From Abyssalbus ytuae (GTDB taxonomy: Bacteria; Bacteroidota; Bacteroidia; Flavobacteriales; Flavobacteriaceae): a stretch of DNA of 64,000 nucleotides. The notes below the pieces were generated by a model that saw nothing but the letters and a program-made list of their open reading frames with translations, had not been told where the DNA came from and ran no database searches. Shown here one piece after another: positions 1 to 64,000 of the stretch. The stretch's first letter is position 1, and each line of letters starts with the position of its first letter. Both the position numbers and the translations under genes were made by a program. The stretch is from assembly GCF_022807975.1 (NCBI RefSeq), contig NZ_CP094358.1, positions 4,124,171 through 4,188,170 on the forward strand, read 5' to 3'.

Positions 1-222
1 ATACCTGCAAGGAAAGTTCTCCGTTACATACATTGTTTATATAGAAATGTCCGTTTGCATCTGTGGTTACTGTTATATTGTTTTCTATAACAATAAGAGT
101 TGCTTCGGAAAGGGGAGTTTGATCGTGAAAATCAACCACTTCCCCCGATAATATAAAATTACAATCCTGAGCTTGTATTTTAACAGCTGCCAATAACAAA
201 AAAGCAGTGACTATATGTTTCA
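1..222 (-). CDS. TonB-dependent receptor, N-terminal fragment. The signal peptide and CarboxypepD_reg-like plug-leader are present and the gene continues upstream of the window.
   Basis: Reverse-complement of 1-222 translates as MKHIVTAFLLLAAVKIQAQDCNFILSGEVVDFHDQTPLSEATLIVIENNITVTTDANGHFYINNVCNGELSLQV. This is the typical N-terminus of Bacteroidota SusC/TonB receptors. Confidence 0.5.
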
Positions 223-354
223 TAAATTGTTTGTTATTTAAACAAAAATAAATATGTTATATGATCCTTATGGTAACCATATGAAGGTATAGATCAAGAT
301 ACATATTCATAACAAGAGCAGAGTATGCCGTATAAGATGATCTGCATAAAAGTA

Positions 355-657
355 TTATGCTAAAACGGGCGGTGGCCTTGAAAAAAGGGATTCTGTAGAA
401 ATCTCTCCGGCAGAAATAAAATAATAAAGTAATTTAACTTCCGAAGTCAAAAAAAGAGGAGCTTCCGAAATGGGAGAGGATACTTCATTACCAATAACAG
501 GAGTATGATCATTTAAAAGGGTAAAATCACACAGTTCGCATGACTTGTTATTATCCTCATCGTCGTGTGTTAATACATGCAAGCCGGCTACTTTTACAAA
601 AAGAAAAATAACCAGAAAAAAATAGGAAAGTGTATTTCTTAACCGACTCACAATCAT
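355..657 (-). CDS. Hypothetical small membrane-anchored protein.
   Basis: ORF-track ORF with an N-terminal hydrophobic segment (FFLVIFLFVKVAGL). No recognisable domain. Confidence 0.25.
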   Translation of the reverse strand: MIVSRLRNTLSYFFLVIFLFVKVAGLHVLTHDDEDNNKSCELCDFTLLNDHTPVIGNEVSSPISEAPLFLTSEVKLLYYFISAGEISTESLFSRPPPVLA

Positions 658-789
658 ACAGCACAAACCTACCTAATAAAAATTAATCTAAATGTTAAGG
701 AATTGTGAATTTTATATATTGAAGGGGGATTTAAATTTATTTTCCATATTAAAAATATATTTAAGTATTTTTGCCGTTCATTTTTCAGA

Positions 790-1155
790 ATGAAACGTGT
801 ATTACCCATAATATTCACTTTCCTGTATTTGCTGGCTATGCTTAGGCCGGTAATGCCGGTATTTGAGTATATTATCAATAAAGATTATATAGCTGAATTT
901 TATTGTGTTAATAAAGATAAACCCATGCTTAACTGTGATGGGAAATGTTATCTTGCCAAGATGATACAGGCTCAGCAGGAAGATAAGAAGCAAAATCTTC
1001 CCGGTATAGACCTGAGGGAATATCCAATCGGTTTTGTAAATATAACTGAATGTAACCTGAGAAATCCGAAAGAATTTATAAATAAGAGCTTCTTTTACCA
1101 GGAACTCTATTCTTACCAAATACATCCTTCCATTTATCACCCGCCGGACTGTTGA
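790..1155 (+). CDS. Hypothetical secreted or membrane protein containing cysteines.
   Basis: The N-terminus MKRVLPIIFTFLYLLAML is a signal-like hydrophobic stretch. No known motif. Confidence 0.35.
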   Translation: MKRVLPIIFTFLYLLAMLRPVMPVFEYIINKDYIAEFYCVNKDKPMLNCDGKCYLAKMIQAQQEDKKQNLPGIDLREYPIGFVNITECNLRNPKEFINKSFFYQELYSYQIHPSIYHPPDC

Positions 1156-1371
1156 TTTCAAATATATTTTAAACTCATCTTAACTTTTTGTGTTTGACCG
1201 AAAACGAGATGGGTTCTATGAGTATGGAAGCTACTTCCATATCATCATTTAATCTTTTTAAATACAAAAAACCTATCAGGTCACTTTTGTAAAAAGGATT
1301 GTAATGCCTGTATATACATAAACAGCACAAAATCGAATTAAAATTAAATCTGAATAAATTAAAAAACACTT

Positions 1372-2175
1372 ATGAAATCAACATATTTGATCATTTCTTT
1401 AATGATCCTGTCAATTACCATTTTTTCATGTAGTAATAATGATGATGCAGACATGTCACTAACCGGAACGGGAGACGTAAAAATAGACTTTGATAACAGC
1501 TTTAACGGAAATGATTTGTTATTGGAAACTTCCGGATTTACAAACTCTATGGGAGAAAATCTTACCATAAACCGTCTTAATTATATAGTCAGTAATTTTG
1601 TGTTAACGGACGAGAACGGAAATAAATTTATCTATCCTAAAGATCAAAGCTATTTTAGTACAAGTGAAGAGTCCGGAAATACAGAAATCACCCTTAGTGA
1701 AATACCTGCAGGGCGGTATGTTTCTGTTTCTTTTGGGATAGGAGTAGACCAGGAAAAATACAAGCAGGGAGCAGAAGGCCAAGGAACTTTCCTTACTGAA
1801 GCCGAAGAAACTCAAATGATGTGGAGCTGGCAGGCCGGTTATAAATTCCTGAATTTTGAAGGCACATTTACTTCTGCAACAGTTACCGATGCTACTAATT
1901 TTAAAATTCATATGGGTAGTCACGGAACTGCACTGGATAATTATAAAGAAGTTACTCTGCCGTTAGGAACTGAAGCTTTAGTGAGTAATAGCATGAACCC
2001 TATAATTCATATTGTTGCTGATGCAAATGCTATTTTAGACGGACAAAATAAGATTTCTCTTTCAGAACAACCCGTTATTATGGTTGATGAAGTGAAGTCT
2101 CCTCAAATAGCAGTAAATACTTCGGGTATGTTTACCGTACATCATGTACATAACGGTGAAGGAGATTCGCATTAA
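1372..2175 (+). CDS. MbnP-like periplasmic lipoprotein, a putative copper-binding partner of the downstream di-heme peroxidase.
   Basis: Lipoprotein signal peptide MKSTYLIISLMILSITIFSCSNN. There is a conserved Trp-rich segment WSWQAGYKFLNFEG. The gene sits immediately upstream of an MbnH-type cytochrome c peroxidase, the usual MbnP/MbnH arrangement. Confidence 0.5.
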   Translation: MKSTYLIISLMILSITIFSCSNNDDADMSLTGTGDVKIDFDNSFNGNDLLLETSGFTNSMGENLTINRLNYIVSNFVLTDENGNKFIYPKDQSYFSTSEESGNTEITLSEIPAGRYVSVSFGIGVDQEKYKQGAEGQGTFLTEAEETQMMWSWQAGYKFLNFEGTFTSATVTDATNFKIHMGSHGTALDNYKEVTLPLGTEALVSNSMNPIIHIVADANAILDGQNKISLSEQPVIMVDEVKSPQIAVNTSGMFTVHHVHNGEGDSH

Positions 2176-2186
2176 TTCATATAACC

Positions 2187-2221
2187 GGGAGAGTGGTTTT
2201 TAACCTCTCCCGGTTTTTTCC
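2187..2221 (+). terminator. Rho-independent terminator or attenuator between the mbnP-like and mbnH-like genes.
   Basis: A perfect 9-10 bp inverted repeat, ccgggagag...ctctcccgg, with an 11-nt loop, followed by TTTTTT. Confidence 0.6.
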
Positions 2222-2234
2222 AAAAATTATAGCG

Positions 2235-3275
2235 ATGAAAAACATATACCTGATAATTTTGTTATTGGGAATTATTTCCTGTAGCAATTATGAAGATACC
2301 TATGTTGAAACCGACGAATTATTAAACTTTGTTGTGCCATCAAACTTTCCGGAGGTTAAGTATAATATAGAGTCCAATCCGCCTACAAAATTTGGGTTTG
2401 AGCTGGGTAAAAAACTGTTTTATGATGGTAAATTATCTTCCAGCGGATTTATTTCCTGTGGTTTTTGTCATGAACAACGGTATGCTTTTACCCATCATGG
2501 CCATCAATTCAGTCATGGGGTAAATGACCGGGAAGGTACGCGTAATGCCCCCATGATAGCAAATATGGCTTTTCTGGAGGAATTTGCCTGGGACGGAGCT
2601 ACTGCAAACCTGGATTTGTTTCCAATTATTCCCATAACCAATGAAGTGGAAATGGATGAAACCATGTCTGGCGTTTTGGATAAAATAAGCTCAGATGCCG
2701 AATACCGGGACATGTTTGCTAAAGCTTTTGAAGATGGCGCAGTAAACAATGAAAATTTTTTAAAAGCCTTATCCCAGTTTATGCTCATGATGGTGTCGTC
2801 CAATTCAAAATACGATCAATATGTAAGGGGGGAAAACGGGGTTCAGCTTTCAGAAAAAGAACTTACAGGTTTAGATATATTTAAACAAAAATGTGCAGGT
2901 TGTCATGCTACGGATTTATTTACAGACGGAAGTTTTCGCAATAACGGACTTCCTCCAAACCCTGCATTGGACGATCTGGGCAGGGCACTCGTTAGTGGCA
3001 GTACTAATGATGAGTATAAGTTTAAAGTGCCAAGTTTAAGAAATATAGCTTTAACGGCTCCTTACATGCACGATGGCCGTTTTGGAAGCCTGGAGGCAGT
3101 ATTAGACTTCTATGACCATGGGGTGGTGGATTCACCTACTATTGATCCGTTACTTCAATCGGATAATATGCTGGGAATTTCTATCAAGGCCGAAGAAAGA
3201 GACGCTCTTATTGCTTTTATGAATACCCTTACCGATACTACTTTTATTAATGATGAACGATTTTCAGAATATTAA
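2235..3275 (+). CDS. Di-heme cytochrome c peroxidase of the MbnH/CCP family.
   Basis: Two CxxCH heme motifs, CGFCHEQ and CAGCHAT. There is a lipoprotein signal, MKNIYLIILLLGIISCSN. The ORF-track start at 2193 lies inside the upstream terminator hairpin, so the ATG at 2235 is preferred. Confidence 0.8.
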   Translation: MKNIYLIILLLGIISCSNYEDTYVETDELLNFVVPSNFPEVKYNIESNPPTKFGFELGKKLFYDGKLSSSGFISCGFCHEQRYAFTHHGHQFSHGVNDREGTRNAPMIANMAFLEEFAWDGATANLDLFPIIPITNEVEMDETMSGVLDKISSDAEYRDMFAKAFEDGAVNNENFLKALSQFMLMMVSSNSKYDQYVRGENGVQLSEKELTGLDIFKQKCAGCHATDLFTDGSFRNNGLPPNPALDDLGRALVSGSTNDEYKFKVPSLRNIALTAPYMHDGRFGSLEAVLDFYDHGVVDSPTIDPLLQSDNMLGISIKAEERDALIAFMNTLTDTTFINDERFSEY

Positions 3276-3278
3276 AAA

Positions 3279-4256
3279 ATGAAACACATAATTATTATAT
3301 TAACTTTTTTTTGTACCATAATTCAAATTAAAGGAAACAATAATCCCGGGAAACCTTCGGAAAGGAAACCAAAACCAAACATTTTTTCTTTTTATGATTT
3401 TTGCGACGTATGCGGATGCAGTGCCAATGGCGGTAGTATGGGGTTCAGTACCGGATTGAACAATAATTTTGCCGGTATAAGGTACATAGGCCAGCAATAT
3501 CGCTCCAGGGATGGTATTTTTAACAACTCCCCCTGGATAGACGAGAATTTTAATACCTTTCAGCTATGGGGTAAAATTCCTTTGGGTAAAAAGTTTTTAA
3601 TAAACGCATTGGTTCCCTACCATAGTCATAATCGTAAGTTTAATGATGGCTCTACCCAAAAGATAAATGGTTTGGGCGACATTACCTTATTAGGATATTT
3701 TAAGATTATAAGTCCCCAGGCCGATAGTATCAACCTTAAAACAATACAACATTCCTTACACCTGGGAACCGGACTGAAAATACCTACGGGTGAATTTGAC
3801 AGGGAAAATATTGAAGGTAGTGTAAACCCGGGCTTCCAGGTAGGAACAGGTAGCTGGGATTATATTTTTGCAGTTAATTATTCTTTAACTTATGAAAGCT
3901 GGGGTATTACAACCTTGTTGAATTATACCATAAAAACAGAAAATGACAAACAGTACCATTTCGGAAATCAATGGAATTATGCCGCGAATGTTTATAAAGT
4001 TTACAACCTGTCAGATAAAATGGTTTTAACCCCCCAGGCAGGAGTGGCCGGTGAGTATTTTGATAAAAACCGGGAATTTAATCTTGCTGTCCCATATACG
4101 GGTGGAAACGTTTTTTTCGGAAGGTTGGGAATAGAAGCAGGGTATAAACGGTTTGCTTGGGGAGTATCAGCAATGCTTCCCGTTTCGCAGGATTTAAGCG
4201 ATAAAAAAGTTGAAATAAAAAGAAGGTTATCCTTTTATTTAAATATGAATATTTAA
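3279..4256 (+). CDS. Putative outer-membrane beta-barrel protein, apparently co-transcribed with the peroxidase pair.
   Basis: Signal peptide. The sequence is rich in alternating aromatic, Gly and Tyr residues. It has a C-terminal aromatic-rich end typical of OM barrels. A Cys cluster CDVCGCSANGG sits near the N-terminus. Confidence 0.45.
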   Translation: MKHIIIILTFFCTIIQIKGNNNPGKPSERKPKPNIFSFYDFCDVCGCSANGGSMGFSTGLNNNFAGIRYIGQQYRSRDGIFNNSPWIDENFNTFQLWGKIPLGKKFLINALVPYHSHNRKFNDGSTQKINGLGDITLLGYFKIISPQADSINLKTIQHSLHLGTGLKIPTGEFDRENIEGSVNPGFQVGTGSWDYIFAVNYSLTYESWGITTLLNYTIKTENDKQYHFGNQWNYAANVYKVYNLSDKMVLTPQAGVAGEYFDKNREFNLAVPYTGGNVFFGRLGIEAGYKRFAWGVSAMLPVSQDLSDKKVEIKRRLSFYLNMNI

Positions 4257-4269
4257 TTTTCTAAGTCGG

Positions 4270-4345
4270 TTCTATATTCCTTGGAGGTTTTTTATGGAAT
4301 CTGTTTATAAAATAAGGCAGGTTGGATTTGGTAAAGAAGACAGAA
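4270..4345. repeat. Direct repeat, copy 1 of about 75 bp, flanking the parD-like gene.
   Basis: cttggaggttttttatggaatctgtttataaaataaggcaggttggatttggtaaagaagacag. It is repeated, with a short insertion, at 4697-4780. Confidence 0.7.
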
Positions 4346-4412
4346 TGATAGATGGATTAAAAGAGGACATGTCTATATTTGTCAAAAACAGACATGTTGA
4401 TTATATTTGAAT

Positions 4413-4637
4413 ATGAATATAAGTTTTACAAAAAAACAGGAAGAATATATTGCCAGACAGGTGGAGTCCGGTGATTATCAGAACAACAGTGAAGTTATAC
4501 GCGATGCATTGAGGCTTCATAGTATATATCGCGAAAAAGTTATTAATGATTTAAGAACGGAAATAGAAAAAGGATGGGATGGGCCGGACAGTAAGAAAAC
4601 CTTAGAAGAAATTATTGCTTTAAAGAAAAACAAATGA
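4413..4637 (+). CDS. parD: ParD-like (RHH/CopG fold) type II antitoxin with no cognate toxin gene.
   Basis: Motif EEYIARQVESGDYQNNSEVIRDALRL, typical of ParD. A TTG at 4407 or the ATG at 4413 could be the start. No ParE/RelE-sized ORF follows. Confidence 0.55.
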   Translation: MNISFTKKQEEYIARQVESGDYQNNSEVIRDALRLHSIYREKVINDLRTEIEKGWDGPDSKKTLEEIIALKKNK

Positions 4638-4696
4638 TGCATGAATATTCTCCACTTTTTAGCTGGATTCATTTTCTAACTCCATTTAGATTTGGT

Positions 4697-4780
4697 TCAA
4701 TATTTCTTGGAGGTTTTTTATGGAATCTTTTTATAAAATAGGGCAGGTTGGATTTGGTAAATTGGTAAAGAAGACAGGGT
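4697..4780. repeat. Direct repeat, copy 2.
   Basis: Same sequence as 4270-4345. Both copies begin with GGAGG followed by an ATG start, opening short ORFs of 38 and 26 codons. Confidence 0.7.
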
Positions 4781-4794
4781 ATACCCAAACTATC

Positions 4795-6051
4795 TCATGA
4801 TTTTAAAGGAGTAGGGCGCTCCCATTTTTTATCAAATTCATTTTTAATAGTGGCGAGTTCCTGCTTTAAAGCTTTTTTCCTGCCAGCCGATATTTTAGTG
4901 CTTTTTACCAGGTAATTTATGGTTTCTATAAGGGCGGAGGAAACAGACTTGTCATTCTTACAATAATTATACACCGGCTGTATCATTTTTTCTACCAGTT
5001 GGGCGGAGGAAATATTGTGTAAAATCAGGTCAAACTCAAAGTCTTTCAGGGTTTTTTGGTGTGTATCATGAAGTTGCAGGGACCTATGCATTAGTTGTCC
5101 CATTTTTCTAACGGCTTCAATGGCAGTTCCCGGATCGTTAATGCCCGGCGACATCGCTTTAACAGCCACCTCCATAAGCATTACCATGCCTCCGTTTCCG
5201 CTGTTGGGATTTTGTCTGTCGTGTGAAATATCCATGGCAAATAAAAGAGATTCTATTTCCTCTTCAGTTAAACCCTCATCCACCCGGAGTACTACATCAC
5301 CTTCCCATATATGCTCATCAATATAAGGAATAACCTCTATAACTCCCTGTTTTTGTTTTAACGGCCCATGTAAAACAGATTCTTCAAAACCCCGGTAATA
5401 TCCGGTTTTTCCCGATGCAATTTCAACATATTTCCTGTCCTTCATAGATTTATCCGAAGGAGACTGTTCTTCTTTTGCCCTGTCAAGCACCAGGGAAGCT
5501 TTTCGGTATATCCTCAGGATAATATTTTGCACCTGCACCGCCTGTGAAATATTATGAATAAAAAAGATAAAAAGGCCTATACAAAGAAAACCCAGCAGGG
5601 CCGAAATCATAATAGAAATACCCAGGGAGTCCTGCCGCCCGTCGTGTGTGGCTCCCTGCGATATAAGCACGGTAATAATGTATAATAATGTACCTATGTA
5701 AAACCCGAGAATAAGCTGATGGGTTTTGTTGGAAATAAGATTAGGAAGTAGCCGTGGCGAAAAGTTAGCCGAGGTTTGGTTAAGTACCACCATTACCATG
5801 GTAAAACTAAATACTATTAAAGAGATAATACCGCCCACAAAGGTGTTAAGAACCGAACGGGCAGTTTCATAATCATCAATAAACAAATAAGGGAAATTTT
5901 CCCGGAGATTGCTTACCACCCCCAGTTTATCGGCCGACATGGAGGCCACCGCAAAGAAAAAGAAAAAGGTACTTATAATTACAGGATAAAAGGCAATACT
6001 TTGCATAATGCGGGTTTTAAGCCTTTTAATAAACTTGATATTTACTTTCAT
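4795..6051 (-). CDS. DUF2254-like integral membrane protein.
   Basis: An N-terminal block of several hydrophobic helices is followed by a large soluble C-terminal domain. Overall architecture and length (418 aa) fit DUF2254. Confidence 0.5.
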   Translation of the reverse strand: MKVNIKFIKRLKTRIMQSIAFYPVIISTFFFFFAVASMSADKLGVVSNLRENFPYLFIDDYETARSVLNTFVGGIISLIVFSFTMVMVVLNQTSANFSPRLLPNLISNKTHQLILGFYIGTLLYIITVLISQGATHDGRQDSLGISIMISALLGFLCIGLFIFFIHNISQAVQVQNIILRIYRKASLVLDRAKEEQSPSDKSMKDRKYVEIASGKTGYYRGFEESVLHGPLKQKQGVIEVIPYIDEHIWEGDVVLRVDEGLTEEEIESLLFAMDISHDRQNPNSGNGGMVMLMEVAVKAMSPGINDPGTAIEAVRKMGQLMHRSLQLHDTHQKTLKDFEFDLILHNISSAQLVEKMIQPVYNYCKNDKSVSSALIETINYLVKSTKISAGRKKALKQELATIKNEFDKKWERPTPLKS

Positions 6052-6431
6052 AAAATTGGTTGATTCTTAAAATAGTAAGTTCGTTATTATTTCCTTAAAG
6101 GGTTAACACTAAACAATTAAATTTTGTCGTGATTGAAAGGGCAAATACCCGGTGCCCGGTGGCGGATGTAATCCGTAGTGAGTATTCACTGTTCAGAATA
6201 GCCGGATAACCGAAGGCGTTCATAATTATGAATGCAGAATTTTTGAAAACCACTTATATCTTCAAAAGTTCCACTTATTACTTTTTAATACCATATATAC
6301 CAAACTAAACCTTATTATTGCGGCTCACAAGTAAAGAAAAATATTACTTGTCCCTAAAGTGGTTGTTTATTCACAACTCTATTTTTTTCTTTCTTTTTAA
6401 AGACAAGGAATCAACTATAAAATTATAAATC

Positions 6432-7094
6432 ATGAAAGGTAAAGAAGATAATCAAGCTAAAAATCCTTTAAAAGAATTCATGTATCATGGAGTATATGAA
6501 AAAACAAAAATGGATGAATTAGTAGATGAAGAGCAGCCCCGTCTTACTAAAAATCCCTTAGGAGAATTCATGTATCCTGAAGTATATGAAAACACAAAAA
6601 TGGATGAATTAATAGATACAGAACAACCCCGTCCTATTATATTGTATATACAAAATGGAAAACTTATAAAAGAAGAAGTGGATGAGGATCTTTCGCTGGA
6701 AGCATTCAATTTGAGTCTGGCGGAGAACAAAAAATCTGCTATAGAAAACGGGGTACAATATACCGATTTAGGAAACGGAGAGTATTTAATCACAGTTTTT
6801 GAGGACTCTAAATATTATAATGAACTTGAAAAGTTAATAGAGAAATTGGAAAGGGGAGAAGAAGTTGATTTGGACAAAGTAGAAATGACGGAAGGTTTAA
6901 AAGATATATTATCACTCTCTCTGGATAAAATAGAAGAAAAGATAGAGAAAAATCAAAAACGGGACCTGACTGAGCTTACGAAAACACAAAATCAAAGCAA
7001 AGTACCACAAAATGCTCAGAAAAATTCAGCTACACAGGGTGTAGATCAATCAGCAACAAAACGACATAGCCAACAACGAAGACCAAGGATATAA
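6432..7094 (+). CDS. Hypothetical acidic protein with an internal tandem repeat.
   Basis: The roughly 37-aa unit KNPLxEFMYxxVYExTKMDELxDxEQPR occurs twice. The tail is Glu/Lys-rich coiled-coil-like. Confidence 0.5.
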   Translation: MKGKEDNQAKNPLKEFMYHGVYEKTKMDELVDEEQPRLTKNPLGEFMYPEVYENTKMDELIDTEQPRPIILYIQNGKLIKEEVDEDLSLEAFNLSLAENKKSAIENGVQYTDLGNGEYLITVFEDSKYYNELEKLIEKLERGEEVDLDKVEMTEGLKDILSLSLDKIEEKIEKNQKRDLTELTKTQNQSKVPQNAQKNSATQGVDQSATKRHSQQRRPRI

Positions 7095-7454
7095 TTAAGC
7101 AAGGCCTCAAAAAAAAAATTATGTGTAACGATTTTTTGTCATATTGAGCGCAGTCGAAATATACTAAAGATTATTTCCCGACTACCCTAAATGGCAAAAA
7201 AAATAACTTTTGAGGCCTTAAGTTTTGCAAAGCAAATCGGGGGGTGTATAACTACTTACACAAAAATATCATTATTAATACTGTTGGCCATATTTTCCAA
7301 ACCTCACAGGTTTTCCGCCATAGGCGGATAAGTAAGAACCTGTGAGGTTTTCCATTACTTTTTAACACCTAACTATTGTTTTTATATAAGGGAGTTCGAA
7401 AATCTCATCATTCGGTTTCTTTTGTTTTAGAGCAAAAGAAATTATTTTTGAGAT

Positions 7455-7790
7455 ATGAAAGAATCTTGTTTTCCTGAAATAATAGACAGGCATCCCAGTG
7501 CAAAAATTCTGTTAGAAGGAGTTATTTCCCGGTTAGTGCAGGCGGGTAATCAACAGTTTATTTTTATGGAATTTGAAAAGGATGTTGAAGTACCCACACA
7601 TTCCCACAATGCCCAATGGGGCGTTGTTTTAGAGGGTGAAATGGAATTGACTGTTAATGGGGAACCCCGCATATTGAAAAAAGGTGATAGCTATTTTCTG
7701 GAAAAAGGGGTTTTACATTCTGCTAAAATTAAGGCCGGTTATAAAGATTTAACGTTATTTGATGAAGCCGACAGGTATAAGGCTCAATAA
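7455..7790 (+). CDS. Cupin-domain protein.
   Basis: Cupin motifs HSHNAQWGVVLEGEMEL and GDSYFLEKGVLHS. Confidence 0.7.
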   Translation: MKESCFPEIIDRHPSAKILLEGVISRLVQAGNQQFIFMEFEKDVEVPTHSHNAQWGVVLEGEMELTVNGEPRILKKGDSYFLEKGVLHSAKIKAGYKDLTLFDEADRYKAQ

Positions 7791-7896
7791 TTTTAATGTC
7801 TTTTGCCAATCATTTATTCTTCAATTTAAGGTAGCGATTTTGTTATATAACGGATCACTTTTTTACACTAAATACTAACACTTAAGTAGGAAGAAA

Positions 7897-8409
7897 TTAT
7901 TCTATGTTAAAGGTTTGTATAACTTTTCCTTTTAATTGATGTCCTTCATCTGTTTCCACATCAAGGATCATTTTATAGGTGTTTTCTTCTAAGAAAGTTA
8001 CCACAATGGTGCCGCTTGTTAAGCTTCCGCCAATGCTGCCACAGGTTTCTCCTTCAATATCGTTTGTTGTACAGGGAACTGTATATGAAAAAGAACTATC
8101 AGAGTTAAAGGTGTTTACTTCTAAGGAGTTGTTAGCTACAAAGGTTGTTTCCCGGGGCGGATTTTCCGGATCTACATACATTTCCAGCCGTAAAAAGAAA
8201 GGATTAGAGTTTCCGGCAAAAAAACCGGAGATACCGAATACATTATTGTTTTCCCGGTAAATAGCTGATTCTACTTCCACTTGTTTTAATTCTCCAAAAA
8301 TTTCAAATTCTGCTACAGGGGCATTTTCATTTACCGGGTCATCACTTGAGGAGCACCCTGTTATTGATATGGCTATAAACAACAGTATTAGATAAAAATG
8401 AGGTTTCAC
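7897..8409 (-). CDS. Hypothetical lipoprotein.
   Basis: Lipobox: MKPHFYLILLFIAISITGCSSSDD. Confidence 0.55.
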   Translation of the reverse strand: MKPHFYLILLFIAISITGCSSSDDPVNENAPVAEFEIFGELKQVEVESAIYRENNNVFGISGFFAGNSNPFFLRLEMYVDPENPPRETTFVANNSLEVNTFNSDSSFSYTVPCTTNDIEGETCGSIGGSLTSGTIVVTFLEENTYKMILDVETDEGHQLKGKVIQTFNIE

Positions 8410-8707
8410 AGGTTTAGATTTTAAGGTTACTTAATTATTAATTATCCGGAATAGCAATAGTCTTGTCTTTATTGGATGGGGAAAATAACTAATAGCAGGT
8501 GAAAAAAAGTCCCAAATTATAAATTGGAACATGTAATATTCTTTTATACCGCACATTAAAAAAATAAATTCCGAACTAATAAGTCAAATCCCCTCATAGT
8601 GAATTTTAGCTTCCTTTAGGAAAGTTGATATTTTTTTCTGCTTAACTAAATCCGGACTTTTCAACAAAGTTTAGTATGGAATTTATAAAGAATTTTGTTC
8701 TATAAAA

Positions 8708-9748
8708 GTGAAAACAATGAAATATAAAGAAACGGTTTTAGTAACAGGGGGTACAGGTTTTTTGGGTGCCCATACCATCATTCAGTTATTACAGCAAGGG
8801 TATAAAGTAAAAACCACGATCCGTTCATTAAAAAGAAAAGAGGATGTACTGGAGATGCTTAAAAACGGGGGCATAACTTCGTTTAATAATCTGGAATTTA
8901 CAGAAGCCGATTTAATAAAAGACACTCACTGGAATGATGCTGTAAAAGATTGCAAATATGTATTACACATAGCTTCACCTTTTCCCTCGGGTGAACCAAA
9001 GGATGAGAACGAACTTATTATTCCTGCTAAAGAAGGAACTTTGCGAGTGCTGAGGGCTGCTCAAAAAGCAGGGGTAAAGCGTGTTGTGATGACGTCTTCT
9101 TTTGCTTCGATAGGCTATAGTATTAACCCTGACAATCATGTTTTTACGGAACAAGACCGGACAGACCCCCATACAAAGATTGGCGCATACATTAAGTCAA
9201 AAACACTAGCTGAACAAGCTGCCTGGGATTTTATTAAAACTCAAGGAAATGCATTAGAGCTTACCGTTATTAATCCTGTGGGAATGTTTGGCCCTGTTTT
9301 AGGCAAAGATTTTGCGAGTTCAGTACAACTGGTACAACATCTTATGAGTGGTAAAACGCCTGCTGTACCCAAAGTTTATTTTGGTATTGTGGATGTTCGT
9401 GATGCAGCAGATCTCCATATCAGGGCTATGATAAGTGAAGAGGCTAAAAATCAGCGATTTTTGGCGTGTGCCGACGATGGTACTTCTTTACCGGAAATAG
9501 CTACAATTCTTCGTCTGCAGCATAATGAATTTACGAAAAAGGTGACTAAAAAAATACTTCCTAATTGGTTAGTGAAAATTCTATCCTATTTTAAGCCTGA
9601 ATTAAAATTGGTGGCTTCCCAGGTAGGTATTATAAAAACTATTTCTAACGAAAAAGCAAAAAAGGTTTTGGGTTGGAAACCTAGAAATAAAGAAGTGATT
9701 ATAACGGATACGGCAGATAGTTTAATTAAGTTTGGTATTATAAAATAA
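8708..9748 (+). CDS. NAD(P)-dependent epimerase/dehydratase-family reductase of the SDR class, resembling aldehyde or cinnamoyl-CoA reductases.
   Basis: Rossmann motif VLVTGGTGFLGAH and the YxxxK catalytic motif in YIKSK. Confidence 0.8.
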   Translation: MKTMKYKETVLVTGGTGFLGAHTIIQLLQQGYKVKTTIRSLKRKEDVLEMLKNGGITSFNNLEFTEADLIKDTHWNDAVKDCKYVLHIASPFPSGEPKDENELIIPAKEGTLRVLRAAQKAGVKRVVMTSSFASIGYSINPDNHVFTEQDRTDPHTKIGAYIKSKTLAEQAAWDFIKTQGNALELTVINPVGMFGPVLGKDFASSVQLVQHLMSGKTPAVPKVYFGIVDVRDAADLHIRAMISEEAKNQRFLACADDGTSLPEIATILRLQHNEFTKKVTKKILPNWLVKILSYFKPELKLVASQVGIIKTISNEKAKKVLGWKPRNKEVIITDTADSLIKFGIIK

Positions 9749-9752
9749 AGTA

Positions 9753-10526
9753 ATGGATATAAAATCGTGTTATATAGGCCCTGAAATTTCACCGGAACAG
9801 TTTATTCCGGAACATTTCTTTTTGTTTTTGGCAAAAGGAATTTTAAATGGTTATGACGGCAGTAAGGATGTTACATTGAGATCGGGCGATTATTGTATAG
9901 TACGTAAAAACTATTTAGCACGATATAACAAACAAACCGAAAACAACGAATTTGAAAAGGTAGTGGTGATTTTTGATGAAATATTTCTAAAACAATTTCA
10001 GGAAAAGTATCAACCAAAAACAGAACGATATAAACCTAAAGAGGCATTTATTCTTTTGGGTAAAAATGAGCATATACCCGCTTTTATCTGCTCATTGATG
10101 CCTTATTATAATGGTATGGGTAAAATTGAAGAAGGAATTCAAGATACCAAGCGAGAAGAACTTTTACTTATATTGTTAGAAATGTATCCGGATTTAACGG
10201 GTATACTTTTTGACTTTGGTAAACCGGAAAAAATAAACCTGGAAGAGTTTATGAACCAAAATTATAAATTTAATGTAGGTATTGAACGTTTTGCATATTT
10301 AACGGGTAGAAGTCTTTCGGCATTTAAAAGAGATTTTAAACAAATATTTAATAATACCCCGAGTCGCTGGTTAATTCACAAAAGGTTACAAGAGGCTCAT
10401 TTTCTTATTGATAAAAAGAAACAAAAACCATCTGAAATTTATGTTGATTTAGGTTTTGAAGATTTGTCTCATTTTTCACATGCTTTTAAAAAACAATTCG
10501 GAATAAGTCCAAAGAGCTTATTATAA
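9753..10526 (+). CDS. AraC-family transcriptional regulator.
   Basis: The C-terminal AraC double-HTH is present (SLSAFKRDFKQIFNNTPSRWLIHKRLQEAHFLI...FEDLSHFSHAFKKQFGISP). Confidence 0.8.
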   Translation: MDIKSCYIGPEISPEQFIPEHFFLFLAKGILNGYDGSKDVTLRSGDYCIVRKNYLARYNKQTENNEFEKVVVIFDEIFLKQFQEKYQPKTERYKPKEAFILLGKNEHIPAFICSLMPYYNGMGKIEEGIQDTKREELLLILLEMYPDLTGILFDFGKPEKINLEEFMNQNYKFNVGIERFAYLTGRSLSAFKRDFKQIFNNTPSRWLIHKRLQEAHFLIDKKKQKPSEIYVDLGFEDLSHFSHAFKKQFGISPKSLL

Positions 10527-10619
10527 TGAGTAGCTAATCTTATTTTTAACTGGCCTAAAAGAATAAGTTATCATAGCTGTTTATTTCACTGAATTCAAAA
10601 GAAATATTATTTCCTATGG

Positions 10620-10870
10620 TTAAAGGAAACTTTTGTGGTTACCCACAAAACGGCAGACACTTTTTTTGCTCCATGCTTTTCTGAGCGAAGGCGGGCTCCT
10701 TCGCTAAAACAGTACTTCCCTTCACCTATTCTGCCTAAAGGGAGGTTATAGAATAGAGGGTAGATGTGTTTATTTGTGTAATCGGTTATTTGTTGATTTT
10801 ACACTTTGTGCTTTTTTAGATTTCTCAGTCGCCTTGCAGGCTCTTGCCAAAATGACTGCATAACACAGGG
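10620..10870. repeat. Diverged solitary copy of the repeat family that forms the 13.1-19.2 kb arrays.
   Basis: It shares gttacccacaaaacggcagacacttttttt...ctattctgcctaaagggaggtt...gtaatcgg.tatttg.tgattt.acactttgtgcttttttagatttctcagtcgcctt with the array modules. Confidence 0.6.
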
Positions 10871-11043
10871 CCTTTTCGAACGTAGTGAGAAATCTCAACT
10901 TAGGCGTAGCCAAATCTTATGAAAGTTACGATTTAAAGCTTTTTCCTTTACTACTGCAACTGTTCTGTTCAAACAGGTATTTTTTTACAAATTAGGAAGA
11001 CTTATATCTTTTTAGCTTTTATATAAAATTATTTATCGTAATA

Positions 11044-11403
11044 TTGCAATTAAGTAAATCAGAATATAAAATGGGATTAGCCAAAACAGAAATATTTACT
11101 GATGAACAGAATCAAATTGCTATTTTTTCCAAGGCTTTTGGGCACCCTGCCCGGGTAGCCATTTTACAACAATTGTTTAAAATGGATTCCTGTTATTGTG
11201 GAGATTTGGTAGAAGATATCGGGTTGGCACAGCCTACCGTGTCACAACATCTTAAGGAACTTAAAAATTTAGGGCTTATTAAAGGAAATGTGGAGGGAAC
11301 CAGTGTTTGCTATTGTATAGATAGGGAAAACTGGTTAAAAATGAAGGAGGTTATGAATCTTTTTTTTGATCAGGATGTACCTGATCATCCCGAATGTTGT
11401 TAA
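11044..11403 (+). CDS. arsR: ArsR/SmtB-family metalloregulator.
   Basis: HTH segment ARVAILQQLFKMDSCYCGDLVEDIGLAQPTVSQHLKELKNLGLI. The start may be at 11071. It begins an ars-like operon. Confidence 0.7.
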   Translation: MQLSKSEYKMGLAKTEIFTDEQNQIAIFSKAFGHPARVAILQQLFKMDSCYCGDLVEDIGLAQPTVSQHLKELKNLGLIKGNVEGTSVCYCIDRENWLKMKEVMNLFFDQDVPDHPECC

Positions 11404-11456
11404 AAAAATTTGAAACCATTAATTGTTTTATTGCGATTAAATAATTTATTGAAATA

Positions 11457-12089
11457 ATGACCCCGGTAACAGACACTATTTTCCCCAAACTTCAGGAACA
11501 TATGGAAAATTTATCCATTAATGATATCCCTGACATCCGTAAAAAAACTCTTCAGCCTTTAATTGATTTTATACAAAACAAACTAAATACGGCGCAAGCT
11601 GTAAATATCAACTTTATTTGTACCCATAATTCACGCAGAAGCCATTTATCACAGGTATGGGCGCAGGCGAGTGCTGTTTATTATGGAATTCCCAATGTGC
11701 ATTGTTACTCCGGTGGTACGGAAGTGACTGCCTTGTTTCCCATGGTGGCCAGGGTTCTGGAATATACCGGGTTTAACATTCAAAAGCTCTCTGATTCCTC
11801 CAATCCGTTGTATGCCATCAAATACAGTCCTAATTTTCATCCTGTTATCGGGTTTTCAAAAAAGTATGATGATGATTTTAATCCGGTATCCGGTTTTGCG
11901 GCTATAATGACCTGTTCCCAGGCGGATGGTGGTTGTCCTTTTATTTCCGGAGCAGAGCAACGTATACCCATCACCTTTGAAGATCCTAAAGTTTTTGATG
12001 GTACACCGGAACAGGAAGCAAAGTATATGGAGCGTAGTAAGCAGATTGCCAGAGAAATGAAATATGTATTTTCAACTATTAAGAAGTAA
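11457..12089 (+). CDS. LMW-PTP-fold protein, a putative arsenate reductase or tyrosine phosphatase-like protein of ars operons.
   Basis: CTHNSRRS P-loop (CX5R). Placed between arsR and the ACR3 permease. Confidence 0.55.
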   Translation: MTPVTDTIFPKLQEHMENLSINDIPDIRKKTLQPLIDFIQNKLNTAQAVNINFICTHNSRRSHLSQVWAQASAVYYGIPNVHCYSGGTEVTALFPMVARVLEYTGFNIQKLSDSSNPLYAIKYSPNFHPVIGFSKKYDDDFNPVSGFAAIMTCSQADGGCPFISGAEQRIPITFEDPKVFDGTPEQEAKYMERSKQIAREMKYVFSTIKK

Positions 12090-12097
12090 GATAAGAA

Positions 12098-13138
12098 ATG
12101 AGTAAAAAGAAATTAAGTTTTTTAGACAGCTATCTCACTCTTTGGATCTTCCTTGCTATGGGGATAGGAGTGGGGGCAGGATATTTTTTCCCTGTTATTG
12201 CAAAGATGATAAATACCATGAGTAGCGGCTCTACCAACATTCCTATTGCTATCGGATTAATTGTAATGATGTACCCTCCTTTGGCCAAGGTAAATTACAG
12301 CTTGCTGCCAAAGGTTTTCCGGAATGTGAAACTGTTATCTGTTTCGCTCATATTGAACTGGATTATCGGCCCGGTATTGATGTTTGTTCTTGCTATTACT
12401 TTTTTAAAAGATTATCCGGAATATATGGCAGGTTTAATATTAATCGGTTTGGCCCGTTGTATTGCCATGGTACTGGTATGGAATGACCTGGCGGAAGGAA
12501 GCAGTGAATATGGTGCGGGACTGGTAGCTTTAAACAGTATATTCCAGGTATTTGTGTATAGTTTTTATGCGTGGATATTTATTACCGTGCTGCCTCCTTA
12601 TTTCGGGTTTGAGGGTGCTATTGTAGATATTTCTATCGGCACTATTGCCGAAAGTGTGATTATTTATTTGGGAATTCCGTTTGTATTGGGTTTTTTAAGC
12701 CGTTTACTTTTGGTAAAATGGAAGGGGGAAGCCTGGTATACTACCAAGTTTATTCCTGCCATATCACCACTTACTTTAATTGCCCTTTTGTTTACCATAG
12801 TGGTGATGTTCTCACTTAAAGGGGAGTTGATTGTGGAAATACCAATGGATGTATTAATCATCGCGATCCCATTACTTATTTATTTTGCCCTGATGTTTTT
12901 TATAGGTTTCTTTTTTAGTAAAGCGGTGGGAGCTGATTATGATAAAAATGCATCGGTTGCTTTTACTGCTGCGGGAAATAATTTTGAACTGGCTATTGCC
13001 GTTGCTATTGCTGTTTTTGGCCTTAATTCGGGTCAGGCCTTTGCCGGTGTTGTTGGTCCGTTGGTAGAAGTTCCTGCGTTGATTTTACTCGTCAGGGTTT
13101 CTTTTTGGTTAAAGAAGAAATATTACAGGCTTGGTTGA
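12098..13138 (+). CDS. arsB: ACR3-family arsenite efflux permease.
   Basis: Ten-TM protein of 346 aa. N-terminus is [13 protein letters not shown]...MMYPPLAKV. Typical length and context for ACR3. Confidence 0.85.
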
Positions 13139-13140
13139 TT

Positions 13141-14310
13141 GGAATTTTTGCGTTTTTTCCAGTGTCTTTTTTTGTTTATTAATAAGGTTCGGGGGAACCA
13201 ACCTGTGTGGATGTGCTATTCTATGATGTTTATTTTGTCTTGATACAAAATGAACCAACCCGCCCGAACGTGCCGTTCGGTACGGGCGGGAAAGGCTAGG
13301 CTGTCGGAAGTGTCTTTAAATTTTTTGTTTGCTTTTTTAGATTTCTCAGTCGCCTTACTGGCTCTTGTCGAAATGACCTCGCAAAAGGGAAGAATAACAA
13401 AACCGGGAGACTGTATAGCTGGAATTTTTGCGTTTTTTCCTGTATCTTTTTTTGTTTATTAATAAGGTTCGGGGGAACCAACCTGTGTGGATGTGCTATT
13501 CTATGATGTTCATTTTGTCTTGATACAAAATGAACCAAAAAATCAAGAACATTTTAAGGAAATTTTTGTGGTTGCCCACAAAACCACAGACACTTTTTTT
13601 CGCTCCATGCTTTATCCTACTTTGCAGGATGCACTTCCGCTCAAAGTGCTGTTATTTCTGGAAAATGTTCGGGGATGCTTCGCATTTTTTGTTGTCGCAA
13701 AACCGGCTTGCAAATTCCGCGTCGCTGTACTCCTGAATCCCGGAGTTTTGCTAAGCCTATTCTGCCTAAAGGGAGGTTTTGTAATAGGGGTGATGTGTTG
13801 AATCGTGTAATCGGGTATTTGCTGATTTGACACTTTGTGCTTTTTTAGATTTCTCAGTCGCCTTACTGGCTCTTGTCGAAATGACCGCGCAAAAGGGAAG
13901 AATACCAAAACCGGGAGACTGTATAGCTGGAATTTTTGCGTTTTTTCCTGTATCTTTTTTTGTTTATTAATAAGGTTCGGGGGAACCAACCTGTGTTGAT
14001 GTGCTATTCTATGATGTTCATTTTGTCTTGATACAAAATGAACCAACCCGCCCGAACGTGCCGTTCGGTACGGGCGGGAAAGGCTAGGCTGTCGGAAGTG
14101 TCTTTAAATTTTTTGTTTGCTTTTTTAGATTTCTCAGTCGCCTTACTGGCTCTTGTCGAAATGACCTCGCAAAAGGGAAGAATAACAAAACCGGGAGACT
14201 GTATAGCTGGAATTTTTGCTATTGCATAACCGGCTTGCAAATTTCGCGTCGCTGTACTCCTGAATCCCGGAGCTTTGCTAAGCCTATTCTGCCTAAAGGG
14301 AGATTTCGCC
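13141..14310. repeat. Tandem repeat array A. It is a mosaic of about 280 bp modules carrying a GC hairpin and a roughly 500 bp module, and begins 3 bp after the arsB stop.
   Basis: The string ggaatttttgcgttttttcc recurs at 13141, 13421 and 13921. The hairpin module cccgcccgaacgtgccgttcggtacgggcggg occurs at 13262 and 14046. Modules are near-identical. Confidence 0.9.
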
Positions 14311-14339
14311 ATATACATAATCAATTTTTTTAGCAAAGG

Positions 14340-14650
14340 GATACTATTCATTCCTTATTTAAAGCTTTTGTTTTGCTATTTTTTTCCGAAAAGGGAGAAA
14401 TGTCGAGGAAGGGAACAGAAAGGGAAGTGGTGAACTATGGTGAACTAAGGTGAACTATATATGAAGTATCTATGGAGTATCTATGAAGTATCTATGGAGT
14501 ATCTATGAAGTATCTATGGAGTATCTATGAAGTATCTATGAAGGAAAGGTGAAGTTGATATGGACTTGTTCTTCATATTTTAAGTATTTCGAAAGAGGAT
14601 ATTACCAGTACTTTTTCCTTTTTTAATACTTTTTTAACAGGAGGAAACTA
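14340..14650. repeat. Segment S, holding microsatellites (GGTGAACTAW x3 and TATGRAGTATC x7.5) and ending in AGGAGG followed by ATG.
   Basis: A perfect 11-bp tandem unit, tatgaagtatc/tatggagtatc, spans 14461-14545. A diverged second copy of the whole segment lies at 19230-19450. Confidence 0.85.
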
Positions 14651-14802
14651 AATGATTAAAAAATGAGGATTTTAGAGGTTTTTTTTACAGGTAAAATACT
14701 ATAAATAAATAGGTTTTATCCTCTTATAAAATAAAGTTTTTTAATTCAATTTTAGAGTCATTAATACTAGTAGTTTCAGGATTATTAATTAAAAAAAACA
14801 TT

Positions 14803-15624
14803 ATGGCAATAGAATTAGAAATTAGAGACGGTTCTCCTCATTGGTATCTAAGTCCAGATATATGGGTTGTGCAAGAACCGGAAGATGTGATGGAAACAGT
14901 GCCCGTTGCTGGCATGCCTTTTTTTGTAAAAGCTAAGGTGAAAAATAATGGAACTAGTACCGCAGTAAACGCAACCGTAAAATTTTATTGGGGTAATCCC
15001 TCTATTGGGGTTAATAGAAATACAGCTAACTTAATTGGTCAATCATTTGTGAGTTTAAATGCAGGAGCCGAAGAAGATGTACTTTGTTTAACACCTTGGA
15101 TTCCCGAATATCTTAACAAAGGTCATGAATGTCTCATAGTTGAAGCATTTCATAGTAGTGACCCCTTAACTGGAACGGTGGATTTTAATGTTCCTACTGA
15201 TAGACATGTGGCTCAAAAGAATCTTTCAGTACTCTTAGTATCAAACTCTATGTTTCATATGAATTTTGAAATGCATAACGGATCGCGGAAAGAGGCAGTG
15301 TTTAATGCTAAAGTTGAACAAGTTAAAATTAATAATCTTCAAAGTCTTGCTCCACATTTGAAAGAAATGTTAGAAGGAAAAAATGAAGGTACATTAAAGA
15401 ATGTTGAATTTACCAATAAGACTTGTATAGAAAGTGAAGAATTAAACAATTATCAAAATGAAAGTGAGAAATTTAGTATTCATGGATACGGGAAAAAGCC
15501 AGTGGCTGTTACGGGAGAGATTGAGGGAGATTATGTTTTTTTAATAATTACTCAATATCAAGATAAGATTGAAACCGGGGGGTTGGGAATAGTAATAATT
15601 AATGACAAAAATTTTAAATTATGA
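14803..15624 (+). CDS. Hypothetical protein, first gene of the repeat-flanked two-gene cassette. There is a possible Ig/CARDB-like beta-sandwich at the N-terminus.
   Basis: Long ORF with no signal peptide. Its stop overlaps the next start (ATGA). The segment FFVKAKVKNNGTSTAVNATVKFYW resembles CARDB-type strands. Confidence 0.5.
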   Translation: MAIELEIRDGSPHWYLSPDIWVVQEPEDVMETVPVAGMPFFVKAKVKNNGTSTAVNATVKFYWGNPSIGVNRNTANLIGQSFVSLNAGAEEDVLCLTPWIPEYLNKGHECLIVEAFHSSDPLTGTVDFNVPTDRHVAQKNLSVLLVSNSMFHMNFEMHNGSRKEAVFNAKVEQVKINNLQSLAPHLKEMLEGKNEGTLKNVEFTNKTCIESEELNNYQNESEKFSIHGYGKKPVAVTGEIEGDYVFLIITQYQDKIETGGLGIVIINDKNFKL

Positions 15625-17150
15625 TACCTATTGAAATAAACAACAGACCGTTTGCTTCCGATTTAATTACAGGACTTATGATGCCTGATGGAATTTTTGA
15701 GATAAGTTTAGGTAAAATGAGGTTAAATGCCCATTTTACCAATTCAGGTGCAAGTATTTTAAATACTTTAAATATATATGTAGAAAGTGCTTCTCATCCT
15801 GGAATTGTTTTTACTCCTGTAACTCACTTTATAACCTCTTTGGGAGTAGGGGCCTCTATTTTACAAAGTTGGGAAGTAGATATTTCAACCGCACCTTCAG
15901 GTACACATTATGTAAGTTTTATTGTTGAAAACCCTGAGGGAAGACAAAGAATTATAAAAAAGATTTTTGTAACAAAAATTAGCTTTAATTCGGCAAATCA
16001 TACTTTTCTTGCTGAAACGCCAGAAGGTAAAATTGCGGTGAGATATAGAGAAATTACAGAAGTAAATAAAAATAAATGTTGTAAAAAGGAAAGAATAAAG
16101 GATAATGATGATTTAACTTATACAAATTTTTTTGAAAATCTTAGTTATACTTTTTCACTTGGCAATAAAAAAGTGGAGTTATGTCCTATTTTTTTCTTAC
16201 CCTTAGATTTAGAAACAGGCTGGGTCCCTAATCCACCATACGAAGGCCAATATAGTGATTTACCCTTTAATGACCCCTGGTGGAAAGTGGTTATTGCCAT
16301 TATAGCTTTTTTATTGCTAGTTGCGGCAGCAATTGTTGAAGCTACTTCAGGTTCAGGATCTATTACGGCAACCGCCGGGTGTACTTCTACACCATCCGGA
16401 GTTTGTGGTTCGGGAAGTGGAAGTAGCCCAATAGCTGCGGCTCTTGTTGCTGGAGCTGCTGTTGTTGCTGGAATTGCAGTATATAGTGATAAAAGAGACC
16501 TGCATAGAATTGGACAAGATAAAACAATGCCCGATAAAGGTGAATTTACGATTAGGGAAAATATGTCATCCAAAATAAAATATATAGATAATATTGAATT
16601 TGGTAAACCTTTCACAGTTAGGGTTGACTGGAAATATGAACGTGTAACAAGAGATATTAATGGTATTGAAAAGTCATACTTTCATTCTGAAGTTACCCAA
16701 AATCAAAATGTTCATTTATTATCTAAATATGTTATTGATGCTCCTGATATTGTAAGGACATACAAGAAAGAGTCTTTTACTGTAAAAGCTTCTTTCTATG
16801 ATGAAAAGAATGAACTTTATTATGGTAAACAGCTATTTGTTAAATGCTTTTTGGTACATGCTGAAAGTGAGAAAACCATAGATTTTGTTTTGCAGGATAA
16901 TGGTAAAAATTCAGATAAAATAAAAAATGATGGAACTTATACCGGGAGTTACTTTTTTAAAAAAAATGAGGGGGGTAGATGGAAAATTTATGTTGTTGCC
17001 CAAGATGTGAATAACGCCGATGAAAATATGACACCTGAAGAGGCGGCTCAAATCATTGGTGGAATTGTTCTTACTAATCAATTATCCATTAGTTTTTCGG
17101 GAGGATCTTGTCCTCTGGTTCCAGATGGAGATGTTGAAGTTATAGTGTAA
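15621..17150 (+). CDS. Hypothetical single-pass membrane protein with a Gly/Ser/Ala-rich low-complexity linker, second gene of the cassette.
   Basis: TM helix WWKVVIAIIAFLLLVAAAIV is followed by GSGSITATAGCTSTPSGVCGSGSGSSPIAAALVAGAAVVAGIAV. Translationally coupled to the upstream gene. Confidence 0.5.
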   Translation: MIPIEINNRPFASDLITGLMMPDGIFEISLGKMRLNAHFTNSGASILNTLNIYVESASHPGIVFTPVTHFITSLGVGASILQSWEVDISTAPSGTHYVSFIVENPEGRQRIIKKIFVTKISFNSANHTFLAETPEGKIAVRYREITEVNKNKCCKKERIKDNDDLTYTNFFENLSYTFSLGNKKVELCPIFFLPLDLETGWVPNPPYEGQYSDLPFNDPWWKVVIAIIAFLLLVAAAIVEATSGSGSITATAGCTSTPSGVCGSGSGSSPIAAALVAGAAVVAGIAVYSDKRDLHRIGQDKTMPDKGEFTIRENMSSKIKYIDNIEFGKPFTVRVDWKYERVTRDINGIEKSYFHSEVTQNQNVHLLSKYVIDAPDIVRTYKKESFTVKASFYDEKNELYYGKQLFVKCFLVHAESEKTIDFVLQDNGKNSDKIKNDGTYTGSYFFKKNEGGRWKIYVVAQDVNNADENMTPEEAAQIIGGIVLTNQLSISFSGGSCPLVPDGDVEVIV

Positions 17151-17204
17151 ATAGATTCTTTCATAATATTTGGGTTGTTGTAATAATTGGCATTAAAAAG
17201 GGAG

Positions 17205-19230
17205 GAATTTTGGCTATTGCATAACCGGCTTGCAAATTTCGCGTCGCTGTACTCCTGAATCCCGGAGCTTTGCTAAGCTTATTCTATCTAAAGGGAGGTT
17301 TTGTAATAGGGGTGAATGTGTTGAATCGTGTAATCGGGTATTTGTTGATTTGACACTTTGTGCTTTTTTAGATTTCTCAGTCGCCTTACAGGCTCTTGTC
17401 GAAATGACCGCGCAAAAGGGAAGAATAACAAAACCGGGAGATTGTATAGCTGGAATTTTTGCTATTGCAAAATTAGTTTGCAAATTCCGCGTCGCTGTAC
17501 TCCTGAATCCCGGAGCTTTGCTAAGCTTATTCTATCTAAAGGGAGGTTTTGTAATAGGGTTGATGTGTTGAATCGTGTAATCGGGTATTTGCTGATTTGA
17601 CACTTTGTGCTTTTTTAGATTTCTCAGTCGCCTTACAGGCTCTTGTCGAAATGACCGCGCAAAAGGGAAGAATAACAAAACCGGGAGATTGTATAGCTGG
17701 AATTTTTGCTATTGCATAACCGGCTTGCAAATTTCGCGTCGCTGTACTCCTGAATCCCGGAGTTTTGCTAAGCCTATTCTGCCTAAAGGGAGGTTTTGTA
17801 ATAGGGGTGGATGTGTTGAATCGTGTAATCGGGTATTTGCTGATTTGACACTTTGTGTTTTTTTAGATTTCTCAGTCGCCTTACAGGCTCTTGTCGAAAT
17901 GACCGCGCAAAAGGGAAGAATAACAAAACCGGGAGATTGTATAGCTGGAATTTTTGCTATTGCAAAATTAGTTTGCAAATTCCGCGTCGCTGTACTCCTG
18001 AATCCCGGAGTTTTGCTAAGCCTATTCTGCCTAAAGGGAGGCTTTGTAATAGGGGTGAATGGGTTGAATCGTGTAATCGGGTATTTGTTGATTTAACACT
18101 TTGTGGTTTTTTAGATTTCTCAGTCGCCTTACTGGCTCTTGTCGAAATGACCGCACAAAAGGGAAGAATAACAAAACCGGGAGACTGTATAGCTGGAATT
18201 TTTGCGTTTTTTCCAGTGTCTTTTTTTGTTTATTAATAAGGTTCGGGGGAACCAACCTGTGTGGATGTGCTATTCTATGATGTTCATTTTGTCTTGATAC
18301 AAAATGAACCAAAAAATCAAGAACATTTTAAGGAAATTTTTGTGGTTGCCCACAAAACCACAGACACTTTTTTTCGCTCCATGCTTTATCCTACTTTGCA
18401 GGATGCACTTCCGCTCAAAGTGCTGTTATTTCTGGAAAATGTTCGGGGATGCTTCGCATTTTTTGTTGTCGCAAAACCGGCTTGCAAATTTCGCGTCGCT
18501 GTACTTCTGAATCCCGGAGCTTTGCCAAGCCTATTCTGCCTAAAGGGAGGTTTTGTAATAGGGGTGAATGGGTTGAATCGTGTAATCGGGTATTTGCTGA
18601 TTTGACACTTTGTGCTTTTTTAGATTTCTCAGTCGCCTTACAGGCTCTTGTCGAAATGACCGCGCAAAAGGGAAGAATAACAAAACCGGGAGATTGTATA
18701 GCTGGAATTTTTGCGTTTTTTCCTGTATCTTTTTTTGTTTATTAATAAGGTTCGGGGGAACCAACCTGTGTGGATGTGCTATTCTATGATGTTCATTTTG
18801 TCTTGATACAAAATGAACCAAAAAATCAAGAACATTTTAAGGAAATTTTTGTGGTTGCCCACAAAACCACAGACACTTTTTTTCGCTCCATGCTTTATCC
18901 TACTTTGCAGGATGCACTTCCGCTCAAAGTGCTGTTATTTCTGGAAAATGTTCGGGGATGCTTCGCATTTTTTGTTGTCGCAAAACCGGCTTGCAAATTC
19001 CGCGTCGCTGTACTCCTGAATCCCGGAGTTTTGCTAAGCCTATTCTGCCTAAAGGGAGGTTTTGTAATAGGGTTGATGTGTTGAATCGTGTAATCGGGTA
19101 TTTGTTGATTTAACACTTTGTGCTTTTTTAGATTTCTCAGTCGCCTTACAGGCTCTTGTCGAAATGACCGCGCAAAAGGGAAGAATAACAAAACCGGGAG
19201 ATTGTATAGCTGGAATTTTGGCTATTTTTT
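17205..19230. repeat. Tandem repeat array B, made of four modules of about 247 bp followed by two modules of about 510 bp.
   Basis: gctattgca recurs at 17211, 17458, 17704 and 17952 (period 246-248 bp). ggaatttttgcg-initiated long modules start at 18197 and 18707. This is the same family as array A. Confidence 0.9.
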
Positions 19231-19450
19231 TCCGAAAAGGGAGAAATATCTGGAAGGGAACAGAAAGGGAAATGGTGAACTATGGTGAACTATGGTGAAC
19301 TAAGGTGAACTATATATGAAGTATCTATGAAGTATCTATGAAGGAAAGGTGAAGTTGATATGGACTTGATCTTCATATTTTAAGTATTTCGAAAGAGGAT
19401 ATTACCAGTACTTTTTCCTCTTTTAATATTTTTTTAACAGGAGGAAACTA
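19230..19450. repeat. Segment S', a second copy of segment S with fewer microsatellite units.
   Basis: tttttttccgaaaagggagaaat...ggtgaactatggtgaactatggtgaactaaggtgaactatatatgaagtatctatgaagtatctatgaaggaaaggtgaagttgatatggactt...aacaggaggaaacta. Confidence 0.85.
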
Positions 19451-20006
19451 CATAATGGCAAGGGGTTTGTATGTGAGTAATTAGTTACACAGAAGTTTTC
19501 TTTTCCCAAAAACCCTTTTTAAGCAAAGTCGATAGATTCTTTGGCCAAAGTGTTATCGCAATTTTATTATTGTTAAACCAGCGGAACGTGTCTGCTGCAG
19601 CAGGCACCTTTTAAGCTTATCAATGGACCGTTGGTTTTATCTCGCCCAAAAGTTAAAAACTATCCCGGGAAACCGGGCTCTATTAAACTCCGTCCGAAAC
19701 TGTCACAGCAGCTTCGGGGGTTGGCTAAAAAGTGATTTTATTATTGTTTTAAGCACTTGTCTGCCTGCAGGGCAGCCGGCACTTCAATTTAAAATATTGT
19801 TTTTGAATGTGTTTTAGCGGTGCTTAACGTGACAAAATGGTAACGTATCTTCTTTTTAGCCAGCCTGGGGCGGATATCCTGATGCAAGGCATGAGGGGAA
19901 TCCGAAAAATGAGATAATTGTTTAACCGGTACCGGTGATTACGACCGGTACAGTCCGTTCCCGTTTCTGACATTTGAGAGCGGGCGGATAAAAAACTATT
20001 TACATT

Positions 20007-20807
20007 ATGGGACTTCAAAAGGGTTTTATTAAGTTAAAAGGTTCGTTGGGAGGACTTACCTTTTATGAAAAAAACGGAGAGAATATTGTGAGAACTACCG
20101 GCGGGATAGATAAAGAAAGGATTGCCAAGGATCCGTCTTTTAAGCGTACCCGTGAAAACATGGCTGAATTTGGCGGTGCTGCCAAAACCGGAAAAGCCCT
20201 GAGGATGGGATTTGCGAACATCATTAAAACCATGGCCGACAACAGGATTGTGGGCAGACTCACCGGAATAATGAAAAAGGTGAATACTCATGGTACAGGA
20301 TTAAGAGGACAACGTTCTTTTGAAATATTGAAAAATGCGAATATTATCCAGGGGTTTGAGTTTAATAAAACGTTTCCGCTGGGGGCTATTTTTTATGCTC
20401 CGACACAGGCACCGACCCTGGATGCCAACCGTAGTATTGTTACGTGGGTAGTACCGGATTTTGACACTGACAGTTTTATTACTGTTCCTGAAGGGGCCAC
20501 TCATTTTAAGCTGGTGTTAGCCACCACAGTATTGAGTGATTATACTTACGAGGTTTCGAGCAAGAGTTTTGTGCCGGTAAACCCGGCTGAAAACCAAAGG
20601 AACGGGGTTGCCTTTAGTGATGCTATTGCCATAGGCGGTATGGCAGGAAGTGATATTACGCTTACTGTTGATTTAGGTTTTGACTCTGCTTTACCGGCTA
20701 CGGCAGGGGTTATTAGTGCAACGGGTATAATTTTTTACCAGGAGATTAATTCTCAATTGTATGAATTGGCGGGTTCTAATGCTATGCGTATTGAAGCGAT
20801 AGAATAG
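20007..20807 (+). CDS. Hypothetical protein.
   Basis: 266-aa ORF with GC content above its neighbours. It is preceded by a structured GC-rich leader and followed by a terminator. Confidence 0.5.
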   Translation: MGLQKGFIKLKGSLGGLTFYEKNGENIVRTTGGIDKERIAKDPSFKRTRENMAEFGGAAKTGKALRMGFANIIKTMADNRIVGRLTGIMKKVNTHGTGLRGQRSFEILKNANIIQGFEFNKTFPLGAIFYAPTQAPTLDANRSIVTWVVPDFDTDSFITVPEGATHFKLVLATTVLSDYTYEVSSKSFVPVNPAENQRNGVAFSDAIAIGGMAGSDITLTVDLGFDSALPATAGVISATGIIFYQEINSQLYELAGSNAMRIEAIE

Positions 20808-20865
20808 TTGCCGCATTTAAAATCTTAGGAAAGGTTTTTGAAACAGAAAACCAGTGTAACGAAGC

Positions 20866-20910
20866 AATCCTGCTGATGACGATCAGCGGGGTTGTTTTTT
20901 TGTTTTGCTA
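20866..20910 (+). terminator. Rho-independent terminator.
   Basis: Hairpin cctgctgatgacgatcagcgggg followed by ttgtttttttgttttg. Confidence 0.55.
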
Positions 20911-20962
20911 TTTTTTCCGGGAGGGGAAGTACGCTTATTAAATCTGCCTTATAAATATAAAC

Positions 20963-21175
20963 TTAGGAATCCTTTTTAGTAGGTACCAATAATTCCCGGA
21001 TATCAACATCCAGTATTTTAGCAATGCGTTTAAGGTCTTTTAAATGCGGTTGGGATTTATTATTGCATATAGCAGTGACGGTATTAGGATTTTTACCCAA
21101 TTGAGCAGCCAGTTCTTTTTGGCTAATTCCTTTAATAACCAAAACTTCTTTTATTCTATTTATTCTTTCTTCCAT
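20963..21175 (-). CDS. XRE/Cro-CI family HTH regulator.
   Basis: 70-aa protein, ELAAQLGKNPNTVTAICNNKSQPHLKDLKRIAKIL. It is a close paralog of 42686-42892. Confidence 0.8.
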   Translation of the reverse strand: MEERINRIKEVLVIKGISQKELAAQLGKNPNTVTAICNNKSQPHLKDLKRIAKILDVDIRELLVPTKKDS

Positions 21176-21371
21176 ACACTACAAAAGTAGCTAAAACAGG
21201 GGTTTTATAAAATTTCATAAGTTCTAAAATATACGCATAACCAATATAAACATATGTTTAATTTGTATTTTTATTTGAATAACCTATGAAAATATTTTAT
21301 CAACTCATAGGTTATACTTATATTTGTGTGTGCTAAATCAATAAAAACATCAATAAAACCTATTATTTAAT

Positions 21372-21671
21372 ATGAAAAAAGAAGATTTAATTGTCAGTTT
21401 AATACAATGTAATATGCAGCACTGTCAACTGGTGTTAAATCTCGAAAATATAGGATTGGAAGACAGAGTAGGGGTGTTTGACATAAACTTGATGGAAATT
21501 GTAGCATGGCTTATGTGTGCTAAAAAAACAGAAATTGATGATGAGTGGATGGAAACCTATTTAAACTTTATGAATGAAGCTGCAAACTATAAAGTTACAA
21601 GAAACGGAACTTCTTTAAAATCATTGGCAGAAAAGTGTTATGAGGAATTAAAAGAAGTTTTACCAACATAA
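21372..21671 (+). CDS. Hypothetical protein.
   Basis: 99-aa ORF in AT-rich DNA with no recognisable motif. Confidence 0.35.
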   Translation: MKKEDLIVSLIQCNMQHCQLVLNLENIGLEDRVGVFDINLMEIVAWLMCAKKTEIDDEWMETYLNFMNEAANYKVTRNGTSLKSLAEKCYEELKEVLPT

Positions 21672-22284
21672 TAAATAAAATTCAATTCAATTACTGTTTG
21701 TAAATGTTAGAGTTTAATAATTTAGGTTGGCTATACACCAATTTGCTATGATGTTATTTGAATGATAATATTTATCATTATATTACTTTGCTTGGGTAAA
21801 AGTGAGAGTTACATTTGCTGATTTACTTTAAAAAGTTTTCTTCTGCAAAGCTACTTTTACAAAGTTTAATGGAACAATCCTTACACGAAACGACGGTAGG
21901 AGAGTAGTGTAATGCGTGTGGTATGGGAATATGTTACAAAATTAGATGCTTTTTGCTTCAGTGTAAGGCTCCCTAAAAACCGAACTGTTTAAAAATAGAA
22001 AATAGTTTTAGACTTAACCCAACTTCTTCATATAAGATTTTTCCTTATTTATAACAAAAGTTGCGTTTATGCACCCAATTTTGGGTGAGTAAACACAATT
22101 AATAAAGTTTATATATATTTAGCGGTCAGCAGATAAATCCACTATTCTGAACAAAACAGATAACGCTAAAATCCGAATATGCGTATTCGTCAATTGTCAT
22201 ATTTGCCAATTATAATTCTTTTCTTTATATTTGCACCATAACTTTAAAAGTGGCGACAACACTATAAATGCGGTACAAAATGTT

Positions 22285-22794
22285 ATGAATAAAGAACATA
22301 AAAAAAAATTCGCGAGTGAAAAAGAATTTTTAGCATTTGAATTTAAGTCAAAAGCAAGAATTATTGATGACAAAATGGTCGAGGTCATTGCGCCAGATGG
22401 AGAAGTTTTTTCAGTATTGGCTCCGATTGGGATTTACACCAATGAAGAAACTCGTCATTATCAACTACACGTAATAGAATATGTTTTTGACAAAAATTTC
22501 TCCGATGACAAGGAATTAATGACCCACAATATTTGGAAAGATTTATTTCTAAATCGCGTGTCATTTATGGGTATGAGTCCCGGAGACAAACAAGGAGAAA
22601 GAACTCGAATCGGAAAAAAAATTCGCCAAATTCGGGAAGAAAAGGGAATTGAAGGAAAAGACTTAGCAAGGTTAACAAATATAGACGCTGCAAATCTCAG
22701 TAGAATTGAACGAGGTAAATATTCCGTTGGACTTGATATTCTTTCAAAGCTAGCATCTGCCTTAGGATACCATATTGACATTGTACCAAATTAA
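22285..22794 (+). CDS. Protein with an N-terminal domain of unknown function and a C-terminal XRE-type HTH.
   Basis: C-terminus reads IRQIREEKGIEGKDLARLTNIDAANLSRIERGKYSVGLDILSKLASALGY. The ORF-track start lacks an ATG and overlaps a TATATTTG -7 promoter motif at about 22225, so the start is taken at M19 (22285). Confidence 0.55.
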   Translation: MNKEHKKKFASEKEFLAFEFKSKARIIDDKMVEVIAPDGEVFSVLAPIGIYTNEETRHYQLHVIEYVFDKNFSDDKELMTHNIWKDLFLNRVSFMGMSPGDKQGERTRIGKKIRQIREEKGIEGKDLARLTNIDAANLSRIERGKYSVGLDILSKLASALGYHIDIVPN

Positions 22795-22805
22795 ATGTAA
22801 TCAAT

Positions 22806-23804
22806 ATGGAAAATTTACTTGAAAATTATAATGGCATTCAAGAATGCTATTATAAAAACGAGCATTATTCTGTTCGAGATAATGGCGCTGTACTTCGGCA
22901 TACTCCTTATAATAATCGGACCAGACCAACAGATAACAAATGGACCTTTGGAAAATTAAACAACAGAACGGGTTATTTGGAAATCGCTTCTGTTCGTATT
23001 CACAGGATAGTTGCGACTGCCTTTCACGGAGAACCGCCAACAAAAGAACACGTTGTTGATCACATAGACACAAACAAACAAAATAATCGACCATACAATC
23101 TACGTTGGGTAACAAGATTAGAAAACATTTTACTTAACCCAATCACAGTGAAGCGAATTGAAATAGCTTGTGGATGTAGTGTTGAGGAATTTCTAACTGA
23201 CCCTTCAAAATTTCGTAATAAGTTTCAAGAACCAAACTATGAGTGGATGTGTGCAGTAAACATTCAAGAAGCACAAGCAAGTAAAGAAAGGTTATTGGCT
23301 TGGGCAAAAAGTGAAAAGCCATTACAAGGAGGTTCTTTAGGCGAATGGATTTATAATCGAAATATGTCAAATCAATTTACTGACTATATTGAAGAGAAAT
23401 TAGAGTTTATAAATTCTCTAACTCCAAATGCTGTTCAAAAAGCCAGAAATTGGAAAACACCAAGTGAATTTCCTTGTTGTCCTCAGGAAAATACTCATAA
23501 TCCAATGGCTGACTATATTGCAAACCTAAATATGGGGAATGTATTTTCTCGAAACCAATATACAAGTTCGATTATTGAATGTTTTGCAATTTCCAAAGAC
23601 GAAAACACATTGTGGATTATGTGCAAAAGTGGCGACGAAAACCCAATAAAACCTTATTCTTTGGCAGAGATAACCTATCAAAACGATGTTTTCGTTCATA
23701 ATAGTCTTGGAACTTTTTTCGAAAAAGGTGGAGCAGAAAAACAATTTACTCTTACACAAGGACTTGAATGGACAGGAGGTGAAACCATTGATGATTATTG
23801 TTGA
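22806..23804 (+). CDS. HNH endonuclease (HNH_3-type), a homing- or defense-associated nuclease.
   Basis: Motif EHVVDHIDTNKQNNRPYNLRWVTRLEN. Confidence 0.7.
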   Translation: MENLLENYNGIQECYYKNEHYSVRDNGAVLRHTPYNNRTRPTDNKWTFGKLNNRTGYLEIASVRIHRIVATAFHGEPPTKEHVVDHIDTNKQNNRPYNLRWVTRLENILLNPITVKRIEIACGCSVEEFLTDPSKFRNKFQEPNYEWMCAVNIQEAQASKERLLAWAKSEKPLQGGSLGEWIYNRNMSNQFTDYIEEKLEFINSLTPNAVQKARNWKTPSEFPCCPQENTHNPMADYIANLNMGNVFSRNQYTSSIIECFAISKDENTLWIMCKSGDENPIKPYSLAEITYQNDVFVHNSLGTFFEKGGAEKQFTLTQGLEWTGGETIDDYC

Positions 23805-23939
23805 AAATAAAAATTAAATATTAACAAAATGCCGAACCGCTAACACTGGCTCATGAGTAATTGCTGCTAATGGTTAAGCTTAAGATGTTTTCTTTCAAAT
23901 CTCTCACAGTTTCTATCTTTATTTCCTTAAATAGCGGTG

Positions 23940-24415
23940 GGGCGCGGCACTTTTACATAGCGACAAATTATGGAACAAATGAACTGAGAATTCCATATTG
24001 TTGACGATATAAAACACTGCGTGTTGTTATATCTACAATTATATCAAATACGCGGTATTCGCCGTTTTACTAAAAAACATTATTTTTGAATGATAATGTT
24101 CTGCGTTATGTAACTTGAGCTTTGGTAAAAGCAGGACAGAGCGTTAAGAAAAGGTCTGGTAGACCTTTTTAGCGAATGAGCCAGATGGCACTTAAACAAA
24201 CTACAGTTTCTTTAAAAAAATTTTGCTCCAAAAGTTTCTTCTACAATGTTAATGAAATCAAAAATAAGCCGAAGGCAAATATTTTTGATTCATGAACACC
24301 TCTAAAACAATATATATTTTGTGAATAAACACTTTTTATGCGACGAGTTTACACTGAGCAAAGTCGAAGTGTAGGAGGGAAGTGTAATGGGTGGGGAATG
24401 GGATTATTCCCCTTT
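23940..24415. repeat. Composite intergenic repeat (families R2 + R1), the longest copy.
   Basis: The part shared with 49220-49445 and 54945-55215 is ttgacgatataaaacactgcgtgttgttatatctacaattatatcaaatacgcggtattcgccgttttactaaaaaacattatttttgaatgataat. The R1 part, gacgagtttacactgagcaaagtcgaagtgtaggagggaagtgtaatgggtgggg, is shared with 21845, 38160, 49395 and 50310. Confidence 0.8.
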
Positions 24416-24491
24416 ATGTTGTTGAAAACATAGAATAACTTTCACAAATAAGATTCTTTTCTTTTGTTAAATTGCAATAAATATTAACAAT

Positions 24492-26855
24492 ATGCAGACA
24501 GGTTTTTTTGCTTACGGCTCACAAATTCCTTCAAGTGGTGAGTGTATAGAAGAAGCGATCAAAATTATTAATAATGATGATAACGATGTGAAAATTGAAT
24601 CTTGGAGAAATTTGAAAGTATCTGGGTCATTAATAATTTCTAATATATTAGCTTCAATAAATAAATCTGATTTCTTCTGTGCAGATCTGACAGGGCTTAA
24701 TGATAATGTCTTATTTGAAATAGGATATGCTTTAGCAAAAGGTAAACCTCTTTATTTAATTAATGATACTACACAAGAAGAATCTTCAAGGAGATTTAGA
24801 GAATTAGGTCTTTTGTCTACTGTTGGATATTACCCATACACTAACACACAAAATATTGTTGATGGTTTTTATAGAATGACACCTTATGATCCAGTTGATA
24901 AATATTGGGAGGAACTGACTAAAACTTTACCAAATGATATAGAAAGGAAGGCTCTTTTAGTTTTAAATAGTCAGGTAGAAACAAATTATAATCTTGAAAT
25001 AATTAATCAAGTAGAATTTTTTAATCTACCAAATATTGTAGATGATGCTAGTGAAAGTATAGTTCAACCTATTAGTTGGTATATTGAGCAATTATATTCT
25101 GTACCAGCTGTTTTAGTACAATTCTCTTCACAGGCTAGATCAGGGTATGAAATTCATAACTCTAAATGTGCTCTTGTATCTGGAATTGCATTGGGTCTAG
25201 GATTAAAGCTTCAAATGATTGCTGAAAAACCTTATGGAGTGCCAATGGATTATAAGGAACTCCTTAAAAAATTTAGTAATAGAAAAGAGTGTGCTTTAAT
25301 AGTAACAAATTACTTAGGTGAATTAAGAGATGAAATAGCCTCTTTACTTATAGATAGTGATAAAAAAACAATTGAGAGGAGAACTAGAAGCGAACTCCAA
25401 AATGTCAATTTTGGTGAGGCGATTGCTGAGCACGAAAGTAATAATCTTTATGAATATTATGTGGATACATATCACACTCAACAACTAATTAAAAATGAAT
25501 ATAATATCGTAATTGGAAGAAAAGGTTCAGGGAAAACAGCAACGCTTTATTATTTAAAAGAAGACTTAGCCAGAGATGTAAGGAATAATGTGATACTAAT
25601 AAAGCCAATAAATTTTGAGGTTGATGGATTAATTTTACTTATGGAGGAATCTAATAGTGAATTTGAAAAAGGTTTTTTAATAGAAACAATTTGGAAGTTT
25701 CTGATATATACAGAAATTGCTAAATATTTATATTCAAAAACAAAAGATAAACCTCTCTATGCATTGACTGATGTTGAAACAAAATTTATAGACTTCATCG
25801 AAAAAAATAAGGCTATATATCTTACTGATTTCTCAACGAGGTTAGAAGAACAAATAAAAATTCTAAAGGAAAATAATATAAAAGATATTGGTGCAGGAAA
25901 TAATAAAGAATTTAGGTTAAAAGTTTCAGAGTTGCTTCATCAAAGTTCTATTTATGAAATGAAAAAGTATTTTGGTGATTTAATCCCTAAGAAACATAGG
26001 CTGATAGTACTTATTGATAACTTAGATAAGTCCTGGCGCAAAGATTCCAAAATTAATATTCTTAGCAAATATATACTTGGATTATTAGGGGTTTCAGGTC
26101 GGATTTTTCAAGAGTTATCTTATATAAAATCAACGAATAAAAATATTGCATTTCATCTTACTATATTTCTTAGAAGTGATATTTTCAAGCGTGTAATTTC
26201 TTTTGCGAGGGAGCCTGATAAAATTGAAGTTTCTAGATTAAAATGGGATGATCCAGAGATTTTGTTTAGAATTGTAGAAGATCGTTTTACTCAACTAAGT
26301 AAAGGGAAATATACTGGAGATGATCTTTGGGAAAAGTTTTTCGTGAAAAAGGTAAAATCTATGGATACTAAAGAATATATAACTAATAGTATTTTTCCAA
26401 GACCTAGAGATATAATTTATTTTTTCAAAACCTGTAAGGATATTGCTATTTCTAGGGGGCATAATATTATAGAAGAGAATGATGTTATTTCTGCTCATAC
26501 AGATTATTCAAGTTGGGTTTTCAAGTCAGTTTTAGTAGAAAATGGAATTACTTATAAACAGATGGAAGATTTTATGTATGAATTGATGACTAGTAATGAA
26601 ATCATAAGCATAGAACAAATAAATGAAAAGATGACTAATGCTAAAATACTTAATCATGACTCGGATGATCTAGATAGGTTTATTGATCATTTGGTAAATT
26701 TAACAATTATTGGAAGAGAAACAGAGAAAGGCAAATTCAGTTTTGAGTATGATGTAGATAATGCAAAAAAAATCAAAATATTGTCTAAAAAATTAGATTC
26801 CAATAGATTTAAAATTCATCCGGCGCTAGTACCATATTTAGAATGTAAAACCTAA
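24492..26855 (+). CDS. Candidate anti-phage defense protein. It fuses an N-terminal nucleoside 2-deoxyribosyltransferase-like or TIR-like domain to a central P-loop NTPase, with a C-terminal helical region.
   Basis: The N-terminal segment FFAYGS...FFCADLTGLNDNVLFEIGYALAKGKPLYLI matches the deoxyribosyltransferase/TIR-like signature. Walker A is IGRKGSGKTA, at about residue 345. Walker B-like is LIVLIDNLDKSW. It is flanked by an HNH nuclease and by repeats. Confidence 0.55.
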   Translation: MQTGFFAYGSQIPSSGECIEEAIKIINNDDNDVKIESWRNLKVSGSLIISNILASINKSDFFCADLTGLNDNVLFEIGYALAKGKPLYLINDTTQEESSRRFRELGLLSTVGYYPYTNTQNIVDGFYRMTPYDPVDKYWEELTKTLPNDIERKALLVLNSQVETNYNLEIINQVEFFNLPNIVDDASESIVQPISWYIEQLYSVPAVLVQFSSQARSGYEIHNSKCALVSGIALGLGLKLQMIAEKPYGVPMDYKELLKKFSNRKECALIVTNYLGELRDEIASLLIDSDKKTIERRTRSELQNVNFGEAIAEHESNNLYEYYVDTYHTQQLIKNEYNIVIGRKGSGKTATLYYLKEDLARDVRNNVILIKPINFEVDGLILLMEESNSEFEKGFLIETIWKFLIYTEIAKYLYSKTKDKPLYALTDVETKFIDFIEKNKAIYLTDFSTRLEEQIKILKENNIKDIGAGNNKEFRLKVSELLHQSSIYEMKKYFGDLIPKKHRLIVLIDNLDKSWRKDSKINILSKYILGLLGVSGRIFQELSYIKSTNKNIAFHLTIFLRSDIFKRVISFAREPDKIEVSRLKWDDPEILFRIVEDRFTQLSKGKYTGDDLWEKFFVKKVKSMDTKEYITNSIFPRPRDIIYFFKTCKDIAISRGHNIIEENDVISAHTDYSSWVFKSVLVENGITYKQMEDFMYELMTSNEIISIEQINEKMTNAKILNHDSDDLDRFIDHLVNLTIIGRETEKGKFSFEYDVDNAKKIKILSKKLDSNRFKIHPALVPYLECKT

Positions 26856-26914
26856 AGAAAAGGTAAGTTGAACCTATATATTATGTAAAATAGAACTTCA
26901 ATTTTTGGTAATGG

Positions 26915-27050
26915 CCTCAGAAAACTTTATTCATTTCATTCTTAATTGTTTTTTAAAGGAATTCATGAATCTTGAATTCGCAAGCTCATTCTGCGATTTG
27001 GTTAAAACAATCCGCCTTCGTTTCACAACGTCGGACAAGTAGGTGAGTGG
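26915..27050. repeat. Intergenic repeat of family R3.
   Basis: cctcagaaaactttattcatttcattcttaattgttttttaaaggaattcatgaatcttgaattcgcaagctcattctgcgatttgg...caatccgccttcgtttcacaac.tcggacaagtaggtgagtg. Near-identical at 44195-44330. Confidence 0.85.
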
Positions 27051-27477
27051 AGCGGTCATATTTTAGGGCATGGTAAATGCAATTATCCAGTGGATGATAG
27101 TATTTAACAGTGAGCTAATGCGGCTGGTTAACTTCAATCACCAGCGCGACAAGCCCATCCATCACTAAAAATGTACACTGTACATTTTCTTAACGCTCTG
27201 GAGTCTAAAATATAGTGGAACGAATGTTTTTATTGTTTCCAAAATAGAGAGAGCAGGGTGGAGGGTATAGTTCTCTTTTGAAGATTGTTAATGGAGTTGC
27301 CATGTAAGAAACGCAGAAGAAATTAATAATGAAGAAAATAAAATTCTATATTTGCAGCCTAATTAATTATTAAAAACAAAAAAGTAATATCTATGAGCAT
27401 ACTTAAATTACATAAATCGGGCGCTAAAACGCGACTTTCCAGGTTGATGTTCTAGGTAAAAAACTTTTTAAAAGATA

Positions 27478-27520
27478 GTAAAAGCGTCCAAAAAATAAGT
27501 TTTGGACGCTTTTTTTATAT
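27478..27520 (+). terminator. Rho-independent terminator.
   Basis: Perfect 11-bp stem agcgtccaaaa/ttttggacgct followed by a T-run. Confidence 0.7.
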
Positions 27521-27852
27521 TTTTTTTTCAAAATTAACAGATGCCTTTACATCGTGTAAGTTTTAGCTACATAACCAATAATCAAAGAGTTATCTAAACT
27601 CTGAATATCTGCACAAAAGCGGACCAGGATTTTATTGTTTTAACTTATTGATAATCAATAAAATAAATTTGAATTTTATTTGTGTAATTAAAAAAAGCAT
27701 TCCATATTTGCACCGCAATAAAGCAACAAAATAATATAAAAAACGAAGTACAATGTTCAGTTATCAATTAAACAAAAACATACAGAGAGAACCAGGTTCT
27801 CTTACTTGTTTGCTTCGTGACTTCTTTTATCATTAAATAAAATATTTTAATT

Positions 27853-27890
27853 ATATGAAAAGTAGTCCGAAGTTTTAAAGTTTCGGACTT
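27853..27890 (+). terminator. Rho-independent terminator.
   Basis: agtccgaa...ttcggact followed by ttttttt. Confidence 0.65.
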
Positions 27891-27995
27891 TTTTTATGGT
27901 TATATCTTCCTGAAATTTTTCCGAAAGACGATTTTAAAAATTAAGGAGTCAATAAATATTGACCTCCCTGAAATCAAACATCTCAAAATTAAATA

Positions 27996-29387
27996 ATGGG
28001 AAATAAATTAAAGGGGAAAGATCTAATCAAATTAGGTTTTCCCAGAAACAACAGCATCAATATTGCTTTAGGACAGATTAACAGATACTGTAAAAAAGAA
28101 AAGAAAGAAAATATATTGGAAGAAGCCAAAGAAGTGTTATTGGCTCCGGAAAAATTTCGAGGAAATGCTATTTGGGGAAAGGTAGCCGAAGGATTGGTAA
28201 AACCGGTGGAAGTTAGAAGGCATCAACTAAGAAATACAAGAGCTCCGTTTTTAATTTATGGAGAAAATGAGATTGACGAGCAAGCCAAATATCAGTTATA
28301 TGATGCTTTAAAATTACCCATAGCAGTGCAGGGAGCTTTAATGCCAGATGCACATTCGGGTTATGGTTTGCCAATAGGAGGGGTGCTTGCTACCGAAAAT
28401 GCAGTGATTCCTTATGGTGTGGGTGTTGATATTGGTTGCAGAATGTGTTTAACAGTATATCCGATAAAAGCCTCTTATTTAAAAGGGAAACAGCAGCAAT
28501 TGGAAAATATACTGGCAGAGCATACCAAATTCGGAATGAAGGAAACGCATGTTATAAAACACGATCATGAAATTTTTGAACGTGCGGAGTTTCAAGACAT
28601 TCCATTGATAAAAAGGTTGAAAACCAAGGCTTATGAACAATTGGGTACCTCAGGGAGTGGTAATCATTTTGTAGAGTTCGGGATTGTAAATATTACCGAT
28701 GAAAACAATGAATTACAATTACCTACAGGTGATTATGTAGGGTTGTTAACTCATAGCGGAAGCCGGGGTTTGGGAGCCAATATAGCGAAACATTATACTT
28801 ATTTGGCAACTAAGCAATGTCCGTTACCTAAAAATGTACAGCATTTGGCATGGTTGGATTTAAGTACCCATGATGGGCAAGAGTATTGGTTGGCTATGAA
28901 TTTAGCCGGGGATTATGCTAAAGCATGTCATGATGATATTCATAAACGAATAGGGAAATTACTGGGAGCAAAAGCAGTAGCGAAGATTGAGAATCATCAC
29001 AACTTTGCCTGGAAAGAACAAGTAAACGGGGTGGAAAGGATTGTACATAGAAAAGGAGCCACCCCTGCCAATAAAGGTGAGTTAGGAATCATTCCGGGGT
29101 CTATGACAACACCAGGATATATTGTTCGCGGTCTGGGTAATGCCGAAAGCTTAAATTCTGCTTCTCATGGTGCGGGGCGTTTACATTCACGAAGAAAATG
29201 TAAAGAAAAATTTACGAAAAGTGATATTAAACACCAATTGAAATTAAATGATGTAAGCCTTATTGGCGGTGGAATAGATGAGGCGCCTATGGCCTATAAA
29301 GACATTGAAAAAGTAATGGCAAATCAACAAGAACTGGTAGAGGTGTCAGGGACATTTATACCAAAGATTGTAAGAATGGATAAGTAA
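27996..29387 (+). CDS. rtcB: RtcB-family RNA 3'-phosphate ligase, of the PrfH-associated RtcB2 type.
   Basis: Motifs LMPDAHSGYGLPIGGV, GVDIGCRMC and NHHNFAW. The stop is 3 bp from the prfH start. Confidence 0.85.
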   Translation: MGNKLKGKDLIKLGFPRNNSINIALGQINRYCKKEKKENILEEAKEVLLAPEKFRGNAIWGKVAEGLVKPVEVRRHQLRNTRAPFLIYGENEIDEQAKYQLYDALKLPIAVQGALMPDAHSGYGLPIGGVLATENAVIPYGVGVDIGCRMCLTVYPIKASYLKGKQQQLENILAEHTKFGMKETHVIKHDHEIFERAEFQDIPLIKRLKTKAYEQLGTSGSGNHFVEFGIVNITDENNELQLPTGDYVGLLTHSGSRGLGANIAKHYTYLATKQCPLPKNVQHLAWLDLSTHDGQEYWLAMNLAGDYAKACHDDIHKRIGKLLGAKAVAKIENHHNFAWKEQVNGVERIVHRKGATPANKGELGIIPGSMTTPGYIVRGLGNAESLNSASHGAGRLHSRRKCKEKFTKSDIKHQLKLNDVSLIGGGIDEAPMAYKDIEKVMANQQELVEVSGTFIPKIVRMDK

Positions 29388-29389
29388 AA

Positions 29390-30082
29390 ATGAAAACTAA
29401 AATAATACAATTAACATCAGCAAAGGGACCCGTAGAATGTGCCTGGGTTGTAGCTAAAATACTAAAACTCTTCTTAAAAGAATTGACAGGTAATAAAATA
29501 GCCTATGAAATTTTGCATAAAGAAGATGGTTTAGAAAACGGTACGGTACAATCAGTAACTATAAAACTAAAGGGAAAGGAACTTTCGGAATTTTTAGAAG
29601 GTTGGTTAGGTACTATTCAATGGATAGGAACCTCAACTTTCAGGAAATATCATAAACGTAAAAATTGGTTTATAGGTTGTTATGAGTTGCATCAATATCA
29701 ACAAAAAACAATTAGTGAAAGTGAAATTCAATTTCAAGCTATTCGGAGTTCCGGTGCCGGGGGGCAACATGTGAACAAAGTAAGTTCGGCTATCAGAGCG
29801 AAGCATATACCAACAGGGGTTCAGGTTTTGGTGATGGATAACCGTTCGCAGCACCAAAATAAGAAGATTGCTATTGAGCGATTAAAGGAAAAAATTGCTG
29901 ATTATAATACAGGCCAGTTAAAAGAGGCTATAAAAAGTGAATGGGAAAATCATTTGAATTTGGAAAGAGGGAATCCTGTTCGAATATTTACCGGCTCAGA
30001 TTTTAAACAAAACAAAAGGGATAAATCTTTTAAAACGAAACGTAATCAGTTGAAAACCGATTTGCGAAAACAATTAGAATAA
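29390..30082 (+). CDS. prfH: Peptide chain release factor H-like protein (PrfH).
   Basis: GGQ motif (SSGAGGQHVNKV). It is short (230 aa) and lacks the codon-recognition domain, as PrfH does. Confidence 0.8.
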   Translation: MKTKIIQLTSAKGPVECAWVVAKILKLFLKELTGNKIAYEILHKEDGLENGTVQSVTIKLKGKELSEFLEGWLGTIQWIGTSTFRKYHKRKNWFIGCYELHQYQQKTISESEIQFQAIRSSGAGGQHVNKVSSAIRAKHIPTGVQVLVMDNRSQHQNKKIAIERLKEKIADYNTGQLKEAIKSEWENHLNLERGNPVRIFTGSDFKQNKRDKSFKTKRNQLKTDLRKQLE

Positions 30083-30083
30083 A

Positions 30084-30602
30084 ATGGGAGATTATATTAA
30101 TAATTATGTTTTTAAAGCATTAGAAAATTACCCTTATGATTTAGAAGAAGTTATGGAGGCATTGAATTATGCGCTGTCATATGATGAAAAAAACACCATG
30201 GCTTTAACTTTAAAGGGTAGAGTATATGCCGAGAAACTTTATAAATATGAGGAGGCAATTTCATATTACAAACAAGTTTTGGCTGAAAATATCAGTGCTT
30301 TTGAAGTGTATTCACCTTATATAAACACACTTTTTTGGAATGAAGATTATAAAGAGGCAGAACAGTTTATAAATTTTGCCCTAACCGTTAAAGGATCGGA
30401 CAAAGCACTGTTGTATTTAAAAAAAGCCATTTTGAATGAACAATTGAGAAAGTATAAGAAGGCTTTGAAATTATTAAAAGTGGCAGAAGAACATACTTTT
30501 AACAATGAATTTATAAGTACTATAAATTCTGAACGAGCCAGGATAAAGGGGAAGATCCCCAAGAAGGAAAATTCAGAACAAAAAAAACGAAGAAAAAAGT
30601 AA
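30084..30602 (+). CDS. TPR-repeat protein, third gene of the rtcB-prfH operon.
   Basis: Helical repeats rich in Tyr, Ala and Leu (ALTLKGRVYAEKLYKYEEAISYYKQVL...). Its start is 2 bp after the prfH stop. Confidence 0.55.
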   Translation: MGDYINNYVFKALENYPYDLEEVMEALNYALSYDEKNTMALTLKGRVYAEKLYKYEEAISYYKQVLAENISAFEVYSPYINTLFWNEDYKEAEQFINFALTVKGSDKALLYLKKAILNEQLRKYKKALKLLKVAEEHTFNNEFISTINSERARIKGKIPKKENSEQKKRRKK

Positions 30603-30799
30603 CATAATTTCAACTATGTAAGTTGATTGTGTATCCGGCAGGAGATACAAAGTATACGTTCTTTAAAATATCAGGCTGGTCTTGTTGTGTGTTTCTGTAT
30701 AGCACTATTGTATGGGGTATTACAAAGTTTGTATAATCACCTCATATACAACCTGACCTGGAGGTTTGGCTATTTCCAAAAATAGTTGCTAATCTATGT

Positions 30800-30828
30800 G
30801 TTGAGGGTTCGAATCCCTCCCGGGTACC
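30800..30828 (+). pseudogene. tRNA 3' fragment, T-arm plus acceptor 3' strand.
   Basis: gagggttcgaatccctc + ccgggtacc. No matching 5' acceptor is found upstream. Confidence 0.4.
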
Positions 30829-30838
30829 TGGTTTTCAG

Positions 30839-30901
30839 AGGCCCTGTAGCTCAAAGGCAGAGCAATAGATCGTTTCATGTGGGTTCGAGTCCCACTCCCA
30901 T
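30839..30901 (+). pseudogene. Truncated tRNA-like sequence. Acceptor, D-arm and T-arm are present but there is no anticodon arm and no complementary 3' acceptor.
   Basis: ggccctgtagctcaaaggcagagca...gtgggttcgagtcccac, about 62 nt. Confidence 0.35.
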
Positions 30902-30905
30902 AATT

Positions 30906-31007
30906 ACGGGATGGCGGAACTGGCAAACGCACTAGACTGTAAATCTAGCGAAACCGGCATTTTATGCCTCTTTTACCTGCACAGGTTCGAATCCTGTCGA
31001 GGCCACC
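30906..31007 (+). pseudogene. Degenerate class-II tRNA-Tyr(GTA)-like gene with an oversized variable region and non-pairing acceptor strands.
   Basis: D-arm gcggaactggcaaacgc, of the class II type. Anticodon arm ctagaCTGTAAAtctag. T-arm acaggttcgaatcctgt followed by cgaggccACCA. The variable region is about 32 nt and the 5' end gggatgg does not pair with the 3' end. Confidence 0.4.
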
Positions 31008-31012
31008 ATTTC

Positions 31013-31067
31013 AGGTCTTGTAGCTCAGTCAGGCAGAGCACTACACTCATAATGTAGGATTAAAGCT
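31013..31067 (+). pseudogene. 5' half of tRNA-Met/Ile2 (anticodon CAT), truncated after the anticodon arm.
   Basis: ggtcttg ta gctcagtcaggcagagc a ctacaCTCATAAtgtag, with no T-arm afterwards. Confidence 0.45.
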
Positions 31068-31441
31068 GAATCATCTTATAAAACTGATTTCCAGCCAGTC
31101 AGGCTGTAAAATTGACAAAAAGTAATTGTAAATCGGTTGTTATAGTATTTGTTGTAGCAACAATCTCTAATGTACTTTGAAATATTGGTATTGTTATTAT
31201 TGGAAATAACTACTTTTTTGGATTCAGATTTTAGCATAGTAACATATAAAAACTTTAATCTCATTCCTTAAAACCGGTTGTAGAACTTGTAACAAACTGA
31301 TGTTTCCGTATATGAAAGATGATTTGCTTTCACTGTTTTTTTAGAAAATTGTTTTATTAAAATATACTTTGGTAAAAGATCTATACCCGGGATTATTGAT
31401 CAAAGTAGGCAAGGTCTCCGTTACAGAAATTGTCATTATGA

Positions 31442-32536
31442 ATGTTTAATTTAAAAAGTAAAAAAATGAAAAGAGTAAGAATTAATGCGGGCAAAGTAGG
31501 TTTGATTTTCAAAAAAGGTGATTACCAACGGGTGATTACCAAAGGAACTCATTGGTTAGGATTTAATGAAAGTATATTAAAATATGATCTGACCAGGCCT
31601 TTTACAGCACCGGTAGCATTGGAACTCTTACTACATGACAAGGAGTTGGAGGCCATGTTGGATGTAATTGAAGTAAAGGATCATGAACTTGTGCTGGTTT
31701 ATGAAAACGGTAATTTTAAAAACATCTTGTTTGCGGGCCGTTATGTTTACTGGAAAGGATTGATTGATCGTGAATTTGTATATGCAGATCTAAGCAAAAT
31801 TTATATTACCGAAAGGATTGACAAGTCACTATTTAATCATTCTGAATTGGGTAAGTATATCAGGACTTTTGAGGTGGCTGCTTATGAAAAAGCAGTTTTG
31901 ATGGTAGATGATGTGTATACAAAAACCCTGGAAAGCGGTACCTACCGTTTTTGGAGAAATGATACCTCCATTAAAATTGCCAAGGCAGATTTGAGGCAGT
32001 TGCAATTGGAAATTGCCGGTCAGGAATTACTGACCAGGGATAAGGCAGCAATTCGTATAAACTTTTATACCCAGTATAAGGTTGTTGATATTGAAAAAGC
32101 TTTGTTGGATAACAGAGATTATGAAAAGCAATTGTATGTGTCAATGCAACTGGCCTTAAGAACTTTTATAGGAAACTACACGTTGGATGAGCTTTTGGAA
32201 CGTAAAGAAAGTATTGCGAACGCAGTATTGGAAAGCGTAAAGAACCACACAGTGAAATTAGGGGTGCGTGTGTTGAATTGCGGTATTCGTGATATTATTT
32301 TACCTGGTGATATGAAAGAGATCATGAACCAGGTATTGGTGGCACAAAAAAAGGCCCAGGCTAATATTATTACCCGCCGTGAAGAGACCGCCTCTACACG
32401 TAGTTTGCTAAATACTGCCAAACTAAAGGAAATGGAATATGTAGAGAAAATTGCTGATAAAATTGGTGAGATCAGTGTCTCTGGTGACGGGGGTATGATC
32501 AAACAATTAAAGGATATATTCTCTGTGAATAAATAG
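31442..32536 (+). CDS. SPFH/band-7 (stomatin-like) domain protein.
   Basis: The central region IRINFYTQYKVVDIEKALLDNRDYEKQLYVSMQLALRTFIGNYTLDELLERKESIANAVLE...VLNCGIRDIILPGDMKEIMNQVLVAQKKAQA follows the SPFH pattern. Confidence 0.6.
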   Translation: MFNLKSKKMKRVRINAGKVGLIFKKGDYQRVITKGTHWLGFNESILKYDLTRPFTAPVALELLLHDKELEAMLDVIEVKDHELVLVYENGNFKNILFAGRYVYWKGLIDREFVYADLSKIYITERIDKSLFNHSELGKYIRTFEVAAYEKAVLMVDDVYTKTLESGTYRFWRNDTSIKIAKADLRQLQLEIAGQELLTRDKAAIRINFYTQYKVVDIEKALLDNRDYEKQLYVSMQLALRTFIGNYTLDELLERKESIANAVLESVKNHTVKLGVRVLNCGIRDIILPGDMKEIMNQVLVAQKKAQANIITRREETASTRSLLNTAKLKEMEYVEKIADKIGEISVSGDGGMIKQLKDIFSVNK

Positions 32537-32860
32537 GTGGGTGTGATAATGATGCACTGGTTTTACAGCCAGTGCATTTTTTATTAATAAAAAGAGGAGT
32601 TCATATTAACCAAAAATGGGTTTTTCATATAATGGCAAAGCCTGCCTACAATGAATTTGTTCAGTCGGGTTGTATACAATTTGCTATGATGTTTTTAGAA
32701 TGATAAAATACTGCGCTGTCAGGAGATCAGGGTGGAGGAGTATACCTTATTTTCTTTTATGTAAAATTTAGATTCAACAGCTTTTATTTTGTTAAACTTT
32801 TTTTAAAAAATATCAAAATAAAAGTAATACTATTAATTTTGAATGCAATTATTTTAAATA

Positions 32861-33535
32861 ATGAAAGATATACTCTCGAACTTAAAGATCAATATCAATG
32901 AAGGTTTATTCCTGAAAGATCCGGAATCTTCCAAACTGGGGAAAAAGATTATTGAGCATTCCATTCTTATGATTTATGAGCAGGGCTTTGATAATTTTAC
33001 TTTTAAAAAACTTGGAGAAAAAATAGGGTCCAACGAAAGTTCGGTTTACCGCTATTTTGAGAACAAGCATAAATTATTGCTTTATCTGACGTCCTGGTAT
33101 TGGGGATGGGTGGAGTATAAATTGGTTTTTACCACGAATAGTATCTCGAATATTGAAGAAAAACTAACGAAAGCTATAGAGATCGTAACGCAACCTGCAC
33201 AGGAAGACAGCTCATTTTCTCATATAAACGAAGTACTTTTGAGCAGCATTGTGATCTCAGAGCATTCCAAATCATACCTGACCAAAGAAGTTGACAAAGA
33301 TAATAAAGAGGGGTTCTTCCTGACTTACAAACGACTGGTCAACCGGTTATCGGACATGGTGTTGGAGATCAACCCAGGGTACCTGTACCCTAAAAGCCTT
33401 ATGTCGACAGTCATGGAGGGAGCATTGCACCAGCATTTTCTTAAGGATCATTTTAAATCCATCACGAATTGTGGTGAAGAACATTCACCAACTGATTTTT
33501 TTATTCACCTGATATTCACCGCAATTAAAAAATAG
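32861..33535 (+). CDS. TetR-family transcriptional regulator.
   Basis: N-terminal HTH FDNFTFKKLGEKIGSNESSVYRYFENKHKLL. Confidence 0.7.
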   Translation: MKDILSNLKININEGLFLKDPESSKLGKKIIEHSILMIYEQGFDNFTFKKLGEKIGSNESSVYRYFENKHKLLLYLTSWYWGWVEYKLVFTTNSISNIEEKLTKAIEIVTQPAQEDSSFSHINEVLLSSIVISEHSKSYLTKEVDKDNKEGFFLTYKRLVNRLSDMVLEINPGYLYPKSLMSTVMEGALHQHFLKDHFKSITNCGEEHSPTDFFIHLIFTAIKK

Positions 33536-33545
33536 ACTAAATTAC

Positions 33546-35222
33546 ATGGCAAAGGAAAAATACACCCCTTTAAAACGTTTTTGGGGATTACTTAAGCTAG
33601 ACAGGCGTGATATATACCAGATACTATCGTATGCGATTTTCGCCGGACTGGTAAATTTATCGCTTCCGCTGGGAATACAGGCAATCATCAATCTGATCCA
33701 GATGGGGCAGGTGAGTACTTCCTGGATCGTTCTGGTTATATTGGTTGTACTGGGAGTAGCTTTTGCAGGGACTCTTCAACTGATGCAATTTCGTATCACG
33801 GAAAACCTTCAACAGAAAATATTTGCGAAGTCTTCCTTTGAATTTGCCTACCGGTTCCCGAAGATTAAGTTCAATGAGTTTTATAATACTTATCCTCCTG
33901 AACTGGCCAATCGTTTTTTTGACACTATTATCATCCAAAAGGGAATTTCCAAGATACTGATTGACTTTTCGGCAGCGATCCTGCAGGTTTTTTTCGGAAT
34001 TTTGTTACTTTCTTTTTATCATCCGTTTTTTATCCTCTACGGACTGGCCCTGGTAGGGTTGATCTATATTATTTTTAAGTTTACTGCCCCTAAAGGGTTG
34101 GCTACCAGCCTTGATGAATCCAAATACAAGTATAAAGTGGCTCATTGGCTCCAGGAGATAGCCAGATCCGTTAACAGTTTCAAGCTTTCAGGGAATACAT
34201 CTCATGCCATGGAAAAGAATGATTCGCTGGTAATGAGTTATTTACATGCCCGGGAAAGTCACTTTAAAGTTCTTGTTTCACAATTCATCCAACTCATCGG
34301 ATTTAAAGTACTGGTTACTGCCGGGTTACTTATTATCGGAGGATTGCTGGTTCTTAACCAGCAAATGAATATAGGCCAGTTTGTTGCGGCCGAGATTATT
34401 ATACTTCTTATTGTTGCTTCTGTAGAGAAACTCATTTTGGGGCTGGAAACTGTTTACGATGTACTGACTTCTCTGGAAAAGATCGGACAGGTAGTAGATA
34501 TGGACCTGGAGAATGTGGAGGGGGAACGACCCTTTTCAAACGAGTCGGACTACAGTATTAAGCTGGAAAATGTGAATTACAGATATCCCGGAAGTGAGGA
34601 AGATGTTCTTCATAACATCAACCTGGAGATAAAACAGGGCGATAAAATATGTATACAGGGGCCCAACGGTTCGGGAAAATCAACTTTGGTTCGGATCTTA
34701 TCCGGATTATTAACACCTACCAAAGGTAATTTTTATGTGGGCGATCGAAATATGGCCCCGATCAACCTGAATAATTACAGGTCATATCTTGGGCAGGTAC
34801 TTACGGATGAAACGCCGTTTGAAGGTTCTATATACAGCAACATTACTTTTGGGAGTAAGGAATTAACATTGAAAGATGTGCAATGGGCCGTGGAAAAATC
34901 AGGACTTTCGGATTATATACGTTCTCTGCCGGAAGGGCTTCATTCGCAGGTATACCCTGAAGGAAAACAGCTTTCTTCCGCCATTACGAGAAAAATACTC
35001 CTGGCCAGGAGCATTGTTAAAAAACCAAAAATCCTTTTGTATAAAGATCCGCTGGATCCTATCGATCAGGAGGAAACCGAGAGGTTGATGGACTTCCTCA
35101 CCGAAAAATCGAATCCATGGACGCTCATCGTGGTGAGCCGTAACGAAAAATGGACAGGAAAGTGCAGTAAGATTATTCATTTGGATAAGGGTTCTGTTAT
35201 TTCAGTGACAAAAAGAAAATAA
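33546..35222 (+). CDS. ABC exporter with fused permease and ATPase domains, of the HlyB/peptide-export type and lacking a C39 peptidase domain.
   Basis: An N-terminal six-TM region. Walker A GPNGSGKST. ABC signature LSSAITRKILLARSI. Walker B ILLYKDPLD. Confidence 0.8.
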   Translation: MAKEKYTPLKRFWGLLKLDRRDIYQILSYAIFAGLVNLSLPLGIQAIINLIQMGQVSTSWIVLVILVVLGVAFAGTLQLMQFRITENLQQKIFAKSSFEFAYRFPKIKFNEFYNTYPPELANRFFDTIIIQKGISKILIDFSAAILQVFFGILLLSFYHPFFILYGLALVGLIYIIFKFTAPKGLATSLDESKYKYKVAHWLQEIARSVNSFKLSGNTSHAMEKNDSLVMSYLHARESHFKVLVSQFIQLIGFKVLVTAGLLIIGGLLVLNQQMNIGQFVAAEIIILLIVASVEKLILGLETVYDVLTSLEKIGQVVDMDLENVEGERPFSNESDYSIKLENVNYRYPGSEEDVLHNINLEIKQGDKICIQGPNGSGKSTLVRILSGLLTPTKGNFYVGDRNMAPINLNNYRSYLGQVLTDETPFEGSIYSNITFGSKELTLKDVQWAVEKSGLSDYIRSLPEGLHSQVYPEGKQLSSAITRKILLARSIVKKPKILLYKDPLDPIDQEETERLMDFLTEKSNPWTLIVVSRNEKWTGKCSKIIHLDKGSVISVTKRK

Positions 35223-35223
35223 T

Positions 35224-36579
35224 ATGCTCAATATCACTCAAAATAAACTCAACGAAAAAGTAGATATCAGCAACTACAAATCGGTTACCACCGTGAGCAA
35301 CAAAACTCATTTCAAGATGTTTAACCGGCTGCTGAAGGTATTCTTTATAATTTGCCTGTTCAGTATGTTCCTGCCATGGACACAGAACATTAAAGGCAGG
35401 GGATATGTAACTACGCTACTTCCGGGTCAACGGCCGCAAACTATTCATTCTGCTATTGCGGGCCGTATTGAAAAGTGGTATGTACGGGAAGGCGACCTGG
35501 TGCGGAAAGGAGATACTATCCTGTTTATTTCGGAGATAAAGGACGATTATTTTGATCCCATGCTGGTAGAGCGTACCGGGCAGCAGGTTAAAGCCAAGGA
35601 ATTATCGGTTGTTTCTTATACTGAAAAAGTAAAGGTGCTGGACAAACAGATCACTGCTATTCAAAATGAACAGGGGCTCAAGCTTCAGCAGGCACAGAAC
35701 AAACTCCGGCAATCGCAGCTTAAGGTAAAGAGTGACAGTATTGACCTGAAAGCCGCCGAAACACAGTTAAGCATTGCCACACGCCAGTATGACAGGGTTG
35801 TACAATTGCACTCCGAAGGGTTGAAAGCCATGACGGATGTTGAAGAAAAGCAACTGAAATTACAGGAATCACAGGCAAAGATCATTTCTGCAGAGAACAA
35901 ATTACTGGCCGCCAAAAATGAGGTGATCAATGCTGAAGTTGAACTGAACCGTATCCGGGCTGAATACACCGACAAGATCTCCAAGGCCGAAAGCGATAAA
36001 TTTACGGCCCTGAGCAATCAATATGATGCCGAAGCACAGGTGACGAAGCTTCAGAACCAGCAGACCAATTACGAGGTTCGTACGGGTTTACATTATATTA
36101 CCGCACCACAGTCGGGTTATATCAACAAAGCCCTGCAATCGGGTTTGGGAGAAACTTTCAAAGAAGGGGCAGCCATTGTGGGCATAATGCCGGATAAGTT
36201 TGATATGGCTGTGGAAACTTATGTTGAGCCCATTGATTTGCCTCTTATTCATGTTGGTGAAAAGATACGTATACAGTTTGATGGATGGCCTACTATCTTT
36301 TTTAGTGGATGGCCCAATGTGTCTTATGGCACTTATGGTGGGAAGATTGTAGCCATTGAAAATTTCATTAGTGAAAATGGCAAATACCGTATACTGGTGG
36401 CTCCCGATCCGGGAGAAAACCCCTGGCCGGACGTACGGGTGGGTTCGGGTGCTTTTACCATGGCCTTACTGAAAGATGTTCCGGTATGGTTTGAATTATG
36501 GCGGAAACTAAACGGCTTTCCACCTAACTATTACAAGCCGGTAACACCGGATAACACTGGTCAAAAAGATAAAAAATGA
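35224..36579 (+). CDS. HlyD-family membrane fusion protein.
   Basis: A single N-terminal TM, a long coiled coil (QQAQNKLRQSQLKVKSD...) and a C-terminal beta domain. Its start is 2 bp after the ABC stop. Confidence 0.75.
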   Translation: MLNITQNKLNEKVDISNYKSVTTVSNKTHFKMFNRLLKVFFIICLFSMFLPWTQNIKGRGYVTTLLPGQRPQTIHSAIAGRIEKWYVREGDLVRKGDTILFISEIKDDYFDPMLVERTGQQVKAKELSVVSYTEKVKVLDKQITAIQNEQGLKLQQAQNKLRQSQLKVKSDSIDLKAAETQLSIATRQYDRVVQLHSEGLKAMTDVEEKQLKLQESQAKIISAENKLLAAKNEVINAEVELNRIRAEYTDKISKAESDKFTALSNQYDAEAQVTKLQNQQTNYEVRTGLHYITAPQSGYINKALQSGLGETFKEGAAIVGIMPDKFDMAVETYVEPIDLPLIHVGEKIRIQFDGWPTIFFSGWPNVSYGTYGGKIVAIENFISENGKYRILVAPDPGENPWPDVRVGSGAFTMALLKDVPVWFELWRKLNGFPPNYYKPVTPDNTGQKDKK

Positions 36580-37982
36580 AAAGAGAGGTCATATTATTTA
36601 TTTTATTGATATACAGTAGTTTAAATTTTGCTTCAGATAGTTTGCGGGTGCGTGTACTAACCTTCAATGAGTACCTGGGTTACGTGAAGCAGTTTCATCC
36701 TATAGTCCGGCAAGCAGGCTTACAGGTTAATATGGCTCAGTATAAACTCATGAAATCGCGGGGTGCTTTCGATCCTAAAATCGAGGTGGATTACGAGAAA
36801 AAAAATTTCAAGTCTACCGAGTACTACGACATCCTGAACGGTACTTTTAAAATACCTACCTGGTTCGGGATCGAGCTGAAAGCCGGTTTTGAGCAGAACG
36901 AAGGAACTTATCTTAATCCGCAATATACTGTTCCGGAAAAGGGTTTGTACTCGGCCGGGATTAGTATTCCCCTGGGACAGGGATTGTTTATAAACGAACG
37001 TATGGCTTCTTTGAAGCAAGCCAGGCTGTTTTTATCGCTGACTGAATCTGAAAGAATGTTACTGGTAAACGAGGTGCTTTATGAAGCTGCGTTGGCTTAT
37101 TTTGACTGGTATGCTGCATTTAGTGAGCTCAATATGTTTCGTGAATACCTCAATAATACCTCCATTCGCTATGAGGGTATAAAACAACAGGTTTTGCAGG
37201 GTGACAAAGCGGCTATTGACAGTGTGGAGGCCGGTATTGCCATGAAGAACCGGAAACTAAGCCTTGAAAAAGCCCGTATCCGCTATGTAAAGAAAACCAT
37301 GGAGTTATCCAATTACCTGTGGATGGAAGGAAATATACCGGTAGAACTCCAGGATAATATTGTACCTGATGAGGATTTGTTGTTGAATATTGACAAAACA
37401 CTCAATATAAATAATGGGTTGGTTCCGGATTATACATTATCCGAACATCCGAAAATAAAAATGTTACAATATAAGGTTGAAACTTTAAAAGTGGATAGAC
37501 GCCTGAAAGCCGAAAAGTTGAAGCCCCGACTTGATGTTAATTATAATTTTATTACCGCAGGGCCTTTGAATGCCCAGGATTTTAATACCGATGATTACAA
37601 AGCGGGATTGAATTTCAGTATCCCTCTTTTGCTTAGAAAAGAACGGGGCGATGTAAAGCTTGCGAATACAAAAATAAAGGATGCGGAATTAGACTTTTCT
37701 CTGGAAATGTTAAGGCTGGACAATAAGATAGAATCGCTTTTTCTCGAGCAGGATTCCTACGAGAATCAATTGGATTTAATGCGAACGATTGTTTCAGATT
37801 ATGATACTATGTTGCAAGGAGAATACCGAAAGTTTAATTTGGGAGAAAGTTCGGTTTTTCTGGTTAACTCCCGGGAAAATAGCCTTATTGAAGCCCGGTT
37901 AAAAGAACTTGATGTAAGAGTAGGACTTTTATCGGTTAAAGCAAGTTTATTTAATGTGCTGGCGATACAACTTAATGAATGA
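36576..37982 (+). CDS. TolC-family outer-membrane efflux protein.
   Basis: Signal peptide and tandem coiled-coil repeats. It overlaps the HlyD stop and completes the tripartite exporter. Confidence 0.7.
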   Translation: MKREVILFILLIYSSLNFASDSLRVRVLTFNEYLGYVKQFHPIVRQAGLQVNMAQYKLMKSRGAFDPKIEVDYEKKNFKSTEYYDILNGTFKIPTWFGIELKAGFEQNEGTYLNPQYTVPEKGLYSAGISIPLGQGLFINERMASLKQARLFLSLTESERMLLVNEVLYEAALAYFDWYAAFSELNMFREYLNNTSIRYEGIKQQVLQGDKAAIDSVEAGIAMKNRKLSLEKARIRYVKKTMELSNYLWMEGNIPVELQDNIVPDEDLLLNIDKTLNINNGLVPDYTLSEHPKIKMLQYKVETLKVDRRLKAEKLKPRLDVNYNFITAGPLNAQDFNTDDYKAGLNFSIPLLLRKERGDVKLANTKIKDAELDFSLEMLRLDNKIESLFLEQDSYENQLDLMRTIVSDYDTMLQGEYRKFNLGESSVFLVNSRENSLIEARLKELDVRVGLLSVKASLFNVLAIQLNE

Positions 37983-38295
37983 TTTTTAGGAATTATGTAA
38001 ATTGCTTTTACCTAATATCATTGCCGATATAGGGCTAAAGCCTATATATTGTTGTCGCGTTATGTAACTTTGCTTTGGAAGAAAAAGCAATTATAAATAA
38101 CTACTTTCTTTTAGGACTTTTCTTTCCAAAAGTTTCTTTAAAAATATTGGAATACTTTTTATACGACGTAGGAGGGAAGAGGGAATGTGTGTGGAATGGT
38201 TTGTTCTCTCTAATTTCCAATTAATTACGGAATCCCATAATAAGTTAATTATTACAATTTTGTATATTTAAAAAGTATAAAAACACTTTTAAGAA

Positions 38296-38496
38296 ATGAA
38301 TAAATATGAACTAAAAATTGTCTCAATTATTGATGATGAACGTGTTGTTTTGTTACAAGCATTTTTATATGCTGAAAATGAAAATATTGCTAATACAATG
38401 GCTGACAACATTTTTACTACATACCAAGATAATAGTAATTATACCGAATATTATGAGGGTATTGTTGTACAAAGACCATTAACTTTAGTTGAGTAA
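38296..38496 (+). CDS. Hypothetical small protein.
   Basis: ORF within the very AT-rich block. Preceded by an R1-type repeat. Confidence 0.35.
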   Translation: MNKYELKIVSIIDDERVVLLQAFLYAENENIANTMADNIFTTYQDNSNYTEYYEGIVVQRPLTLVE

Positions 38497-38519
38497 ATTC
38501 CTAATCGATTATAAATTGA

Positions 38520-39137
38520 ATGCACTATAAATTAACACAGGAAATAATAAAACTGAGTGAATCAGATTATTGGCATAGTGCTAAAAATGAATGGAATTTT
38601 GAATATGCATATTATAGCGATGAATTACAAAGATGTCTTTGTGGGCATTATCCAATTAAAAATATCTGTGTCATTAAAAACACCATAAATAATAGACATA
38701 CTGAGGTTGGGAATTGTTGTGTGAATAAATTTTTAGGAATAGATGAAGGAAACAAAATTTTCACATCAATTAAACGATTAAAAGAAGACCCAACAAAAAG
38801 TATGAGTCCAGAAGTTTTGGAGTACTTATTTAATAAAAAGGTATTAACCGACTTTGAATATAAATTTTACTTAGATACAATTAGGAAACGTAAATTTTCT
38901 TATAAACAACTTGAAATACGTAAAAAAATAAATCAAAAGTTAATTGATTTCACGAGTTATGAATCTAACTCTAATTTTTCAAGAATCAATTTAGTATTAA
39001 AATGGGCAGAAGAGAATACTTGGTTTGACACAAGCTTTGTTCATTCTTTGAAGCAGAATTGTGAAAGAAGAGGAAAATTGACCGAAAACCAATCTAAAGC
39101 TCTTGAGAACATAATTAAAAAACTAAAAATTGAATAA
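38520..39137 (+). CDS. Hypothetical protein with a Cys/His cluster.
   Basis: 205-aa ORF. Motif CLCGHYPIKNICVIKNTINNRHTEVGNCCVNKF suggests a possible zinc-binding module. Confidence 0.4.
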   Translation: MHYKLTQEIIKLSESDYWHSAKNEWNFEYAYYSDELQRCLCGHYPIKNICVIKNTINNRHTEVGNCCVNKFLGIDEGNKIFTSIKRLKEDPTKSMSPEVLEYLFNKKVLTDFEYKFYLDTIRKRKFSYKQLEIRKKINQKLIDFTSYESNSNFSRINLVLKWAEENTWFDTSFVHSLKQNCERRGKLTENQSKALENIIKKLKIE

Positions 39138-39194
39138 TTCTTTTCGTATTTAAATTGGAAAAGACAAGAAGCCCTTTCCCAAGGAAAGAACTTC

Positions 39195-40124
39195 TTATGA
39201 TGCTTTACCGTAAAGCTGTATTAATTTTTCTATGTCTATAGATGGATAATGAGATTTTACATAATCCTGAAAATCAATTAAAAAACCACTATAACTTTTA
39301 ACATATTCAATTAATTTATGTTTTGGTTTTCTGTAATGGCTATTAATGTTTTTTATTATAGCTTTTTTAGTACCGTCTTTTAATTCGTTGATAAAACTAT
39401 CATTTCCATCTGTATTTATATTTCCTTCTAAAATATCTTTAGATAAATAGTTGCTAGAAATAAACCAATTATAGTGATTAGTATAAATTCTTTGGCCACT
39501 TGTCAAAAACTGAGGTACTAGAATAATGCATTTTCCTTTGTAATGAGGTAACATAACTTTTTTAGTAACCCATTTTTTTGAAGAATGTTCATAATATTCA
39601 ATTTTGGTTTCTTCGACATCTATACCATATTTTAAACATTGCTGAAATGTAAATTCAGCCAAAATATCTCTACAAACATTTGCTAAAGTGTCCGACATAT
39701 TATCTTGACCAATACCTTTTACTAAAAGTAGTACATTATGAGCTTCATTAGTTACTGTAATTCCTGCTTTAACTAATTTATTAGCTCTTAATGAATCAAA
39801 AATTATTTCAGCTTTTGTTGGTCCAATTCCTTTACCTTTATTATTATAAGAGTAACCTAAATGGTATTCATTAGCTTCTCCTAAATGAGATAAGAAATTC
39901 AATCCGTTATTTCTATCATTAGGAATAATAAATGTTCTATTCAAAATTTCTAAAAAAGATTTACTTCTTACATACATCTTTTTTGCAATCATATTATCTA
40001 AATTATTAGCAATATGATAAGGGTCAATAAATGCTTCTAAATCATTTTCCATTAAAATGTTTAGATGTTCCGTGGTATTACTTTTAATACCGAAATGTTC
40101 GTTAAATGTTTTTAAATGTATCAT
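39195..40124 (-). CDS. Hypothetical protein.
   Basis: 309-aa ORF on the minus strand, AT-rich, with no recognisable motif. Confidence 0.4.
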   Translation of the reverse strand: MIHLKTFNEHFGIKSNTTEHLNILMENDLEAFIDPYHIANNLDNMIAKKMYVRSKSFLEILNRTFIIPNDRNNGLNFLSHLGEANEYHLGYSYNNKGKGIGPTKAEIIFDSLRANKLVKAGITVTNEAHNVLLLVKGIGQDNMSDTLANVCRDILAEFTFQQCLKYGIDVEETKIEYYEHSSKKWVTKKVMLPHYKGKCIILVPQFLTSGQRIYTNHYNWFISSNYLSKDILEGNINTDGNDSFINELKDGTKKAIIKNINSHYRKPKHKLIEYVKSYSGFLIDFQDYVKSHYPSIDIEKLIQLYGKAS

Positions 40125-40219
40125 TTTTTTAATTTTTTAAAATTTATATTCTTATTTTAAATCTGTCCATAAAAATTAATCTATAGACAGATTTTAATTT
40201 TTAATATTTAAGGTTACTA

Positions 40220-40345
40220 TTATTTACCTTTACTATCACTTCTGTTACTTCTCACGTGTGGCTTAACTTTTATTGTTTTACCTCCAACTTTTTTAGTATA
40301 ACCAGGAATTCTGTTGTATTTTCTACCTTCTGAATCTTTTGCCAT
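40220..40345 (-). CDS. Small highly basic protein of 41 aa with a strong Shine-Dalgarno sequence.
   Basis: MAKDSEGRKYNRIPGYTKKVGGKTIKVKPHVRSNRSDSKGK. An AGGAGGTG lies 7 nt upstream of the ATG, which is atypical for Bacteroidota host genes and suggests phage or foreign origin. Confidence 0.4.
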   Translation of the reverse strand: MAKDSEGRKYNRIPGYTKKVGGKTIKVKPHVRSNRSDSKGK

Positions 40346-40477
40346 ATTTTACACCTCCTTTCTAATTTTTTTTAATTATTTATGTAAATTGTTAACCATT
40401 AACCTTCTACATAATACTATTAACTGTAGAAAATAAAAGTTCCCCAAAATGGGGTAAAAAAAATATTTGCGATTAAT

Positions 40478-41128
40478 ATGATTATAGAAGATATTGGCAA
40501 ATTCTTTGAATCCAACTCGAAAAAACTTGATAAAATCAGTAATGTTGAATGGAAGATTGCAATCAAAAAGTGTGAGAAACATTTGTTCTTCAAGCTAATG
40601 AATAAAACAAAGTATGGAGCACATACAGTTGAAAATTTGGGAATACCAGCTAAGGATTATTATTTAGAATATGCTTATTCTAGTATAATTGATGGTTTTT
40701 GGGAATGGAAAGACAGCTTTGACCTTACTGAACAGTTAATAAGAATTATAGATAGTAGAATCTCTACAGTAGTTAAATCGTATAAAAATGCTAAAGAAAA
40801 TGATGAAAAAAGAGAAGAAGAAGGTAAATATCCATTAAAGACAGTAATAAGAAGTCAGGATATCGAAAATACATTTTATAACTTGCGGTCTGAGGACGAA
40901 ATTGATGAAACCGAGCTACTTGCAATAGAAGATGACTATAATAAAATAGAGTTATTTGTAAATGAGAGTAAGGACGATGATATTAAAACGTTTTGGGAAT
41001 GCGCAAAAGAAGGGTATAAAAGAGCTGAAATAGCTGAAATTATGGAAGTAACACCAAAACAACTAGATAAGATTAAAGAGAAATTTTTAAGGCAAACAAG
41101 AAAACAAATCGAGAAAAATGGAAACTAA
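40478..41128 (+). CDS. Hypothetical protein with a C-terminal sigma-70 region-4-like HTH.
   Basis: The C-terminus GYKRAEIAEIMEVTPKQLDKIKEKFLRQTRKQI resembles a sigma/ECF region 4. Confidence 0.35.
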   Translation: MIIEDIGKFFESNSKKLDKISNVEWKIAIKKCEKHLFFKLMNKTKYGAHTVENLGIPAKDYYLEYAYSSIIDGFWEWKDSFDLTEQLIRIIDSRISTVVKSYKNAKENDEKREEEGKYPLKTVIRSQDIENTFYNLRSEDEIDETELLAIEDDYNKIELFVNESKDDDIKTFWECAKEGYKRAEIAEIMEVTPKQLDKIKEKFLRQTRKQIEKNGN

Positions 41129-41519
41129 TAAAGCATTAAAAGCGTTAGATAATCTTTATGGTTTACTATTAGAAATGAATTACCATAAAGAACCAATAGA
41201 TTTTTTAAGTGAAATAGAGGAAGATGATGTTTTTGTTTCTAAACATTTAAGAAATGTTATGCTAAGGCGTTCTAAAACTAAAGCACTCTTAGTACAAAAT
41301 AAGTACAAAAAATTAAGAGAAGAATTTTTACGTCTTAAAGAGTATGGTTTTGAAAAATTACAAGAGCTATTGACCCCAAAAGAAAAAATAGAATTACAAC
41401 CTCTATTTAATAAATTTAAAGAGTTAGAAAAAAAAGATGAAATAGATATCAATGAAGACCAAGATTTTTTAATCTTCATTTCTAAGATTAAAGATAAAAT
41501 TGACGATGATGAATCTTAA
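41118..41519 (+). CDS. Hypothetical acidic coiled-coil protein.
   Basis: 133-aa ORF overlapping its neighbours at both ends. Confidence 0.35.
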   Translation: METNKALKALDNLYGLLLEMNYHKEPIDFLSEIEEDDVFVSKHLRNVMLRRSKTKALLVQNKYKKLREEFLRLKEYGFEKLQELLTPKEKIELQPLFNKFKELEKKDEIDINEDQDFLIFISKIKDKIDDDES

Positions 41520-42282
41520 TAAGTCTCAAGAAGAAGCAAATAAATTATTAGATTCATTAGGATGGGCAAAACCAGGAGATTTAACATTAACAGAAATTGC
41601 TTATGCCTCTAATGCAGATGTGAAAGAGTCAGACTTAGGTGGTTCAAGAGGTCGGATTTTAATGAATGGAGACTCAGCTATAATAACAATAGATTCAAAA
41701 GTCAAATTAGAATCTAAACGAAATTTTATTCTTGCTCACGAAATTGGCCATTTGATTTTGCATAAAAAAATAACGCCTCTTTTTTCAGATACTAATAAAA
41801 CACTAAGCGAATGGTATGCAAAGGGAAAACACGAAATTGAAGCAAATCAATTTGCTTCTGAATTATTAATGCCTAGCCATTTATTTAAGCCAAAAGTTAA
41901 TGGCAAAACATTAACTTTAGATTTAATTAGAGAAACTGCAGATTTTTTTGGAACTTCTCAAACTGCTACTTTATTAAAATATAAGGATTTAGGTGATTTT
42001 TCAGTTTCTATAATCTATATGGAAGATGGTATTGTACAATGGAAAACTGAATCTAACGATTTTCCTTTAAAATTTTTGCAAAAAGGGAGTAATGCTCCAG
42101 AAGGTTCTGTTGCAGGAGACTTCTTTAAAGGTAGAGACTTAGAAGAAGAGCCAATATTAGTAGATGCGATTGAATGGTTCCCTGAAGATTTTGAAATAGA
42201 GAATCATTTAACAACTGAATTGTATGAACATAATTTTAGAATAGGTTCAAACGGATTATTATGCTGTTTATGGATGCAATAA
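41500..42282 (+). CDS. ImmA/IrrE-family (DUF955) metallopeptidase.
   Basis: HEXXH motif in ILAHEIGHLILH, with a conserved ELLMP downstream. Confidence 0.65.
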   Translation: MTMMNLNKSQEEANKLLDSLGWAKPGDLTLTEIAYASNADVKESDLGGSRGRILMNGDSAIITIDSKVKLESKRNFILAHEIGHLILHKKITPLFSDTNKTLSEWYAKGKHEIEANQFASELLMPSHLFKPKVNGKTLTLDLIRETADFFGTSQTATLLKYKDLGDFSVSIIYMEDGIVQWKTESNDFPLKFLQKGSNAPEGSVAGDFFKGRDLEEEPILVDAIEWFPEDFEIENHLTTELYEHNFRIGSNGLLCCLWMQ

Positions 42283-42293
42283 TTTTATTAAAA

Positions 42294-42491
42294 TTATTCA
42301 AGTTTCCCTGTTCCATAATTAACACGCTTCTTAAAGTCAATCACTTCATCTTTTAGTTTCTTATTGGCGTTTTCAATCAATTCATTTTGAAGTTTCATAA
42401 TGCGTAACAAGTCGTGAATAGCATTTAAATTATCTAATTGAGTATATACAATTCTCTCAAGGTCAGCTTTGGTATATTTAGGATATGGCAT
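42294..42491 (-). CDS. Hypothetical small protein.
   Basis: 65-aa ORF between immA and the XRE gene, on the opposite strand. Confidence 0.3.
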   Translation of the reverse strand: MPYPKYTKADLERIVYTQLDNLNAIHDLLRIMKLQNELIENANKKLKDEVIDFKKRVNYGTGKLE

Positions 42492-42685
42492 AAAATTTGA
42501 AATAAAGTTATTAACAATAAAAATTTAAGTTTTAATTGCTTTTATGTAATTTATACTTACATAAAGTTAATTAAAACTTATGATTAAAATTTTAAAAACA
42601 CAAGTTTAGATTACTAAAATTTAATTTAAACTTATATTTTAACAAGAATGTATTTATATATTTAAAATAGAATACATTAATAAAT

Positions 42686-42892
42686 ATGGCATTAGAAAGG
42701 ATAAATAGAATAAAAGAAGTTTTAGTGATTCAAGGCAAATCTCAAGTGTGGCTTGCCGAAGAATTGGGAAAAAGTACAACCTCTGTAACTGCATTTTGCA
42801 ATAATAAATCTCAACCACATTTAAAGGATTTAAAAAGAATTGCAGAAATACTTGATGTAGATATCAGAGAGTTATTAGTTTCTACAAAATGA
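42686..42892 (+). CDS. XRE/Cro-CI family HTH regulator, paralog of 20963-21175.
   Basis: RINRIKEVLVIQGKSQVWLAEELGKSTTSVTAFCNNKSQPHLKDLKRIAEILDVDIRELLV. Confidence 0.8.
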   Translation: MALERINRIKEVLVIQGKSQVWLAEELGKSTTSVTAFCNNKSQPHLKDLKRIAEILDVDIRELLVSTK

Positions 42893-43293
42893 TTGCCTTA
42901 GAGTTTATAAAATCAGAATTAAAAAACCATAACTTAGAATTAAAACCCAAAAACGATGGGAGGGAAGGGGTTGATTTTTTTATAGAAAACTACCAAATAT
43001 ACATACAAACGCTAGATTTAGATACTATAAAACAAAGTGTTAAAATCTCAAAACAAGATTTAGGAGAACTAAAAGACAACTTGTTTATAGCTTTAGTTTT
43101 AATAATTGATAGAGAACCTAGAGTTGTCTATTTAGTACCTTCAAAGCAATTATCACAAGTTGATTCTAATGTTTTTAGGGAGAACGAAGTAACTTTAATG
43201 CCCAGTTTATCTAATTGGGAAATTAGAGTGTCAAGCAATACAATTCCAAAGTTAGCAAAGTATTCACTAGAAAATATGATTAAGGAATTGTAA
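42889..43293 (+). CDS. Hypothetical protein.
   Basis: ORF overlapping the XRE stop by 4 bp. Confidence 0.4.
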   Translation: MIALEFIKSELKNHNLELKPKNDGREGVDFFIENYQIYIQTLDLDTIKQSVKISKQDLGELKDNLFIALVLIIDREPRVVYLVPSKQLSQVDSNVFRENEVTLMPSLSNWEIRVSSNTIPKLAKYSLENMIKEL

Positions 43294-43313
43294 TAATATG
43301 AACGAGTAGGAAA

Positions 43314-44141
43314 ATGATTCCTAATATGCTTATGGTAAGAGAAAAAGGAAATAAAAGTTTTATGAACCTTTCAAAAAAAGAATGTTTAAAGGTTGCAAAA
43401 GAAACTTTTCGGAACGCAGACAGTATGTACAATGATGGAGTACATTTAGCAAAAAATGATTCATTTGGGCGAGCAACATCGTTGTTAATTTTGTCTATGG
43501 AAGAGAATATGAAGGCTCTAATTCTCTATCTGGATGGTAATGGTTTTGAATTTCGAAGTAGAGTTAAAGGAATTAAGAGCTTATTCAATAATCATAAATT
43601 AAGATATCCACTTGCTTTAGTACTTTCTGGTTTTAACATTTTCGGTAAAGATATTAAAGAGATTATTACTAAAATAAAAACAAATCCAACTGAAATACAG
43701 GCTTATATGAGAAGTAAAAATAAATGGGAAAGTCTGGCTAAGGTTTACCTTTTAAAAAAAATTAAACAATTTATTAGCGAGATATTATGGTTTTCAAATG
43801 CGGAATACCTTAGACAAGAAGGAATGTACGTAGACTATGATATTGTTATGAAAACCCCACTTGATATTAACAAACAAGATTATCAAGACGTATACTATAG
43901 GATAAATGGAATGAGGGAATTTATTGTTGATTTTTTGCCTATTTTCGATGAAAGAAATGAAGAAGGTGATTTAGAATTAAAAGCTCATTTAATAAAGTTG
44001 CAAAAAGAACTTATTTCAGAAAAAGGTTATGAAAGAATAGGAGAATTACTATCAAAATTTAATAATAAAAAACTTAATCCACTGGAAGCTCTTTTAGAAA
44101 ATGTTCAAGAGTTAGAAACTGACTTAACGGAAGATTTTTGA
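43314..44141 (+). CDS. Hypothetical protein, possibly an AbiV-like abortive-infection protein.
   Basis: The N-terminal segment AKETFRNADSMYNDGVHLAKNDSFGRATSLLILSMEENMKALILYL is reminiscent of the AbiV helical domain. This is a weak call. Confidence 0.3.
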   Translation: MIPNMLMVREKGNKSFMNLSKKECLKVAKETFRNADSMYNDGVHLAKNDSFGRATSLLILSMEENMKALILYLDGNGFEFRSRVKGIKSLFNNHKLRYPLALVLSGFNIFGKDIKEIITKIKTNPTEIQAYMRSKNKWESLAKVYLLKKIKQFISEILWFSNAEYLRQEGMYVDYDIVMKTPLDINKQDYQDVYYRINGMREFIVDFLPIFDERNEEGDLELKAHLIKLQKELISEKGYERIGELLSKFNNKKLNPLEALLENVQELETDLTEDF

Positions 44142-44194
44142 AAATATGTAAAATAGAAGCAATGAGTTTTTACCCAGATGAAGCGTTGGCAAAA

Positions 44195-44330
44195 CGGCCT
44201 CAGAAAATTTTATTCATTTCATTCTTATTGTTTTTTAAAGGAATTCATGAATCTTGAATTCGCAAGCTCATTCTGCGATTTGGTAAAAACAATCCGCCTT
44301 CGTTTCACAACTTCGGACAAGTAGGTGAGT
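44195..44330. repeat. Intergenic repeat of family R3, second copy.
   Basis: Near-identical to 26915-27050. Confidence 0.85.
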
Positions 44331-44423
44331 GTAAAGCTGTTAATTCTTTCTCCAACCTTGATTTTTTATATCTTTTTTTCTTGATAAAAAAGATATAAAG
44401 TACTTTAGCTATAAACCAACCAT

Positions 44424-45062
44424 ATGAAGAGACTTTTATTTTTTGGATTCATAATTATTTCTTTTTGTTCTTATTCTCAAATATTTGTTGATGACGTTGA
44501 TAGAGTAGCGGTTGTAGTAATAGATTATTGTGTAAATAAAAATGGTAACCGTTATGATATAACTGTCAACCAAGAAAAAAGTACTTATAAGCATGACGGT
44601 TGGCAACAAGGTTGTTTAGAGCATTTTAAAAAAGGTAAATTAATTTATCCAATGAAAATGACAGATGAATGTTGGCAATCGGTTTACTACTTTGTGAATT
44701 CAAAATATAAAACATACGAATTGCCACAAGAAGATCGTATAAAGTGTAAAGCCTTTCATCGCGGGAAATTTAAATATGAGAATCCCGCATATAGTGAAAC
44801 TATAATGAAACGACGCAAAAAAAATCAAATAGAGAAAGGGGGTTTAGGCGGTACACAAAAGTATAAAATAAAGTGGAGGGATGACCACAAGTATCAATTG
44901 GAGGCAATAAAAATGTCTTTAAAAAAGGATAAACACAAAGAAGGAAATCTGATAGAAGTTGAGATTATTGAAATTTTAAATGATAAAACATATTTATACA
45001 AGGCTTATATAACAAACGACGATAACACAGATATTGTATTCGGTTTAATAACTAAAATCTAA
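44424..45062 (+). CDS. Hypothetical secreted protein.
   Basis: Signal peptide MKRLLFFGFIIISFCSYSQ. Confidence 0.45.
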   Translation: MKRLLFFGFIIISFCSYSQIFVDDVDRVAVVVIDYCVNKNGNRYDITVNQEKSTYKHDGWQQGCLEHFKKGKLIYPMKMTDECWQSVYYFVNSKYKTYELPQEDRIKCKAFHRGKFKYENPAYSETIMKRRKKNQIEKGGLGGTQKYKIKWRDDHKYQLEAIKMSLKKDKHKEGNLIEVEIIEILNDKTYLYKAYITNDDNTDIVFGLITKI

Positions 45063-45199
45063 TTCTATTTTACATAATATTAGAAGTTCTAATTCAAAGA
45101 ATATAGTGGTAGAATGGAGAATAAAGCAAGTGTACAGAAATTTTTAGCAAGAAGCTCATGAATGCTTCGCATTTGTGTGTAAAATAAATTGTGATAACA

Positions 45200-45966
45200 A
45201 ATGGAAAAAACGTTATGTTGGTTACAGTAAAATGCGCAAGAAAACCATCAAGAAAAGACGCTCCTTAACCCGGGCTTTACTGGGCTAGTTAGGTAAATTT
45301 CTTGAATTTGAGAAAGAACTTTCCAAAAACCATTCTTTTACCTTCCCCAAGCGTTATTATAAGGCCATTGCTACAATCAAAAAAGTATACACCCAACAGC
45401 ACTTGTTGTTACCACAGGTGAAAAACCTAAAGGGCGTATAGTCAGCTTGGGTAAAAGTTACCTTCGCCCCATTGTCAGGGGCAAAGAGGTCAAATTGGTT
45501 GAGTTTGGAGCCAAAGTGCATAAACTACAGATCGACGGTATTAGTTTTATCGAACATATCAGTTTTGATGCCTTCAATGAAGGGACACGCCTGAAAAGTA
45601 CCCTCTACAAAGCACAGTCCCTGACCCATAAAAAAGTAAAAGTTTTGGGGGCTGATGCTATTTATGCCACCAACAAAAACCGGGTACTGGTCACTTGCCT
45701 TGGTATCAAAAACAGACTTCAAACCTAAAGGGAAGCCTTCAAAGCACCACAAGGAACAAGAGAAACTCAAAAAAATAATTACCAAAGAAAGGGCCTTCCG
45801 CCTGGAAGGTAGTTTTGGTAAAGAAAAAGAGCATTACCACCTGAAAAAGATCAAAGCCAAAACCAAACAAACCGAAACCCTCTGGATTTTCTTCGGAATC
45901 CACACCGCCAATGCCCTAGAGATAGGAAGGCGAATGGCCAGGAAAAGCCAACAAAAAGCGGCCTGA
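45200..45966 (+). pseudogene. IS-element DDE transposase remnant, frameshifted and 5'-truncated.
   Basis: Two overlapping ORFs in different frames, at 45447-45728 and 45655-45966. The C-terminal transposase-like tail is GADAIYATNKNR...FRLEGSFGKEKEHYHLKKIKAKTKQTETLWIFFGIHTANALEI. No inverted repeats were identified. Confidence 0.5.
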
Positions 45967-46167
45967 TTTTTAAATTTCTAAAAACTCAAGGGATACATAT
46001 GTCCTGACTATAGCAAAATCACACTAAAAACCACTGCTTCCAGAAAAAAACGAAAAGTTCAGCTAATTTTTAACAAATCAACTGAACTTTTTATTCTTTC
46101 TATTTACAAAATCAGCTTACTTCTGAAAGTGCCTAAATTCAACAGAATTTCGACTGCGTTGCTTCCA

Positions 46168-46842
46168 TTATAAATTCATATTGACATTCCCGGGTAAATA
46201 TCCTAAATTAATAAGATCACTCTCATTTTTTATTTCTCTTAGATACCCATTGCTTAGGAAAATAATTTTATCCGACACATCAAGTATATTTTGATAGTCA
46301 TGATCAGTTATGATAAAACCTTTTGAGGGCTTTTTCTCTTTAATATATTCAACTATGTAATTCTTTAAAACCGGGCTAACACCATTAAAAGGTTCATCCA
46401 ATAACACAAATTTAGATTCAGAATTAATTATTAAGAATATCTCAACGATTCTTCTTTCACCGCCGGATAGCTCATGATTTTTCTTATTTAACAAAGGTTT
46501 TAAGAAATAATTTTGCTGAAGGCTATTACAGATAGCTTCAGGCAAAAACAATTTCATCAGGCTTTTGATTTTAATATGATTGGGTAAAAAATGATGTTGT
46601 GGAAGATAATTAATTCGGTTTCTCCTGTCAGACATAGTTTTCAGGATTTCATCATCTACTTTAATAAACTGTGAATTGGGTTTTTCGCTTCCAAAAATTA
46701 TTTTCAAAAGCGTGGATTTTCCAGAACCATTTCGACCGATGAGTCCCTTTATTTCTCCTGACCTGCAAGATAAATAGATGTCACTTAATATTTTTTTATT
46801 ATTATACGATTTCGTTATGCTATCTACATGTAAAATACTCAT
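46168..46842 (-). CDS. ABC transporter ATP-binding protein.
   Basis: Walker A GRNGSGKST. Signature LSGGERRIVEI. Walker B VLLDEP. The likely start is M20 of the ORF-track ORF. Confidence 0.75.
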   Translation of the reverse strand: MSILHVDSITKSYNNKKILSDIYLSCRSGEIKGLIGRNGSGKSTLLKIIFGSEKPNSQFIKVDDEILKTMSDRRNRINYLPQHHFLPNHIKIKSLMKLFLPEAICNSLQQNYFLKPLLNKKNHELSGGERRIVEIFLIINSESKFVLLDEPFNGVSPVLKNYIVEYIKEKKPSKGFIITDHDYQNILDVSDKIIFLSNGYLREIKNESDLINLGYLPGNVNMNL

Positions 46843-47117
46843 GCTAGTATTATTAATATAATTAGATTTAAAACACCTATCAGGAATGTAGAAAGCCATA
46901 AGGAGAATTGACTTAATCCCAGATTAAAATAATAATAATATTCATTTTTATTTTTAACCTCGTAGATAAAATAGTGAGCGAATGGTGAAATAATCAGGAA
47001 ACTAAATCCAACCATATTAATTTTACTTTCAACAAAGAGTTCTAATAAAAGAGAAATAAAATATGATATAAAAAATATTTTTTTTTGAAATAGTAATATA
47101 TTCTTAAATATTCTCAA
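46839..47117 (-). CDS. Small hydrophobic membrane protein coupled to the ABC ATPase by an ATGA overlap.
   Basis: Two or three TM segments (FFISYFISLLLELF..., LWLSTFLIGVLNLIILIILA). Confidence 0.4.
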   Translation of the reverse strand: MRIFKNILLFQKKIFFISYFISLLLELFVESKINMVGFSFLIISPFAHYFIYEVKNKNEYYYYFNLGLSQFSLWLSTFLIGVLNLIILIILA

Positions 47118-47578
47118 AATTTTTAATATTTATCATTTTAGCTTTGTGCTTTATAAAATTATCCAAAAATATCTTAAGAAGAAATTGAGACATTTATTTT
47201 AAGGGTACTAGGGTTTGGAATTTATTTTTAGCAAATTATAGCATATTCTTTTCAACATAACTATAAATATTCGAAGATTTAAATTGTTAAAGTAAATTTA
47301 AAAAAAGAATAAATATTTTTATTGATACCCAATTTAAATACTTTAATTTTCTCATATAATAGATAATGTAATTCCTAAAAAAATATATATGAAAAAAATA
47401 AACTTGCTATTAGTAATCTTTTCTTTTATATATGGATGTAGAAGGTATATTGATATGATAGAAAAATTTATTAACGCTTTTGATTTTTCAAACGAAATAA
47501 CAGAAAGTCAATCTTAAATGGTCTAATGAGGGTAAAGAGAAATTTGGGTGGACAGATTATTTTGTAGTTAGTGGATTT

Positions 47579-47854
47579 ATGATGATAGGAAATGCAGTTC
47601 AAACAGAAAAAGAATTTAAGAATTTGTACACATTAAAACCACAAATTAGTCAAGACCGAGAATCTGTTGAATTGAAACAAATTGTGGTTGCTAATATGGC
47701 GAATTCAGAAGCAGATTGTGATTGTAGATGGGAGGATTATGGAACATGCCCTTTGATAGGGGGTAATTGTGTAGATGATGGTTGCGATGAAACCACTTTG
47801 GGCTGTGGATGGCTTTTATTGCAAAGTTGCGATAGAAATTGCAGATCATATTAA
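47579..47854 (+). CDS. Cysteine-rich small peptide (8 Cys in the last 45 residues), a candidate bacteriocin or RiPP-like precursor.
   Basis: ...MANSEADCDCRWEDYGTCPLIGGNCVDDGCDETTLGCGWLLLQSCDRNCRSY. A membrane thioredoxin-fold gene follows. Confidence 0.4.
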   Translation: MMIGNAVQTEKEFKNLYTLKPQISQDRESVELKQIVVANMANSEADCDCRWEDYGTCPLIGGNCVDDGCDETTLGCGWLLLQSCDRNCRSY

Positions 47855-48106
47855 AGATGCTTCTATGAGTAGCTTTGTGACCATATAGTAGTGAGTATCA
47901 CTATTTATACACAGTAGTAACGAATATAAGATATTGGCTATTAAATGATCACTATCAATGAAAAATTGTATAAAATATTCCTCGGGGTTTTTTGCTTCGA
48001 GGAATGTTTACTCGATAAACTTAGGATAAATTCTAACTTTAGTAACTTCTTCTAAAAGATATAAAATACCTTTAAAAGGGGTAACTTTAAAAGGTATTGT
48101 TTTTTA

Positions 48107-48982
48107 ATGGAAAGTTCAATTAAAGCAAACATTTTTATGAATAAACTTTCTCGTAAATCATTGATTGCTATTTCAATACTATTTTTTTATTTGCTATTTG
48201 GAGTTGTTTTTAAGGGGAAGCATGAATGGATAATTTTATGTACTTTAATAAGTTCTTTCTCTATTGCTTTTTTTCTATTTGGTAGAAAAGAGAAGGTAGA
48301 TACTCTAAATTTGTATTTGGTTTTAATACTCCCAATTACCTTGTTGCTTACAATATCTTCTTTTTTTATTGGATTTAATTATTCCATAACTTATATTGTT
48401 TTTATTCCTATAAGTGCTTTTTTTGGGTTAAAGTTTGCTTTTAACAGAAATATTCTCATCCCTGTATTCTCATTTTTATTATTTGCATTTATTTCATTTC
48501 TTCTTTTCCCAAATCTATTTGTTTATATGAATAATCATGAGGCTAGAACTAACAAACCCTATAAAAAGATTACTCTTGTTAGCAAGAATAGAGATACGAT
48601 ACAATTAGATTCATCCAAAATAATTGCCCTTGATTTTTGGACAACTTCTTGTGGAGTATGTTTCAAAAAATTTCCAAGTCTGGAAAGAAATTATCTTAAT
48701 TTTAAAAACGAAAAGAATATTGAATTTTATTCTGTCAATGTTCCTTTGGAACGAGATAAGTTCGATAAAACAGTAGATCTAGTCAAAGAGTTAGGTTATA
48801 AATTCCCCACTTTATATGCAACGTCTAGTGAAGAAGTTGAAAATTTAGGAATTAATTCTTATCCTCATTTATTGATTATAAAAAATGGTAGAGTTAGGTA
48901 CGATGGAAGATTAGAGGTAAGCAAAAGCATTTTTATATATAATATAAAAAATGAATTGAATAGACTTTTGTATGAGCATTAA
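48107..48982 (+). CDS. Membrane-anchored thioredoxin-fold (TlpA/ResA-like) thiol-disulfide oxidoreductase.
   Basis: Four N-terminal TM helices followed by a C-terminal domain with the WTTSCGVCFKKFP CxxC motif. Confidence 0.6.
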   Translation: MESSIKANIFMNKLSRKSLIAISILFFYLLFGVVFKGKHEWIILCTLISSFSIAFFLFGRKEKVDTLNLYLVLILPITLLLTISSFFIGFNYSITYIVFIPISAFFGLKFAFNRNILIPVFSFLLFAFISFLLFPNLFVYMNNHEARTNKPYKKITLVSKNRDTIQLDSSKIIALDFWTTSCGVCFKKFPSLERNYLNFKNEKNIEFYSVNVPLERDKFDKTVDLVKELGYKFPTLYATSSEEVENLGINSYPHLLIIKNGRVRYDGRLEVSKSIFIYNIKNELNRLLYEH

Positions 48983-49219
48983 GAAACCTTTATGTGAATC
49001 CCTAAATTAACTACAATTTATTACACACATGAATATTTTTATCGCTTGTAATTACGACGAAATTTAATTAAAGCTTTGAGAAATCATCATGAAGATCATT
49101 AACATGAACCATAGAATTAATTAGGCATTTTCAAACTGATTGATTTGAAGCGATTTGAAATTTTAATCAAAATTTTTAGTCTACATTTTAAAATACGATT
49201 ATGGACATTTTAAATTACC

Positions 49220-49445
49220 AACTACAATTATATCAAATACGCGGTATTCGCCGTTTTACTAAAAAACATTATTTTTGAATGATAATGTTCTTGCGTTATG
49301 TAACTTGAGCTTTGGATAAAAGCGAAAGTCCTTTCTACTATTTTTTGAAAAAATTTAACGCCTAAAGCTTCTTTTCGATGTTAATGGAACACTCTTTACA
49401 CGAAACGACAGTAGGAGAGAAGTGTAATGTGTGTGGAATGGATAA
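49220..49445. repeat. Composite intergenic repeat (families R2 + R1).
   Basis: The R2 part is caattatatcaaatacgcggtattcgccgttttactaaaaaacattatttttgaatgataatgttcttgcgttatgtaacttgagctttgg. The R1 part is ttaatggaacactctttacacgaaacgacagtaggagagaagtgtaatgtgtgtggaatgg. Confidence 0.8.
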
Positions 49446-49577
49446 GAAAAGGAAAATTTAATGACATAGCGACACCTTCTTCTTATGTTATTTGAATTTC
49501 TGTCAGTGATTTTATTAAAAATTTAAAAAATCATCAGTTGGTCTAACATTTGACCTAAAGAATTTTAAAATAAATTT

Positions 49578-50234
49578 ATGAGTACTGTAATAGTTTTAGG
49601 AACTTTCCATACAGAAGTTGAAGCTTGTACATCTCAAGAGTTATTGCGTATTGTTAAACAAATATCTCCAGAGATTGTTTTTTGTGAAGCTCCTCCTGAA
49701 ATATTTCCTGATATGATAGCGGCAGAGAAGAATTTTAATACTCCAGAAATAAAAGTTATTAGAGAATTATTAAAAGAAAGCAATATTAAAATAATTCCTG
49801 TTGATGTTTATGGTATTGCCGTTGATGATAAACGTATGGATGAAATATTTGATTGGTTTGGTGAAAAAATGGAGAACTACGAGAATGCAGTTAATATTCA
49901 AATTCATGAAACATACGAAAAGGGTTATTATTTTTTAAATAGTAAAGCAAACGATAAAATTAATTTCGACAAAAAGCTAATGGAAAGAGAAATGGTTCTT
50001 AGAGAAAATAATAAAGAACTTTCTCTGGACTATATCAAATGGGTTAAATGGAATAACTATCGTGAAAATCAATGGATAGAATTAATTCATGAATATTTTT
50101 ATGAAAATAAATTCAATAGTGCTGTTTTAATGGTAGGTTCAGCTCATAGAGTTGGTTTACTGCATAAAATAATGGAATTAGAGTTTAAAGATAAATCACA
50201 TCTAACTTGGAATTTCAATTATTTGAGTAATTGA
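49578..50234 (+). CDS. Hypothetical protein.
   Basis: 218-aa ORF between an R1/R2 repeat and Gabija, with no recognisable motif. Confidence 0.4.
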   Translation: MSTVIVLGTFHTEVEACTSQELLRIVKQISPEIVFCEAPPEIFPDMIAAEKNFNTPEIKVIRELLKESNIKIIPVDVYGIAVDDKRMDEIFDWFGEKMENYENAVNIQIHETYEKGYYFLNSKANDKINFDKKLMEREMVLRENNKELSLDYIKWVKWNNYRENQWIELIHEYFYENKFNSAVLMVGSAHRVGLLHKIMELEFKDKSHLTWNFNYLSN

Positions 50235-50529
50235 TTTATTTAATAATTTCGTTTACTGGGAAAAATCTACAAAAGTTTACTCTTCTAAAGTTAATAGAAC
50301 ACTTTTTACCCAAAAAGATGGTAGGAGAGTAGGGAAATGTGTGAAATGGGATATTTCCCTACATTTTTGTTCAGAAGTGAGGGTTTCCCGTAAACAAATA
50401 CTGAATTTAATTTCTATATTTGAAAGACTCCATTGTAGTTTAAAATATAAATTACCCCTTTTAATTTATTAGTAATATAAGAACTTTAGAATGATAATCT
50501 AAAGTAAATAAAGAATACCCGTAGTTCAA

Positions 50530-52533
50530 ATGAAAAGTCCTTTTATATCTAGAGTAAAAATTAAGAATTTTCGAAATTTCTTAGATGTTGATGTCAAATT
50601 AAATCATAAACAAGTTATAATAGGAGAAAATAGTATTGGGAAAACAAATTTTTTAAGGGCAATTCAAATTATACTAGATAAAGGATTTACGGATTACAAT
50701 CGTCAACTTGATTCGAGTGATTTTCATGATAGTTTAGTTGATCCTATGGAGAATGGAGAGGAAATAACAATAACTATTGAAATAAGAAATTATGAACATA
50801 ATAGACAATTGGTAGCTCAATTTGAAGATGCCGTAGTTTCTACTGAACCACCAACTTTACAACTTAATTATAAATATTACCCAATTAAAGACGAAAATGA
50901 GTTGATTTTGAGATATCAATACGTTATTTATAAAGGTATCAATGAAGAAAAGCATTTTAAACATGATGATAGAAGCTTATTAAATATTAAAGTCATTGGA
51001 GCGTTAAGAGATGTCGAAAGAGAGTTAAATTCCAACAGAAACTCTCCTCTTTATAAACTGGTCAAGCAGTATGATATAGACCAAGATGAATTAATAGACA
51101 TTTCAGAAGAAATGAGATCGGCTGCCGATGAAATTTTGAATTTAGATGAGATAAGAGATATCAAAAAAATCATTGAGGAAAAATTTTCAACATTAGCAGG
51201 TTTACAAAGAGATAATACGGTTAATCTGCGTCCTTATGATATTGATATTGAGAGATTGCTTTATACCATTCAGGTATTCATGGGATTAAAGGAACGTCCC
51301 GTATCAGAACTCAGTTTGGGCTTAGCAAACATTCTTTATGTTTCATTAATGATGCTTTTATTGAAGGATAGAACTGTACCTCGTATAATAAAAAATGAGG
51401 ATTATCAAGGGCTAATTGATAAAGATGATGGTGAAATAATGACTGAGTGTTATGATATAAGTACTTCTGAAATAAATTATATTATAAAGGACGATATTAA
51501 CTTAGATACTCAAAAAAAACTATATGCTTTTTTTGATAAAAACAATTACCAACCACATACAATTACAATACTAGCTTTAGAAGAACCAGAAGCGCACCTA
51601 CATCCTGTTTTACAAAGATTAATATATAGAGAGGTATTGCATAAGAGTGAAAACTCTGTAATTTTTACTACCCATTCACCATATATAACAGCTATTTCTC
51701 CTTTAGAATCAATTGTTCATGGTAGATATGAAGATGAGCAAACAAAAATGTTTTCAACTTCAGATTTGAAATTGGAACAAAAAGAGAAGGAAGATATTGA
51801 AAGATATCTAGATGCTAAAAAAGGTGAAATATATTTTGGTAAGGGAGTTCTTTTGGTAGAAGGAATTACCGAGGAATATATAATACCAAAAGTTGCTGAA
51901 TTAATGGGAACGTCATTAGATGATTTAGGAATTATTGTTTGCAATATACATTCAACCAATTTTAAACCTTATGTGCAAATCCTGAATTCATTAAAAATTC
52001 CTTGGTGTTTAATTACTGATGGAGATTTTTATGAATTAGAAATCCAAGATGATAATGGAAAAGAAAAAAAGAAAAAACATTATCATCGTAATTGGGAAGA
52101 AGGTAAACCACAAAATTTTAGAGGTTTAGAGTTGATGAATAAAATGCTAGTTGACCTTGAAATAATAAAAGATGAAGATATTCCTAGTACAAATTTTTCA
52201 GAACAATTTGATTTATTGAGTGAAAATGGATGTTTTGTTGGTTTTTATACGTTTGAGGTGGATTCTATGCATGTTACAAATGAAGAAGGATTGGAAACTT
52301 TTAAAAAAGTTTATTCTGAAGTTAGGACTGGAGGAGAAAAAGAACAAGAAAACTTTAATACTGAATTAGATAACAAAAACTTTTGGAATGGTTTAAAAAA
52401 AATAGATAACAATATAAGCAAAGGTAGATTTGCACAACGTCTTTCAGCACATTTAACAATTGAAATGGTTCCTGATTATATTATAAATGCCATAAATGAA
52501 ATAATTAAGAAAGTTAAGAATATTCATGAATAA
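50530..52533 (+). CDS. gajA: Gabija GajA, an OLD-family ATPase fused to a TOPRIM nuclease.
   Basis: N-terminus ISRVKIKNFRNF...GENSIGKTNFLRAI, the ABC-like ATPase of OLD proteins. A Walker-B/D-loop region LEEPEAHLHP. A TOPRIM region LLVEGITEEYIIPKV...CLITDGD. Confidence 0.8.
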   Translation: MKSPFISRVKIKNFRNFLDVDVKLNHKQVIIGENSIGKTNFLRAIQIILDKGFTDYNRQLDSSDFHDSLVDPMENGEEITITIEIRNYEHNRQLVAQFEDAVVSTEPPTLQLNYKYYPIKDENELILRYQYVIYKGINEEKHFKHDDRSLLNIKVIGALRDVERELNSNRNSPLYKLVKQYDIDQDELIDISEEMRSAADEILNLDEIRDIKKIIEEKFSTLAGLQRDNTVNLRPYDIDIERLLYTIQVFMGLKERPVSELSLGLANILYVSLMMLLLKDRTVPRIIKNEDYQGLIDKDDGEIMTECYDISTSEINYIIKDDINLDTQKKLYAFFDKNNYQPHTITILALEEPEAHLHPVLQRLIYREVLHKSENSVIFTTHSPYITAISPLESIVHGRYEDEQTKMFSTSDLKLEQKEKEDIERYLDAKKGEIYFGKGVLLVEGITEEYIIPKVAELMGTSLDDLGIIVCNIHSTNFKPYVQILNSLKIPWCLITDGDFYELEIQDDNGKEKKKKHYHRNWEEGKPQNFRGLELMNKMLVDLEIIKDEDIPSTNFSEQFDLLSENGCFVGFYTFEVDSMHVTNEEGLETFKKVYSEVRTGGEKEQENFNTELDNKNFWNGLKKIDNNISKGRFAQRLSAHLTIEMVPDYIINAINEIIKKVKNIHE

Positions 52534-54379
52534 ATTATTTTATAGAGACCAAAATCTAATTGAAAATGACGAAAGTCAATGGGAAGCATATAATTCAAAT
52601 GGCAATACGGTAGTCATTGCTGGTCCCGGAAGTGGTAAAACAAGGGTTTTGACATTGAAGGCAATTAAATTAATTCAATCAGAAATACATTCTCCATCAG
52701 GTCTTGCTTGTATTAGTTATAGCAGAGAAACTGTTAGAGAATTAAAAAAACGTTTAAAAGAGTATGGTTATCGAAAAAACCAATATGATTTTATTGGAAC
52801 CATGCATGGGTTTTGTCTAATACATATACTTCAGCCTTTTGGACATCTATTTCCAGAATATAATATACCAGTACCATTAAAAATAGCTTCGAATGATTTA
52901 GTACGACAAATATATAATGGCGTATTAGCAGAATTAAATGTTGAGCAAATTGCTATATCAATTACCGATATTAATAAACAAAGATCCTTGTCATTTAATG
53001 GTAGTAGCGAAGTACAAATCCAAACTAATGCGTTTGAAGTACAAGCAGCTGAGCTTTTTGAAAGAAAATTATTTGAAACTGGGACAGTTGATTTTATCAG
53101 TATGGTAAATATTTCTACAAAAATGATTCGGGAGCAGGATTACATCAAAAAAACTTTAGAAGCAAGGTTTCCCTGGATTCTTATTGATGAGTATCAAGAT
53201 TTAGGAAAAGCATTGCACGAAATTGTATTAGAACTTAAGACTCAAACTGGAGCAAAAATTTTCGCAGTAGGGGATATGAATCAATCTATATATGGATTTA
53301 ATGGTGCTTATCCAGATTTTTTAAATGAATTAGACACAATGCCAGATTTTAAATCTATCCCTTTAACTTCGAACTATAGAAGTAATCAAGATATAATAGA
53401 GGGGTCAATTGACACATTAGCATTGAAACCACCTCGCTTGAAATATGCTGCAAAAAAACGTATAGATGAAAGAGCAGAATTAACATTTATTACTTGTGAA
53501 GCGGAACGACAAGAGCAATATGAGGTTGTGACAAAAAAAATAATACCTAAGTTGATTGAAAAGGGAATTTCATATAAAGACATTGGTATATTAGTGGGCT
53601 CAAATTCCTTTTTTTCTCCTGAAGTTACAGAAATGGCTACAGCATTGAAAGATGAAAATATTCCTTTTTTTATAGTAAAGTGGACTTTCTCAAACACTGA
53701 CATAGTATTTTGGTTACAAGATTGTGCTCAATGGTGTTTAGATAAAACAAAACAATCGTTCGATGAGCTTTTCAAGTTTTGGTATTTACAGCTTGAGCTG
53801 CATAATGATGATAAAATTTTATGGGAGGAAATTCGACTGAAATCTTTATTTCATGAAGTCTTAACAGAAAGTAAATTAACTTCGGATGTACTTTCTTGGT
53901 TAGAATTCATTTTTGATAAATTAAATCTTAGGGACATGTTAGCTGATTCAATTAGGTATCCTGATGAAAATCATAATTTGGATTTATTACTGGATGAGGC
54001 TAGAAACAAAAATTTAAAGGAATCTAAACTAGGTAGATTTGCGTATCTAGGAGAGCCAGAAGATGAAGTTACAGTAACTACAAGGCATAGCTCAAAAGGA
54101 TTAGAGTTTGAGGTTATAATTTTATTAGGAATGGAGGAAGGTAGGTTTCCTTATTATAATATAGAAGAAGGCTCTAGAGAAATGGAAGAAGCACATCGTT
54201 TGTGCTATGTATGTATTAGTAGAGCAAAAAGTGAATGTATATTATTACGTTCAAAAAAAATAACAATTAACACAAGAAATGGACCATGGTTAAAAGATTA
54301 TGAAGCATCACGTTTTTGGAATATTTTAATTGAAAGGTTTGGAACCGAAGAAAATACGTATGAATCTAAAGATTATTAA
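52526..54379 (+). CDS. gajB: Gabija GajB, a UvrD-like superfamily-1 helicase.
   Basis: Walker A VVIAGPGSGKTRVL. Motif II ILIDEYQDLG. C-terminal UvrD motifs TRHSSKGLEFEVIILLGM. It overlaps gajA by 8 bp. Confidence 0.8.
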   Translation: MNKLFYRDQNLIENDESQWEAYNSNGNTVVIAGPGSGKTRVLTLKAIKLIQSEIHSPSGLACISYSRETVRELKKRLKEYGYRKNQYDFIGTMHGFCLIHILQPFGHLFPEYNIPVPLKIASNDLVRQIYNGVLAELNVEQIAISITDINKQRSLSFNGSSEVQIQTNAFEVQAAELFERKLFETGTVDFISMVNISTKMIREQDYIKKTLEARFPWILIDEYQDLGKALHEIVLELKTQTGAKIFAVGDMNQSIYGFNGAYPDFLNELDTMPDFKSIPLTSNYRSNQDIIEGSIDTLALKPPRLKYAAKKRIDERAELTFITCEAERQEQYEVVTKKIIPKLIEKGISYKDIGILVGSNSFFSPEVTEMATALKDENIPFFIVKWTFSNTDIVFWLQDCAQWCLDKTKQSFDELFKFWYLQLELHNDDKILWEEIRLKSLFHEVLTESKLTSDVLSWLEFIFDKLNLRDMLADSIRYPDENHNLDLLLDEARNKNLKESKLGRFAYLGEPEDEVTVTTRHSSKGLEFEVIILLGMEEGRFPYYNIEEGSREMEEAHRLCYVCISRAKSECILLRSKKITINTRNGPWLKDYEASRFWNILIERFGTEENTYESKDY

Positions 54380-54944
54380 TTATTATGTAAAATAGAACCT
54401 ATAAGTTTAAAACGGCCTCAGAAAACTTTGGAGAAAACAATAGGCAAAGGAGTGTCATATTTTAGAGGGGTAGCAATACATTTTCTTTATTGTGATCAGG
54501 GTTAAAGTTAGTTCTGAACAATCTTAAGACGTTCTAATGTTTTCAAAAATATAGCGAGTGAGCCGTGATTGTTTCCAAACGTTTAATGAAGCCTTGATTT
54601 TTTTGTTTCTTTTTTTATCAAGAAAAAAAGATAATGCACCATTTTAAAAGTGTCGAATTGAAAACAAAATTATAGCAAGTGCTTAGAAATTTGTTCATAG
54701 ACAAATTTTAAGCTGTTGTGGGAATTTACGAGAATGCTCTGAAAAATTTTGGAACGTATATTTCCTTGAATACGCAATTTAAATAAGAAGCTAAAAGCTT
54801 TTGCTTTTTTTGGCGTTGGCAAGCGATGGATAATTATTCGCCAAATTTCTATTTTAAATTAAGGAGCTCATGAATGCTTCGCATTTGTGTGTAAAATAAA
54901 TTGATTTTATAAAACAATCGAGCGCTTGGTAGTGGCAAATTTAC

Positions 54945-55215
54945 ATAGCGACAAATTATGGAACAAATGAACTGAGAATTCCATATTTAAAATTTTAATG
55001 ACCCCAAGTACTGAATATTGTAATGAAATTAAACAGCTTCTGGGATATTTTACATAATAGAGAATTATAGCTAACGAATTAAAAATAAACAAGTCATAAA
55101 ACGGCTGTGACATAATTGTTGACGATATAAAACACTGCGTGTTGTTATATCTACAATTATATCAAATACGCGGTATTCGCCGTTTTACTAAAAAACATTA
55201 TTTTTGAATGATAAT
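54945..55215. repeat. Intergenic repeat of family R2, with an adjacent hairpin.
   Basis: cacttttacatagcgacaaattatggaacaaatgaactgagaattccatatt, also at 23945-24000. ttgacgatataaaacactgcgtgttgttatatctacaattatatcaaatacgcggtattcgccgttttactaaaaaacattatttttgaatgataat, also at 24005-24100. Confidence 0.8.
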
Positions 55216-55328
55216 TTACATTATGTAAAATAGAAAATATTTGAGTGTACTCTATTCTGTATTAAAAAACCGGGAATAAAATATTCTTTATTCCCGGTGT
55301 AATCAAATTAACTTAAAAATACTAATGT

Positions 55329-57167
55329 TTAAAAAGGCCAGATTACCGGTACTAATAACAAAGTAACTATAAAAAACAATAACAATAACGGTCCGCCAAC
55401 CTTAACATAGTCAATAAATTTATAATTTCCCGCACCCAACACCATGGCATTGGTTGTTGTGCCAATGGGTGTTAAAAATGCTGTTGAGGCACTTATGGCT
55501 ACAACTATCATAAAAGGTTTTGGTGAAATTCCCAAAGATGTTGCCGCCACAAATGCAATTGGTGCCATTAACACGGCTGTAGCCGAGTTATTTATGGTCT
55601 GGCTGAATCCTGTAGTCAGTAAAAAAATACCACCTAACAGTACTACGTGGCTTATTCCCCCCAGGGATTTTACAAGGCTGTCTGCAGCCATTTGTGCCAC
55701 GCCTGTTTTTTGTAATGCGACTCCCATAGGTATCATGGCCGCAATCATTACCACACTGGTCCAGCTAATATCTTTATAGGCTTTTGATATGGGTACACAG
55801 CCGGTTAATAAACATATACCTGCACATACCAGTGCTGCTATGGCTCCGGGCATTATTTTCAGCACTAATAACAGTATCATTAATACCAATGTTCCTAATG
55901 CGATATATGATTTTGGGGTAAGTTTATCAACATCTTTAGCCATTTTTTCGGGGCTACCGGAAATTACCACCTGTGTATGAACCTTTTGGAGGTTTTCTAT
56001 ATTTTCCCATGAACCCCTTATAATAAAGGCATCACCGGCTTTAATTTTAATGGTGGTATCATTTATAGGTTCATTATCGCGGGAGGCTCCAATGAGCTGT
56101 ATATCATAATTTTCAAGATACTGGCCTAAAGGAATATTTTGCCCCACCAAGGTAGAACTTGGTGTAATGATCATTTGTGACAGGCCAATTTCATGATTGA
56201 TAAATTCTGCTTTTAATTCATCCTGGTTAAATTCCTGAGGTATAAGCCCCAGTTTAAAGGACCTCATAAAGGCGTCTACATCTTTTGTACTTCCTGTTAC
56301 GGTAATTATATCGTGATACCTCATTTCGGTTTCCTTATTAGGAAGCTCTACAAAAGGCGGTACTCCTTTTAGCAGATTAGGATGCCTTCTACGCAATCTC
56401 ATAATACAAATACCGTGTTGATTTTCAAAATCCCAGTCCCCTATTTTTGTGTCAATAAACGGCGACATGGAACGTATACGCAGCCTGTATAATTTTTTTC
56501 CTATGCTATAATCTTTAATCCATTTATGCATTTCGGAGTCTATATTAACCGGTTTGTTATCGGTTTTTCTGCTGGGCAGCAAATGGCGTCCTATATAGCG
56601 AAAATATATAATAGCAATAATAAGCAGCGGTACCCCTATAAGGCTGAATTCAAAGAATGAAAAGCCTTCGTAACCTGCCTCTACCAAGGCATTACTGGCA
56701 ATAATGTTTGGAGGCGTACCTGTTAATGTTAAGAGTCCGCCGGTGTTTGAGCCGAATGCCACCGGCATTAATAATTTGGAAGGTAAAGTTCCTGCGTTCC
56801 ATGCGGCAGATACCGTTACGGGCAATAAAGCTGCCACGGTACCGGTGTTACTAACAAAGCCCGATAAAATACTGGAACCCAGAGTTACAATAACCAATAG
56901 TTTTGATACACTTTTTCCTGCCCACGATACAAATTTTTGTCCTGCTACTGCGGTCCAACCTGTTCTGGCAAGCCCCTCTCCTATAATAAAGAGGGCTGCG
57001 ATCATTATTACTGTGGGATTACTGAAACCGCTCAACGTTTCACTTAAATTTAAAATGCCTGTTAAAAAAAGTGCAATCATAGACATTAATGCTACCACAT
57101 CCGGGGGAAACTTTCCCCAAATAAAAAAAGCAATGGTAAGAAACAGAATAACTAATAATAAAGTCAT
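55329..57167 (-). CDS. SLC13/DASS-family anion:Na+ symporter with two central TrkA-C domains.
   Basis: 612-aa polytopic protein. The N- and C-terminal permease halves are separated by a soluble region of about 180 aa (residues about 210-390). Overall this is the typical SLC13 architecture. Confidence 0.7.
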   Translation of the reverse strand: MTLLLVILFLTIAFFIWGKFPPDVVALMSMIALFLTGILNLSETLSGFSNPTVIMIAALFIIGEGLARTGWTAVAGQKFVSWAGKSVSKLLVIVTLGSSILSGFVSNTGTVAALLPVTVSAAWNAGTLPSKLLMPVAFGSNTGGLLTLTGTPPNIIASNALVEAGYEGFSFFEFSLIGVPLLIIAIIYFRYIGRHLLPSRKTDNKPVNIDSEMHKWIKDYSIGKKLYRLRIRSMSPFIDTKIGDWDFENQHGICIMRLRRRHPNLLKGVPPFVELPNKETEMRYHDIITVTGSTKDVDAFMRSFKLGLIPQEFNQDELKAEFINHEIGLSQMIITPSSTLVGQNIPLGQYLENYDIQLIGASRDNEPINDTTIKIKAGDAFIIRGSWENIENLQKVHTQVVISGSPEKMAKDVDKLTPKSYIALGTLVLMILLLVLKIMPGAIAALVCAGICLLTGCVPISKAYKDISWTSVVMIAAMIPMGVALQKTGVAQMAADSLVKSLGGISHVVLLGGIFLLTTGFSQTINNSATAVLMAPIAFVAATSLGISPKPFMIVVAISASTAFLTPIGTTTNAMVLGAGNYKFIDYVKVGGPLLLLFFIVTLLLVPVIWPF

Positions 57168-57191
57168 ATTAATATAACAATTTGAATTTTT

Positions 57192-57232
57192 TATTTAAAA
57201 AAAAGTCCTTACTTAATCTATAGTAAGGACCG
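57192..57232 (-). terminator. Rho-independent terminator for the Usp gene, reading on the minus strand.
   Basis: Perfect 9-bp stem gtccttact/agtaaggac with an 8-nt loop. It is followed by a T-run on the minus strand. Confidence 0.6.
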
Positions 57233-57998
57233 GTACTTTTGAACGCATTACAAGGAGTTTTGTGAGTCGGCCTTCTGAAGGCGTACTCTTTTTGGCGTGA
57301 TTTTTAGGAAGAATTGCCAGCATATCTATATTTTTGTTTTCCACGTACTCAAAAATACCATCCAGTATATCTTCATTTTCAATAAAAGTGTGGTGAGAAT
57401 AAAATTTTTCCAGATAGTATTCTAAAATACTTTCATTTTTTTCATCGGTTTTAGTATAACCATAAGTGCCCGGTTTATTTTGTATGGTAAGTACATGCAC
57501 TTTAGCATCGAACCGGCGGGCTGCGTTTAATAAAATGCCCAAAACCAGGGAATCGTCAATTTCATCGTTCCCCAATACCAGGGCTATGTTTTTTACTTTC
57601 TCCATTTCATAGGATTCGGGGATTATGAGTACCGAAGCATCTACTTCCATAGTTACATCCGAAGCATTGGTAGTAGCGGTATCATCTTCAGAGCCCGAGG
57701 TGCCCATAATGATCAGTTCAATATTATTGTTTTTTTGAATCTCTACAATAGCTTCTTTTAAACTCCCCTTCCCTATTATCCATCTCATTTGTTGTTTTAT
57801 TTTATTTGAATAGCTTTCACGGAGTTTTTCAAATGATTCTTCCAGGCTTTGACTGGATTTTTCGTCACCGGATTTGGGTACATGTACCAAAATAATTTTT
57901 ATATCATCTTTTGCAATAAAATTTACCGCATAATCCAAGGCGTTTTTTGAAATAACCGAAAAATCAAAAGGAACTAAAATATTGGAAATTTTATCCAT
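57213..57998 (-). CDS. Tandem universal stress protein (UspA family).
   Basis: Two Usp domains. The G-rich ATP-binding motif LIIMGTSGSE is present. Confidence 0.7.
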   Translation of the reverse strand: MDKISNILVPFDFSVISKNALDYAVNFIAKDDIKIILVHVPKSGDEKSSQSLEESFEKLRESYSNKIKQQMRWIIGKGSLKEAIVEIQKNNNIELIIMGTSGSEDDTATTNASDVTMEVDASVLIIPESYEMEKVKNIALVLGNDEIDDSLVLGILLNAARRFDAKVHVLTIQNKPGTYGYTKTDEKNESILEYYLEKFYSHHTFIENEDILDGIFEYVENKNIDMLAILPKNHAKKSTPSEGRLTKLLVMRSKVPVLTID

Positions 57999-58242
57999 TG
58001 TACAAGTTGTTTTTTAGGTTTGTTATATTTTTATCAATGTTTGATTATGGTTGTTGTTTTACAAAATAAAATTACTATATTATTCTTTGTTTTCAGTATA
58101 ATTAAGAAGAGAATATTAAAACTTATTCACTTTGTGATTTAGAGGATAAAACTATAAAACAACTATGTTTTTAAAGATGACATAAATCATTTTAGCAAGA
58201 ACATATTTAACTAACTTATACCCAAAATCAAAAATTAAGAGC

Positions 58243-58674
58243 ATGTTAATCAGCAACCCCTACAGTGAAGATTTTAAAGTAAGGAACCACTCTCATTTTG
58301 CCTCTATAGTAAGAGTGTTTTTAGAAGATGGCGATTTACTTGAGGATGAAAACATTTTTCTTAAAGACTTATCTGAATTTCTGAATATCAATAATGAAGA
58401 GTATGAACACATTTTAAAACATTATCATACTTATCCTCCTTATCCCGTTTATACATTTAACAGCAGGTTTGAAAGGCTATACGATCTGGCCTCAATGGTT
58501 TATTCCGAACCCTATGAAGAGAAAAGGCAGGATTTTTTAATGAGGAGATTAGCCAAGGCTTTAGGGTTTAGGGACGAAAACCTTGTATACATTATAGGAA
58601 AAACCAAAAGTTTACTGGCTTTAGAGGTAAATGCAGAAGAGTTTATTGACGAAATGAATAATATGTACATATAA
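58243..58674 (+). CDS. Hypothetical protein.
   Basis: 143-aa ORF. Confidence 0.45.
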   Translation: MLISNPYSEDFKVRNHSHFASIVRVFLEDGDLLEDENIFLKDLSEFLNINNEEYEHILKHYHTYPPYPVYTFNSRFERLYDLASMVYSEPYEEKRQDFLMRRLAKALGFRDENLVYIIGKTKSLLALEVNAEEFIDEMNNMYI

Positions 58675-58832
58675 AAGTTACTACATAAAAAGTTCCATTT
58701 ATTACTTAAGAGGTAATAGTTTTTCTAATTTTTCTTATTTTCGGGGCTTAAACAGGCCCTGTTTTTATATTTGGCATAAAAAATGGTAATGTATTAAGTA
58801 GATTATATTAACCTGCATTTTATCTATGTGTT

Positions 58833-59369
58833 ATGAAATTGAAAAAGTATTCTTTAAGTATTTTAGCTTTATTATTAATTACTTTCGCAGTTACTGCCCA
58901 GGAAAACCTTATAAGGACAGATCCTAATACTTCGTATGTTAATTTTAGTATAGAAGGTGAAAATATAAGTGGAACCATTGCCGGGGTTGACACGTTTATA
59001 ATATTGGATAAGGATCATCTTGATAAGTCTTCAATTCAGGGTTCTGCCACGGTAAAAACCATTAATACCGGTAATTTTATACGCGATAAAAAATTATTGG
59101 GGAAAAAACACCTTAATGAGAAAGAGTTTCCTACCATTACTTTTGAAAGTACCAATATACAGGAGTTAGAGCCCAATGTATATATGGTTGAGGGAGATTT
59201 AACCATTAAAGATATTACGGAGAGAATTTATGTAGAAGCTGTTTTTGCCGAAGACCGGATTCAGGCATTATCCCATTTTAATACTTTTGATTTCGAACTT
59301 TCCTTTAAAGGAGATGAGCACCATAAGGTTGATCTTTACTTTGAATTATTTTACCCGGATACCGAATAA
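58833..59369 (+). CDS. YceI-family periplasmic protein.
   Basis: Signal peptide. YceI-like pattern VNFSIEG...ISGT...GNFIRDKKLLGKKHLNEKEFPTITFEST. Confidence 0.6.
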   Translation: MKLKKYSLSILALLLITFAVTAQENLIRTDPNTSYVNFSIEGENISGTIAGVDTFIILDKDHLDKSSIQGSATVKTINTGNFIRDKKLLGKKHLNEKEFPTITFESTNIQELEPNVYMVEGDLTIKDITERIYVEAVFAEDRIQALSHFNTFDFELSFKGDEHHKVDLYFELFYPDTE

Positions 59370-59557
59370 GGTTCATTTTTTATTTTATAAGAGTTATCAT
59401 ATTTTTCACATTTCGTAACTTAGGTTACATACTTCTGCCGGGGTGTTTTTTAAATTTGTCCACAACCTCAAAGGTTATATAACGGCATTTTTAAAAGCGT
59501 TTATAATATGCAGGAATGCCTGAAGTTTAAGGTAAATCTTTTAAAAAAAATATTAAA

Positions 59558-59857
59558 ATGAAAAGTAATTTTAGCCAGATAATAAATAGTGATAAACCGG
59601 TACTGATAGATTTTTTTGCCGATTGGTGCGGGCCCTGTAAAATGTTAGCTCCTATTTTAAGGGAAGTAAAAGAAGACCTGGGAGATGATGTGAGTATTAT
59701 TAAGATTGATGTGGACAGAAATCAAAATTTAGCGGCCCAATACCAAGTAATGGGGGTTCCTACAATGATGTTGTTTAAAGAAGGAAAAATGCTTTGGAGG
59801 CAATCCGGAGTAATACCAAAACATCAACTGGTGGACATTATAAAGTCGCATTCCTGA
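59558..59857 (+). CDS. trxA: Thioredoxin.
   Basis: WCGPC active site, 99 aa. Confidence 0.85.
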   Translation: MKSNFSQIINSDKPVLIDFFADWCGPCKMLAPILREVKEDLGDDVSIIKIDVDRNQNLAAQYQVMGVPTMMLFKEGKMLWRQSGVIPKHQLVDIIKSHS

Positions 59858-59858
59858 A

Positions 59859-60323
59859 TTATTTTACAAACAGTCTTTCGTCAAATTCAAAAAGTTCTGT
59901 TTCCAGAATTTTTACTTTGGAAAAATCCTTGTGATACGGATTGATAAGATAGTTATAATCTCCCTTCACAATTGCAGAAGGTACTTTTATTAACAGGTAT
60001 TTATTTTCCCTTATAAAGTTATCTCCTATTATTTGAGTAGAATTAGGGTGAGGCAAGGATTTCCAGTTTTCGGGGAGTTCACTTTTTTTTAATTGATAAA
60101 TAATTGATTTGTTATCAGGAATTTCAATTTTTAATATATGGTAGTCTAAGGGAATATTACCCAAAGGTGTATGAACTGCTATTTCTATAGTACATAATGC
60201 CCTTGAATTACAGGTATAAACTACAGCAGTCCCTTTACTATTCCACCTCCCTCCTGCTTTTTCCGCACCTTTTCCGCTAAGGTCAGTTTTATATTTTTCC
60301 TTACAAAGACGGTAAACGATCAT
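59859..60323 (-). CDS. RES-domain toxin, a putative NAD+-degrading toxin.
   Basis: RES signature in GGRWNSKGTAVVYTCNSRALCTIEIAVH, with Arg, Glu and Ser spaced as in the RES fold. Confidence 0.75.
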   Translation of the reverse strand: MIVYRLCKEKYKTDLSGKGAEKAGGRWNSKGTAVVYTCNSRALCTIEIAVHTPLGNIPLDYHILKIEIPDNKSIIYQLKKSELPENWKSLPHPNSTQIIGDNFIRENKYLLIKVPSAIVKGDYNYLINPYHKDFSKVKILETELFEFDERLFVK

Positions 60324-60751
60324 GCTAATACGCCGTATTCTATACGGGTTAATTCATCTTTTAAGAGGCTTATACCAAAGGTGTTGTCCAGAAGTTCTTT
60401 GGGTTTTATACCTCCTATGGCAAGATTAATGGTATCTAACCACTCATTAAACTTTTCTTTATTACCAAATACTTCTACTCCATGTTTATACAAAAGAGTT
60501 ACTTCAAGAATTTTTTCGGTATGGATGGGGTCGAAAGCTTTTTTTTCACGTTTATAACGCTGCATGGTTCTTTCTGAAATATGTAAAAACCCCGACCACT
60601 CATTAAGTGTAAACGGACTTTTTTCGGTAAGGGCAAGAAATTTATTAAATTCTATGCCTTTTCTTACGGCTTTTATTAAAAAAAGGATATCCCTGTCATC
60701 TATAGAACCATAAGAAAAACGGGGGTTGTTAAGATCTAATGCTTCTTCCAT
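60320..60751 (-). CDS. Xre/MbcA/ParS-type antitoxin (DUF2384) paired with the RES toxin.
   Basis: It sits immediately upstream of the RES gene with a 4-bp overlap. Its size and its helical C-terminal toxin-binding domain fit DUF2384. The ORF-track start at 60799 is probably too far upstream, and M17 (60751) is preferred. Confidence 0.6.
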   Translation of the reverse strand: MEEALDLNNPRFSYGSIDDRDILFLIKAVRKGIEFNKFLALTEKSPFTLNEWSGFLHISERTMQRYKREKKAFDPIHTEKILEVTLLYKHGVEVFGNKEKFNEWLDTINLAIGGIKPKELLDNTFGISLLKDELTRIEYGVLA

Positions 60752-60890
60752 GGTTAATTTTTTGTAAATATACGAAAATTGTCGTAAAAAAAACGACAAA
60801 TGGCATTTAATTTATCTGAGGCACAAAAAAGCTCAGAATGGCATTGTAATTGTGGCGTAGTTAATAATTAACATTAAAAAGCCACAACAT

Positions 60891-61436
60891 ATGAAAACTT
60901 CAGTAAACCCTGTAAACGCAGGTTCTATGGCAGATATTGCCTTTTTATTATTAATTTTCTTTTTAGTCAGTACTACCATACAAAATGATGTAGGAATTAA
61001 TCAAAAACTCCCAGCCCGATGTGAAGGGGATTGTACCGGAAATATTAAAGAAAATAATATTCTGGAAATTTCCCTTAATAAAATGAACCAGGTAATGGTA
61101 AAGGGTAAAATTATCCCTTTTCAGGAACTTAAAGAAGCCCTTATTACTTTTGTTGATAATAATAAGGATAAAAGCTGTACTTATTGTAATGGAAAAAGCA
61201 TAAAAACTTTATCAGACCATCCTACAAAAGCTGTTATTTCATTAAAAACGGACAGAGAAACCTCGTATAAAACTTTTGTGACGGTTCAGAATATACTTGC
61301 CGGGGGATATAACGAACTACGAAATACCTATGCATTAAAAATATATGATAAGGGATTGGAAGATTTAAATGAGAAGGAATTAAAAGAAGTACAAAAGGCC
61401 TACCCAAAAGTAATTTCGGAGGCTGAAGTTAATTAG
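60891..61436 (+). CDS. exbD: ExbD/TolR-family biopolymer transport protein with an extended C-terminus.
   Basis: N-terminal segment SMADIAFLLLIFFLVSTT, followed by the ExbD periplasmic domain. Confidence 0.6.
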   Translation: MKTSVNPVNAGSMADIAFLLLIFFLVSTTIQNDVGINQKLPARCEGDCTGNIKENNILEISLNKMNQVMVKGKIIPFQELKEALITFVDNNKDKSCTYCNGKSIKTLSDHPTKAVISLKTDRETSYKTFVTVQNILAGGYNELRNTYALKIYDKGLEDLNEKELKEVQKAYPKVISEAEVN

Positions 61437-62284
61437 CTTTTATATTCATGTAATACGAGGTAAGGTATCTTGATGTGAAAACTTATTTCTTCTACCCTGG
61501 GTTTACCAAATAGGCGCTCAAAAAAACTATGGTGTTTGGCTATTATACAAAGCATGTCTATATCCCTGCTTTGCGTAAAAACACGTGTTGCAGTTTCAAG
61601 TGATACACGTGTCAGGGTATGGAAACTATGATTAATATTACCCAGCATCTCATCAAGATACCTTTTTATTTGCTCCTGATCTTTGGTTAGTTGGTCTTTG
61701 GTATCAAGAGCATGTAAAATTTTTACAGACGCATTAAATTTTTCCGCTATTTCAGTCAGAGGTTTTAATTCCCCTTTTTCACAGTAGTAATCATAATCGG
61801 TGGCAAATGCTATTTCCTTTAAGGGTTTAAAAACAGCTTTTTCGGGTATGGCCAGCACCGGACATTTAACATGTCCTATTACTCCTGCCGCATTGCTTCC
61901 TATAATTACTTCTTTTATACCACTAGCTCCTTTTGTACCCATTACAATAATATCTATATTATAATCGGCTACTATTGTTTTTACAGCCCCAAGGAAAAAA
62001 TCGTATTCTGAGATGGTTTCAAACTGATGTTTTACATTGCTGAAATTGCCGGTAACTTTTTTTAAAACATTTTTAAGTCCGTCTTCCGAAGCTTTTTTGG
62101 CAATATCGAGTAATGCTTTTGTAGTAGTAGCAGATGTTATGGGGTTTGAAGGTTGAGTAAGCGGAGGTGAATAAGCATTGAGTAAATAAAATTTACACTC
62201 CTCATCTTTAAATATCTGAAGAGCGTATTCTATTGCGTTCCAGGCATTATCAGAAAAATCCGTAGGTAGCAATATATTTTTCAT
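61433..62284 (-). CDS. Tandem universal stress protein (UspA family).
   Basis: Two Usp domains (IDIIVMGTKGASG... and MLCIIAKHHS). Confidence 0.7.
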   Translation of the reverse strand: MKNILLPTDFSDNAWNAIEYALQIFKDEECKFYLLNAYSPPLTQPSNPITSATTTKALLDIAKKASEDGLKNVLKKVTGNFSNVKHQFETISEYDFFLGAVKTIVADYNIDIIVMGTKGASGIKEVIIGSNAAGVIGHVKCPVLAIPEKAVFKPLKEIAFATDYDYYCEKGELKPLTEIAEKFNASVKILHALDTKDQLTKDQEQIKRYLDEMLGNINHSFHTLTRVSLETATRVFTQSRDIDMLCIIAKHHSFFERLFGKPRVEEISFHIKIPYLVLHEYKS

Positions 62285-62394
62285 ATACTAAAAGCTTAAT
62301 TGTCATAAAGTTATCTTCAAAAATATTTTATTACTATGACAAATATCATCTTAATAAAAATTCAGTGAAATATTTGAGGTTAAGCTGGTGTTGT

Positions 62395-62428
62395 ATCAAC
62401 CTTTCAGGTTTTAAAACCTGAAAGGTTG
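62395..62428 (-). terminator. Bidirectional hairpin terminator.
   Basis: Perfect 15-bp inverted repeat tcaacctttcaggtttt/aaaacctgaaaggttga. Confidence 0.6.
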
Positions 62429-62454
62429 ATATTTATTATTAAAGAAACAGTTAT

Positions 62455-63270
62455 TTACTGGTTCCCTAATATAATCGGCAATCCGTTTTCACCACTACCG
62501 ATTACCACAATTTTACTATTTGCGGATTCTGCCAGTTTATTGGTAGCTTCAATACCTTTATCCTGCAAAATTTTATCGGTTAGCGAGGCACTTAATATGG
62601 TATTCGCATCGGCTTTACCTTTTGCTTCTATACGTTGCCTTTCGGCTTCTTTTTGTGCTGTTACCAGTCGGAATTCATACTCCAGGGACTCTTGTTCCTG
62701 TTTTAATTTACGTTCTATTGCATCTTTAATAGTTGACGGTAATTCTACATCCCTAACCAGGATTTCGTTTAGTTTAACATATTGATTGGCAAGTATATTA
62801 TCAGTTTCTATTTGGATCTCTTCCTGGATAGCGTCTCTTTTGGATGAGTACAGTTGCTCGGGAGTATATCTTCCCACCACACTCCTGGAAGCAGATCTTA
62901 TGGCCGGCTTTATTATTCTTTCCACATAATTTTCTCCCTTTTCCTGATGAAGTTTGCCCAGGCTTTCGTATTCCGGCTGATACCATGCTGTTGCATCGAG
63001 TTTTATACCAAGCCCGTTTGATGATAAAACCTGCATTGTTTCCGACAGTTCCTGTTGTCGTACCTCATAAACGTACACTTTATTCCAGGGGGCCACTAAA
63101 TGAAATCCTTCACTTAGAGGAGGTTGATCCGTTACTACCCCACCGCCAAATGTTTTGTATAAAACACCGGCTTCTCCTGACCCGATGGTGATAGCAGATT
63201 TAGAAATTAAAATAATTATTGCTATTAACAAGATTATAACCGGGATCCCGATTTTTGGTAATTTGTCCAT
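62455..63270 (-). CDS. SPFH/band-7 (prohibitin/HflC-like) protein.
   Basis: An N-terminal TM segment. SPFH core GEAGVLYKTFGGGV...VRQQELSETMQVLSSNGLGIKLDATAWY. Coiled-coil tail KQEQESLEYEFRLVTAQKEAERQRIEAKGKADA. Confidence 0.7.
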   Translation of the reverse strand: MDKLPKIGIPVIILLIAIIILISKSAITIGSGEAGVLYKTFGGGVVTDQPPLSEGFHLVAPWNKVYVYEVRQQELSETMQVLSSNGLGIKLDATAWYQPEYESLGKLHQEKGENYVERIIKPAIRSASRSVVGRYTPEQLYSSKRDAIQEEIQIETDNILANQYVKLNEILVRDVELPSTIKDAIERKLKQEQESLEYEFRLVTAQKEAERQRIEAKGKADANTILSASLTDKILQDKGIEATNKLAESANSKIVVIGSGENGLPIILGNQ

Positions 63271-63285
63271 TTTAAATATTTTTAT

Positions 63286-64000
63286 TTAGATTAATCCATT
63301 ATATTTTCGAAGAAACCATTCTGCAGACAAAGATAAGACTATTAAAGCCAACAACCATTTCCAGTCAATTAAAGGAACAATAGTTTCTTTACTTTTTTGT
63401 ACCGGTTTAAACCTTTCGTCATTCAGTAAGGAATTAAAAAGATTCCGGCTCTTTGCTGTAAAGAACATTTCTCCTTTAGTATTTGTAGCTAAACTTTGCA
63501 GTTTTGTTACATCAGCATTTAAAAATTGTTTTTCCACTTCAAAGTCGAGTATGGAAAAAGTTCCTGATTTTGAAATTTTTTCTGCTGAGGCTGCAATTGT
63601 AAATTCATATTCTGCTGCCGGCAATGAATTAAGCTCTACCTGGTAATAATTGTTTTTTAAAAGCATCGGAAAACCGTATACTTTCCCCGTGTTTTTATTG
63701 GTAAGGGTGATTTGCAATGATGCATGAGGATTAAAAGTATAATTTTTGTCGAAAAATCCGGCAGAAATTATCACATCACTTTTACCGTAATAAAAAGATT
63801 CATAATCAACCACAAGCCTTTCTCTTTTTTTTCTGGAGGCTAAAAACTGGATAAGTTTTCCGAAAAAATCATCAAAAGGTTCAAAGCTTTTATTATCCAA
63901 AAAACTTTGTGCCCTCCATCTCCATAATCCTTCACCTTCCAGTAAAGCCCCTCTTATTCCCTGCTCTTCAACAACAGACAACAGAGATTGGGAAGTTTCC
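63286..64000 (-). CDS. Hypothetical membrane-anchored protein. The N-terminus runs off the window end and the gene is co-directional with the SPFH gene.
   Basis: ORF open to the window edge with a C-terminal TM (WKWLLALIVLSLSAEWF). Confidence 0.4.
   Translation of the reverse strand, partial: ETSQSLLSVVEEQGIRGALLEGEGLWRWRAQSFLDNKSFEPFDDFFGKLIQFLASRKKRERLVVDYESFYYGKSDVIISAGFFDKNYTFNPHASLQITLTNKNTGKVYGFPMLLKNNYYQVELNSLPAAEYEFTIAASAEKISKSGTFSILDFEVEKQFLNADVTKLQSLATNTKGEMFFTAKSRNLFNSLLNDERFKPVQKSKETIVPLIDWKWLLALIVLSLSAEWFLRKYNGLI

Follow-up and report, generated by a model that had tools for sequence, protein, structure and literature searches.

Two near-identical, non-coding tandem-repeat arrays, A and B, lie on either side of a two-gene cassette in the 64-kb window (the whole stretch of DNA that was analysed) from the flavobacterium Abyssalbus ytuae, and both are real. 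On balance, and with somewhat better than even confidence, we regard them as a lineage-specific, non-coding, satellite-like cluster of REP elements amplified by unequal recombination, similar to the NIME arrays of Neisseria and the bacterial interspersed mosaic elements (BIMEs) of E. coli. Among the three options offered by the sequence-only reading that preceded this analysis, an uncharacterised satellite-like element or amplification-prone region is the one that fits the evidence. Because each complete module carries a REP-like palindrome, the arrays stand near known REP clusters (NIME, BIME) and are less exotic than they first seemed. The present evidence implies no new molecular machine.

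Architecture of the arrays and their surroundings

A module map of both arrays was drawn up from repeat finding and an anchor scan; all modules are on the + strand. Array A (13141–14305) has the order S-L-S-partial core, comprising A1 (type S, 280 bp, 13141–13420), A2 (type L, 508 bp, 13421–13928), A3 (type S, 280 bp, 13929–14208) and A4, a truncated core of 97 bp (14209–14305) with 70 unique nucleotides directly 3′ of it. Array B (17204–19221) starts with four cores of 247/248 bp, namely B1 (17204–17451), B2 (17452–17698), B3 (17699–17946) and B4 (17947–18194). These are followed by two L modules of 508/509 bp, B5 (18195–18703) and B6 (18704–19211), and by a terminal partial junction, GGAATTTTGG (19212–19221). 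Tandem arrays of one module family on both sides of the cassette had been proposed from the sequence alone, and Tandem Repeats Finder and the anchor scan bear this out. The fourfold repetition of a core of about 247 bp was likewise recovered, as a repeat at 17204–18205 with a period of 248, 4.0 copies, 94% matches and a score of 1766.

The L module consists of the core plus an insertion, measured here at ~261 bp (265 bp in the sequence-only reading). In S modules, 69 unique nt separate two stretches shared with L, namely its first 118 nt and its last 93 nt; the GC-rich hairpin previously ascribed to modules of ~280 bp was found within the unique stretch of both S modules (13259–13290 in A1, 14047–14078 in A3). 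Copies of the same module type are 92.7–98.8% identical (98.6% for A1 and A3). Polymorphisms are shared between the arrays, A2 being 98.8% identical to B6, compared with 98.0% for B5 and B6. Within array B a higher-order duplication is apparent, B1 resembling B3 and B2 resembling B4. A perfect match of 378 bp between the two arrays, starting at 13412 and 18695, is in direct orientation with a spacing of 5283 bp. The G+C content of the arrays is 41–42% versus 33.9% for the window.

The junction GGAATTTT[T/G]GC occurs at 11 of 11 module boundaries and is absent from the rest of the 64 kb. C-type and L/S-type modules begin to diverge exactly past this shared junction, and the L insert terminates in a degenerate copy of it. 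A pairing of the junction with GCAAATTCC, located 17 nt downstream, is confined to core modules and absent from types L and S. Array B opens with 15 nt, GGAATTTTGGCTATT (17204), that recur at 19212, where they span the partial junction and adjoining bases, and this direct repeat therefore stands at both outer ends of the array.

Each array is trailed by a ‘tail’ of 230–280 bp, which the sequence-only reading had not set apart. Tail A (14376–14656, + strand) has a purine-rich leader followed by two microsatellites, TGGTGAACTA (×3.1, 14428–14458, + strand) and TGAAGTATCTA (×8.5, 14451–14543, + strand), and ends in ...AACAGGAGGAAACTA. Tail B (19222–19456, + strand) is 95% identical to it; the 10- and 11-bp microsatellites differ in copy number between the tails, with ×4.2 and ×3.5 in tail B. 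Both tails end at the identical point and the DNA beyond differs. A diverged solitary copy, originally placed near 10620–10870, was confirmed at 10620–10863 (+ strand), where a terminator-like hairpin with a T-run (10631–10667) is followed by a variable middle part and by 135 conserved bp that include a REP-like unit. Its two parts (10620–10679 and 10725–10863) are 85–90% identical to the modules, and it begins 4–7 nt past the end of the homology to Mariniflexile litorale (10613–10616). No module copies were found in the 64 kb beyond the arrays and this solo copy.

Array A had been described as starting 3 bp after the stop of arsB. The adjacency is correct; the distance is 1–2 nt past the stop codon (13136–13138), and the gene called arsB encodes an ACR3/SBF-type transporter. 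Members of the repeat family bracket the ars operon as well as the cassette at the edge of a defence island, and in this one genome the arrays adjoin both at the border of a variable region. The cassette (14803–17150, + strand) encodes proteins of 273 aa (14803–15624) and 509 aa (15621–17150). The gene pair is conserved in unrelated genomes in which the arrays are absent: homology to four other genomes ends at 14779–14795 and 17151–17156, and arrays are present in 0 of the 4. We regard the cassette as a horizontally mobile or acquired gene pair. Its proteins could not be assigned to a family with the Pfam, NCBIfam and PADLOC libraries, and a PDB sequence search gave no match. An AlphaFold model (pLDDT 75.9) returned only generic beta-sandwich matches (macroglobulin/Ig-like) at a TM of about 0.15 and was set aside as a route to function.

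The REP-like unit and its relation to known repeats

Every complete module contains a single copy of a ~40-nt REP-like unit, GGTCATTTCGACAAGAGCCTGTAAGGCGACTGAGAAATCTA (for example 17368–17409, – strand). Its spans on the + strand are 13339–13377, 13847–13885 and 14127–14165 in array A, and 17370–17408, 17617–17655, 17865–17903, 18113–18151, 18622–18660 and 19130–19168 in array B. The hairpin reaches its greatest stability on the minus strand. It has a stem of 9–11 pairs with tandem G.A mismatches, which starts AT...AT and has an extended inner stem, GCCT/AGGC. Its relatives form a cross-phylum family of GTCAT…ATCT palindromes similar to CGTC-tagged REPs; related palindromes of 34–36 nt are identical in MAGs of several phyla and are also found in Flavobacteriaceae. 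In these relatives the stem has 9 Watson-Crick pairs (5+2+2) broken by two tandem G.A mismatches, with compensatory changes at 4 of 9 pairs and 98.8% of cells paired, values reached by 0 of 500 shuffles. Relatives at five loci (L001, L002, L020, L022 and L023) form inverted pairs. A search of Rfam with 14 loci carrying the palindrome gave no match.

CGTC-tagged REPs have an unpaired terminal CGTC (variants TGTC, CCTC), a stem of 8–9 bp with complementary A/T at positions 1–2, a 4–5-nt loop and a 3-nt tail close to CCA, and occur mostly as head-to-head dimers (Di Nocera et al., 2013; PMC3733652). The relatives of the array unit are similar in having a (C/T)GTC head, a stem starting with AT and a short tail, and in their arrangement as head-to-head dimers, which is found across many phyla and also in Flavobacteriaceae (Gramella/Christiangramia). 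The array copies differ. Their head is GGTC in 9 of 9 cases, against TGTC or CGTC in the relatives from other genomes, and none of the nine has the CGTC tag or its variants; the loop is 3 nt (AAG or GTA), the tail is CTA, CTC or CTT, and all copies are single and co-oriented, with no head-to-head dimer among them. The GGTC tag in one fixed orientation, unlike canonical CGTC REP dimers, was counted against a REP interpretation. So was the small share of the unit, which makes up only ~16% of the core; the other ~84% of the module is not REP-like and has no identified relatives.

NIME arrays flank variable genes, vary in copy number and have been proposed as recombination substrates (Bentley et al., 2007; PMC1797815). 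Their RS units (19–214 bp, >100 families, hundreds of copies per genome) are each bounded by the 20-bp dRS3 (ATTCCC-N8-GGGAAT), and it was reported that no such arrays had been seen outside Neisseria (PMC1797815); dRS3 has been classed as CGTC-1 (PMC3733652). The arrays described here are alike in being long intergenic series of mosaic non-coding units, each associated with a short CGTC-REP-type palindrome, in flanking variable or exchanged genes, and in departing from their surroundings in G+C content. In contrast to NIME, the units measure 247–509 bp and belong to one family at three loci in the window. The one ~40-nt palindrome lies inside the unit instead of at its borders, the array junctions are GGAATTTT[T/G]GC without dRS3 inverted repeats, and no link to a phage recombinase is known.

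BIMEs consist of REPs alternating in orientation in units of ~40–100 bp whose tandem copy number varies, and they serve as stabilisers of mRNA 3′ ends, as terminators or as recombination sites. The arrays share with them the mosaic of palindromic units and linker motifs and the position directly downstream of genes. They depart from them in that the modules are 5–10 times larger and co-oriented, with one REP-like unit per 247–509 bp in place of alternating REPs with defined linkers. Neither do they correspond to a CRISPR array (repeats of 24–48 nt with unique spacers of similar size), since the periods are 247–509 bp and whole units are repeated.

Searches for the composite module found no relatives in the genomes, metagenomes, phages or plasmids covered. 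A genome scan with an invariant 18-mer recovered only the short palindrome family and chance matches. Metagenome scans gave 0 matches with a two-box pattern and 4, all by chance, with a junction 20-mer, and a viral sequence scan gave zero. When L, S and the tail were compared with plasmids and phages by BLASTN, the sole result was a 39-nt hairpin match to Persicobacter plasmids. This hairpin, GTTCATTTTGT-CTTGAT-ACAAAATGAAC plus CAAAAAATCAAG (18282–18321, + strand), is 90% identical to a multi-copy motif of Persicobacter megaplasmids. In the literature, the sequence strings met with chance primer matches only, and nothing relevant was found on Abyssalbus.

Proposed origin and consequences

According to the model that we favour, the basic unit of ~247 bp would be a patchwork of short hairpins, one of them belonging to the GTCAT...ATCT palindrome family. 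The L variant would have arisen by insertion of ~261 bp and the S variant by internal replacement. Blocks of one to several modules would then have been duplicated by unequal homologous recombination or replication slippage, with gene conversion keeping the copies alike. The segment of array plus tail lies in direct orientation on both sides of the horizontally acquired cassette, and the solo copy would mark where the variable region begins on the left. Terminator-like hairpins, which are enriched (25 vs 8.7 ± 3.6), are in keeping with this model. The arrays are probably transcribed, in the manner of REP/BIME elements, as 3′-UTR-like clusters of hairpins and terminators behind the ACR3 gene and the cassette.

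Long direct repeats around a gene unit allow its RecA-mediated loop-out or tandem amplification. As the cassette lies between direct repeats with 378 bp of perfect identity, the arrays resemble the flanks of such an amplifiable unit, and its loop-out or amplification is therefore possible and to be expected. The arrays would thus act as RecA substrates for deleting, circularising or amplifying a cassette unit of 5.28 kb, and by analogy with the proposal for Neisseria NIME arrays they may favour the exchange of accessory genes.

If this is correct, satellite arrays of kilobase scale, far beyond the size of classical BIMEs, can grow from REP-type palindromes in Flavobacteriaceae. Situated where horizontally acquired blocks of genes meet, such arrays would offer long perfect homology for the gain, loss or amplification of cassettes, which would bear on the assembly of variable and defence islands in Bacteroidota.

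Alternative explanations

A different origin, which we consider unlikely, is that the modules are small cassettes added serially by a site-specific recombinase encoded elsewhere and recognising GGAATTTTTGC or the REP-like hairpin, in which case accessory genes would find active landing pads in the arrays. Integron cassettes, or the recombination targeted to dRS3 that has been proposed for Neisseria, would be parallels. It could account for the invariant junctions and the abrupt divergence of module types behind them, for the degenerate junction at the end of the L insert, for the repeat bounding array B, for the common end nucleotide of the two tails, and for the bracketing of ars operon and cassette at the island edge. 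The strict junction GGAATTTTTGC and the 15-nt GGAATTTTGGCTATT repeat, which also fit site-specific module insertion, were accordingly counted against amplification; amplification of a single founding junction, however, likewise predicts conserved junctions. No transposase, integrase, recombinase or HUH gene was detected among the window ORFs in the 64 kb (Pfam, NCBIfam, PADLOC). Of integron features, the same ORFs include no tyrosine recombinase, the junction is without GTTRRRY, and attC-like R″/R′ cores are lacking. Nor does the module occur at further loci of the window or in the other genomes and metagenomes searched. An extended version is, in our estimate, slightly more doubtful: that the arrays are a Bacteroidota counterpart of NIME arrays, maintained as landing pads at the defence-island edge, where a recombinase encoded elsewhere and acting on GGAATTTTTGC or the GTCAT...ATCT hairpin would capture, excise and exchange the ars operon and the cassette.

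It is improbable that the arrays represent a tandem series of genes encoding a small structured RNA, as the sequence-only reading had suggested, or that they yield a long repetitive non-coding transcript with a sponge or scaffold function. Such a role would be in keeping with the many local hairpins, with a + strand rich in G+T, as is often the case in sense strands of structured RNAs, and with the co-orientation of every module with the flanking genes. L modules also carry a terminator-like hairpin on the + strand, TTTGTGGTTGCCCACAAAACCACAGA followed by T7 (18339–18374, also 13565–13600 and 18848–18883), which recurs in the solo copy. Core and S modules, however, have no such site. The Bacteroidota –7 box TAnnTTTG is missing from the + strand of both arrays, no unit carries a promoter of Bacteroidota type, and it is on the opposite strand that the REP-like hairpin folds most stably. 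Rfam searches at gathering thresholds (whole window) and at E≤5 (10400–19700) gave only chance miRNA matches. Core and L modules fold no better than shuffled sequences on either strand (z-scores –0.25, –0.34 and –1.0). RNAalifold on seven cores and the solo copy gave a covariation term of +0.69 with 1 compensatory pair of 42, and the main predicted stem is broken in the solo copy by 3 mismatches. The sRNA proposal is not supported, neither a conserved structure nor homologues having been found among the sequences searched. A string read earlier as promoter-like, TTGACA-13 nt-TAGATT, matches a Bacteroidota promoter in neither spacing nor consensus and was missed by a sigma-70 scan. Transcripts or a regulatory role of the arrays may nevertheless exist.

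None of the module periods (247, 248, 280, 508 and 509) is a multiple of 3, and a protein search with a 163-aa array ORF found no relative among 5.8 billion proteins. We therefore conclude that the arrays are non-coding and that the internal ORFs, as had been supposed, are by-products of the repeats.

Repeated insertion of non-autonomous transposable elements (MITE or PATE-like) into one another is very unlikely. The nested relation of L to the core looks like an insertion, and in Persicobacter the related hairpin motif bounds a repeat with a nested 150-nt palindromic insert and an ATCAAGG duplication. Terminal inverted repeats are, however, absent from module and insert ends (best candidate 8 nt), the 64 kb hold neither another copy nor a cognate transposase, and a head-to-tail order with constant junctions is atypical of MITEs. 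The modules, being without terminal inverted repeats, are not a known IS or MITE with these and target-site duplications, the identification that the sequence-only reading had itself raised as a counter-explanation. Finally, a mis-assembled or artificially expanded repeat can practically be dismissed: near-identical repeats of 250–500 bp are hard for short-read assemblers, but the source assembly is one contig of 4,365,036 bp, and the arrays show copy-specific substitutions, three module types in a defined order and unique flanks. As a practical caution, arrays of this kind give rise to spurious ORFs and are especially prone to mis-assembly.

Architecture of the arrays and their tails

The large tandem repeats described in the sequence-only reading are real and their coordinates essentially correct, as judged by Tandem Repeats Finder, a repeat finder and an anchor scan. 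Tandem Repeats Finder returned 17204–18205 (period 248, 4.0 copies, 94% matches, score 1766), and the full module map was obtained from the other two. Array A consists of A1 (type S, 280 bp; 13141–13420), A2 (type L, 508 bp; 13421–13928), A3 (type S, 280 bp; 13929–14208) and a truncated core, A4 (14209–14305). Array B comprises the cores (247/248 bp) B1 (17204–17451), B2 (17452–17698), B3 (17699–17946) and B4 (17947–18194), the L modules B5 (18195–18703) and B6 (18704–19211), and a partial junction (19212–19221). The junction GGAATTTT[T/G]GC lies at all module boundaries and, according to the anchor scan, is absent from the rest of the window. Modules of the same type are 92.7–98.8% identical. 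The L module is a core with approximately 261 bp inserted directly 3' of the junction, and the S module joins L nucleotides 1–118, 69 unique nucleotides that carry a GC-rich hairpin, and the final 93 nucleotides of L. A diverged solo copy of the family is found at 10620–10863. The G+C content of the arrays is 41–42%, against 33.9% for the window. Their module size (247–509 bp), total length (3.2 kb) and near-identity are unusual in a flavobacterium.

Behind each array lies a tail (14376–14656 after A, 19222–19456 after B; 95% identical to each other) containing 10- and 11-bp microsatellites with unequal copy numbers. At 14428–14543 and 19272–19343, respectively, TGGTGAACTA is present 3.1 and 4.2 times and TGAAGTATCTA 8.5 and 3.5 times. 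Their periods of about one helical turn, some 260–370 bp upstream of the two-gene cassette, suggest slippage-prone, possibly phase-variable or protein-binding repeats.

Origin of the arrays

Within array B a higher-order pattern is seen, B1 resembling B3, and B2 and B4 sharing a clustered 4-nt variant. Polymorphisms are common to both arrays, with A2 and B6 98.8% identical versus 98.0% for B5 and B6. Because of these features, the single junction sequence and the confinement of the family to three neighbouring loci in the window, the arrays probably grew in place, either through unequal homologous recombination or by slippage, and underwent gene conversion. A copy of the [array + tail] unit lies on either side of the cassette, both in direct orientation. 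The two copies match perfectly over 378 bp, 5283 bp apart, which would amply suffice for RecA to loop out, re-integrate or tandemly amplify the cassette.

A rival origin, in which modules were inserted site-specifically at the junction, is unlikely. In its favour are the invariance of the junction, a 15-nt direct repeat, GGAATTTTGGCTATT, at the two ends of array B (17204 and 19212), and the common end point of the tails, beyond which the DNA differs. No recombinase and no dispersed module copies were seen, however; none of the genes in the 64 kb specifies a transposase, integrase or HUH protein. The composite module had no relative in the genomes, metagenomes, phages or plasmids searched, and none of 185,579 species genomes scanned with an invariant 18-mer yielded a second copy.

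That the modules form an sRNA array is more doubtful still. An Rfam search of the arrays was empty even at E≤5, hence no known RNA is present, and module fold z-scores (−0.25, −0.34, −1.0) gave no demonstrable RNA structure. Covariation was lacking (term +0.69, compensatory changes in 1 of 42 pairs) and the solo copy disrupts the main stem predicted. The Bacteroidota −7 box (TAnnTTTG) does not occur on the + strand of either array, and the promoter-like 'ttgaca...tagat' pointed out previously has a 13-nt spacer and was not called by the sigma-70 scan. Coding modules were rejected, as none of the periods is divisible by three; a 163-aa ORF from the arrays had no relative among 5.8 billion protein clusters. 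A MITE family is very improbable and was rejected, the modules being devoid of TIRs; integron and CRISPR arrays were rejected on membership tests. An assembly artefact is least likely of all.

Hairpins and palindromes within the modules

Array A starts 1–2 nt 3' of the ACR3 stop codon and array B 54 nt 3' of that of the 509-aa gene, both co-oriented with these genes; transcription of either gene would therefore run on into its array as a 3' extension. The hairpins may, by analogy with REP/BIME elements, end transcription or shield the upstream message. Terminator-like hairpins are enriched (25 observed, 8.7 ± 3.6 expected), and one of them, a hairpin followed by T7, is shared by all L modules and by the solo copy, which lies 3' of the AraC gene.

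The best-conserved stretch of the module, which includes AGATTTCTCAGTCGCCTT...GAAATGAC, does not vary among the arrays and the solo copy. The scan with the 18-mer from this stretch led to a 34–36-nt palindrome, (C/T)GTCATTTCGAAGGAGCAAGGCGACTGAGAAATCT (alias TGTCATTTCGAAGGAGCAAGGCGACTGAGAAATCT), which has no Rfam entry and is shared unchanged by MAGs of at least five phyla (Deltaproteobacteria, Thermodesulfobacteriota, Chloroflexota, Leptospiraceae, Flavobacteriaceae; loci L001, L006, L007, L010, L012, L018, L020 and L025). Saccharibacteria, Flagellimonas and Christiangramia have copies that are nearly identical. The palindrome often has a shorter inverted copy beside it, and in the Chloroflexota contig (L025) tandem repeats of about 150 bp are made up of the palindrome in alternation with a CGTCATCCCGAGC...GGGATCTC unit. 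In the fold of the GTCAT strand, two tandem G.A mismatches break up a stem of nine Watson-Crick pairs. Across nine distinct sequences 98.8% of cells are paired, with compensatory double changes in four of the nine pairs; none of 500 shuffles reached these values and slid controls fell to 12–51%. The array form, GGTCATTTCGACAAGAGCCTGTAAGGCGACTGAGAAATCTA, lies on the window minus strand once per module and is a derivative whose inner stem is longer. A further REP-like unit, TGTCATATTGAGCGCAGTCGAAATATACT, is intergenic at 7138–7166 (+), so the palindrome superfamily is dispersed in the A. ytuae genome outside the arrays too.

A second module hairpin, GTTCATTTTGT...ACAAAATGAAC with CAAAAAATCAAG after it, has its match in a multi-copy motif of Persicobacter megaplasmids, where it bounds a small repeated unit carrying a nested palindromic insert. 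On the plasmid of Persicobacter sp. JZB09 (CP012862.1; L038, 6712–7275) copies of a 174-nt intergenic unit recur every 390 bp. The hairpin motif TTCTTGATAAAAAACGAAACAAAAAATCAAGG stands before each of them, and one copy is split by a palindromic insert of about 150 nt flanked by ATCAAGG. This repeat is a small-scale analogue of the arrays.

CGTC-tagged REPs, a superfamily that includes Neisseria dRS3, often carry the tag TGTC, have stems starting with AT, form HH dimers and occur in Bacteroidetes including Gramella forsetii (PMC3733652). The 34–36-nt palindrome agrees with them in these respects. The nearest analogues of the arrays are Neisseria NIME arrays (PMC1797815), CGTC-REP clusters and E. 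coli BIMEs. The arrays, however, lack the bounding dRS3 of the first and the alternating REPs of the last, and the tag and loop of their unit are wrong for CGTC-REPs; failing these defining features, they are classed as working alike, not as members. They are real and uncommon, but the evidence gives no pointer to a new mechanism.

Gene neighbourhood and the two-gene cassette

The gene order is aldehyde reductase, AraC-type regulator, solo copy, arsR, arsC-like gene, ACR3-type transporter, array A and its tail, 273-aa gene, 509-aa gene, array B and its tail, and a defence/variable island with HTH, HNH, RtcB-PrfH, AbiV, OLD/TOPRIM+UvrD and RES-Xre genes. The reductase and the 509-aa protein are each 100% identical to an Abyssalbus ytuae (Flavobacteriaceae) protein, and the genome of this species is a single 4.37-Mb contig. 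The cassette genes recur always as a pair, in Ulvibacterium and metagenomic contigs (L026, L027, L028, L031, L032), with more than 150 homologues (45–79% identity) in Bacteroidota, Acidobacteriota, Bacillota and Gammaproteobacteria. Contexts elsewhere are unrelated and often adjoin type I RM, TIR, dynamin-like GTPase or AAA_15/21 genes. DNA homology of these genomes to the window is limited to 14779/14795–17151/17156, and arrays and tails were absent from the cassette-bearing genomes compared; on these comparisons the cassette is mobile and the arrays are no part of it. Upstream, Mariniflexile litorale is homologous (83%) as far as 10613–10616, beside the start of the solo copy at 10620. Since cassette homology excludes the arrays and M. 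litorale homology stops next to the solo copy, family members sit at joints between gene blocks.

The cassette proteins had no match in Pfam, PADLOC or PDB. In an AlphaFold model (pLDDT 75.9), a helical transmembrane hairpin lies between beta-sandwich (macroglobulin/Ig-like) domains. The cassette is a candidate accessory or defence-island module.

The variable or defence island (20000–55000) encodes HTH+HNH, RtcB-PrfH, an M78 peptidase, AbiV, an OLD-TOPRIM ATPase with UvrD helicase (Gabija-like) and a 787-aa protein with a nucleoside 2-deoxyribosyltransferase-like N-terminus; a RES-Xre toxin-antitoxin pair lies further on (59859–60799). RtcB (27996–29387) is followed by an RF-1-domain PrfH-like gene (29390–30082) and a TPR gene. 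Directly 3' of these are two tRNA-like elements (30756–31086, +), above the Rfam tRNA threshold, not called by ARAGORN and overlapping sub-threshold YrlA (Y RNA-like) matches (33.2 and 30.2 bits), which suggests Y-RNA-like or tRNA-like RNAs tied to the RtcB repair module.

Follow-up and report, generated by a model that had tools for sequence, protein, structure and literature searches.

A horizontally scattered pair of uncharacterised proteins with CARDB-like domains and a predicted membrane hairpin in Abyssalbus ytuae

Introduction

Domains of the CARDB and 'choice-of-anchor X'-like types usually lie outside the cell, and conserved cysteine pairs often mark disulfides. RexA/RexB and Kiwa (KwaA/KwaB) are self-contained, horizontally mobile operons of one soluble and one membrane protein, and their membrane-level output needs no enzymatic domain. 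MerT and MerF are small helical membrane proteins with vicinal cysteine pairs on either face, which act as a relay across the membrane. Here we describe two adjacent genes of Abyssalbus ytuae, P1 and P2, whose predicted products resemble each of these in some respects and differ from them in others. Our literature search found no paper linking CARDB with choice-of-anchor domains, describing the P1/P2 family or discussing this A. ytuae locus.

Results

The window (the whole stretch of A. ytuae DNA analysed, 64,000 nucleotides) carries P1 (273 aa) and P2 (509 aa) on the forward strand, and the stop codon of P1 is overlapped by the start codon of P2 in an ATGA at bases 15621-15624. A first-pass annotation of this DNA had proposed a translationally coupled pair of uncharacterised proteins lying between repeat arrays A and B and segments S and S'. 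Both open reading frames and the overlap were confirmed in the sequence, the placing was confirmed by the repeat coordinates, and neither protein had a significant match in Pfam, NCBIfam, PADLOC, PHROGs or PDB sequence and profile searches. The locus is laid out as follows, with a 266-aa ORF after segment S'.

13140-14313: array A
14371-14652: segment S
14653-14802, + strand: AT-rich leader from the end of segment S to the P1 start, GC 0.19
14803-15624, + strand: P1, soluble protein of 273 aa, no signal peptide, two beta-sandwich domains
15621-17150, + strand: P2, membrane protein of 509 aa, 152 homolog clusters, AF2 pLDDT 82 and pTM 0.82
17204-19216: array B
19217-19452: segment S'

The promoter of the pair presumably lies within the leader, which has no counterpart in relatives (DNA similarity begins only at 14791-14800). 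An ars operon of arsR, arsC and ACR3 lies 1.66 kb upstream on the same strand. The pair had been described as AT-rich relative to these ars genes, which is numerically correct (GC 0.343 and 0.339 versus 0.358-0.401), but the pair equals the window mean of 0.339 and the outliers are the GC-rich ars genes and the arrays (0.41). P1 and P2 are real genes: over 140 clusters of homologs, 33-79% identical, were found for each, and dN/dS against relatives is 0.06-0.14; the pair is under purifying selection.

AlphaFold models of both proteins were confidently all-beta and contained only Ig-like/CARDB beta-sandwiches together with a two-helix membrane hairpin in P2. The top structural matches were CARDB and generic Ig-like domains, the best being 3idu, the CARDB domain of PF1109 of Pyrococcus, which was crystallised with a di-metal site. 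P1 is divided into two domains.

14803-15240, + strand: P1 N-terminal divergent CARDB-like domain, aa 1-146
15241-15621, + strand: P1 C-terminal domain, aa 147-273, a beta-sandwich whose sequence varies

P1 has a CARDB-type beta-sandwich fold, and its residues 18-93 scored 18.7 bits (E 0.002) against CARDB (PF07705), below the Pfam gathering threshold of 22.7 bits. The signal peptide or anchor of a secreted or cell-surface CARDB protein is absent; the N-terminus MAIELEIRDG is instead polar and near-invariant in 94 homologs (family pattern MAxELEIRDG). The earlier description of P1 as cytoplasmic-looking, with a possible Ig/CARDB-like N-terminus, is thus supported. The N-domain is very highly conserved, 62 of its 146 positions being at or above 90%, and its invariant or near-invariant polar residues are E6, D9, S17, D19, N48, R72, C95, H108, E109, C110, E114, H117, D120, D133, R134, H135, Q138 and N140. 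The superfamily sharing this domain comprises 2077 representative proteins. We considered whether P1 and the N-domain of P2 are paralogs and rejected this (hhalign probability 2.9%).

P2 is more complex, with a membrane region set between beta-sandwich domains.

15621-16055, + strand: P2 N-terminal beta-sandwich domain, aa 1-145
16056-16199, + strand: low-confidence linker, aa 146-193, with conserved vicinal Cys153-Cys154 and invariant Cys188
16200-16286, + strand: conserved juxtamembrane segment, aa 194-222, motif GQYxDLPFxDPWWK
16287-16346, + strand: transmembrane helix TM1, aa 223-242, family-mean Kyte-Doolittle (KD) value 2.8
16347-16427, + strand: predicted extracytoplasmic loop, aa 243-269
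16428-16484, + strand: TM2, Ala/Gly-zipper-like helix, aa 270-288, mean KD 1.9
16485-17147, + strand: post-membrane motif SDxRDxxRxGQD, then C-terminal beta-sandwich domain(s), aa 289-509

The loop is 25-40 aa long across the family, 67% Gly/Ser/Thr/Ala, with a net charge of about -2.5, about 0.2 Lys/Arg and two cysteines that are usually adjacent (CC); the C-terminal flank of TM2 carries about three Lys/Arg. The first-pass annotation had given P2 one transmembrane helix and a small-residue linker with two cysteines. The region is better read as a two-helix hairpin, in which TM1 and TM2 flank the Gly/Ser/Thr/Ala loop with its cysteines. The loop CC is conserved at about 84-91%, C153/C154 at 86-95% and C188 at 100%, and the linker is a cysteine cluster in fused homologs. 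In the C-terminal domain C409 and C497 are invariant, and a DxGxxxDxxxNDGxYTG motif at aa 426-442 is 'choice-of-anchor X'/CLCA-like at a sub-threshold level: aa 424-444 scored 20.2 bits against choice-of-anchor X (NF041940), below the NCBIfam cut-off of 25 bits. Some P2 homologs are named 'choice-of-anchor X domain-containing protein' by NCBI. Choice-of-anchor X proteins are exported and have a C-terminal sorting signal; P2 has neither a signal peptide nor a C-terminal sorting motif and ends in ...DGDVEVIV directly after a beta-strand. The pTM of 0.82 corresponds to a confident relative placing of the N- and C-terminal domains, which implies, in the model, that both lie on one side of the membrane. 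Since neither protein has a signal peptide, the globular parts of P1 and P2 are most likely cytoplasmic.

P1 and P2 contained no NTPase, nuclease or other sensor/effector domain. They also lacked the exported three-domain ectodomain (domains I-III) with fusion loops of class II fusogens (HAP2/GCS1, archaeal Fsx1), and the long MG-domain chain with thioester (CGEQ) domain of alpha-2-macroglobulin/complement proteins. The pair is an orphan two-protein unit of a family that no existing database names.

We then surveyed the family in other genomes. Wherever tblastn matched P2 over its full length and DNA upstream of it was available, the gene immediately before the P2 homolog was a P1 homolog. The two were separated by 3-90 nt in nearly all loci and up to 237 nt at most, two seemingly larger gaps being partial alignments, and NCBI records gave the homologs adjacent locus tags. 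Among 185,579 species genomes 41 loci were found, with P2 identity mostly 40-50% and the closest relatives of the pair at about 78%; their hosts include Bacteroidota, Chloroflexota, Saccharibacteria, Bacillota, Nitrospirales, Alpha- and Gammaproteobacteria, Cyanobacteria, Actinomycetota, Myxococcota and Halosimplex. Acidobacteriota are represented as well, and the related loci extend over at least 12 bacterial phyla and Halosimplex archaea, with Saccharibacteria apparently enriched. Searches of 72,556 plasmids and 50,697 phages by tblastn, and a scan of IMG/VR, returned no homolog.

Single-ORF fusions of P1 to P2 were also identified: P0335 (786 aa), P0323 (803 aa), P0326 (837 aa) and the partial P0366. 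In the three complete fusions the P1 part occupies roughly aa 1-216 and the P2 part roughly aa 294-836, and no signal peptide was found in the fusions. P0326 is fungal (Penicillium canescens KAJ6100378.1); it is encoded in a gene-poor region at a contig end, adjoining a Tc-toxin-like gene. Relatives of atypical length had no Pfam domain other than CARDB/Ig-like and are called hypothetical by their sources.

When all ORFs within 10 kb on either side of the pair were clustered, only the P1 and P2 families recurred (40 and 35 loci), the next cluster reaching 4 loci. A conserved third gene was rejected on this basis, and no Pfam theme recurred in the 141 nearest and 135 further neighbours. In Aquimarina, Ulvibacterium and a Chitinophagaceae MAG the pair shares conserved synteny with a LytTR two-component system; this system and other ancestral flavobacterial neighbours were not found elsewhere in the A. 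ytuae window. Collectively, the two genes form an obligate, autonomous two-protein module, horizontally scattered over Bacteria and Archaea; in a fungus the two are joined in one ORF.

A sister family was also recognised, made up of proteins of about 420 aa with a P1-type N-domain. They are encoded in a conserved six-gene operon that includes a Hint-domain protein and a geranylgeranyl-reductase-family flavoprotein. Their membrane partner is unrelated to P2 (hhalign probability 0.2%), and this family too is uncharacterised.

The first-pass annotation had taken P1 and P2 to be the likely cargo of this locus. On such a reading the locus would be a repeat-delimited unit, for instance a cassette or a mobile or recombination unit, with the repeats functionally tied to the two genes. 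The layout in this genome is strikingly regular. S shares about 93-96% identity with S', and one or more genes follow each of them; the 97-99% identity among array copies is a sign of recent recombination. However, homologous pairs in about 40 other genomes had unrelated neighbours, and TRF and self-BLAST on 46 loci found neither 248/509-nt arrays nor any long tandem repeat beside the pair, including in relatives at about 78% identity. In comparisons with these nearest relatives the DNA ceases to be similar no more than about 12 nt from the start and stop codons, so that similarity covers the two ORFs and nothing else (14791/14800-17140). Degenerate pieces of the array repeat also occur at 10620-10856 and the ars operon is therefore bracketed by the same repeats, which is evidence against the pair as a specific cargo. 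No integrase or transposase was found among the ten neighbouring ORFs scanned against Pfam. In GTDB species genomes, a collection apparently without an A. ytuae genome, a 33-mer from the array unit had no match; a 19-mer was absent from viral contigs and matched 25 metagenome contigs over nearly always 20-23 nt (one match of 29 nt, 93%). Gathering-threshold and permissive Rfam searches of 10400-20100 matched the arrays to no known RNA. The cargo proposal had been said to fall if structural searches made both proteins ordinary housekeeping or surface proteins with homologs in unrelated, unrepeated contexts. Homologous pairs are indeed conserved, and in such contexts rather than beside arrays, but neither protein is an ordinary housekeeping or surface one. 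Together, these results show that the pair is evolutionarily independent of the arrays flanking it in A. ytuae; the arrays are a separate, lineage-specific phenomenon.

Discussion

Our best guess, held with low confidence, is that P1 and P2 form a membrane-tethered cytoplasmic binding or sensor complex that acts through the hairpin. P1 would be a cytoplasmic protein of two beta-sandwiches, the invariant His/Cys/Asp/Glu cluster of its N-domain serving as a ligand or metal site or as a docking interface. P2 would insert into the cytoplasmic membrane as a helical hairpin of TM1 and the Ala/Gly-zipper TM2, exposing to the outside just the short acidic Gly/Ser loop with its vicinal cysteine pair. 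Its N- and C-terminal beta-sandwiches would pack together on the cytoplasmic face, beside the flexible cysteine-rich arm, as a platform on which P1 could dock. The result would be a non-enzymatic binding or sensing complex at the inner membrane face, with output through the hairpin (by oligomerisation or a change in permeability) or through a cysteine relay, and serving as an accessory, stress- or conflict-type module rather than a housekeeping one. The architecture and autonomy of the pair are probably as described, and the sensor-effector role specifically is tentative; we give the explanation as a whole, with both parts blended, a probability of roughly 45%. Some observations sit against it. 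A cytoplasmic placing of CARDB/choice-of-anchor X-like domains and of conserved cysteine pairs is atypical and rests on prediction, the very strong conservation is unusual for conflict systems, and the neighbours show no enrichment in defence or mobile elements, with no homolog in plasmids, phages or IMG/VR.

A more specific proposal, which we regard as unlikely, is an anti-phage or abortive-infection system of the RexAB/Kiwa kind, in which P1 would sense infection and the P2 hairpin would oligomerise and depolarise the membrane. The rare, patchy and cross-domain distribution with clear horizontal transfer, the autonomy of the two genes and the Ala/Gly-zipper-like TM2 are all consistent with this, as are the setting of the fungal fusion and the variable region in which the pair lies in this window, with XRE regulators, an HNH_3 endonuclease, a nucleoside-deoxyribosyltransferase-like 787-aa protein and RtcB-PrfH. 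However, neither protein matched PADLOC (no families at E up to 1) or PHROGs. Defence genes were not enriched around the pair: PADLOC on the 141 nearest neighbours (about 38 loci) gave only a few scattered, generic matches (ABC-type ATPases, one SNF2 helicase), these neighbours fell into 130 Pfam families without a defence theme, and the second neighbour shell was similar. Mobile-element enrichment was likewise absent from the neighbour sets. The conserved LytTR synteny suggests stable residence, NTPase, nuclease and other sensor or effector domains are absent, and an identity of 40-50% from one domain of life to another is high for a gene in an arms race.

Quite unlikely, in our estimate, is a role in handling or sensing thiophilic metal(loid)s or redox signals, which in this genome would be functionally linked to the ars operon. 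In a MerT/MerF-like relay, the ligand would be captured by the loop CC and run through the cytoplasmic CC/C188 arm to the P1 His/Cys cluster. Vicinal cysteine pairs are conserved on what are predicted to be the outer and inner sides of the membrane (loop CC and C153/C154, with C188), and the cysteine sets are retained or expanded in distant fusions (for example CKCCCACQC and HCCDK). The invariant H108/C110/H117/H135/D120/D133 cluster of P1 and the di-metal site of 3idu would also fit, as would the nearby arsR/arsC/ACR3 genes and the cupredoxin genes near the pair in one Saccharibacteria locus. The association with metal genes is, however, not conserved across loci. A metal theme drawn from P-type ATPase neighbours was rejected: the two larger of the three lack CPC/CxxC and are P2-type-like rather than heavy-metal pumps, and the third also lacks the motif. 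In addition, no Pfam/NCBIfam match to MerT, MerF, MerC or HMA domains was found, both transmembrane helices are devoid of polar or cysteine residues that could line a path, and about 700 residues of conserved beta-sandwich are left over.

That P1 and P2 are extracytoplasmic surface or adhesion proteins is very unlikely. They would have to leave the cell by non-classical export, with P2 anchored by one transmembrane helix and its C-domain outside. The CARDB-like fold, the choice-of-anchor X/CLCA-like motif and the NCBI naming of some homologs after it are in keeping with such a location; so are C409/C497, which could form a disulfide, and the mostly extracellular Ig-like domains among the structural neighbours. 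Yet P1, P2 and the fusions all lack a signal peptide, P1 begins with a polar stretch that hardly varies, and in the fusions P1 must share a compartment with the P2 N-domain, since both precede the first transmembrane helix. The hydrophobicity of TM2 is transmembrane-like in the family (mean KD 1.9), and the pTM of 0.82 implies that the two P2 end domains, N- and C-terminal, touch each other. Identity of 40-50% between bacterial and archaeal homologs is rare among adhesins, and this module works in the entirely different envelopes of Gram-positive, Gram-negative and CPR bacteria, haloarchaea and a fungus. Given the array evidence above, the idea that the pair is the cargo of a repeat-delimited unit is scarcely credible.

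Returning to the cytoplasmic complex, it is possible, if still doubtful, that the pair represents an unrecognised membrane-associated system of Bacteria, Archaea and Fungi. A cytoplasm-facing complex of Ig-like/CARDB domains only, a Gly/Ala-zipper hairpin as its tether and cysteine relays on the two membrane faces would make up either a conflict or cell-death module or a thiol-based trans-membrane sensor or transfer device. If so, the pair would bring to light, with the sister family of about 420 aa and its Hint/flavoprotein operon, a large superfamily of CARDB-like proteins in the cytoplasm, made up of about 2,000 representative clusters, none of whose members has been studied. CARDB and choice-of-anchor domains, which are regarded as extracellular adhesion modules, would gain a conserved intracellular, membrane-proximal role. 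The 40-50% identity kept from flavobacteria to haloarchaea and CPR Saccharibacteria, together with the Penicillium fusion, means that the pair must have a self-sufficient, envelope-independent function. With the arrays unrelated to the pair, the two puzzles are kept apart. Because of its small size, its autonomy and its occurrence in hosts that can be cultured (Aquimarina, Dyadobacter frigoris, Bacillus aquiflavi, Paenibacillus montanisoli and Pistricoccus), the pair is an easy experimental target.

The pair can be placed against the systems with which we began. Its likeness to RexA/RexB and Kiwa KwaA/KwaB, an analogy, lies in a horizontally mobile, self-contained operon of a soluble and a membrane protein and an output that would need no enzymatic domain. 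It differs from them in having no PADLOC match or defence-island context, in far higher conservation, and in a large P2, with about 400 residues of beta-sandwich but just a two-helix hairpin in the membrane. The likeness to MerT/MerF, also an analogy, is that conserved vicinal cysteine pairs lie at the outer and at the cytoplasmic end of a minimal hairpin of helices, the sidedness in P2 being predicted. In contrast to MerT/MerF, the P2 cysteines sit in loops and not within the transmembrane helices, large Ig-like domains are present, homology is absent, and a mer or other metal operon is missing at most loci. From CARDB domain proteins such as PF1109 (PF07705; 3idu) P1 differs by a score below the gathering threshold, the absent signal peptide and a predicted cytoplasmic location, as well as by the family-specific invariant motifs W.SPDIW, GHEC and DRHxAQ+N and a dedicated membrane partner that is always present. 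The sister family is set apart from P1 by another C-terminal half, a charged N-terminal extension and four further conserved operon genes, but it shares with P1 an N-domain with all of the signature motifs, a predicted cytoplasmic location and a membrane protein encoded in the same operon, in its case immediately upstream.

Conservation and spread of the P1-P2 gene pair

Two genes of unassigned function lie between repeat arrays A and B of the window:

14803-15624, + strand: upstream gene, encoding P1 (273 aa)
15621-17150, + strand: downstream gene, encoding the membrane protein P2 (509 aa)

Coordinates and sizes agree exactly with the first-pass annotation, as does the coupling of the genes: the P1 stop and P2 start codons share bases 15621-15624, read as ATGA. 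The 100% matches at NCBI are hypothetical proteins of Abyssalbus ytuae (Flavobacteriaceae). The pair had also been described as AT-rich relative to the ars genes upstream. This is numerically correct, but the GC contents of P1 and P2 (0.343 and 0.339) are those of the window mean (0.339), and it is the ars genes (0.358-0.401) and the arrays (0.41) that are GC-richer.

More than 140 homolog clusters were found for each protein, at 33-79% identity, and none of these contained a Pfam domain. A pattern-based census covering one genome for each of 185,579 species gave 41 loci, a lower bound given the method. The hosts include Bacteroidota (Aquimarina, Ulvibacterium, Dyadobacter, Pontibacter and Chitinophagaceae), Bacillota (Paenibacillus and Marininema), Alpha- and Gammaproteobacteria (Shewanella, Pistricoccus, Aquirickettsiella and Henriciella), Chloroflexota, Nitrospirales, Cyanobacteria, Actinomycetota, Myxococcota, Planctomycetes and two species of the haloarchaeon Halosimplex. 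Over these hosts, P2 mostly shows 40-50% identity. Outside the census, an Acidobacteriota locus and Bacillus aquiflavi also carry relatives. These data show horizontal movement of the module between domains of life. Saccharibacteria (CPR) MAGs account for six of the 41 species-genome loci (L017, L019, L023, L024, L039 and L041) and look over-represented, given their very small genomes.

Wherever P2 is matched over its full length and DNA upstream of it is available, a P1 homolog lies immediately 5' of the P2 homolog, bearing out the proposed pairing. In nearly all loci 3-90 nt separate the two, and in one 237 nt; a further two gaps that look larger reflect partial alignments. All ORFs were called and clustered over 10 kb on either side of the pair; the P1 and P2 families alone recurred (40 and 35 loci), and the cluster after them covered four loci through synteny among close relatives. 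The pair is under purifying selection, with dN/dS of 0.11-0.14 against both Aquimarina and a metagenomic relative, and of 0.06-0.14 between two Aquimarina species.

Searching exhaustively with a profile of the P1 alignment also recovered single-ORF P1-P2 fusions of 786, 803 and 837 aa and one partial fusion. They are Rosetta-stone evidence for joint action of P1 and P2 in one compartment. The 837-aa fusion (KAJ6100378.1) is from the fungus Penicillium canescens, where it is encoded by an uninterrupted 2514-nt ORF without introns (L079 10001-12514; JAQJZW010000008.1). Its surroundings, 27-49 kb from the end of a chromosome-scale contig of 3.67 Mb, are poor in genes, and the adjacent gene is Tc-toxin-like (Neuraminidase + TcA_TcB_BD). 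This suggests bacteria-to-fungus transfer.

Predicted structure and topology

AlphaFold2 models of P1 and P2 built from family alignments were confident and, with the obligate pairing, show a two-protein, membrane-associated, all-beta module. The P2 model (pLDDT 82, pTM 0.82) has the following parts:

aa 1-145: N-terminal beta-sandwich
aa 149-189: low-confidence linker
aa 220-243: first helix (TM1)
aa 243-268: low-confidence loop
aa 270-288: second helix (TM2)
aa 309-508: C-terminal beta-sandwich(es)

Across 101 P2 homologs, Kyte-Doolittle hydropathy averages 2.8 for TM1 and 1.9 for the Ala/Gly-rich second helix, which we take to be TM-like at this value. Model and family hydropathy together indicate that P2 most likely has two membrane helices, rather than the single one of the first-pass annotation. 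In the same homologs the inter-helix loop is 25-40 aa long, 67% Gly/Ser/Thr/Ala and acidic (net charge -2.5; 0.2 Lys/Arg), and it carries two Cys that are usually adjacent; about three Lys/Arg lie in the segment C-terminal to helix 2. The high pTM indicates that the N- and C-terminal domains of P2 are in contact. No signal peptide was found in P1, P2 or the fusions. The missing signal peptides, the charges of the loop and its flank and the domain contact therefore point to an N-terminus in, loop out, C-terminus in arrangement, with P1 and both globular parts of P2 predicted to be cytoplasmic.

Of the 146 positions in the P1 N-domain, 62 reach 90% conservation or more, including the polar residues D9, S17, D19, N48, H108, E109, C110, E114, H117, D120, D133, R134, H135, Q138 and N140. 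Conservation in P2 is concentrated in the juxtamembrane motifs GQYxDLPFxDPWWK and SDxRDxxRxGQD, in TM2 and in the last 40 residues. Its conserved cysteines are C153/C154, C188, the loop CC, C409 and C497, and both Cys clusters are kept or enlarged in distant fusions.

Possible functions and gene neighbourhoods

P1 and P2 would form a complex facing the cytoplasm, with the P2 hairpin as membrane tether, the acidic Cys-Cys loop external and the Cys-rich arm cytoplasmic. Our tentative reading, with a probability of about 0.3, is a non-enzymatic binding or sensing complex with output via the hairpin or a Cys relay and an accessory function in stress or conflict.

An abortive-infection pair like RexAB or Kiwa is an unlikely alternative, for which the phyletic pattern speaks, together with the variable region around the pair. 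Window positions 20963-26855, downstream of P2, look like a variable or conflict island, beyond which lies an RtcB locus:

20963-21175, - strand: XRE-type HTH gene, recognised by eye only
22231-22794: XRE-type HTH gene
22806-23804: HNH_3 endonuclease-domain protein
24492-26855: 787-aa protein, N-terminus weakly nucleoside 2-deoxyribosyltransferase-like
27996-29387: RtcB ligase
29390-30082: RF-1-domain protein, probably PrfH-like
30912-30997 and 31014-31086: tRNA-like Rfam matches (35.8 and 32.4 bits), following the RF-1-domain gene

ARAGORN called no tRNA at the two tRNA-like matches; they may represent tRNA-mimic (Y-RNA-like) RNAs belonging to an RNA-repair operon. A 266-aa ORF at 20007-20807 had no Pfam, PADLOC or PHROGs match.

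Gene-context statistics and the high conservation of the pair argue against the abortive-infection reading. The 141 nearest neighbour proteins fall into 130 Pfam families and the 135 next-nearest into 157, with top counts of 4-5, and PADLOC matches among neighbours were scattered and generic only. Neither P1 nor P2 matched PADLOC or PHROGs, and searches of 72,556 plasmids, 50,697 phages and IMG/VR gave no relatives of the pair. A LytTR response regulator lies within a few kb of the pair in L006-L009 (two Aquimarina, a Chitinophagaceae MAG and Ulvibacterium), and three of these loci also encode a histidine kinase. The A. ytuae window shows no such partial synteny.

A thiophilic metal or redox relay like MerT or MerF would fit the Cys pairs on both predicted membrane faces, the His/Cys cluster and the nearby ars operon. 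The association is not conserved, and this reading is a long shot. None of three P-type ATPases near the pair has a CPC motif, and two are clearly not heavy-metal pumps. In one Saccharibacteria locus (L077, the same as L023), the pair adjoins two cupredoxin genes, two Big_7/fn3 genes and one P-type ATPase gene. That P1 and P2 are exported surface proteins is very improbable.

The repeat arrays and their relation to the pair

The repeats around the pair, arrays A and B and segments S and S', are as first described, and degenerate pieces occur further upstream:

10620-10856: degenerate array-unit pieces between the AraC-like gene and arsR
13140-14313: array A, units of 280, 508 and 280 nt and a partial unit
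14371-14652: segment S
17204-19216: array B, four 248-nt and two 509-nt units
19217-19452: segment S'

Because of the degenerate pieces, the ars operon is bracketed by repeats too. Five modules (X, Y1, Y2, Z and T), uniformly oriented, are combined mosaic-fashion in the arrays into units of 248 nt (Z+T), 280 nt (X+Y1+T) and 509 nt (X+Y2+Z+T) whose copies are 97-99% identical. Between 13100 and 20100 there are 23 terminator-like hairpins, against 6.6 expected. The arrays matched no Rfam family, even at permissive thresholds, and searches of GTDB species genomes, IMG/VR and JGI metagenomes for further copies gave only 20-23-nt matches and one of 29 nt. The T-module stretch 18640-18662 and its equivalents (around GGCTCTTGTCGAAATGACC) recur over 20-23 nt, exactly or nearly so, in 25 unrelated metagenome contigs (L047-L071) that show no similarity past this stretch; these matches are explained either by chance, the collection being very large, or by a short coding motif that is conserved.

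S and S' are ~93-96% identical, and both hold helical-phase tandem repeats of 10-mers (TGGTGAACTA, 3-4 copies) and 11-mers (TGAAGTATCTA, 8.5 copies in S and 3.5 in S'), which look like a slippage-prone or iteron-like tract. They lie upstream of different genes, the P1-P2 pair and the 266-aa ORF, and their homology stops at an AGGAGG-like motif followed by differing mini-ORFs.

The first-pass annotation had proposed the pair as the likely cargo of the repeat-defined locus, an idea to which we now give hardly any weight, with related loci free of arrays, DNA similarity confined to the ORFs and the ars operon bracketed as well. TRF found no long-period repeats in L001-L007, and TRF with self-BLAST found no arrays like the 248/509-nt ones in 46 homologous loci. 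In BLASTN, window positions 13000-20100 aligned to the nearest relatives (from Aquimarina and from a metagenome contig, ~78% nucleotide identity) only over 14791/14800-17140, the two ORFs; the arrays, S and the AT-rich leader had no counterpart. No homologs of genes that neighbour the pair in other Bacteroidota were found across the 64-kb window. Most simply, the arrays would be an intergenic repeat family specific to this lineage that has expanded in a variable region, and the pair a gene unit acquired separately and lying between two expansions by coincidence.

Relation to known families

A single family-level statement survived testing: the N-domain of P1 belongs, as a divergent member, to the CARDB fold. 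The suggested CARDB-like N-terminus is thereby upheld, though with a score below the Pfam threshold. The P1 profile matched 2,077 representative clusters at E <=1e-3 (198 at E <=1e-30), among them a sister family of ~420 aa. Its members have a charged N-terminal extension and the P1-type CARDB-like domain, but their C-terminal part is unrelated. In each of the three contexts examined, they are encoded in a six-gene operon that is conserved (L072 3969-10827, L073 4052-10804 and L074 3975-10834):

genes 1-3: membrane protein of ~650 aa, P1-like protein, ~150-aa protein
genes 4-6: Hint/intein-like protein of ~255 aa, ~370-aa protein, geranylgeranyl-reductase-family flavoprotein

Four of the six genes have no family assignment, and in L074 the last two are apparently broken into several shorter ORFs. 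The membrane protein of this operon is unrelated to P2.

We found no paper on the P1-P2 module or the sister family. On these grounds we rate the module as outside every known kind of system, where new means without family assignment, not that the mechanism is understood. The CARDB-like domain of P1 is probably cytoplasmic and so atypical in its localisation; among CARDB-type and 'choice-of-anchor X'-like domains, the cytoplasmic location predicted for P1-P2 is unusual.

Follow-up and report, generated by a model that had tools for sequence, protein, structure and literature searches.

Sequence motifs and the chromosomal dif site

The window studied here is a stretch of 64,000 nt from the chromosome of Abyssalbus ytuae. 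It contains a 34-kb island in which blocks of genes are separated by recurring intergenic repeats. What are these repeats, and how did the blocks come to be stacked in this place? A sequence-only reading had described three independent repeat families (R1, R2 and R3) and a motif following stop codons. The repeats are real and non-random, and they are found at or near the positions given there; R1 indeed lies upstream of the genes at 22231, 24492, 38296, 49578 and 50530. They are instead parts of one modular non-coding unit.

The post-stop motif was also reported at or near its true positions and is well above chance: the 14-mer TATGTAAAATAGAA has five exact copies in the window, with 0.2 expected. 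It contains TTATGTAAAAT, which is the XerD-binding arm of bacterial dif. One copy belongs to a complete site of 28 bp, with XerC arm, 6-nt centre and XerD arm in the format 11+6+11: this is the chromosomal dif site. It resembles the proteobacterial sites in format and sequence: E. coli dif is GGTGCGCATAA-TGTATA-TTATGTTAAAT, also 11+6+11, and TTATGTAAAAT itself is found as a XerD arm within the proteobacterial set (PMC2731167). An equivalent site, TTGTACTATAA-TTTATA-TTATGTAAAAT, terminates the arrays at 48 other loci, at most one per locus. In 11 of 13 loci the GC skew changes at dif, from positive on the left to negative on the right; across loci 84% of the genes on the left are on the + strand and 66% of those on the right on the - strand. 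In the window the skew is +0.07 to +0.21 until 55 kb and about 0 beyond, weakly negative on the right-hand side, which has 9 kb within the window; the gene strand flips at the dif site. Position 7 of the terminal XerD arm varies with the host (A 22, T 14, C 11); the same position of internal sites is A in 112 of 124 cases. The window thus covers the region where replication of this marine Flavobacteriaceae chromosome terminates, and the array is located at the chromosomal dif.

Structure of the repeated unit

The conserved left end of the unit, about 165 nt, consists of R1 and R2 together. A hybrid site stands at its start: the XerC arm of dif, a 9-nt spacer and a variant XerD arm, TTATGTAACTT. 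R1 contributes about 130 nt of conserved hairpins. Its core, GTAGGAGRGWAG-N3-4-AATGNGTG, has five copies, all on the + strand (21896, 24371, 38168, 49411 and 50321) and all within 30 kb; none is expected by chance and none is found in the window outside the island. The same type of hybrid site begins R1 at most other loci, and its XerC arm is unlike that of the terminal dif in 21 of 31 loci. The junction sites are therefore hybrid and behave as recombinants. Hairpin D of R1 shows covariation on the + strand (ATGC/GCAT, ACAC/GTGT, AAAC/GTTT, GCGC/GTGC, plus T-G wobbles), and a module complementary to loop D is found downstream in about 10% of the loci. R2 is the spacer before the + site together with its XerC arm. 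Its copies are identical over 101 nt (23997-24097 and 55115-55215), 98% identical in 24033-24132 vs 49222-49323 and 90% in 23933-23999 vs 54921-54987. The hairpin described in R2 exists in an imperfect form, with 12 nt paired to 13 nt.

R3 belongs to E3, the conserved right end, which measures about 470 nt and opens with a XerD-arm half-site, TTATGTAAAAT-AGAA, directly 3' of the GajB stop codon. E3 is present in at least 34 other loci. An alignment of 21 genomes gives a strong consensus; of the 61 pairs that Alifold predicts, 18 show compensatory changes, and there are several G-U pairs on the + strand. The R3 segments are 96% identical in 26910-27049 vs 44193-44331 and 98% in 45149-45191 vs 54861-54903. 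Two inverted dif-like sites come next. The XerD arm of site i, read on the + strand, is exactly complementary to that of dif; this site is 88-97% conserved across many loci, and in other genomes it is usually found about 36 nt upstream of the + site. Site ii has the consensus TGTATCTATAA-TTAGCCG-TTATGTAAAAT-(a/t)gccgctaccaa; a second copy lies at about 23950-23980, within the repeat 23933-23999.

Table 1. Features of the island and its boundaries (window coordinates)
Feature	Position	Strand	Basis or remark
Older stacked cargo blocks	20963..50250	.	Pfam, PADLOC
Block: XRE + 99-aa ORF			
Block: XRE-like gene + HNH nuclease			
Block: NDT-like/AAA protein, 787 aa			
Block: rtcB, prfH, TPR gene, Y-RNA-like elements, SPFH gene			
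Block: TetR, ABC, HlyD, OEP genes			
Block: PDC-M36A-like gene, CapP block, XRE, AbiV			
Block: 212-aa gene, IS remnant, ABC ATPase, thioredoxin-like gene			
Block: 218-aa gene			
R1 copy A (modules A, B, D)	21756..21937	+	nhmmer E = 4e-30; core match
Diverged hybrid attL-type site TTGAATGATAA-TATTTATCA-TTATATTACTT	21758..21788	+	leftmost recognisable junction; by eye from sequence
R2 copy	23997-24097		100% identical to 55115-55215
R1 copy B	24085..24413	+	nhmmer; contains two optional insert modules, and loop D has an additional hairpin
Hybrid attL-type site TTGAATGATAA-TGTTCTGCG-TTATGTAACTT	24086..24116	+	at R2/R1 junction; boundary of two stacked elements
Decayed 5' part of E3 copy	26881..27260	+	by eye against E3 consensus; XerD-arm half-site, then GGCCTCAGAAAAC and two inserted hairpin modules; this stretch is R3 of the sequence-only reading
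TATGTAAAATAGAA copy	26882	+	26 nt past stop at 26855
Remnant junction	32690..32767	+	between SPFH and TetR-exporter cassettes; R2-like fragment, XerC-like arm TTAGAATGATAA, insert of ~50 nt, then TTATGTAAAAT
XerD-arm-like half-site TTATGTAAATT	37993..38003	+	11 nt past OEP stop codon
Degenerate hybrid site: decayed C arm, then TGTTGTCGCG-TTATGTAACTT	38039..38070	+	read from sequence
R1 copy C	38042..38210	+	nhmmer E = 1e-29
Second decayed E3 copy	44144..44400	+	read against E3 consensus; R3 insertions as in 26881..27260, plus internal deletion
TATGTAAAATAGAA copy	44145	+	3 nt past stop at 44141
TATGTAAAATAGAA copy	45063	-	inverted
Inverted XerD-arm half-site	45067..45077	-	abuts stop codon of 212-aa gene; beyond it, reversed fragment of R1 module C (45149-45191)
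R2 copy	49186-49323		
R1 copy D, most canonical	49274..49449	+	nhmmer E = 2e-43
Hybrid attL-type site, 10-nt spacer: TTGAATGATAA-TGTTCTTGCG-TTATGTAACTT	49275..49306	+	
R1 copy E, 5'-truncated, without hybrid site	50251..50359	+	nhmmer E = 6e-14
Gabija: GajA 50530-52533, GajB 52526-54379	50530..54379	+	PADLOC E = 1e-195, 1e-189
E3, structured non-coding right end	54383..54847	+	nhmmer E = 1e-108
TATGTAAAATAGAA copy	54384	+	4 nt past stop at 54379
Inverted dif-like site ii, degenerate in window	54938..54966	-	read against consensus
Inverted dif-like site i (attP2-like), 7-nt centre: GTTAGCTATAA-TTCTCTA-TTATGTAAAAT	55047..55075	-	
R2: spacer from inverted site i to + site, plus XerC arm	55115..55215	+	
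Chromosomal dif: TTGAATGATAA-TTTACA-TTATGTAAAAT	55204..55231	+	right boundary of array
TATGTAAAATAGAA copy	55222	+	XerD arm of chromosomal dif

Cargo of the island

The genes between these ends were essentially well named from the sequence (XRE regulators, HNH nuclease, NDT-like protein, rtcB-prfH, exporter, ImmA/AbiV and Gabija), as judged from Pfam and PADLOC. The M78/ImmA peptidase is CapP (PADLOC, 9e-60), PrfH is a PrfH-like RF-1 domain protein whose gene adjoins that of RtcB, and the IS remnant is what is left of a DDE transposase. Rfam scores the "broken tRNAs" at 30795-31086 as tRNA and also as YrlA/Y-RNA-like; ARAGORN calls no tRNA among them. Gabija is probably the newest element, because it is nearest to dif. 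Several cargo boundaries, for example 39195 and 42283, have no recognisable site, therefore the island is shuffled by additional processes as well. Other repeat families, unrelated to those described here, are found elsewhere in the window, at 10.6-19.5 kb.

The cargo is not confined to defence. At about 30 other loci, 144 neighbouring ORFs contain 159 different Pfam families; two-component systems, transporters, oxidoreductases and DNA methylases are among them.

Recurrence in other genomes

The order hybrid site, R1, cargo, E3, two inverted sites and then either dif or the next hybrid site recurs, among the matches listed, in about 100 loci from genomes and 105 from metagenomes. Altogether there are more than 200 loci, from more than 100 Flavobacteriaceae genomes and from marine metagenomes, with a constant orientation relative to dif. 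The elements have a median size of 4.7 kb; their cargo ranges from 0 to about 7 kb and may face either way. No earlier description of this cassette family was found in the literature and databases searched.

Cargo blocks of the island adjoin the same end elements in other genera. GajAB directly follows its own R1 in Lacinutrix himadriensis (78% nt and 77-85% aa identity), the CapP block is shared with Yeosuana marina and the 212-aa gene with Jejuia and Psychroserpens. The same ends are found with different cargo and the same cargo in different genera: the proposal of a cassette array with defined boundaries, rather than a random accumulation, stands. There has been recent transfer between genera: Lutibacter litoralis and Algibacter mikhailovii have one element in common with 99% identity over 4.1 kb, and a Croceitalea genome has it with 94% over 4.9 kb; the homology starts inside R1, about 30 nt beyond the hybrid site. 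Between Psychroserpens and Algicola the identity is 98.8% over 3.4 kb. The locus as a whole differs between relatives. Among the matches listed, two matches on one contig fall in adjacent 8-kb blocks and each complete genome has them in a single place; this suggests one locus per genome, with repeats which are not spread uniformly over it.

Recombinase and free forms

The sequence-only reading had suggested looking for a nearby integrase. The window has no recombinase, no XerC or XerD gene and no Rep, capsid or other phage family; no integrase, transposase, Rep, capsid or other phage family recurs in the 144 ORFs of the other loci, about 30 in number. Since no element encodes a recombinase, the housekeeping XerCD most likely serves as one. 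IMEX elements use the host XerC/XerD recombinases, and the elements described here are most likely similar to them in this respect. There was no circular or excised form among 120 metagenome contigs. Neither the 50,697 GenBank phage records nor IMG/VR contain a match to the unit, so that a helper or a free form finds no support in them.

Origin of the array

The array is best read as a tandem of CTXφ-like, Xer-exploiting integrative elements which carry only cargo. That it is a Xer-type cassette array integrated at dif appears quite probable to us; the specific CTXφ-like route through single-stranded DNA is a tentative proposal, with chances a little short of even. Both the Xer dependence and the single-stranded intermediate are what we infer from the sites. 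About eight elements would stand in tandem in the 34 kb to the left of dif, with dif as their attachment site. Each would consist of hybrid site, R1, variable cargo, E3, two opposite-strand dif-like sites with 7-nt centres, a short spacer (R2 here) and finally a XerC arm that continues into the centre and XerD arm of the chromosome, by which a functional dif is regenerated. Each incoming element would enter the regenerated dif, and the array would grow; therefore the newest element, Gabija, would lie by dif, with progressively more decay in the older cassettes on its left. The model for this layout is attP(+) of CTXφ, formed by attP1 and attP2 (PMC4246890), whose logic it follows: a + site with an over-long centre and, tens of nt away, an inverted site, with complementary arms and non-complementary centres. 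The circular + strand could fold into a forked hairpin mimicking dif; XerC would exchange one pair of strands and replication would complete the integration. R1 and E3 may be cis-acting signals for replication, transfer or packaging, with a helper acting in trans. In some loci the XerC arms of inverted and + sites covary; TTATGTGACTA with TAGTCTCATAA is one such pair. In thermodynamic terms the predicted forked hairpin is weak: of 6 junctions that were folded, only 3 have it as their minimum-energy structure, and the z-scores range from -0.5 to -5. The XerD-arm half-site which opens E3 right after the cargo is unexplained by the simple model.

In the sequence-only reading the cassettes had promoter-bearing 5' ends and recombination-prone 3' ends and were exchanged between repeats. 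Its bounded cassette array is retained and its mechanism is not: the boundaries are built on dif-like XerC/XerD sites at the chromosomal dif, and R1 is not an obligatory promoter, since in 43 of 180 cases it is followed first, after 1-58 nt, by the stop codon of a gene that runs towards it. Homology patches, by which cassettes are swapped through homologous recombination after DNA uptake with Xer uninvolved, would profit from units 75-100% identical within and between genomes, sufficient for RecA within a species, from R2 copies in the window whose full identity suggests gene conversion, and from the cargo boundaries without any site. They leave unexplained the constant termination of the arrays at a canonical dif whose XerD arm is specific to the host, the hybrid junctions with altered spacers, the inverted dif-like sites with complementary arms in each unit and the position at the skew switch. 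We find this quite unlikely as the main process, although homologous recombination may be a secondary contributor. That the repeats are structured RNAs, with R1 as a 5' leader or riboregulator, E3 as a 3' trailer, terminator or ncRNA and dif sites as incidental, is unlikely. In agreement with it, the cargo-sense strand has compensatory changes and G-U pairs, hairpins are optionally inserted in loops, as in many RNAs, and there is the module complementary to loop D, but folded single-stranded DNA predicts the same covariation. Neither R1 nor E3 matches an Rfam family, even at E <= 5, their consensus has no obvious Bacteroidetes TAnnTTTG promoter or intrinsic terminator, a leader role is not general when for 24% of the R1 copies the gene that follows is convergent and has its 3' end towards R1, and the site architecture is unexplained. 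An RNA function is compatible with the Xer-type array as an additional role.

Single-stranded DNA phages do integrate at dif in Flavobacterium (PMC9719478), and microvirus proviruses are found at dif-like sites in Bacteroidetes, which have XerC/D homologues; some of these proviruses have an extra inverted dif-like site (PMC3091885). The median element size is also in the range of such phages. We nevertheless hold it very unlikely that the array consists of decayed prophages (φCjT23-like, microvirus or inovirus) or satellites at dif with their viral genes replaced: phage families are absent from the window and do not recur in the ORFs of the other loci, the unit is unmatched in the phage collections, and conserved non-coding ends with an intact, diverse cargo are not a pattern of decay. 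Generic interspersed elements (REP, BIME, BOX or MITE), dense here by chance, share the modular mosaic structure, the hairpins and the lack of coding capacity, and the window does have its other, unrelated repeat families. This explanation is scarcely credible, with all five R1 copies inside the island, same-contig matches in adjacent blocks, a single place per complete genome among the matches listed, and more than 200 loci in which order and orientation with respect to dif stay constant.

The repeats of the island are thus the conserved non-coding ends of a family of cassettes found across the marine Flavobacteriaceae.

Repeats and genes of the island

The three repeat families and the post-stop motif which the sequence-only reading had described in the island are real: their copy numbers are far above the chance expectation, and self-comparison with blastn gives the matches set out below. 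The 14-mer TATGTAAAATAGAA has five exact copies in the window, where 0.2 are expected. The core of R1, GTAGGAGRGWAG-N3-4-AATGNGTG, also has five copies, all of them on the + strand and within 21.8–50.4 kb; none is expected by chance. The R2 stretches 23997–24097 and 55115–55215 are identical, and the segments 24033–24132 and 49222–49323 agree at 98%. The two R3 stretches (26910–27049 and 44193–44331) are 96% identical. Smaller pieces are common to 23933–23999 and 54921–54987, and to 45149–45191 and 54861–54903. The genes called in the same reading also stand when searched with Pfam and PADLOC: Gabija is unambiguous in PADLOC (GajA 1e-195, GajB 1e-189) and the ImmA-like gene is CapP (9e-60). 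The blocks of the island have a G+C content of 27–31%, against 33–42% in its flanks. TAnnTTTG motifs are present upstream of genes in the window, which is a sign of a Bacteroidota genome.

Some of the cargo genes have features of their own. The CapP-like protease gene (41500–42282) has upstream a small gene (41118–41519) which could be a CapH-type partner, and a divergently oriented PDC-M36A-like gene (39195–40124) is found in the same block. The genes in 39195–42282 may together be a regulated candidate defence module. The same module is present in Yeosuana marina, with 61–85% amino acid identity (78% in nucleotides) and with E3, the right end of the cassettes, directly after it. The gene at 24492–26855 codes for a protein of 787 aa, with a weak nucleoside 2-deoxyribosyltransferase-like N-terminus (5e-5, under the Pfam cut-off), a weak AAA_16 match and no match in PADLOC; it may be an uncharacterised defence gene which travels as a single-gene cassette. 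Downstream of the rtcB-prfH-TPR genes there are three tRNA-like modules (30795–31086), with scores of 36 and 32 bits for tRNA and of 33 and 30 bits for YrlA/Y-RNA-like elements (below the gathering score). ARAGORN called no tRNA, these modules included. They look like the Y-RNA-type partner of the RtcB repair module, carried as cargo.

The chromosomal dif site

The dif site of E. coli is GGTGCGCATAA-TGTATA-TTATGTTAAAT, and TTATGTAAAAT is the XerD arm in Methylobacillus (PMC2731167). The 14-mer motif with its preceding T gives this same TTATGTAAAAT, so that it contains a XerD arm. At the right edge of the island, in positions 55204–55231, we find TTGAATGATAA-TTTACA-TTATGTAAAAT, a complete 11+6+11 site with the 28-bp format of dif. 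In other loci the equivalent site is TTGTACTATAA-TTTATA-TTATGTAAAAT. It is present at most once per locus, in the orientation of R1 (the left-end non-coding element) and always downstream of R1, cargo and E3; after it the genome-specific sequence begins. There are 48 such terminal sites in other loci, metagenome loci counted in, and the array abuts each of them as it does in the window.

The GC skew is positive to the left of the site and negative to its right in 11 of the 13 loci with enough flank; 84% of the coding is on the + strand on the left and 66% on the - strand on the right. Within the window itself the skew stays between +0.07 and +0.21 as far as 55 kb and is close to 0 from there on, and the prevailing gene strand changes at 55.3 kb. 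From the 28-bp format, the change in skew and the switch in gene strand we conclude that 55204–55231 is the chromosomal dif, at the replication terminus. The coordinate within the database record is uninformative in this respect, since record starts are arbitrary: in complete genomes the positions spread over 9% to 99% of the record length, and local skew was taken instead. We thus have a sequence for the dif site of Flavobacteriaceae. In the literature we found no experimental study of chromosome dimer resolution for Bacteroidota (cf. PMC3091885).

Units between cassettes

Each unit between cassettes carries one dif-like site on the + strand and two on the - strand. Where another element comes next, the + site is a hybrid, TTGTACTATAA-TGTTCTGCG-TTATGTAACTT, with an unchanged XerC arm, a centre of 9 nt and a XerD arm of variant sequence; it leads straight into R1. 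Such hybrid sites are found in the window at 24086–24116 and 49275–49306. Site i lies on the opposite strand, has a 7-nt centre and is usually about 36 nt upstream of the + site. Its copy in the window (55047–55075) is 128 nt away from the + site because R2 lies between them. Site ii, the second dif-like site on the opposite strand, is about 120 nt upstream of site i. The order is fixed: hybrid site, R1, cargo, E3, site ii (-), site i (-), spacer, and then either dif or the next hybrid site. Among the matches listed, about 100 genome loci follow it, as do 105 of the 120 marine metagenome loci. The elements measure 0.7–8.4 kb from site to site (median 4.7 kb, n=25), and there are some without cargo, of about 0.8 kb.

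The arms differ at the two junctions. In 21 of 31 loci the left hybrid site and the terminal dif have different XerC arms. Position 7 of the XerD arm varies between hosts in the terminal sites (A in 22, T in 14, C in 11), and it is A in 112 of 124 element-internal sites. Such differences are expected if the crossover falls between XerC arm and centre: the left junction would then have the chromosomal C arm with the centre and D' arm of the element, and the right junction would have the C arm of the element with the chromosomal centre and D arm. Judged by their arms, the junction sites behave as recombinants.

The XerD arms of the + site and the inverted site can pair at 9–11 of their 11 positions; in the XerC arms the inner 6 nt do so. 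Where junctions are compact, the outer XerC arms vary in step as well (TTATGTGACTA goes with TAGTCTCATAA, for example), so that in some loci the arms covary. The predicted fork fold is energetically weak: of 6 junctions, 3 have it as their minimum-energy structure.

Conserved ends of the cassettes

We have scanned one genome per species for the R1 core. About 105 of the 120 matches listed are the same element in marine Flavobacteriaceae, among others in Aquimarina, Algibacter, Maribacter, Winogradskyella, Lacinutrix, Polaribacter, Tenacibaculum and Zobellia. The remaining ones fall in other phyla and are due to chance. In the alignment R1 has about 165 nt and sharp ends, and its 5' end is the 3' end of the R2 repeat. 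It is modular, with optional modules at fixed insertion points and an extra hairpin in the loop of the 3' hairpin of some copies. The stem of the 3' hairpin covaries (ATGC/GCAT, ACAC/GTGT, AAAC/GTTT, GCGC/GTGC), with frequent T-G wobbles on the + strand.

A blastn comparison of the window with the R1 loci shows that the stretch 54380–54835 is conserved in 34 of them. This is E3, which begins with the post-stop motif, directly after the stop codon of GajB. It is non-coding, strongly conserved and about 470 nt long, and is usually found 2–5 kb downstream of R1 in the same orientation. Its 61 predicted pairs include 18 with compensatory changes, with G-U pairs on the + strand. The covariation in both R1 and E3, which is specific to the + strand, fits either folded single-stranded DNA signals or RNA. 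Rfam has no match to R1, R2, R3 or E3, either in the whole window at the gathering score or in the island; with Rfam 15 at E <= 5 in the region 20.5–56 kb, the matches above 30 bits are tRNA, YrlA and His_leader alone, and none overlaps R1 or E3. R1 and E3 are new conserved structured elements, absent from Rfam and with a testable function.

An optional module of about 75 nt, ...TTTACGGTTTTCCCTCA...ATTCCTAC, is present in the window at 50360–50400, and directly after R1 in about 10% of the other loci. Both TTTACGGTTTTCCCTCA and ATTCCTAC are complementary to GTAGGAGGGAA, the conserved loop of hairpin D in R1; in the window copy the first motif is reversed. The module could make an alternative pairing, or it could be a protein-binding inverted repeat.

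Several other readings of R1 were considered and dropped. It had been proposed that R1 carries the promoter of the cassettes, but in 43 of 180 cases it faces the stop codon of a convergent gene, 1–58 nt from its end, which leaves it without a general promoter role. An ECF-type promoter (GGAAC-N16-CGTA) does not hold either, as the bases that would form its spacer covary with sequence downstream of the supposed -10 box. An invertible promoter would require a simple inversion; the 45-nt segment after copy E is rearranged with respect to other genomes in a different way. A small peptide does not agree with the substitutions, which are non-conservative and follow the stem, and the core motifs of a hammerhead or other ribozyme are missing. 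Dispersed repeats of the REP, BIME or BOX type are rejected by position, as R1 and E3 copies are clustered: among the matches listed they sit at one place and in fixed order relative to dif, the number per genome being deduced from this clustering. The same lack of dispersion, together with the absence of a Y1 or HUH gene nearby, speaks against an IS200/IS605-type PATE or a REP-RAYT element.

The array in the window

With these sites and ends the island can be read as a stack of cassettes to the left of dif, as it is presented in the table. Their decay grows with the distance from dif, which is expected if new elements enter there.

Segments of the array in the window, from dif leftwards
Contents	Positions	Remark
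dif	55204–55231	Newest end of array
R1 copy E, GajAB, intact E3, sites ii and i, R2	50251–55203	
Hybrid site, R1 copy D, 218-aa gene	49275–50250	
212-aa gene with inverted half-site, IS remnant, ABC ATPase, small ORFs, thioredoxin-like gene, R2	~44400–49275	
Degenerate hybrid site, R1 copy C, PDC-M36A-like gene, CapP block, XRE + 134-aa gene + AbiV, truncated E3	38039–44400	
Split site remnant, TetR-ABC-HlyD-OEP genes, half-site at 37993	32690–38030	
rtcB-prfH-TPR genes, Y-RNA-like elements, SPFH gene	~27300–32690	
Hybrid site, R1 copy B, NDT-like/AAA gene, truncated E3 with R3 insertions	24086–27260	
Diverged hybrid site, R1 copy A, XRE-like gene + HNH, site ii, R2	21758–24085	
XRE + 99-aa ORF	20963–21671	Probably an older remnant

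Other repeats are found elsewhere in the window. In the region 10600–19500 there are separate, G+C-richer families of non-coding repeats: a 248-nt unit in four copies (17204–18205), 300-nt units at 13330–14137 and 18104–18912, and microsatellites with repeats of 10–11 nt (14428–14543 and 19272–19343). They flank a two-gene unit (14803–15624 and 15621–17150) with no Pfam match, and are unrelated to R1 and E3, save for one weak E3-like match of 35 nt. An imperfect palindrome of 119 nt (67%) lies at 42494–42612, between the CapP block and the next cassette, and a perfect one of 38 nt at 62394–62431 in the right flank. The ORF 6432–7094, also with no Pfam match, has an internal 90-nt tandem duplication (6457–6636, 87% identical).

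Cargo and movement between genomes

Several blocks of the window's cargo are also present in other genera, beside elements of the R1/E3 type; the core genes which flank the island were not found in the comparison loci. GajAB is found in Lacinutrix himadriensis (L106) with 78% nucleotide identity, and the 39195–42282 block of Yeosuana marina is that of locus L020. Locus L104 has both the XRE + 134-aa pair (61–78% in amino acids) and the 218-aa gene (44%), which is also present in L033 (44%). The 212-aa gene is found in L039 and L014 (65–69%). The prfH and TPR genes have 49–56% amino acid identity with those of Tenacibaculum (L030), where they adjoin an R1 of that genome.

Whole elements are also shared. 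A stretch of 4.1 kb starting at R1 is 99% identical in Lutibacter litoralis (L065) and Algibacter mikhailovii (L074), and the same R1-cargo-E3 element is present in a Croceitalea genome (L114), with 94% identity over 4.9 kb. The three copies lie at L065:3099–7957, L074:1–4068 and L114:961–5819. The homology between L065 and L114 starts at 3099, and the hybrid site of L065 is at about 3042–3072. Over 3.4 kb, Psychroserpens (L014) and Algicola (L062) agree at 98.8%. The left flanks of these near-identical elements differ between the genomes. Near-identical elements in different genera imply horizontal movement, and at the sequence level the element in Lutibacter, Algibacter and Croceitalea indicates a recent transfer between genera.

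No gene for this movement is apparent in the elements. The window has no recombinase gene, be it a tyrosine recombinase or an integrase, and no phage gene. All-against-all clustering of 558 neighbouring ORFs gives no dominant family, and Pfam assigns 159 different families in 144 of them, including LytTR two-component systems, DNA methylases, MFS and ABC transporters, oxidoreductases and TonB receptors. Among these 144 ORFs no integrase or transposase recurs (Pfam), no Rep or structural phage protein is found (PHROGs), and no conserved protein is common to the elements. The unit has no blastn match in 50,697 GenBank phage records, a pattern search of IMG/VR gave no match to the R1 core, and none of the 120 metagenome contigs has the terminal redundancy of a circular free form. 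Many of these contigs (L121–L240) stop within about 100 nt of the R1 core, so the elements break short-read assemblies; cassettes close to dif are probably under-represented in MAGs.

Comparison with known systems

The elements share with IMEXs their location at dif, a dif-like attachment site with no integrase of their own, and movement between genomes. They are closest to the CTXφ type (CTXφ and RS1 of Vibrio cholerae, Ypfφ, CUS-1φ), which also uses the chromosomal dif and has no recombinase of its own (PMC4246890). In the attP of CTXφ, attP1 with a 12-bp centre and attP2 with a 5–7-bp centre are inverted and 90 bp apart (PMC4246890). Here we also have two inverted dif-like sites a few tens of nt apart, with complementary arms and non-complementary centres; the over-long centre has 9–10 nt and the other one 7 nt. 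In both cases dif is regenerated on one side, hence the tandem stacking, and the hybrid site on the opposite side, unfit for excision in CTXφ, would be so here as well. Unlike CTXφ, our elements have no Rep, coat, assembly or regulator genes; R1 and E3, together about 600 nt of conserved, structured non-coding sequence, enclose a free cargo. Site ii and the XerD half-site which starts E3 have no counterpart in CTXφ, and the host phylum, Bacteroidota, is also different. As the CTXφ subclass is defined by a filamentous-phage genome, and no Rep, coat or assembly families are found in the window or in the 144 ORFs, our elements fall outside it, although they may work like it. Single-stranded DNA prophages at dif (φCjT23-like phages and Bacteroidetes microvirus proviruses) have the same phylum, attachment site and a similar size, and some have an extra inverted dif-like site. 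However they carry Rep and capsid genes, which are absent here, and the elements have no detectable sequence in common with the phage records.

The dif modules of Acinetobacter (plasmid pdif and chromosomal ones) also have discrete cargo and XerC/XerD-type sites without a dedicated recombinase. Their cargo consists of resistance genes, toxin-antitoxin pairs and others; the modules have bare 28-bp sites with 6-bp centres and are mostly plasmid-borne. The alternation of site orientation is common to these modules and to the R1-cargo-E3 segment (+ site, - site); the differences are the array at the chromosomal dif, a 6-nt centre at the terminal site only and the long structured ends of each module. 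The 28-bp sites with 6-bp centres on both sides are not what we find, as internal centres have 7 or 9–10 nt.

Integrons have promoter-poor arrays of functionally diverse cassettes, the newest beside the insertion point, and their recombination site is considered to work in a folded, single-stranded form; the recombinase, a relative of the Xer family, comes from the platform, not from the cassette. Our arrays resemble them in their promoter-poor, diverse cassettes, with the newest probably near the insertion point; on the proposed mechanism the site would likewise work as a folded strand and a Xer-type recombinase would come from outside the cassette. They differ in that no intI gene, attI, Pc or attC is found (the sites are dif-like, with no R''-L''/L'-R'), and no tyrosine recombinase gene is present in the window or recurs in the neighbours. 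Our cassettes have several genes and are found in either orientation. The attC sites conserve structure and not sequence, whereas the units between our cassettes are conserved in sequence. The rAID-1 arrays of Bacteroidales have been called integron-like, with acquired protective genes and repetitive intergenic sequences (10.1101/471110). They have at one end their own conserved XerD-family recombinase gene and carry immunity genes; we found no such gene heading the array, which has no linked recombinase, a broad cargo and a location at dif. None of the systems compared combines the chromosomal dif location, the absence of a conserved protein, long structured ends and free cargo. A literature search with the motif strings, and for IMEX, dif, Xer and repeat elements in Flavobacteriaceae and Bacteroidota, gave no description of R1-cargo-E3 cassettes.

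A possible mechanism and its meaning

In CTXφ, attP1 and attP2 fold in the + single strand and so form the substrate; after a single strand exchange by XerC, replication finishes the integration, which is irreversible and regenerates dif (PMC4246890). XerC/D homologues have been reported in Bacteroidetes (PMC3091885). In our elements the + site with its over-long centre and the inverted site would pair in + single-stranded DNA and give a mimic of dif, which the XerC/XerD of the host would integrate at dif, without an integrase encoded by the element. R1 and E3 would be cis-acting signals for origin, transfer or packaging, used with a helper. As the predicted fold is energetically weak, we rate the single-stranded step as no more than plausible.

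As a tentative proposal, which we consider somewhat more doubtful than probable, these arrays would be an integron-like capture system of marine Flavobacteriaceae without a dedicated integrase. Protein-less cassettes bounded by about 600 nt of structured DNA would form single-stranded circles which fold a dif mimic; XerC/XerD would load them at the terminus and may release them. Defence and accessory genes would be moved in this way between genera, with R1 and E3 parasitising a helper.

The dif/Xer machinery would account both for the missing integrase or transposase and for the sharp module boundaries of the island. The cassette family can be recognised from DNA alone, in more than 100 species and in ocean metagenomes of the TARA type. 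If the mechanism holds, the family would stand between IMEXs, the dif modules of Acinetobacter and integrons, as a cargo-only system run by housekeeping recombinases. If this is true, Gabija, AbiV and CapP-regulated modules move between genera together with ordinary accessory genes. The stack would record the order of acquisition, with the newest element beside dif, and would help to follow how defence systems spread among abundant marine heterotrophs.

Follow-up and report, generated by a model that had tools for sequence, protein, structure and literature searches.

For the NDT-like effector of the type II retron Retron-Eco1 (Ec86), which depletes adenine derivatives, both dimerisation and a catalytic Glu are required, and its activity is tied to dimer or oligomer geometry (bioRxiv 10.1101/2023.08.16.553469). 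It was also reported that TIR-like DUF4062 NADases function in defence (bioRxiv 10.64898/2026.05.01.722283). In addition, NAD+-targeting effectors are predicted to include the DrHyd domains found on STAND, iSTAND, and KAP NTPases (PMC7159879, PMC8195603, PMC9503650), and a 2026 survey describes large C-terminal STAND sensor domains as having at least 400 aa (PMC13581612).

The gene considered here lies in a 64,000-nucleotide stretch of DNA from the marine flavobacterium Abyssalbus ytuae (the window, that is, the whole stretch of DNA that was analysed). Its product contains an NDT-like domain (N1), a second domain of related topology (N2), and an AAA+ ATPase followed by a lid and a winged helix. 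By sequence profile N1 belongs to the same superfamily as the retron effector, and it has its putative catalytic Glu in the equivalent helix; however, the retron effector is governed by RT and msDNA filaments, whereas the present protein has a fused ATPase and no RT or ncRNA. The Cap12/Pycsar TIR effectors and Swarozyc (a DUF4062 TIR-like NADase) are triggered by cyclic nucleotides or phage portal and not by a fused AAA+ module, and the sequence of N1 is closer to NDT/DNPH1 than to any TIR.

The gene is most likely a single-protein defence candidate of the abortive-infection type. The best explanation, to which a probability of roughly 0.55 may be given, is a self-contained immune sensor-effector in which N1 would cleave an abundant nucleotide. 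This reading is preferred because the putative catalytic Glu and the ATPase motifs are strictly conserved, the design is modular, and experimental precedents exist.

Domain architecture of the Sll1717-family protein

The coordinates of all features are listed in Table 1. The open reading frame was recovered, on the plus strand and with an ATG start, at the bounds originally predicted for a single 787-aa gene, and the motifs pointed out in it were all located in the translation (FFAYGS at aa 5-10, DLTGLNDNVLFEIGYALAKGKPLYLI at aa 65-90, the Walker A sequence IGRKGSGKTA at aa 341-350, and the Walker B-like sequence LIVLIDNLDKSW at aa 504-515). The GC content of the gene is ~0.29, compared with 0.35-0.42 for ordinary genes nearby. 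The protein is a member of NCBIfam NF047389 (P-loop ATPase, Sll1717 family; E 1.6e-87, 294.5 bits versus a cut-off of 75), the full model (positions 1-454) aligning to aa 307-783. NF047389 is an annotation family of unknown function that covers the ATPase, lid, and winged helix and is silent on N1-N2.

Table 1. Features of the gene and its surroundings (positions in the window)
Feature	Position	Strand	Details
U repeat element	23933..24132	+	upstream of gene
Inverted repeat, left arm, 39 nt	24137..24175	.	perfect 16-nt terminus CAGAGCGTTAAGAAAA
Whole gene, 787 aa	24492..26855	+	ATG start; identical NCBI protein 'P-loop ATPase, Sll1717 family [Abyssalbus ytuae]'
N1, aa 1-135	24492..24896	+	flavodoxin-like domain of NDT/DrHyd-TIR type (predicted)
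N2, aa ~150-262	24939..25277	+	second beta-alpha-beta domain (AlphaFold)
Long linker helix, aa 264-304	25281..25403	+	joins N1-N2 module to ATPase (AlphaFold)
AAA+ core, aa ~337-589	25500..26258	+	Walker A G342-T349; Walker B hhhhD509-N-L-D512; sensor-1-like R561 (FLRSD)
Lid helical bundle, winged helix (aa ~691-750), C-terminal helix/strand	26259..26852	+
D repeat element	26879..27049	+	begins 24 nt past stop codon
Inverted repeat, right arm	27162..27200	.	arms bracket gene
PDC-M36A-like gene	39195-40124	minus
CapP-like M78 peptidase	41500-42282
HEPN_AbiV	43314-44141
Gabija	50530-54379

The protein was modelled by AlphaFold as two halves, with family alignments as input. In the model of the N-terminal 305 aa (pLDDT 83, pTM 0.87), two tandem beta-alpha-beta (flavodoxin-like) domains, N1 and N2 (the latter at aa ~155-262), are followed by a long helix. 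A Foldseek search of the PDB with this two-domain model returned mostly generic double-Rossmann proteins (E about 1e-3).

With regard to N1, the single sequence matches Pfam Nuc_deoxyrib_tr (PF05014) with E 4.8e-5 and 23.9 bits, under the gathering threshold of 28.8 bits, and the match recurs in many homologues at 22-27 bits. When a family profile of N1 was compared with the PDB, E was 5e-4 for Rcl/DNPH1 and 3e-3 for NDTs. In the profile alignment, E76 of the FEIGYA motif is aligned with the Glu of YELGRA in Rcl (an E-x-G-x-A helix), and in the AlphaFold model it sits on helix 3 (aa 71-82) behind strand 3 (aa 61-65). E76, the putative catalytic Glu of N1, is invariant in 46 sequences and across about ten phyla. 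W38, N72, and G78 are also invariant, and Y8, G45, D65, T67, N70, F75, and G112 are kept in at least 90% of the sequences. Sequence profiles support N1 as a member of the NDT/DNPH1 N-glycosidase superfamily, sub-threshold on Pfam, and placement in the NDT/DrHyd superfamily is favoured because both the alignment of the catalytic residue and the fold support it.

The original prediction had described the N-terminus as NDT-like or TIR-like. The NDT part is borne out by the family profile, the Glu, and the fold, and the domain was indeed modelled as NDT/TIR-like with a conserved Glu. The TIR part holds by fold and not by sequence models: the predicted fold resembles both TIR and NDT domains, and N1 has the TIR-fold feature of a Glu on the helix following strand C, but Pfam TIR, TIR_2, and DUF4062 gave no match to the query at E <= 1. 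A PADLOC model for CBASS TIR effectors matched the query weakly (E 3e-4).

These features bear on an alternative in which the N-glycosidase would act in defence on phage-specific or damaged nucleotides or on DNA, restricting the phage directly without killing the cell; hypermodified dNMPs would be an example, as in the action of DNPH1 on hmdUMP. Such direct restriction is distinctly unlikely, given that the residues by which Rcl and NDTs bind sugar and phosphate are not conserved in N1 according to the profile comparison, and that NDT-like/DrHyd defence effectors, studied or predicted, target NAD+ or adenine nucleotides.

The region behind N1, taken at first for a spacer of ~200 aa, proved to be the folded and conserved N2 domain together with the linker helix. 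N2 is as conserved as the remaining protein, and its conserved residues include D185, E188, N223, G231, and D253. No relatives of N2 were found in Pfam, and a profile search of the PDB gave spurious designed armadillo repeats only. When N1 and N2 were compared by hhalign with diverse profiles, the match had E 0.0045 and a probability of 8% (E 0.21 in an earlier comparison). The alignment covers the helix-3/strand-4 core, and N2 has a hydrophobic residue where N1 has the putative catalytic Glu. N2 is probably, at low confidence, a degenerate and catalytically dead duplicate of N1, and may serve as an auto-inhibitory pseudo-dimer partner or as a ligand sensor.

The NTPase belongs to the AAA+ proteins of the ORC/Cdc6-STAND assemblage, and the supposed 250-aa helical tail is in fact its lid and winged-helix region. 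It has the STAND/Avs-type combination of an ORC/Cdc6-derived P-loop core, helical lid, and winged helix, and the lid contains an invariant, sensor-2-like P-R-P-R-D motif at aa 636-640. The top structural matches of the ATPase half were the archaeal SSO1545/PABY2304 ATPases and BrxC, not STANDs. The protein ends (aa 787) about 40-100 aa beyond the winged helix, and no repeat family of the TPR, WD40, or LRR type was found in a Pfam scan of the query, whereas Avs1-21, bNACHT, TIR-NLR, and SEFIR proteins carry a C-terminal sensor of this type. The protein also differs from Avs and bacterial NLR-like STANDs by a ~120-aa helical insert (aa ~377-497) that separates Walker A from Walker B. One homologue has an nSTAND3 match of 13.9 bits only, and neither the query nor six other members matched an Avs, bNACHT, or NLR model of PADLOC 2023 (v2). 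The expectation that the layout would be unlike that of the well-known Avs systems agrees with the lack of a PADLOC Avs/NLR match and of a C-terminal repeat sensor. The protein is outside Avs/STAND on two defining features, the large sensor and the HMM match, but judged by its architecture it may work in an Avs/STAND-like manner.

The NTPase had been called STAND/KAP-like; the ORC/Cdc6-STAND part of this description is retained, and the KAP part is not. As in the KAP NTPases (PifA, Tmn), a long insert separates the two Walker motifs of the query, and one homologue (P0053) passes the Pfam threshold for KAP (23.4 versus 20 bits). The query itself has no match to PF07693 and no hydrophobic insert segment, and its fold is AAA+ ORC/Cdc6, so a KAP identity was rejected. 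Unlike the membrane-spanning insert of KAP, the insert of the query is made up of soluble helices and lacks a transmembrane segment; the maximum 19-residue hydropathy of the protein (1.72) is located in N2 and not in the insert.

Distribution and gene neighbourhood

The family is broadly distributed and spreads horizontally. An exhaustive search with aa 300-787 found, at E <= 1e-3, 1,721 clusters (50% identity), 385 of which reach E <= 1e-30. The full N1+N2+ATPase architecture is present in 113 of the 150 best clusters; the others start inside N2 or the ATPase and would look like gene fragments. Among 185,579 species-representative genomes, 74 loci (a pattern-limited lower bound) carry the full-length architecture, with identity down to 23-27%. 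They are scattered in a patchy manner over Bacteroidota, Cyanobacteria, Bacillota, Actinomycetota, Acidobacteriota, Chloroflexota, Desulfobacterota, Verrucomicrobiota, Spirochaetota, and Acetobacteraceae, and full-length copies occur on plasmids of Leptolyngbya, Leptospira, Bacillus mycoides, Rhodococcus, and rhizobia. A 501-aa ATPase-only relative, found on about 200 enterobacterial plasmids, aligns end to end and keeps every motif. Since such ATPase-only relatives exist, N1-N2 behaves as a module added to a pre-existing ATPase switch. With regard to carriage by viruses, INPHARED gave two weak ATPase-only matches and nothing more, and no copy was found in IMG/VR.

The system had been proposed as undescribed. 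It does have an NCBI family name, NF047389, but the 2023 PADLOC models do not cover the family, and literature searches by the name Sll1717, by architecture, and by PF05014 found no paper on it.

When the ORFs within 5 kb of the 74 loci were clustered, no neighbour family occurred in more than five loci, and no Pfam family appeared more than twice among the 125 nearest neighbours. A conserved operon partner was rejected on these two analyses, and the gene is autonomous. Some copies lie beside defence or mobile genes, such as type I R-M with McrBC, an HD-CE/iHD-CE HATPase protein, or an integrase, and a PADLOC scan of the 125 nearest neighbours gave a handful of matches to R-M (type I/IIG) and UvrD-like helicase; many other family copies adjoin housekeeping genes. 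In the window, the HNH endonuclease gene noticed upstream is real (Pfam HNH_3), and as a functional partner it was discarded after phmmer with its product found no relative in 83 related loci. The Leptospira plasmid copy is preceded by an HNH gene unrelated to that of the window.

The original prediction had also placed the gene in one island with Gabija and an abortive-infection module. Both Gabija and AbiV were confirmed, but they occupy another low-GC block, at a distance of 11-24 kb. This island, at 38-55 kb, comprises the Gabija, HEPN_AbiV, CapP-like, and PDC-M36A-like genes, and about 11 kb of ordinary genes (RtcB, PrfH, TPR, SPFH, TetR, ABC transporters) separate it from the gene.

A non-immune role has to be weighed against this background. 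The gene might be an accessory gene of mobile elements, coding for instance for an ORC/TnsC/MuB-like AAA+ that acts in replication, partition, or target selection, or else for a regulated nucleotide-salvage enzyme. A 39-nt inverted repeat, unique in the window, brackets the gene; its role as a conserved mobile-cassette end is not supported, as it was not found in homologous loci. Further, no transposase or replication gene consistently adjoins the family, a strictly conserved N-glycosidase Glu on the ATPase has no obvious use in replication or transposition, and the family is too sparse for housekeeping (at least 74 matches in the genome set above), all of which makes such a role distinctly improbable.

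Signalling systems normally have sensor and effector together in one operon. The lack of a conserved partner gene in the 74 loci thus makes it very improbable that N1 produces a second messenger, as the ThsB TIR does, for an effector elsewhere, or that N2 senses such a signal, even though both signal-generating enzymes and inactive sensors of nucleotides are known from the TIR/DrHyd/SLOG clade (PMC9503650) and N2 retains the polar set D185, E188, N223, and D253 without the catalytic Glu.

A non-coding frame shared with Gabija and AbiV

The long non-coding flanks of the gene recur beside Gabija and AbiV. Two near-identical copies of the upstream element, U, flank Gabija, one ahead of its block (49222-49323, 98%) and one at 55115-55215 (100%); related copies lie at 21757-21926 and 38056, the latter marking the start of the second low-GC block. 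U holds TTTG-N22-TAACTTGA at 24085, which we take to resemble the Bacteroidota -33/-7 promoter consensus. Between U and the gene, a conserved leader at 24340-24412 carries a hairpin and a T-run and might attenuate transcription. Over 140 nt, the downstream element, D, shares 96% identity with 44193-44331, directly after HEPN_AbiV, and it is related to 54381-54429, directly after GajB. D folds no better than shuffled sequence (z-scores -0.25 and -0.6), which does not support a reading of the element as an attC-like hairpin or as a strong terminator.

In Hyunsoonleella ulvae, the homologue with 78% identity is likewise enclosed by the U/D frame (U at position 7782 and D at 10929 of locus L007). 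There the frame also carries an ORF of 136 aa with 71% identity to the window ORF 42889-43293, whose family is highly conserved in Flavobacteriaceae. A specific two-block D pattern was found in 23 marine metagenome contigs, at least seven of which have U 3.3-4.3 kb upstream. The cargo of these contigs is diverse (47 singleton ORF families) and includes a second GajA+GajB pair (contig L085) and, accompanied by a partner gene, a double cytosine-methyltransferase (contig L086). The frame is not exclusive to defence, because one D copy follows the housekeeping gene ppsA. Taken together, the shared frame is additional, moderate evidence that the gene shares one exchangeable accessory pool with Gabija and AbiV.

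Proposed mode of action and significance

For the preferred reading, a single-protein sensor-effector, the following scheme is proposed. Briefly, in the resting state the AAA+ module of ORC/Cdc6-STAND type would hold the protein monomeric or closed, with N1 inactive; the silencing of N1 might be achieved by the dead copy N2 covering the surface used for dimerisation in the NDT family. An infection cue, either a phage protein or a nucleic acid, would be sensed by the ATPase, via either its helical insert or the winged-helix/lid region, and ATP-dependent oligomerisation would then gather the N1 domains. Glu76 would cleave an N-glycosidic bond, with NAD+ as the most likely substrate and adenine nucleotides or dNMPs otherwise, and the resulting nucleotide depletion would halt phage replication at the expense of the cell.

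A more ambitious combination, in which the Sll1717-type family would be a widespread one-gene immune system and the U/D frame a platform for defence cassettes, is rather unlikely as a whole. With regard to sensing, it would have a minimal ORC/Cdc6-like AAA+ with the winged helix as its sole sensor detect phage nucleic acid or a replication intermediate. The switching step would consist of a tandem NDT/pseudo-NDT N-glycosidase module being activated by rearrangement of an intramolecular pseudo-dimer. The platform itself would be a shared, exchangeable expression frame, the U promoter/leader element lying upstream and D downstream, in which marine Flavobacteriaceae carry this gene, Gabija, AbiV, and R-M genes.

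The gene is a credible, widespread single-gene defence candidate and is less novel than originally proposed. Effectors fused to NTPase switches follow a principle that is firmly established, and the present case therefore extends prior knowledge and overturns none. If validated, it would represent a compact defence family of ~790 aa across many phyla that, judging by PADLOC 2023, is lacking in current defence-finder libraries, as well as a tractable model for the gating of an NDT-type N-glycosidase by a minimal ORC/Cdc6-like ATPase without a repeat sensor. The tandem active/dead NDT pair could reveal how dimer-dependent nucleotide-cleaving effectors stay silent, and the U/D frame hints at exchange and co-regulation of defence genes in Flavobacteriaceae and may be used to find systems that are still unknown.

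The inverted repeat and leader around the target gene

The arms of a 39-nt inverted repeat, which match perfectly over their 16-nt termini (CAGAGCGTTAAGAAAA), lie on either side of the target (the 787-aa gene encoding an NDT-like domain and an AAA+ ATPase). This repeat occurs only once in the 64-kb window, where the chance expectation is 0.02 matches, and it was not found in the loci homologous to that of the target. An inversion site, an excision site, and chance are all possible explanations. Positions of this and the other features are listed in the table.

Ahead of the start codon of the target, a leader segment (24340-24412) is conserved and is common to other copies of the upstream non-coding repeat (U). 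The copy at the target terminates in a GC-rich hairpin and T-run (24393-24412) approximately 80 nt upstream of the start codon, which could represent an attenuator inside a 5′ UTR of about 370 nt.

With regard to plasmid-borne relatives, an ATPase-only protein related to the Sll1717-type module, annotated as "hypothetical", is encoded on a Klebsiella pneumoniae plasmid and on ~200 further enterobacterial plasmids (Klebsiella, Escherichia, and Enterobacter), close to the replication region. It retains every motif, with 22% identity end to end.

Features discussed in this part (window coordinates unless a locus or accession is given)
Feature	Position	Strand	Remark
Tandem repeat array	17204-19230		Related copies at 10620-10860 and 13140-14306
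U copies	21757-21926, 23933-24132, 38056-38070, 49222-49441, 54861-55228		Non-coding repeat
39-nt inverted repeat	24137-24175, 27162-27200		Arms flank target
D copies	26879-27049, 44193-44331, 54381-54429		Non-coding repeat
RtcB	27996-29387
PrfH-like RF-1 domain protein	29390-30082
tRNA-like match	30912-30997	+	Rfam, 35.8 bits, model positions 8-63, 86 nt
PDC-M36A-like gene	39195-40124	-
Small ORF ahead of CapP-like gene	41118-41519
CapP-like M78 peptidase	41500-42282		PADLOC capP, E 9e-60
Small ORF, 134 aa	42889-43293		Member of ~136-aa family
HEPN_AbiV	43314-44141
ABC/AAA_21-type ATPase, 243 aa	46168-46899	-	Between AbiV and Gabija
U and D, Hyunsoonleella ulvae	L007:7782 and 10929, respectively
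~136-aa family member, H. ulvae	L007:10458-10865
ATPase-only relative, 501 aa	NZ_CP084857.1 (L081):3656-5161		K. pneumoniae IncF plasmid

Other elements of the window

The array comprises four copies of a 248-nt tandem repeat (94% identity), and longer units (~510 nt) carry it on to about 19.2 kb, with dispersed copies upstream. The ORFs listed over the array and its related copies are probably spurious. Shortly 3′ of the genes for RtcB, the PrfH-like protein, and a TPR protein lies a tRNA-like match that was not called by ARAGORN; it could represent a tRNA-like RNA associated with the repair module of RtcB, or else what is left of an att site.

The second low-GC block (38520-45062) contains the genes for the CapP-like peptidase and HEPN_AbiV and the PDC-M36A-like gene. 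Several ORFs in it have no family, and the small ORF ahead of the CapP-like gene is possibly CapH-like. The 243-aa ATPase matches mad3 in PADLOC (E 1.4e-22), with weaker matches to AriA and AbiLi; a further defence system, of which it would be a component or a remaining fragment, may therefore lie between AbiV and Gabija.

The U/D repeat frame

In the A. ytuae genome, the unrelated defence cassettes (AbiV, Gabija, and the target as a candidate) are bracketed by the U and D repeat families, as is the target homologue in another genus (H. ulvae). U contains a promoter-like motif and the conserved leader, and D directly adjoins the stop codons. D was also detected in 23 marine metagenome contigs (L084-L106), whose varied cargo includes a further Gabija system as well as an R-M-like pair; in one contig, however, D comes after ppsA. 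The final gene ahead of D is often the ~136-aa small ORF (L085, L094, L095, L099, L101, L102, and L105), whose family shows 63-76% identity across many Flavobacteriaceae genera (367 hits), has no Pfam domain, and is labelled DUF4365 in some UniRef entries. The U/D frame may serve as a platform for the expression or exchange of defence cassettes in Flavobacteriaceae.
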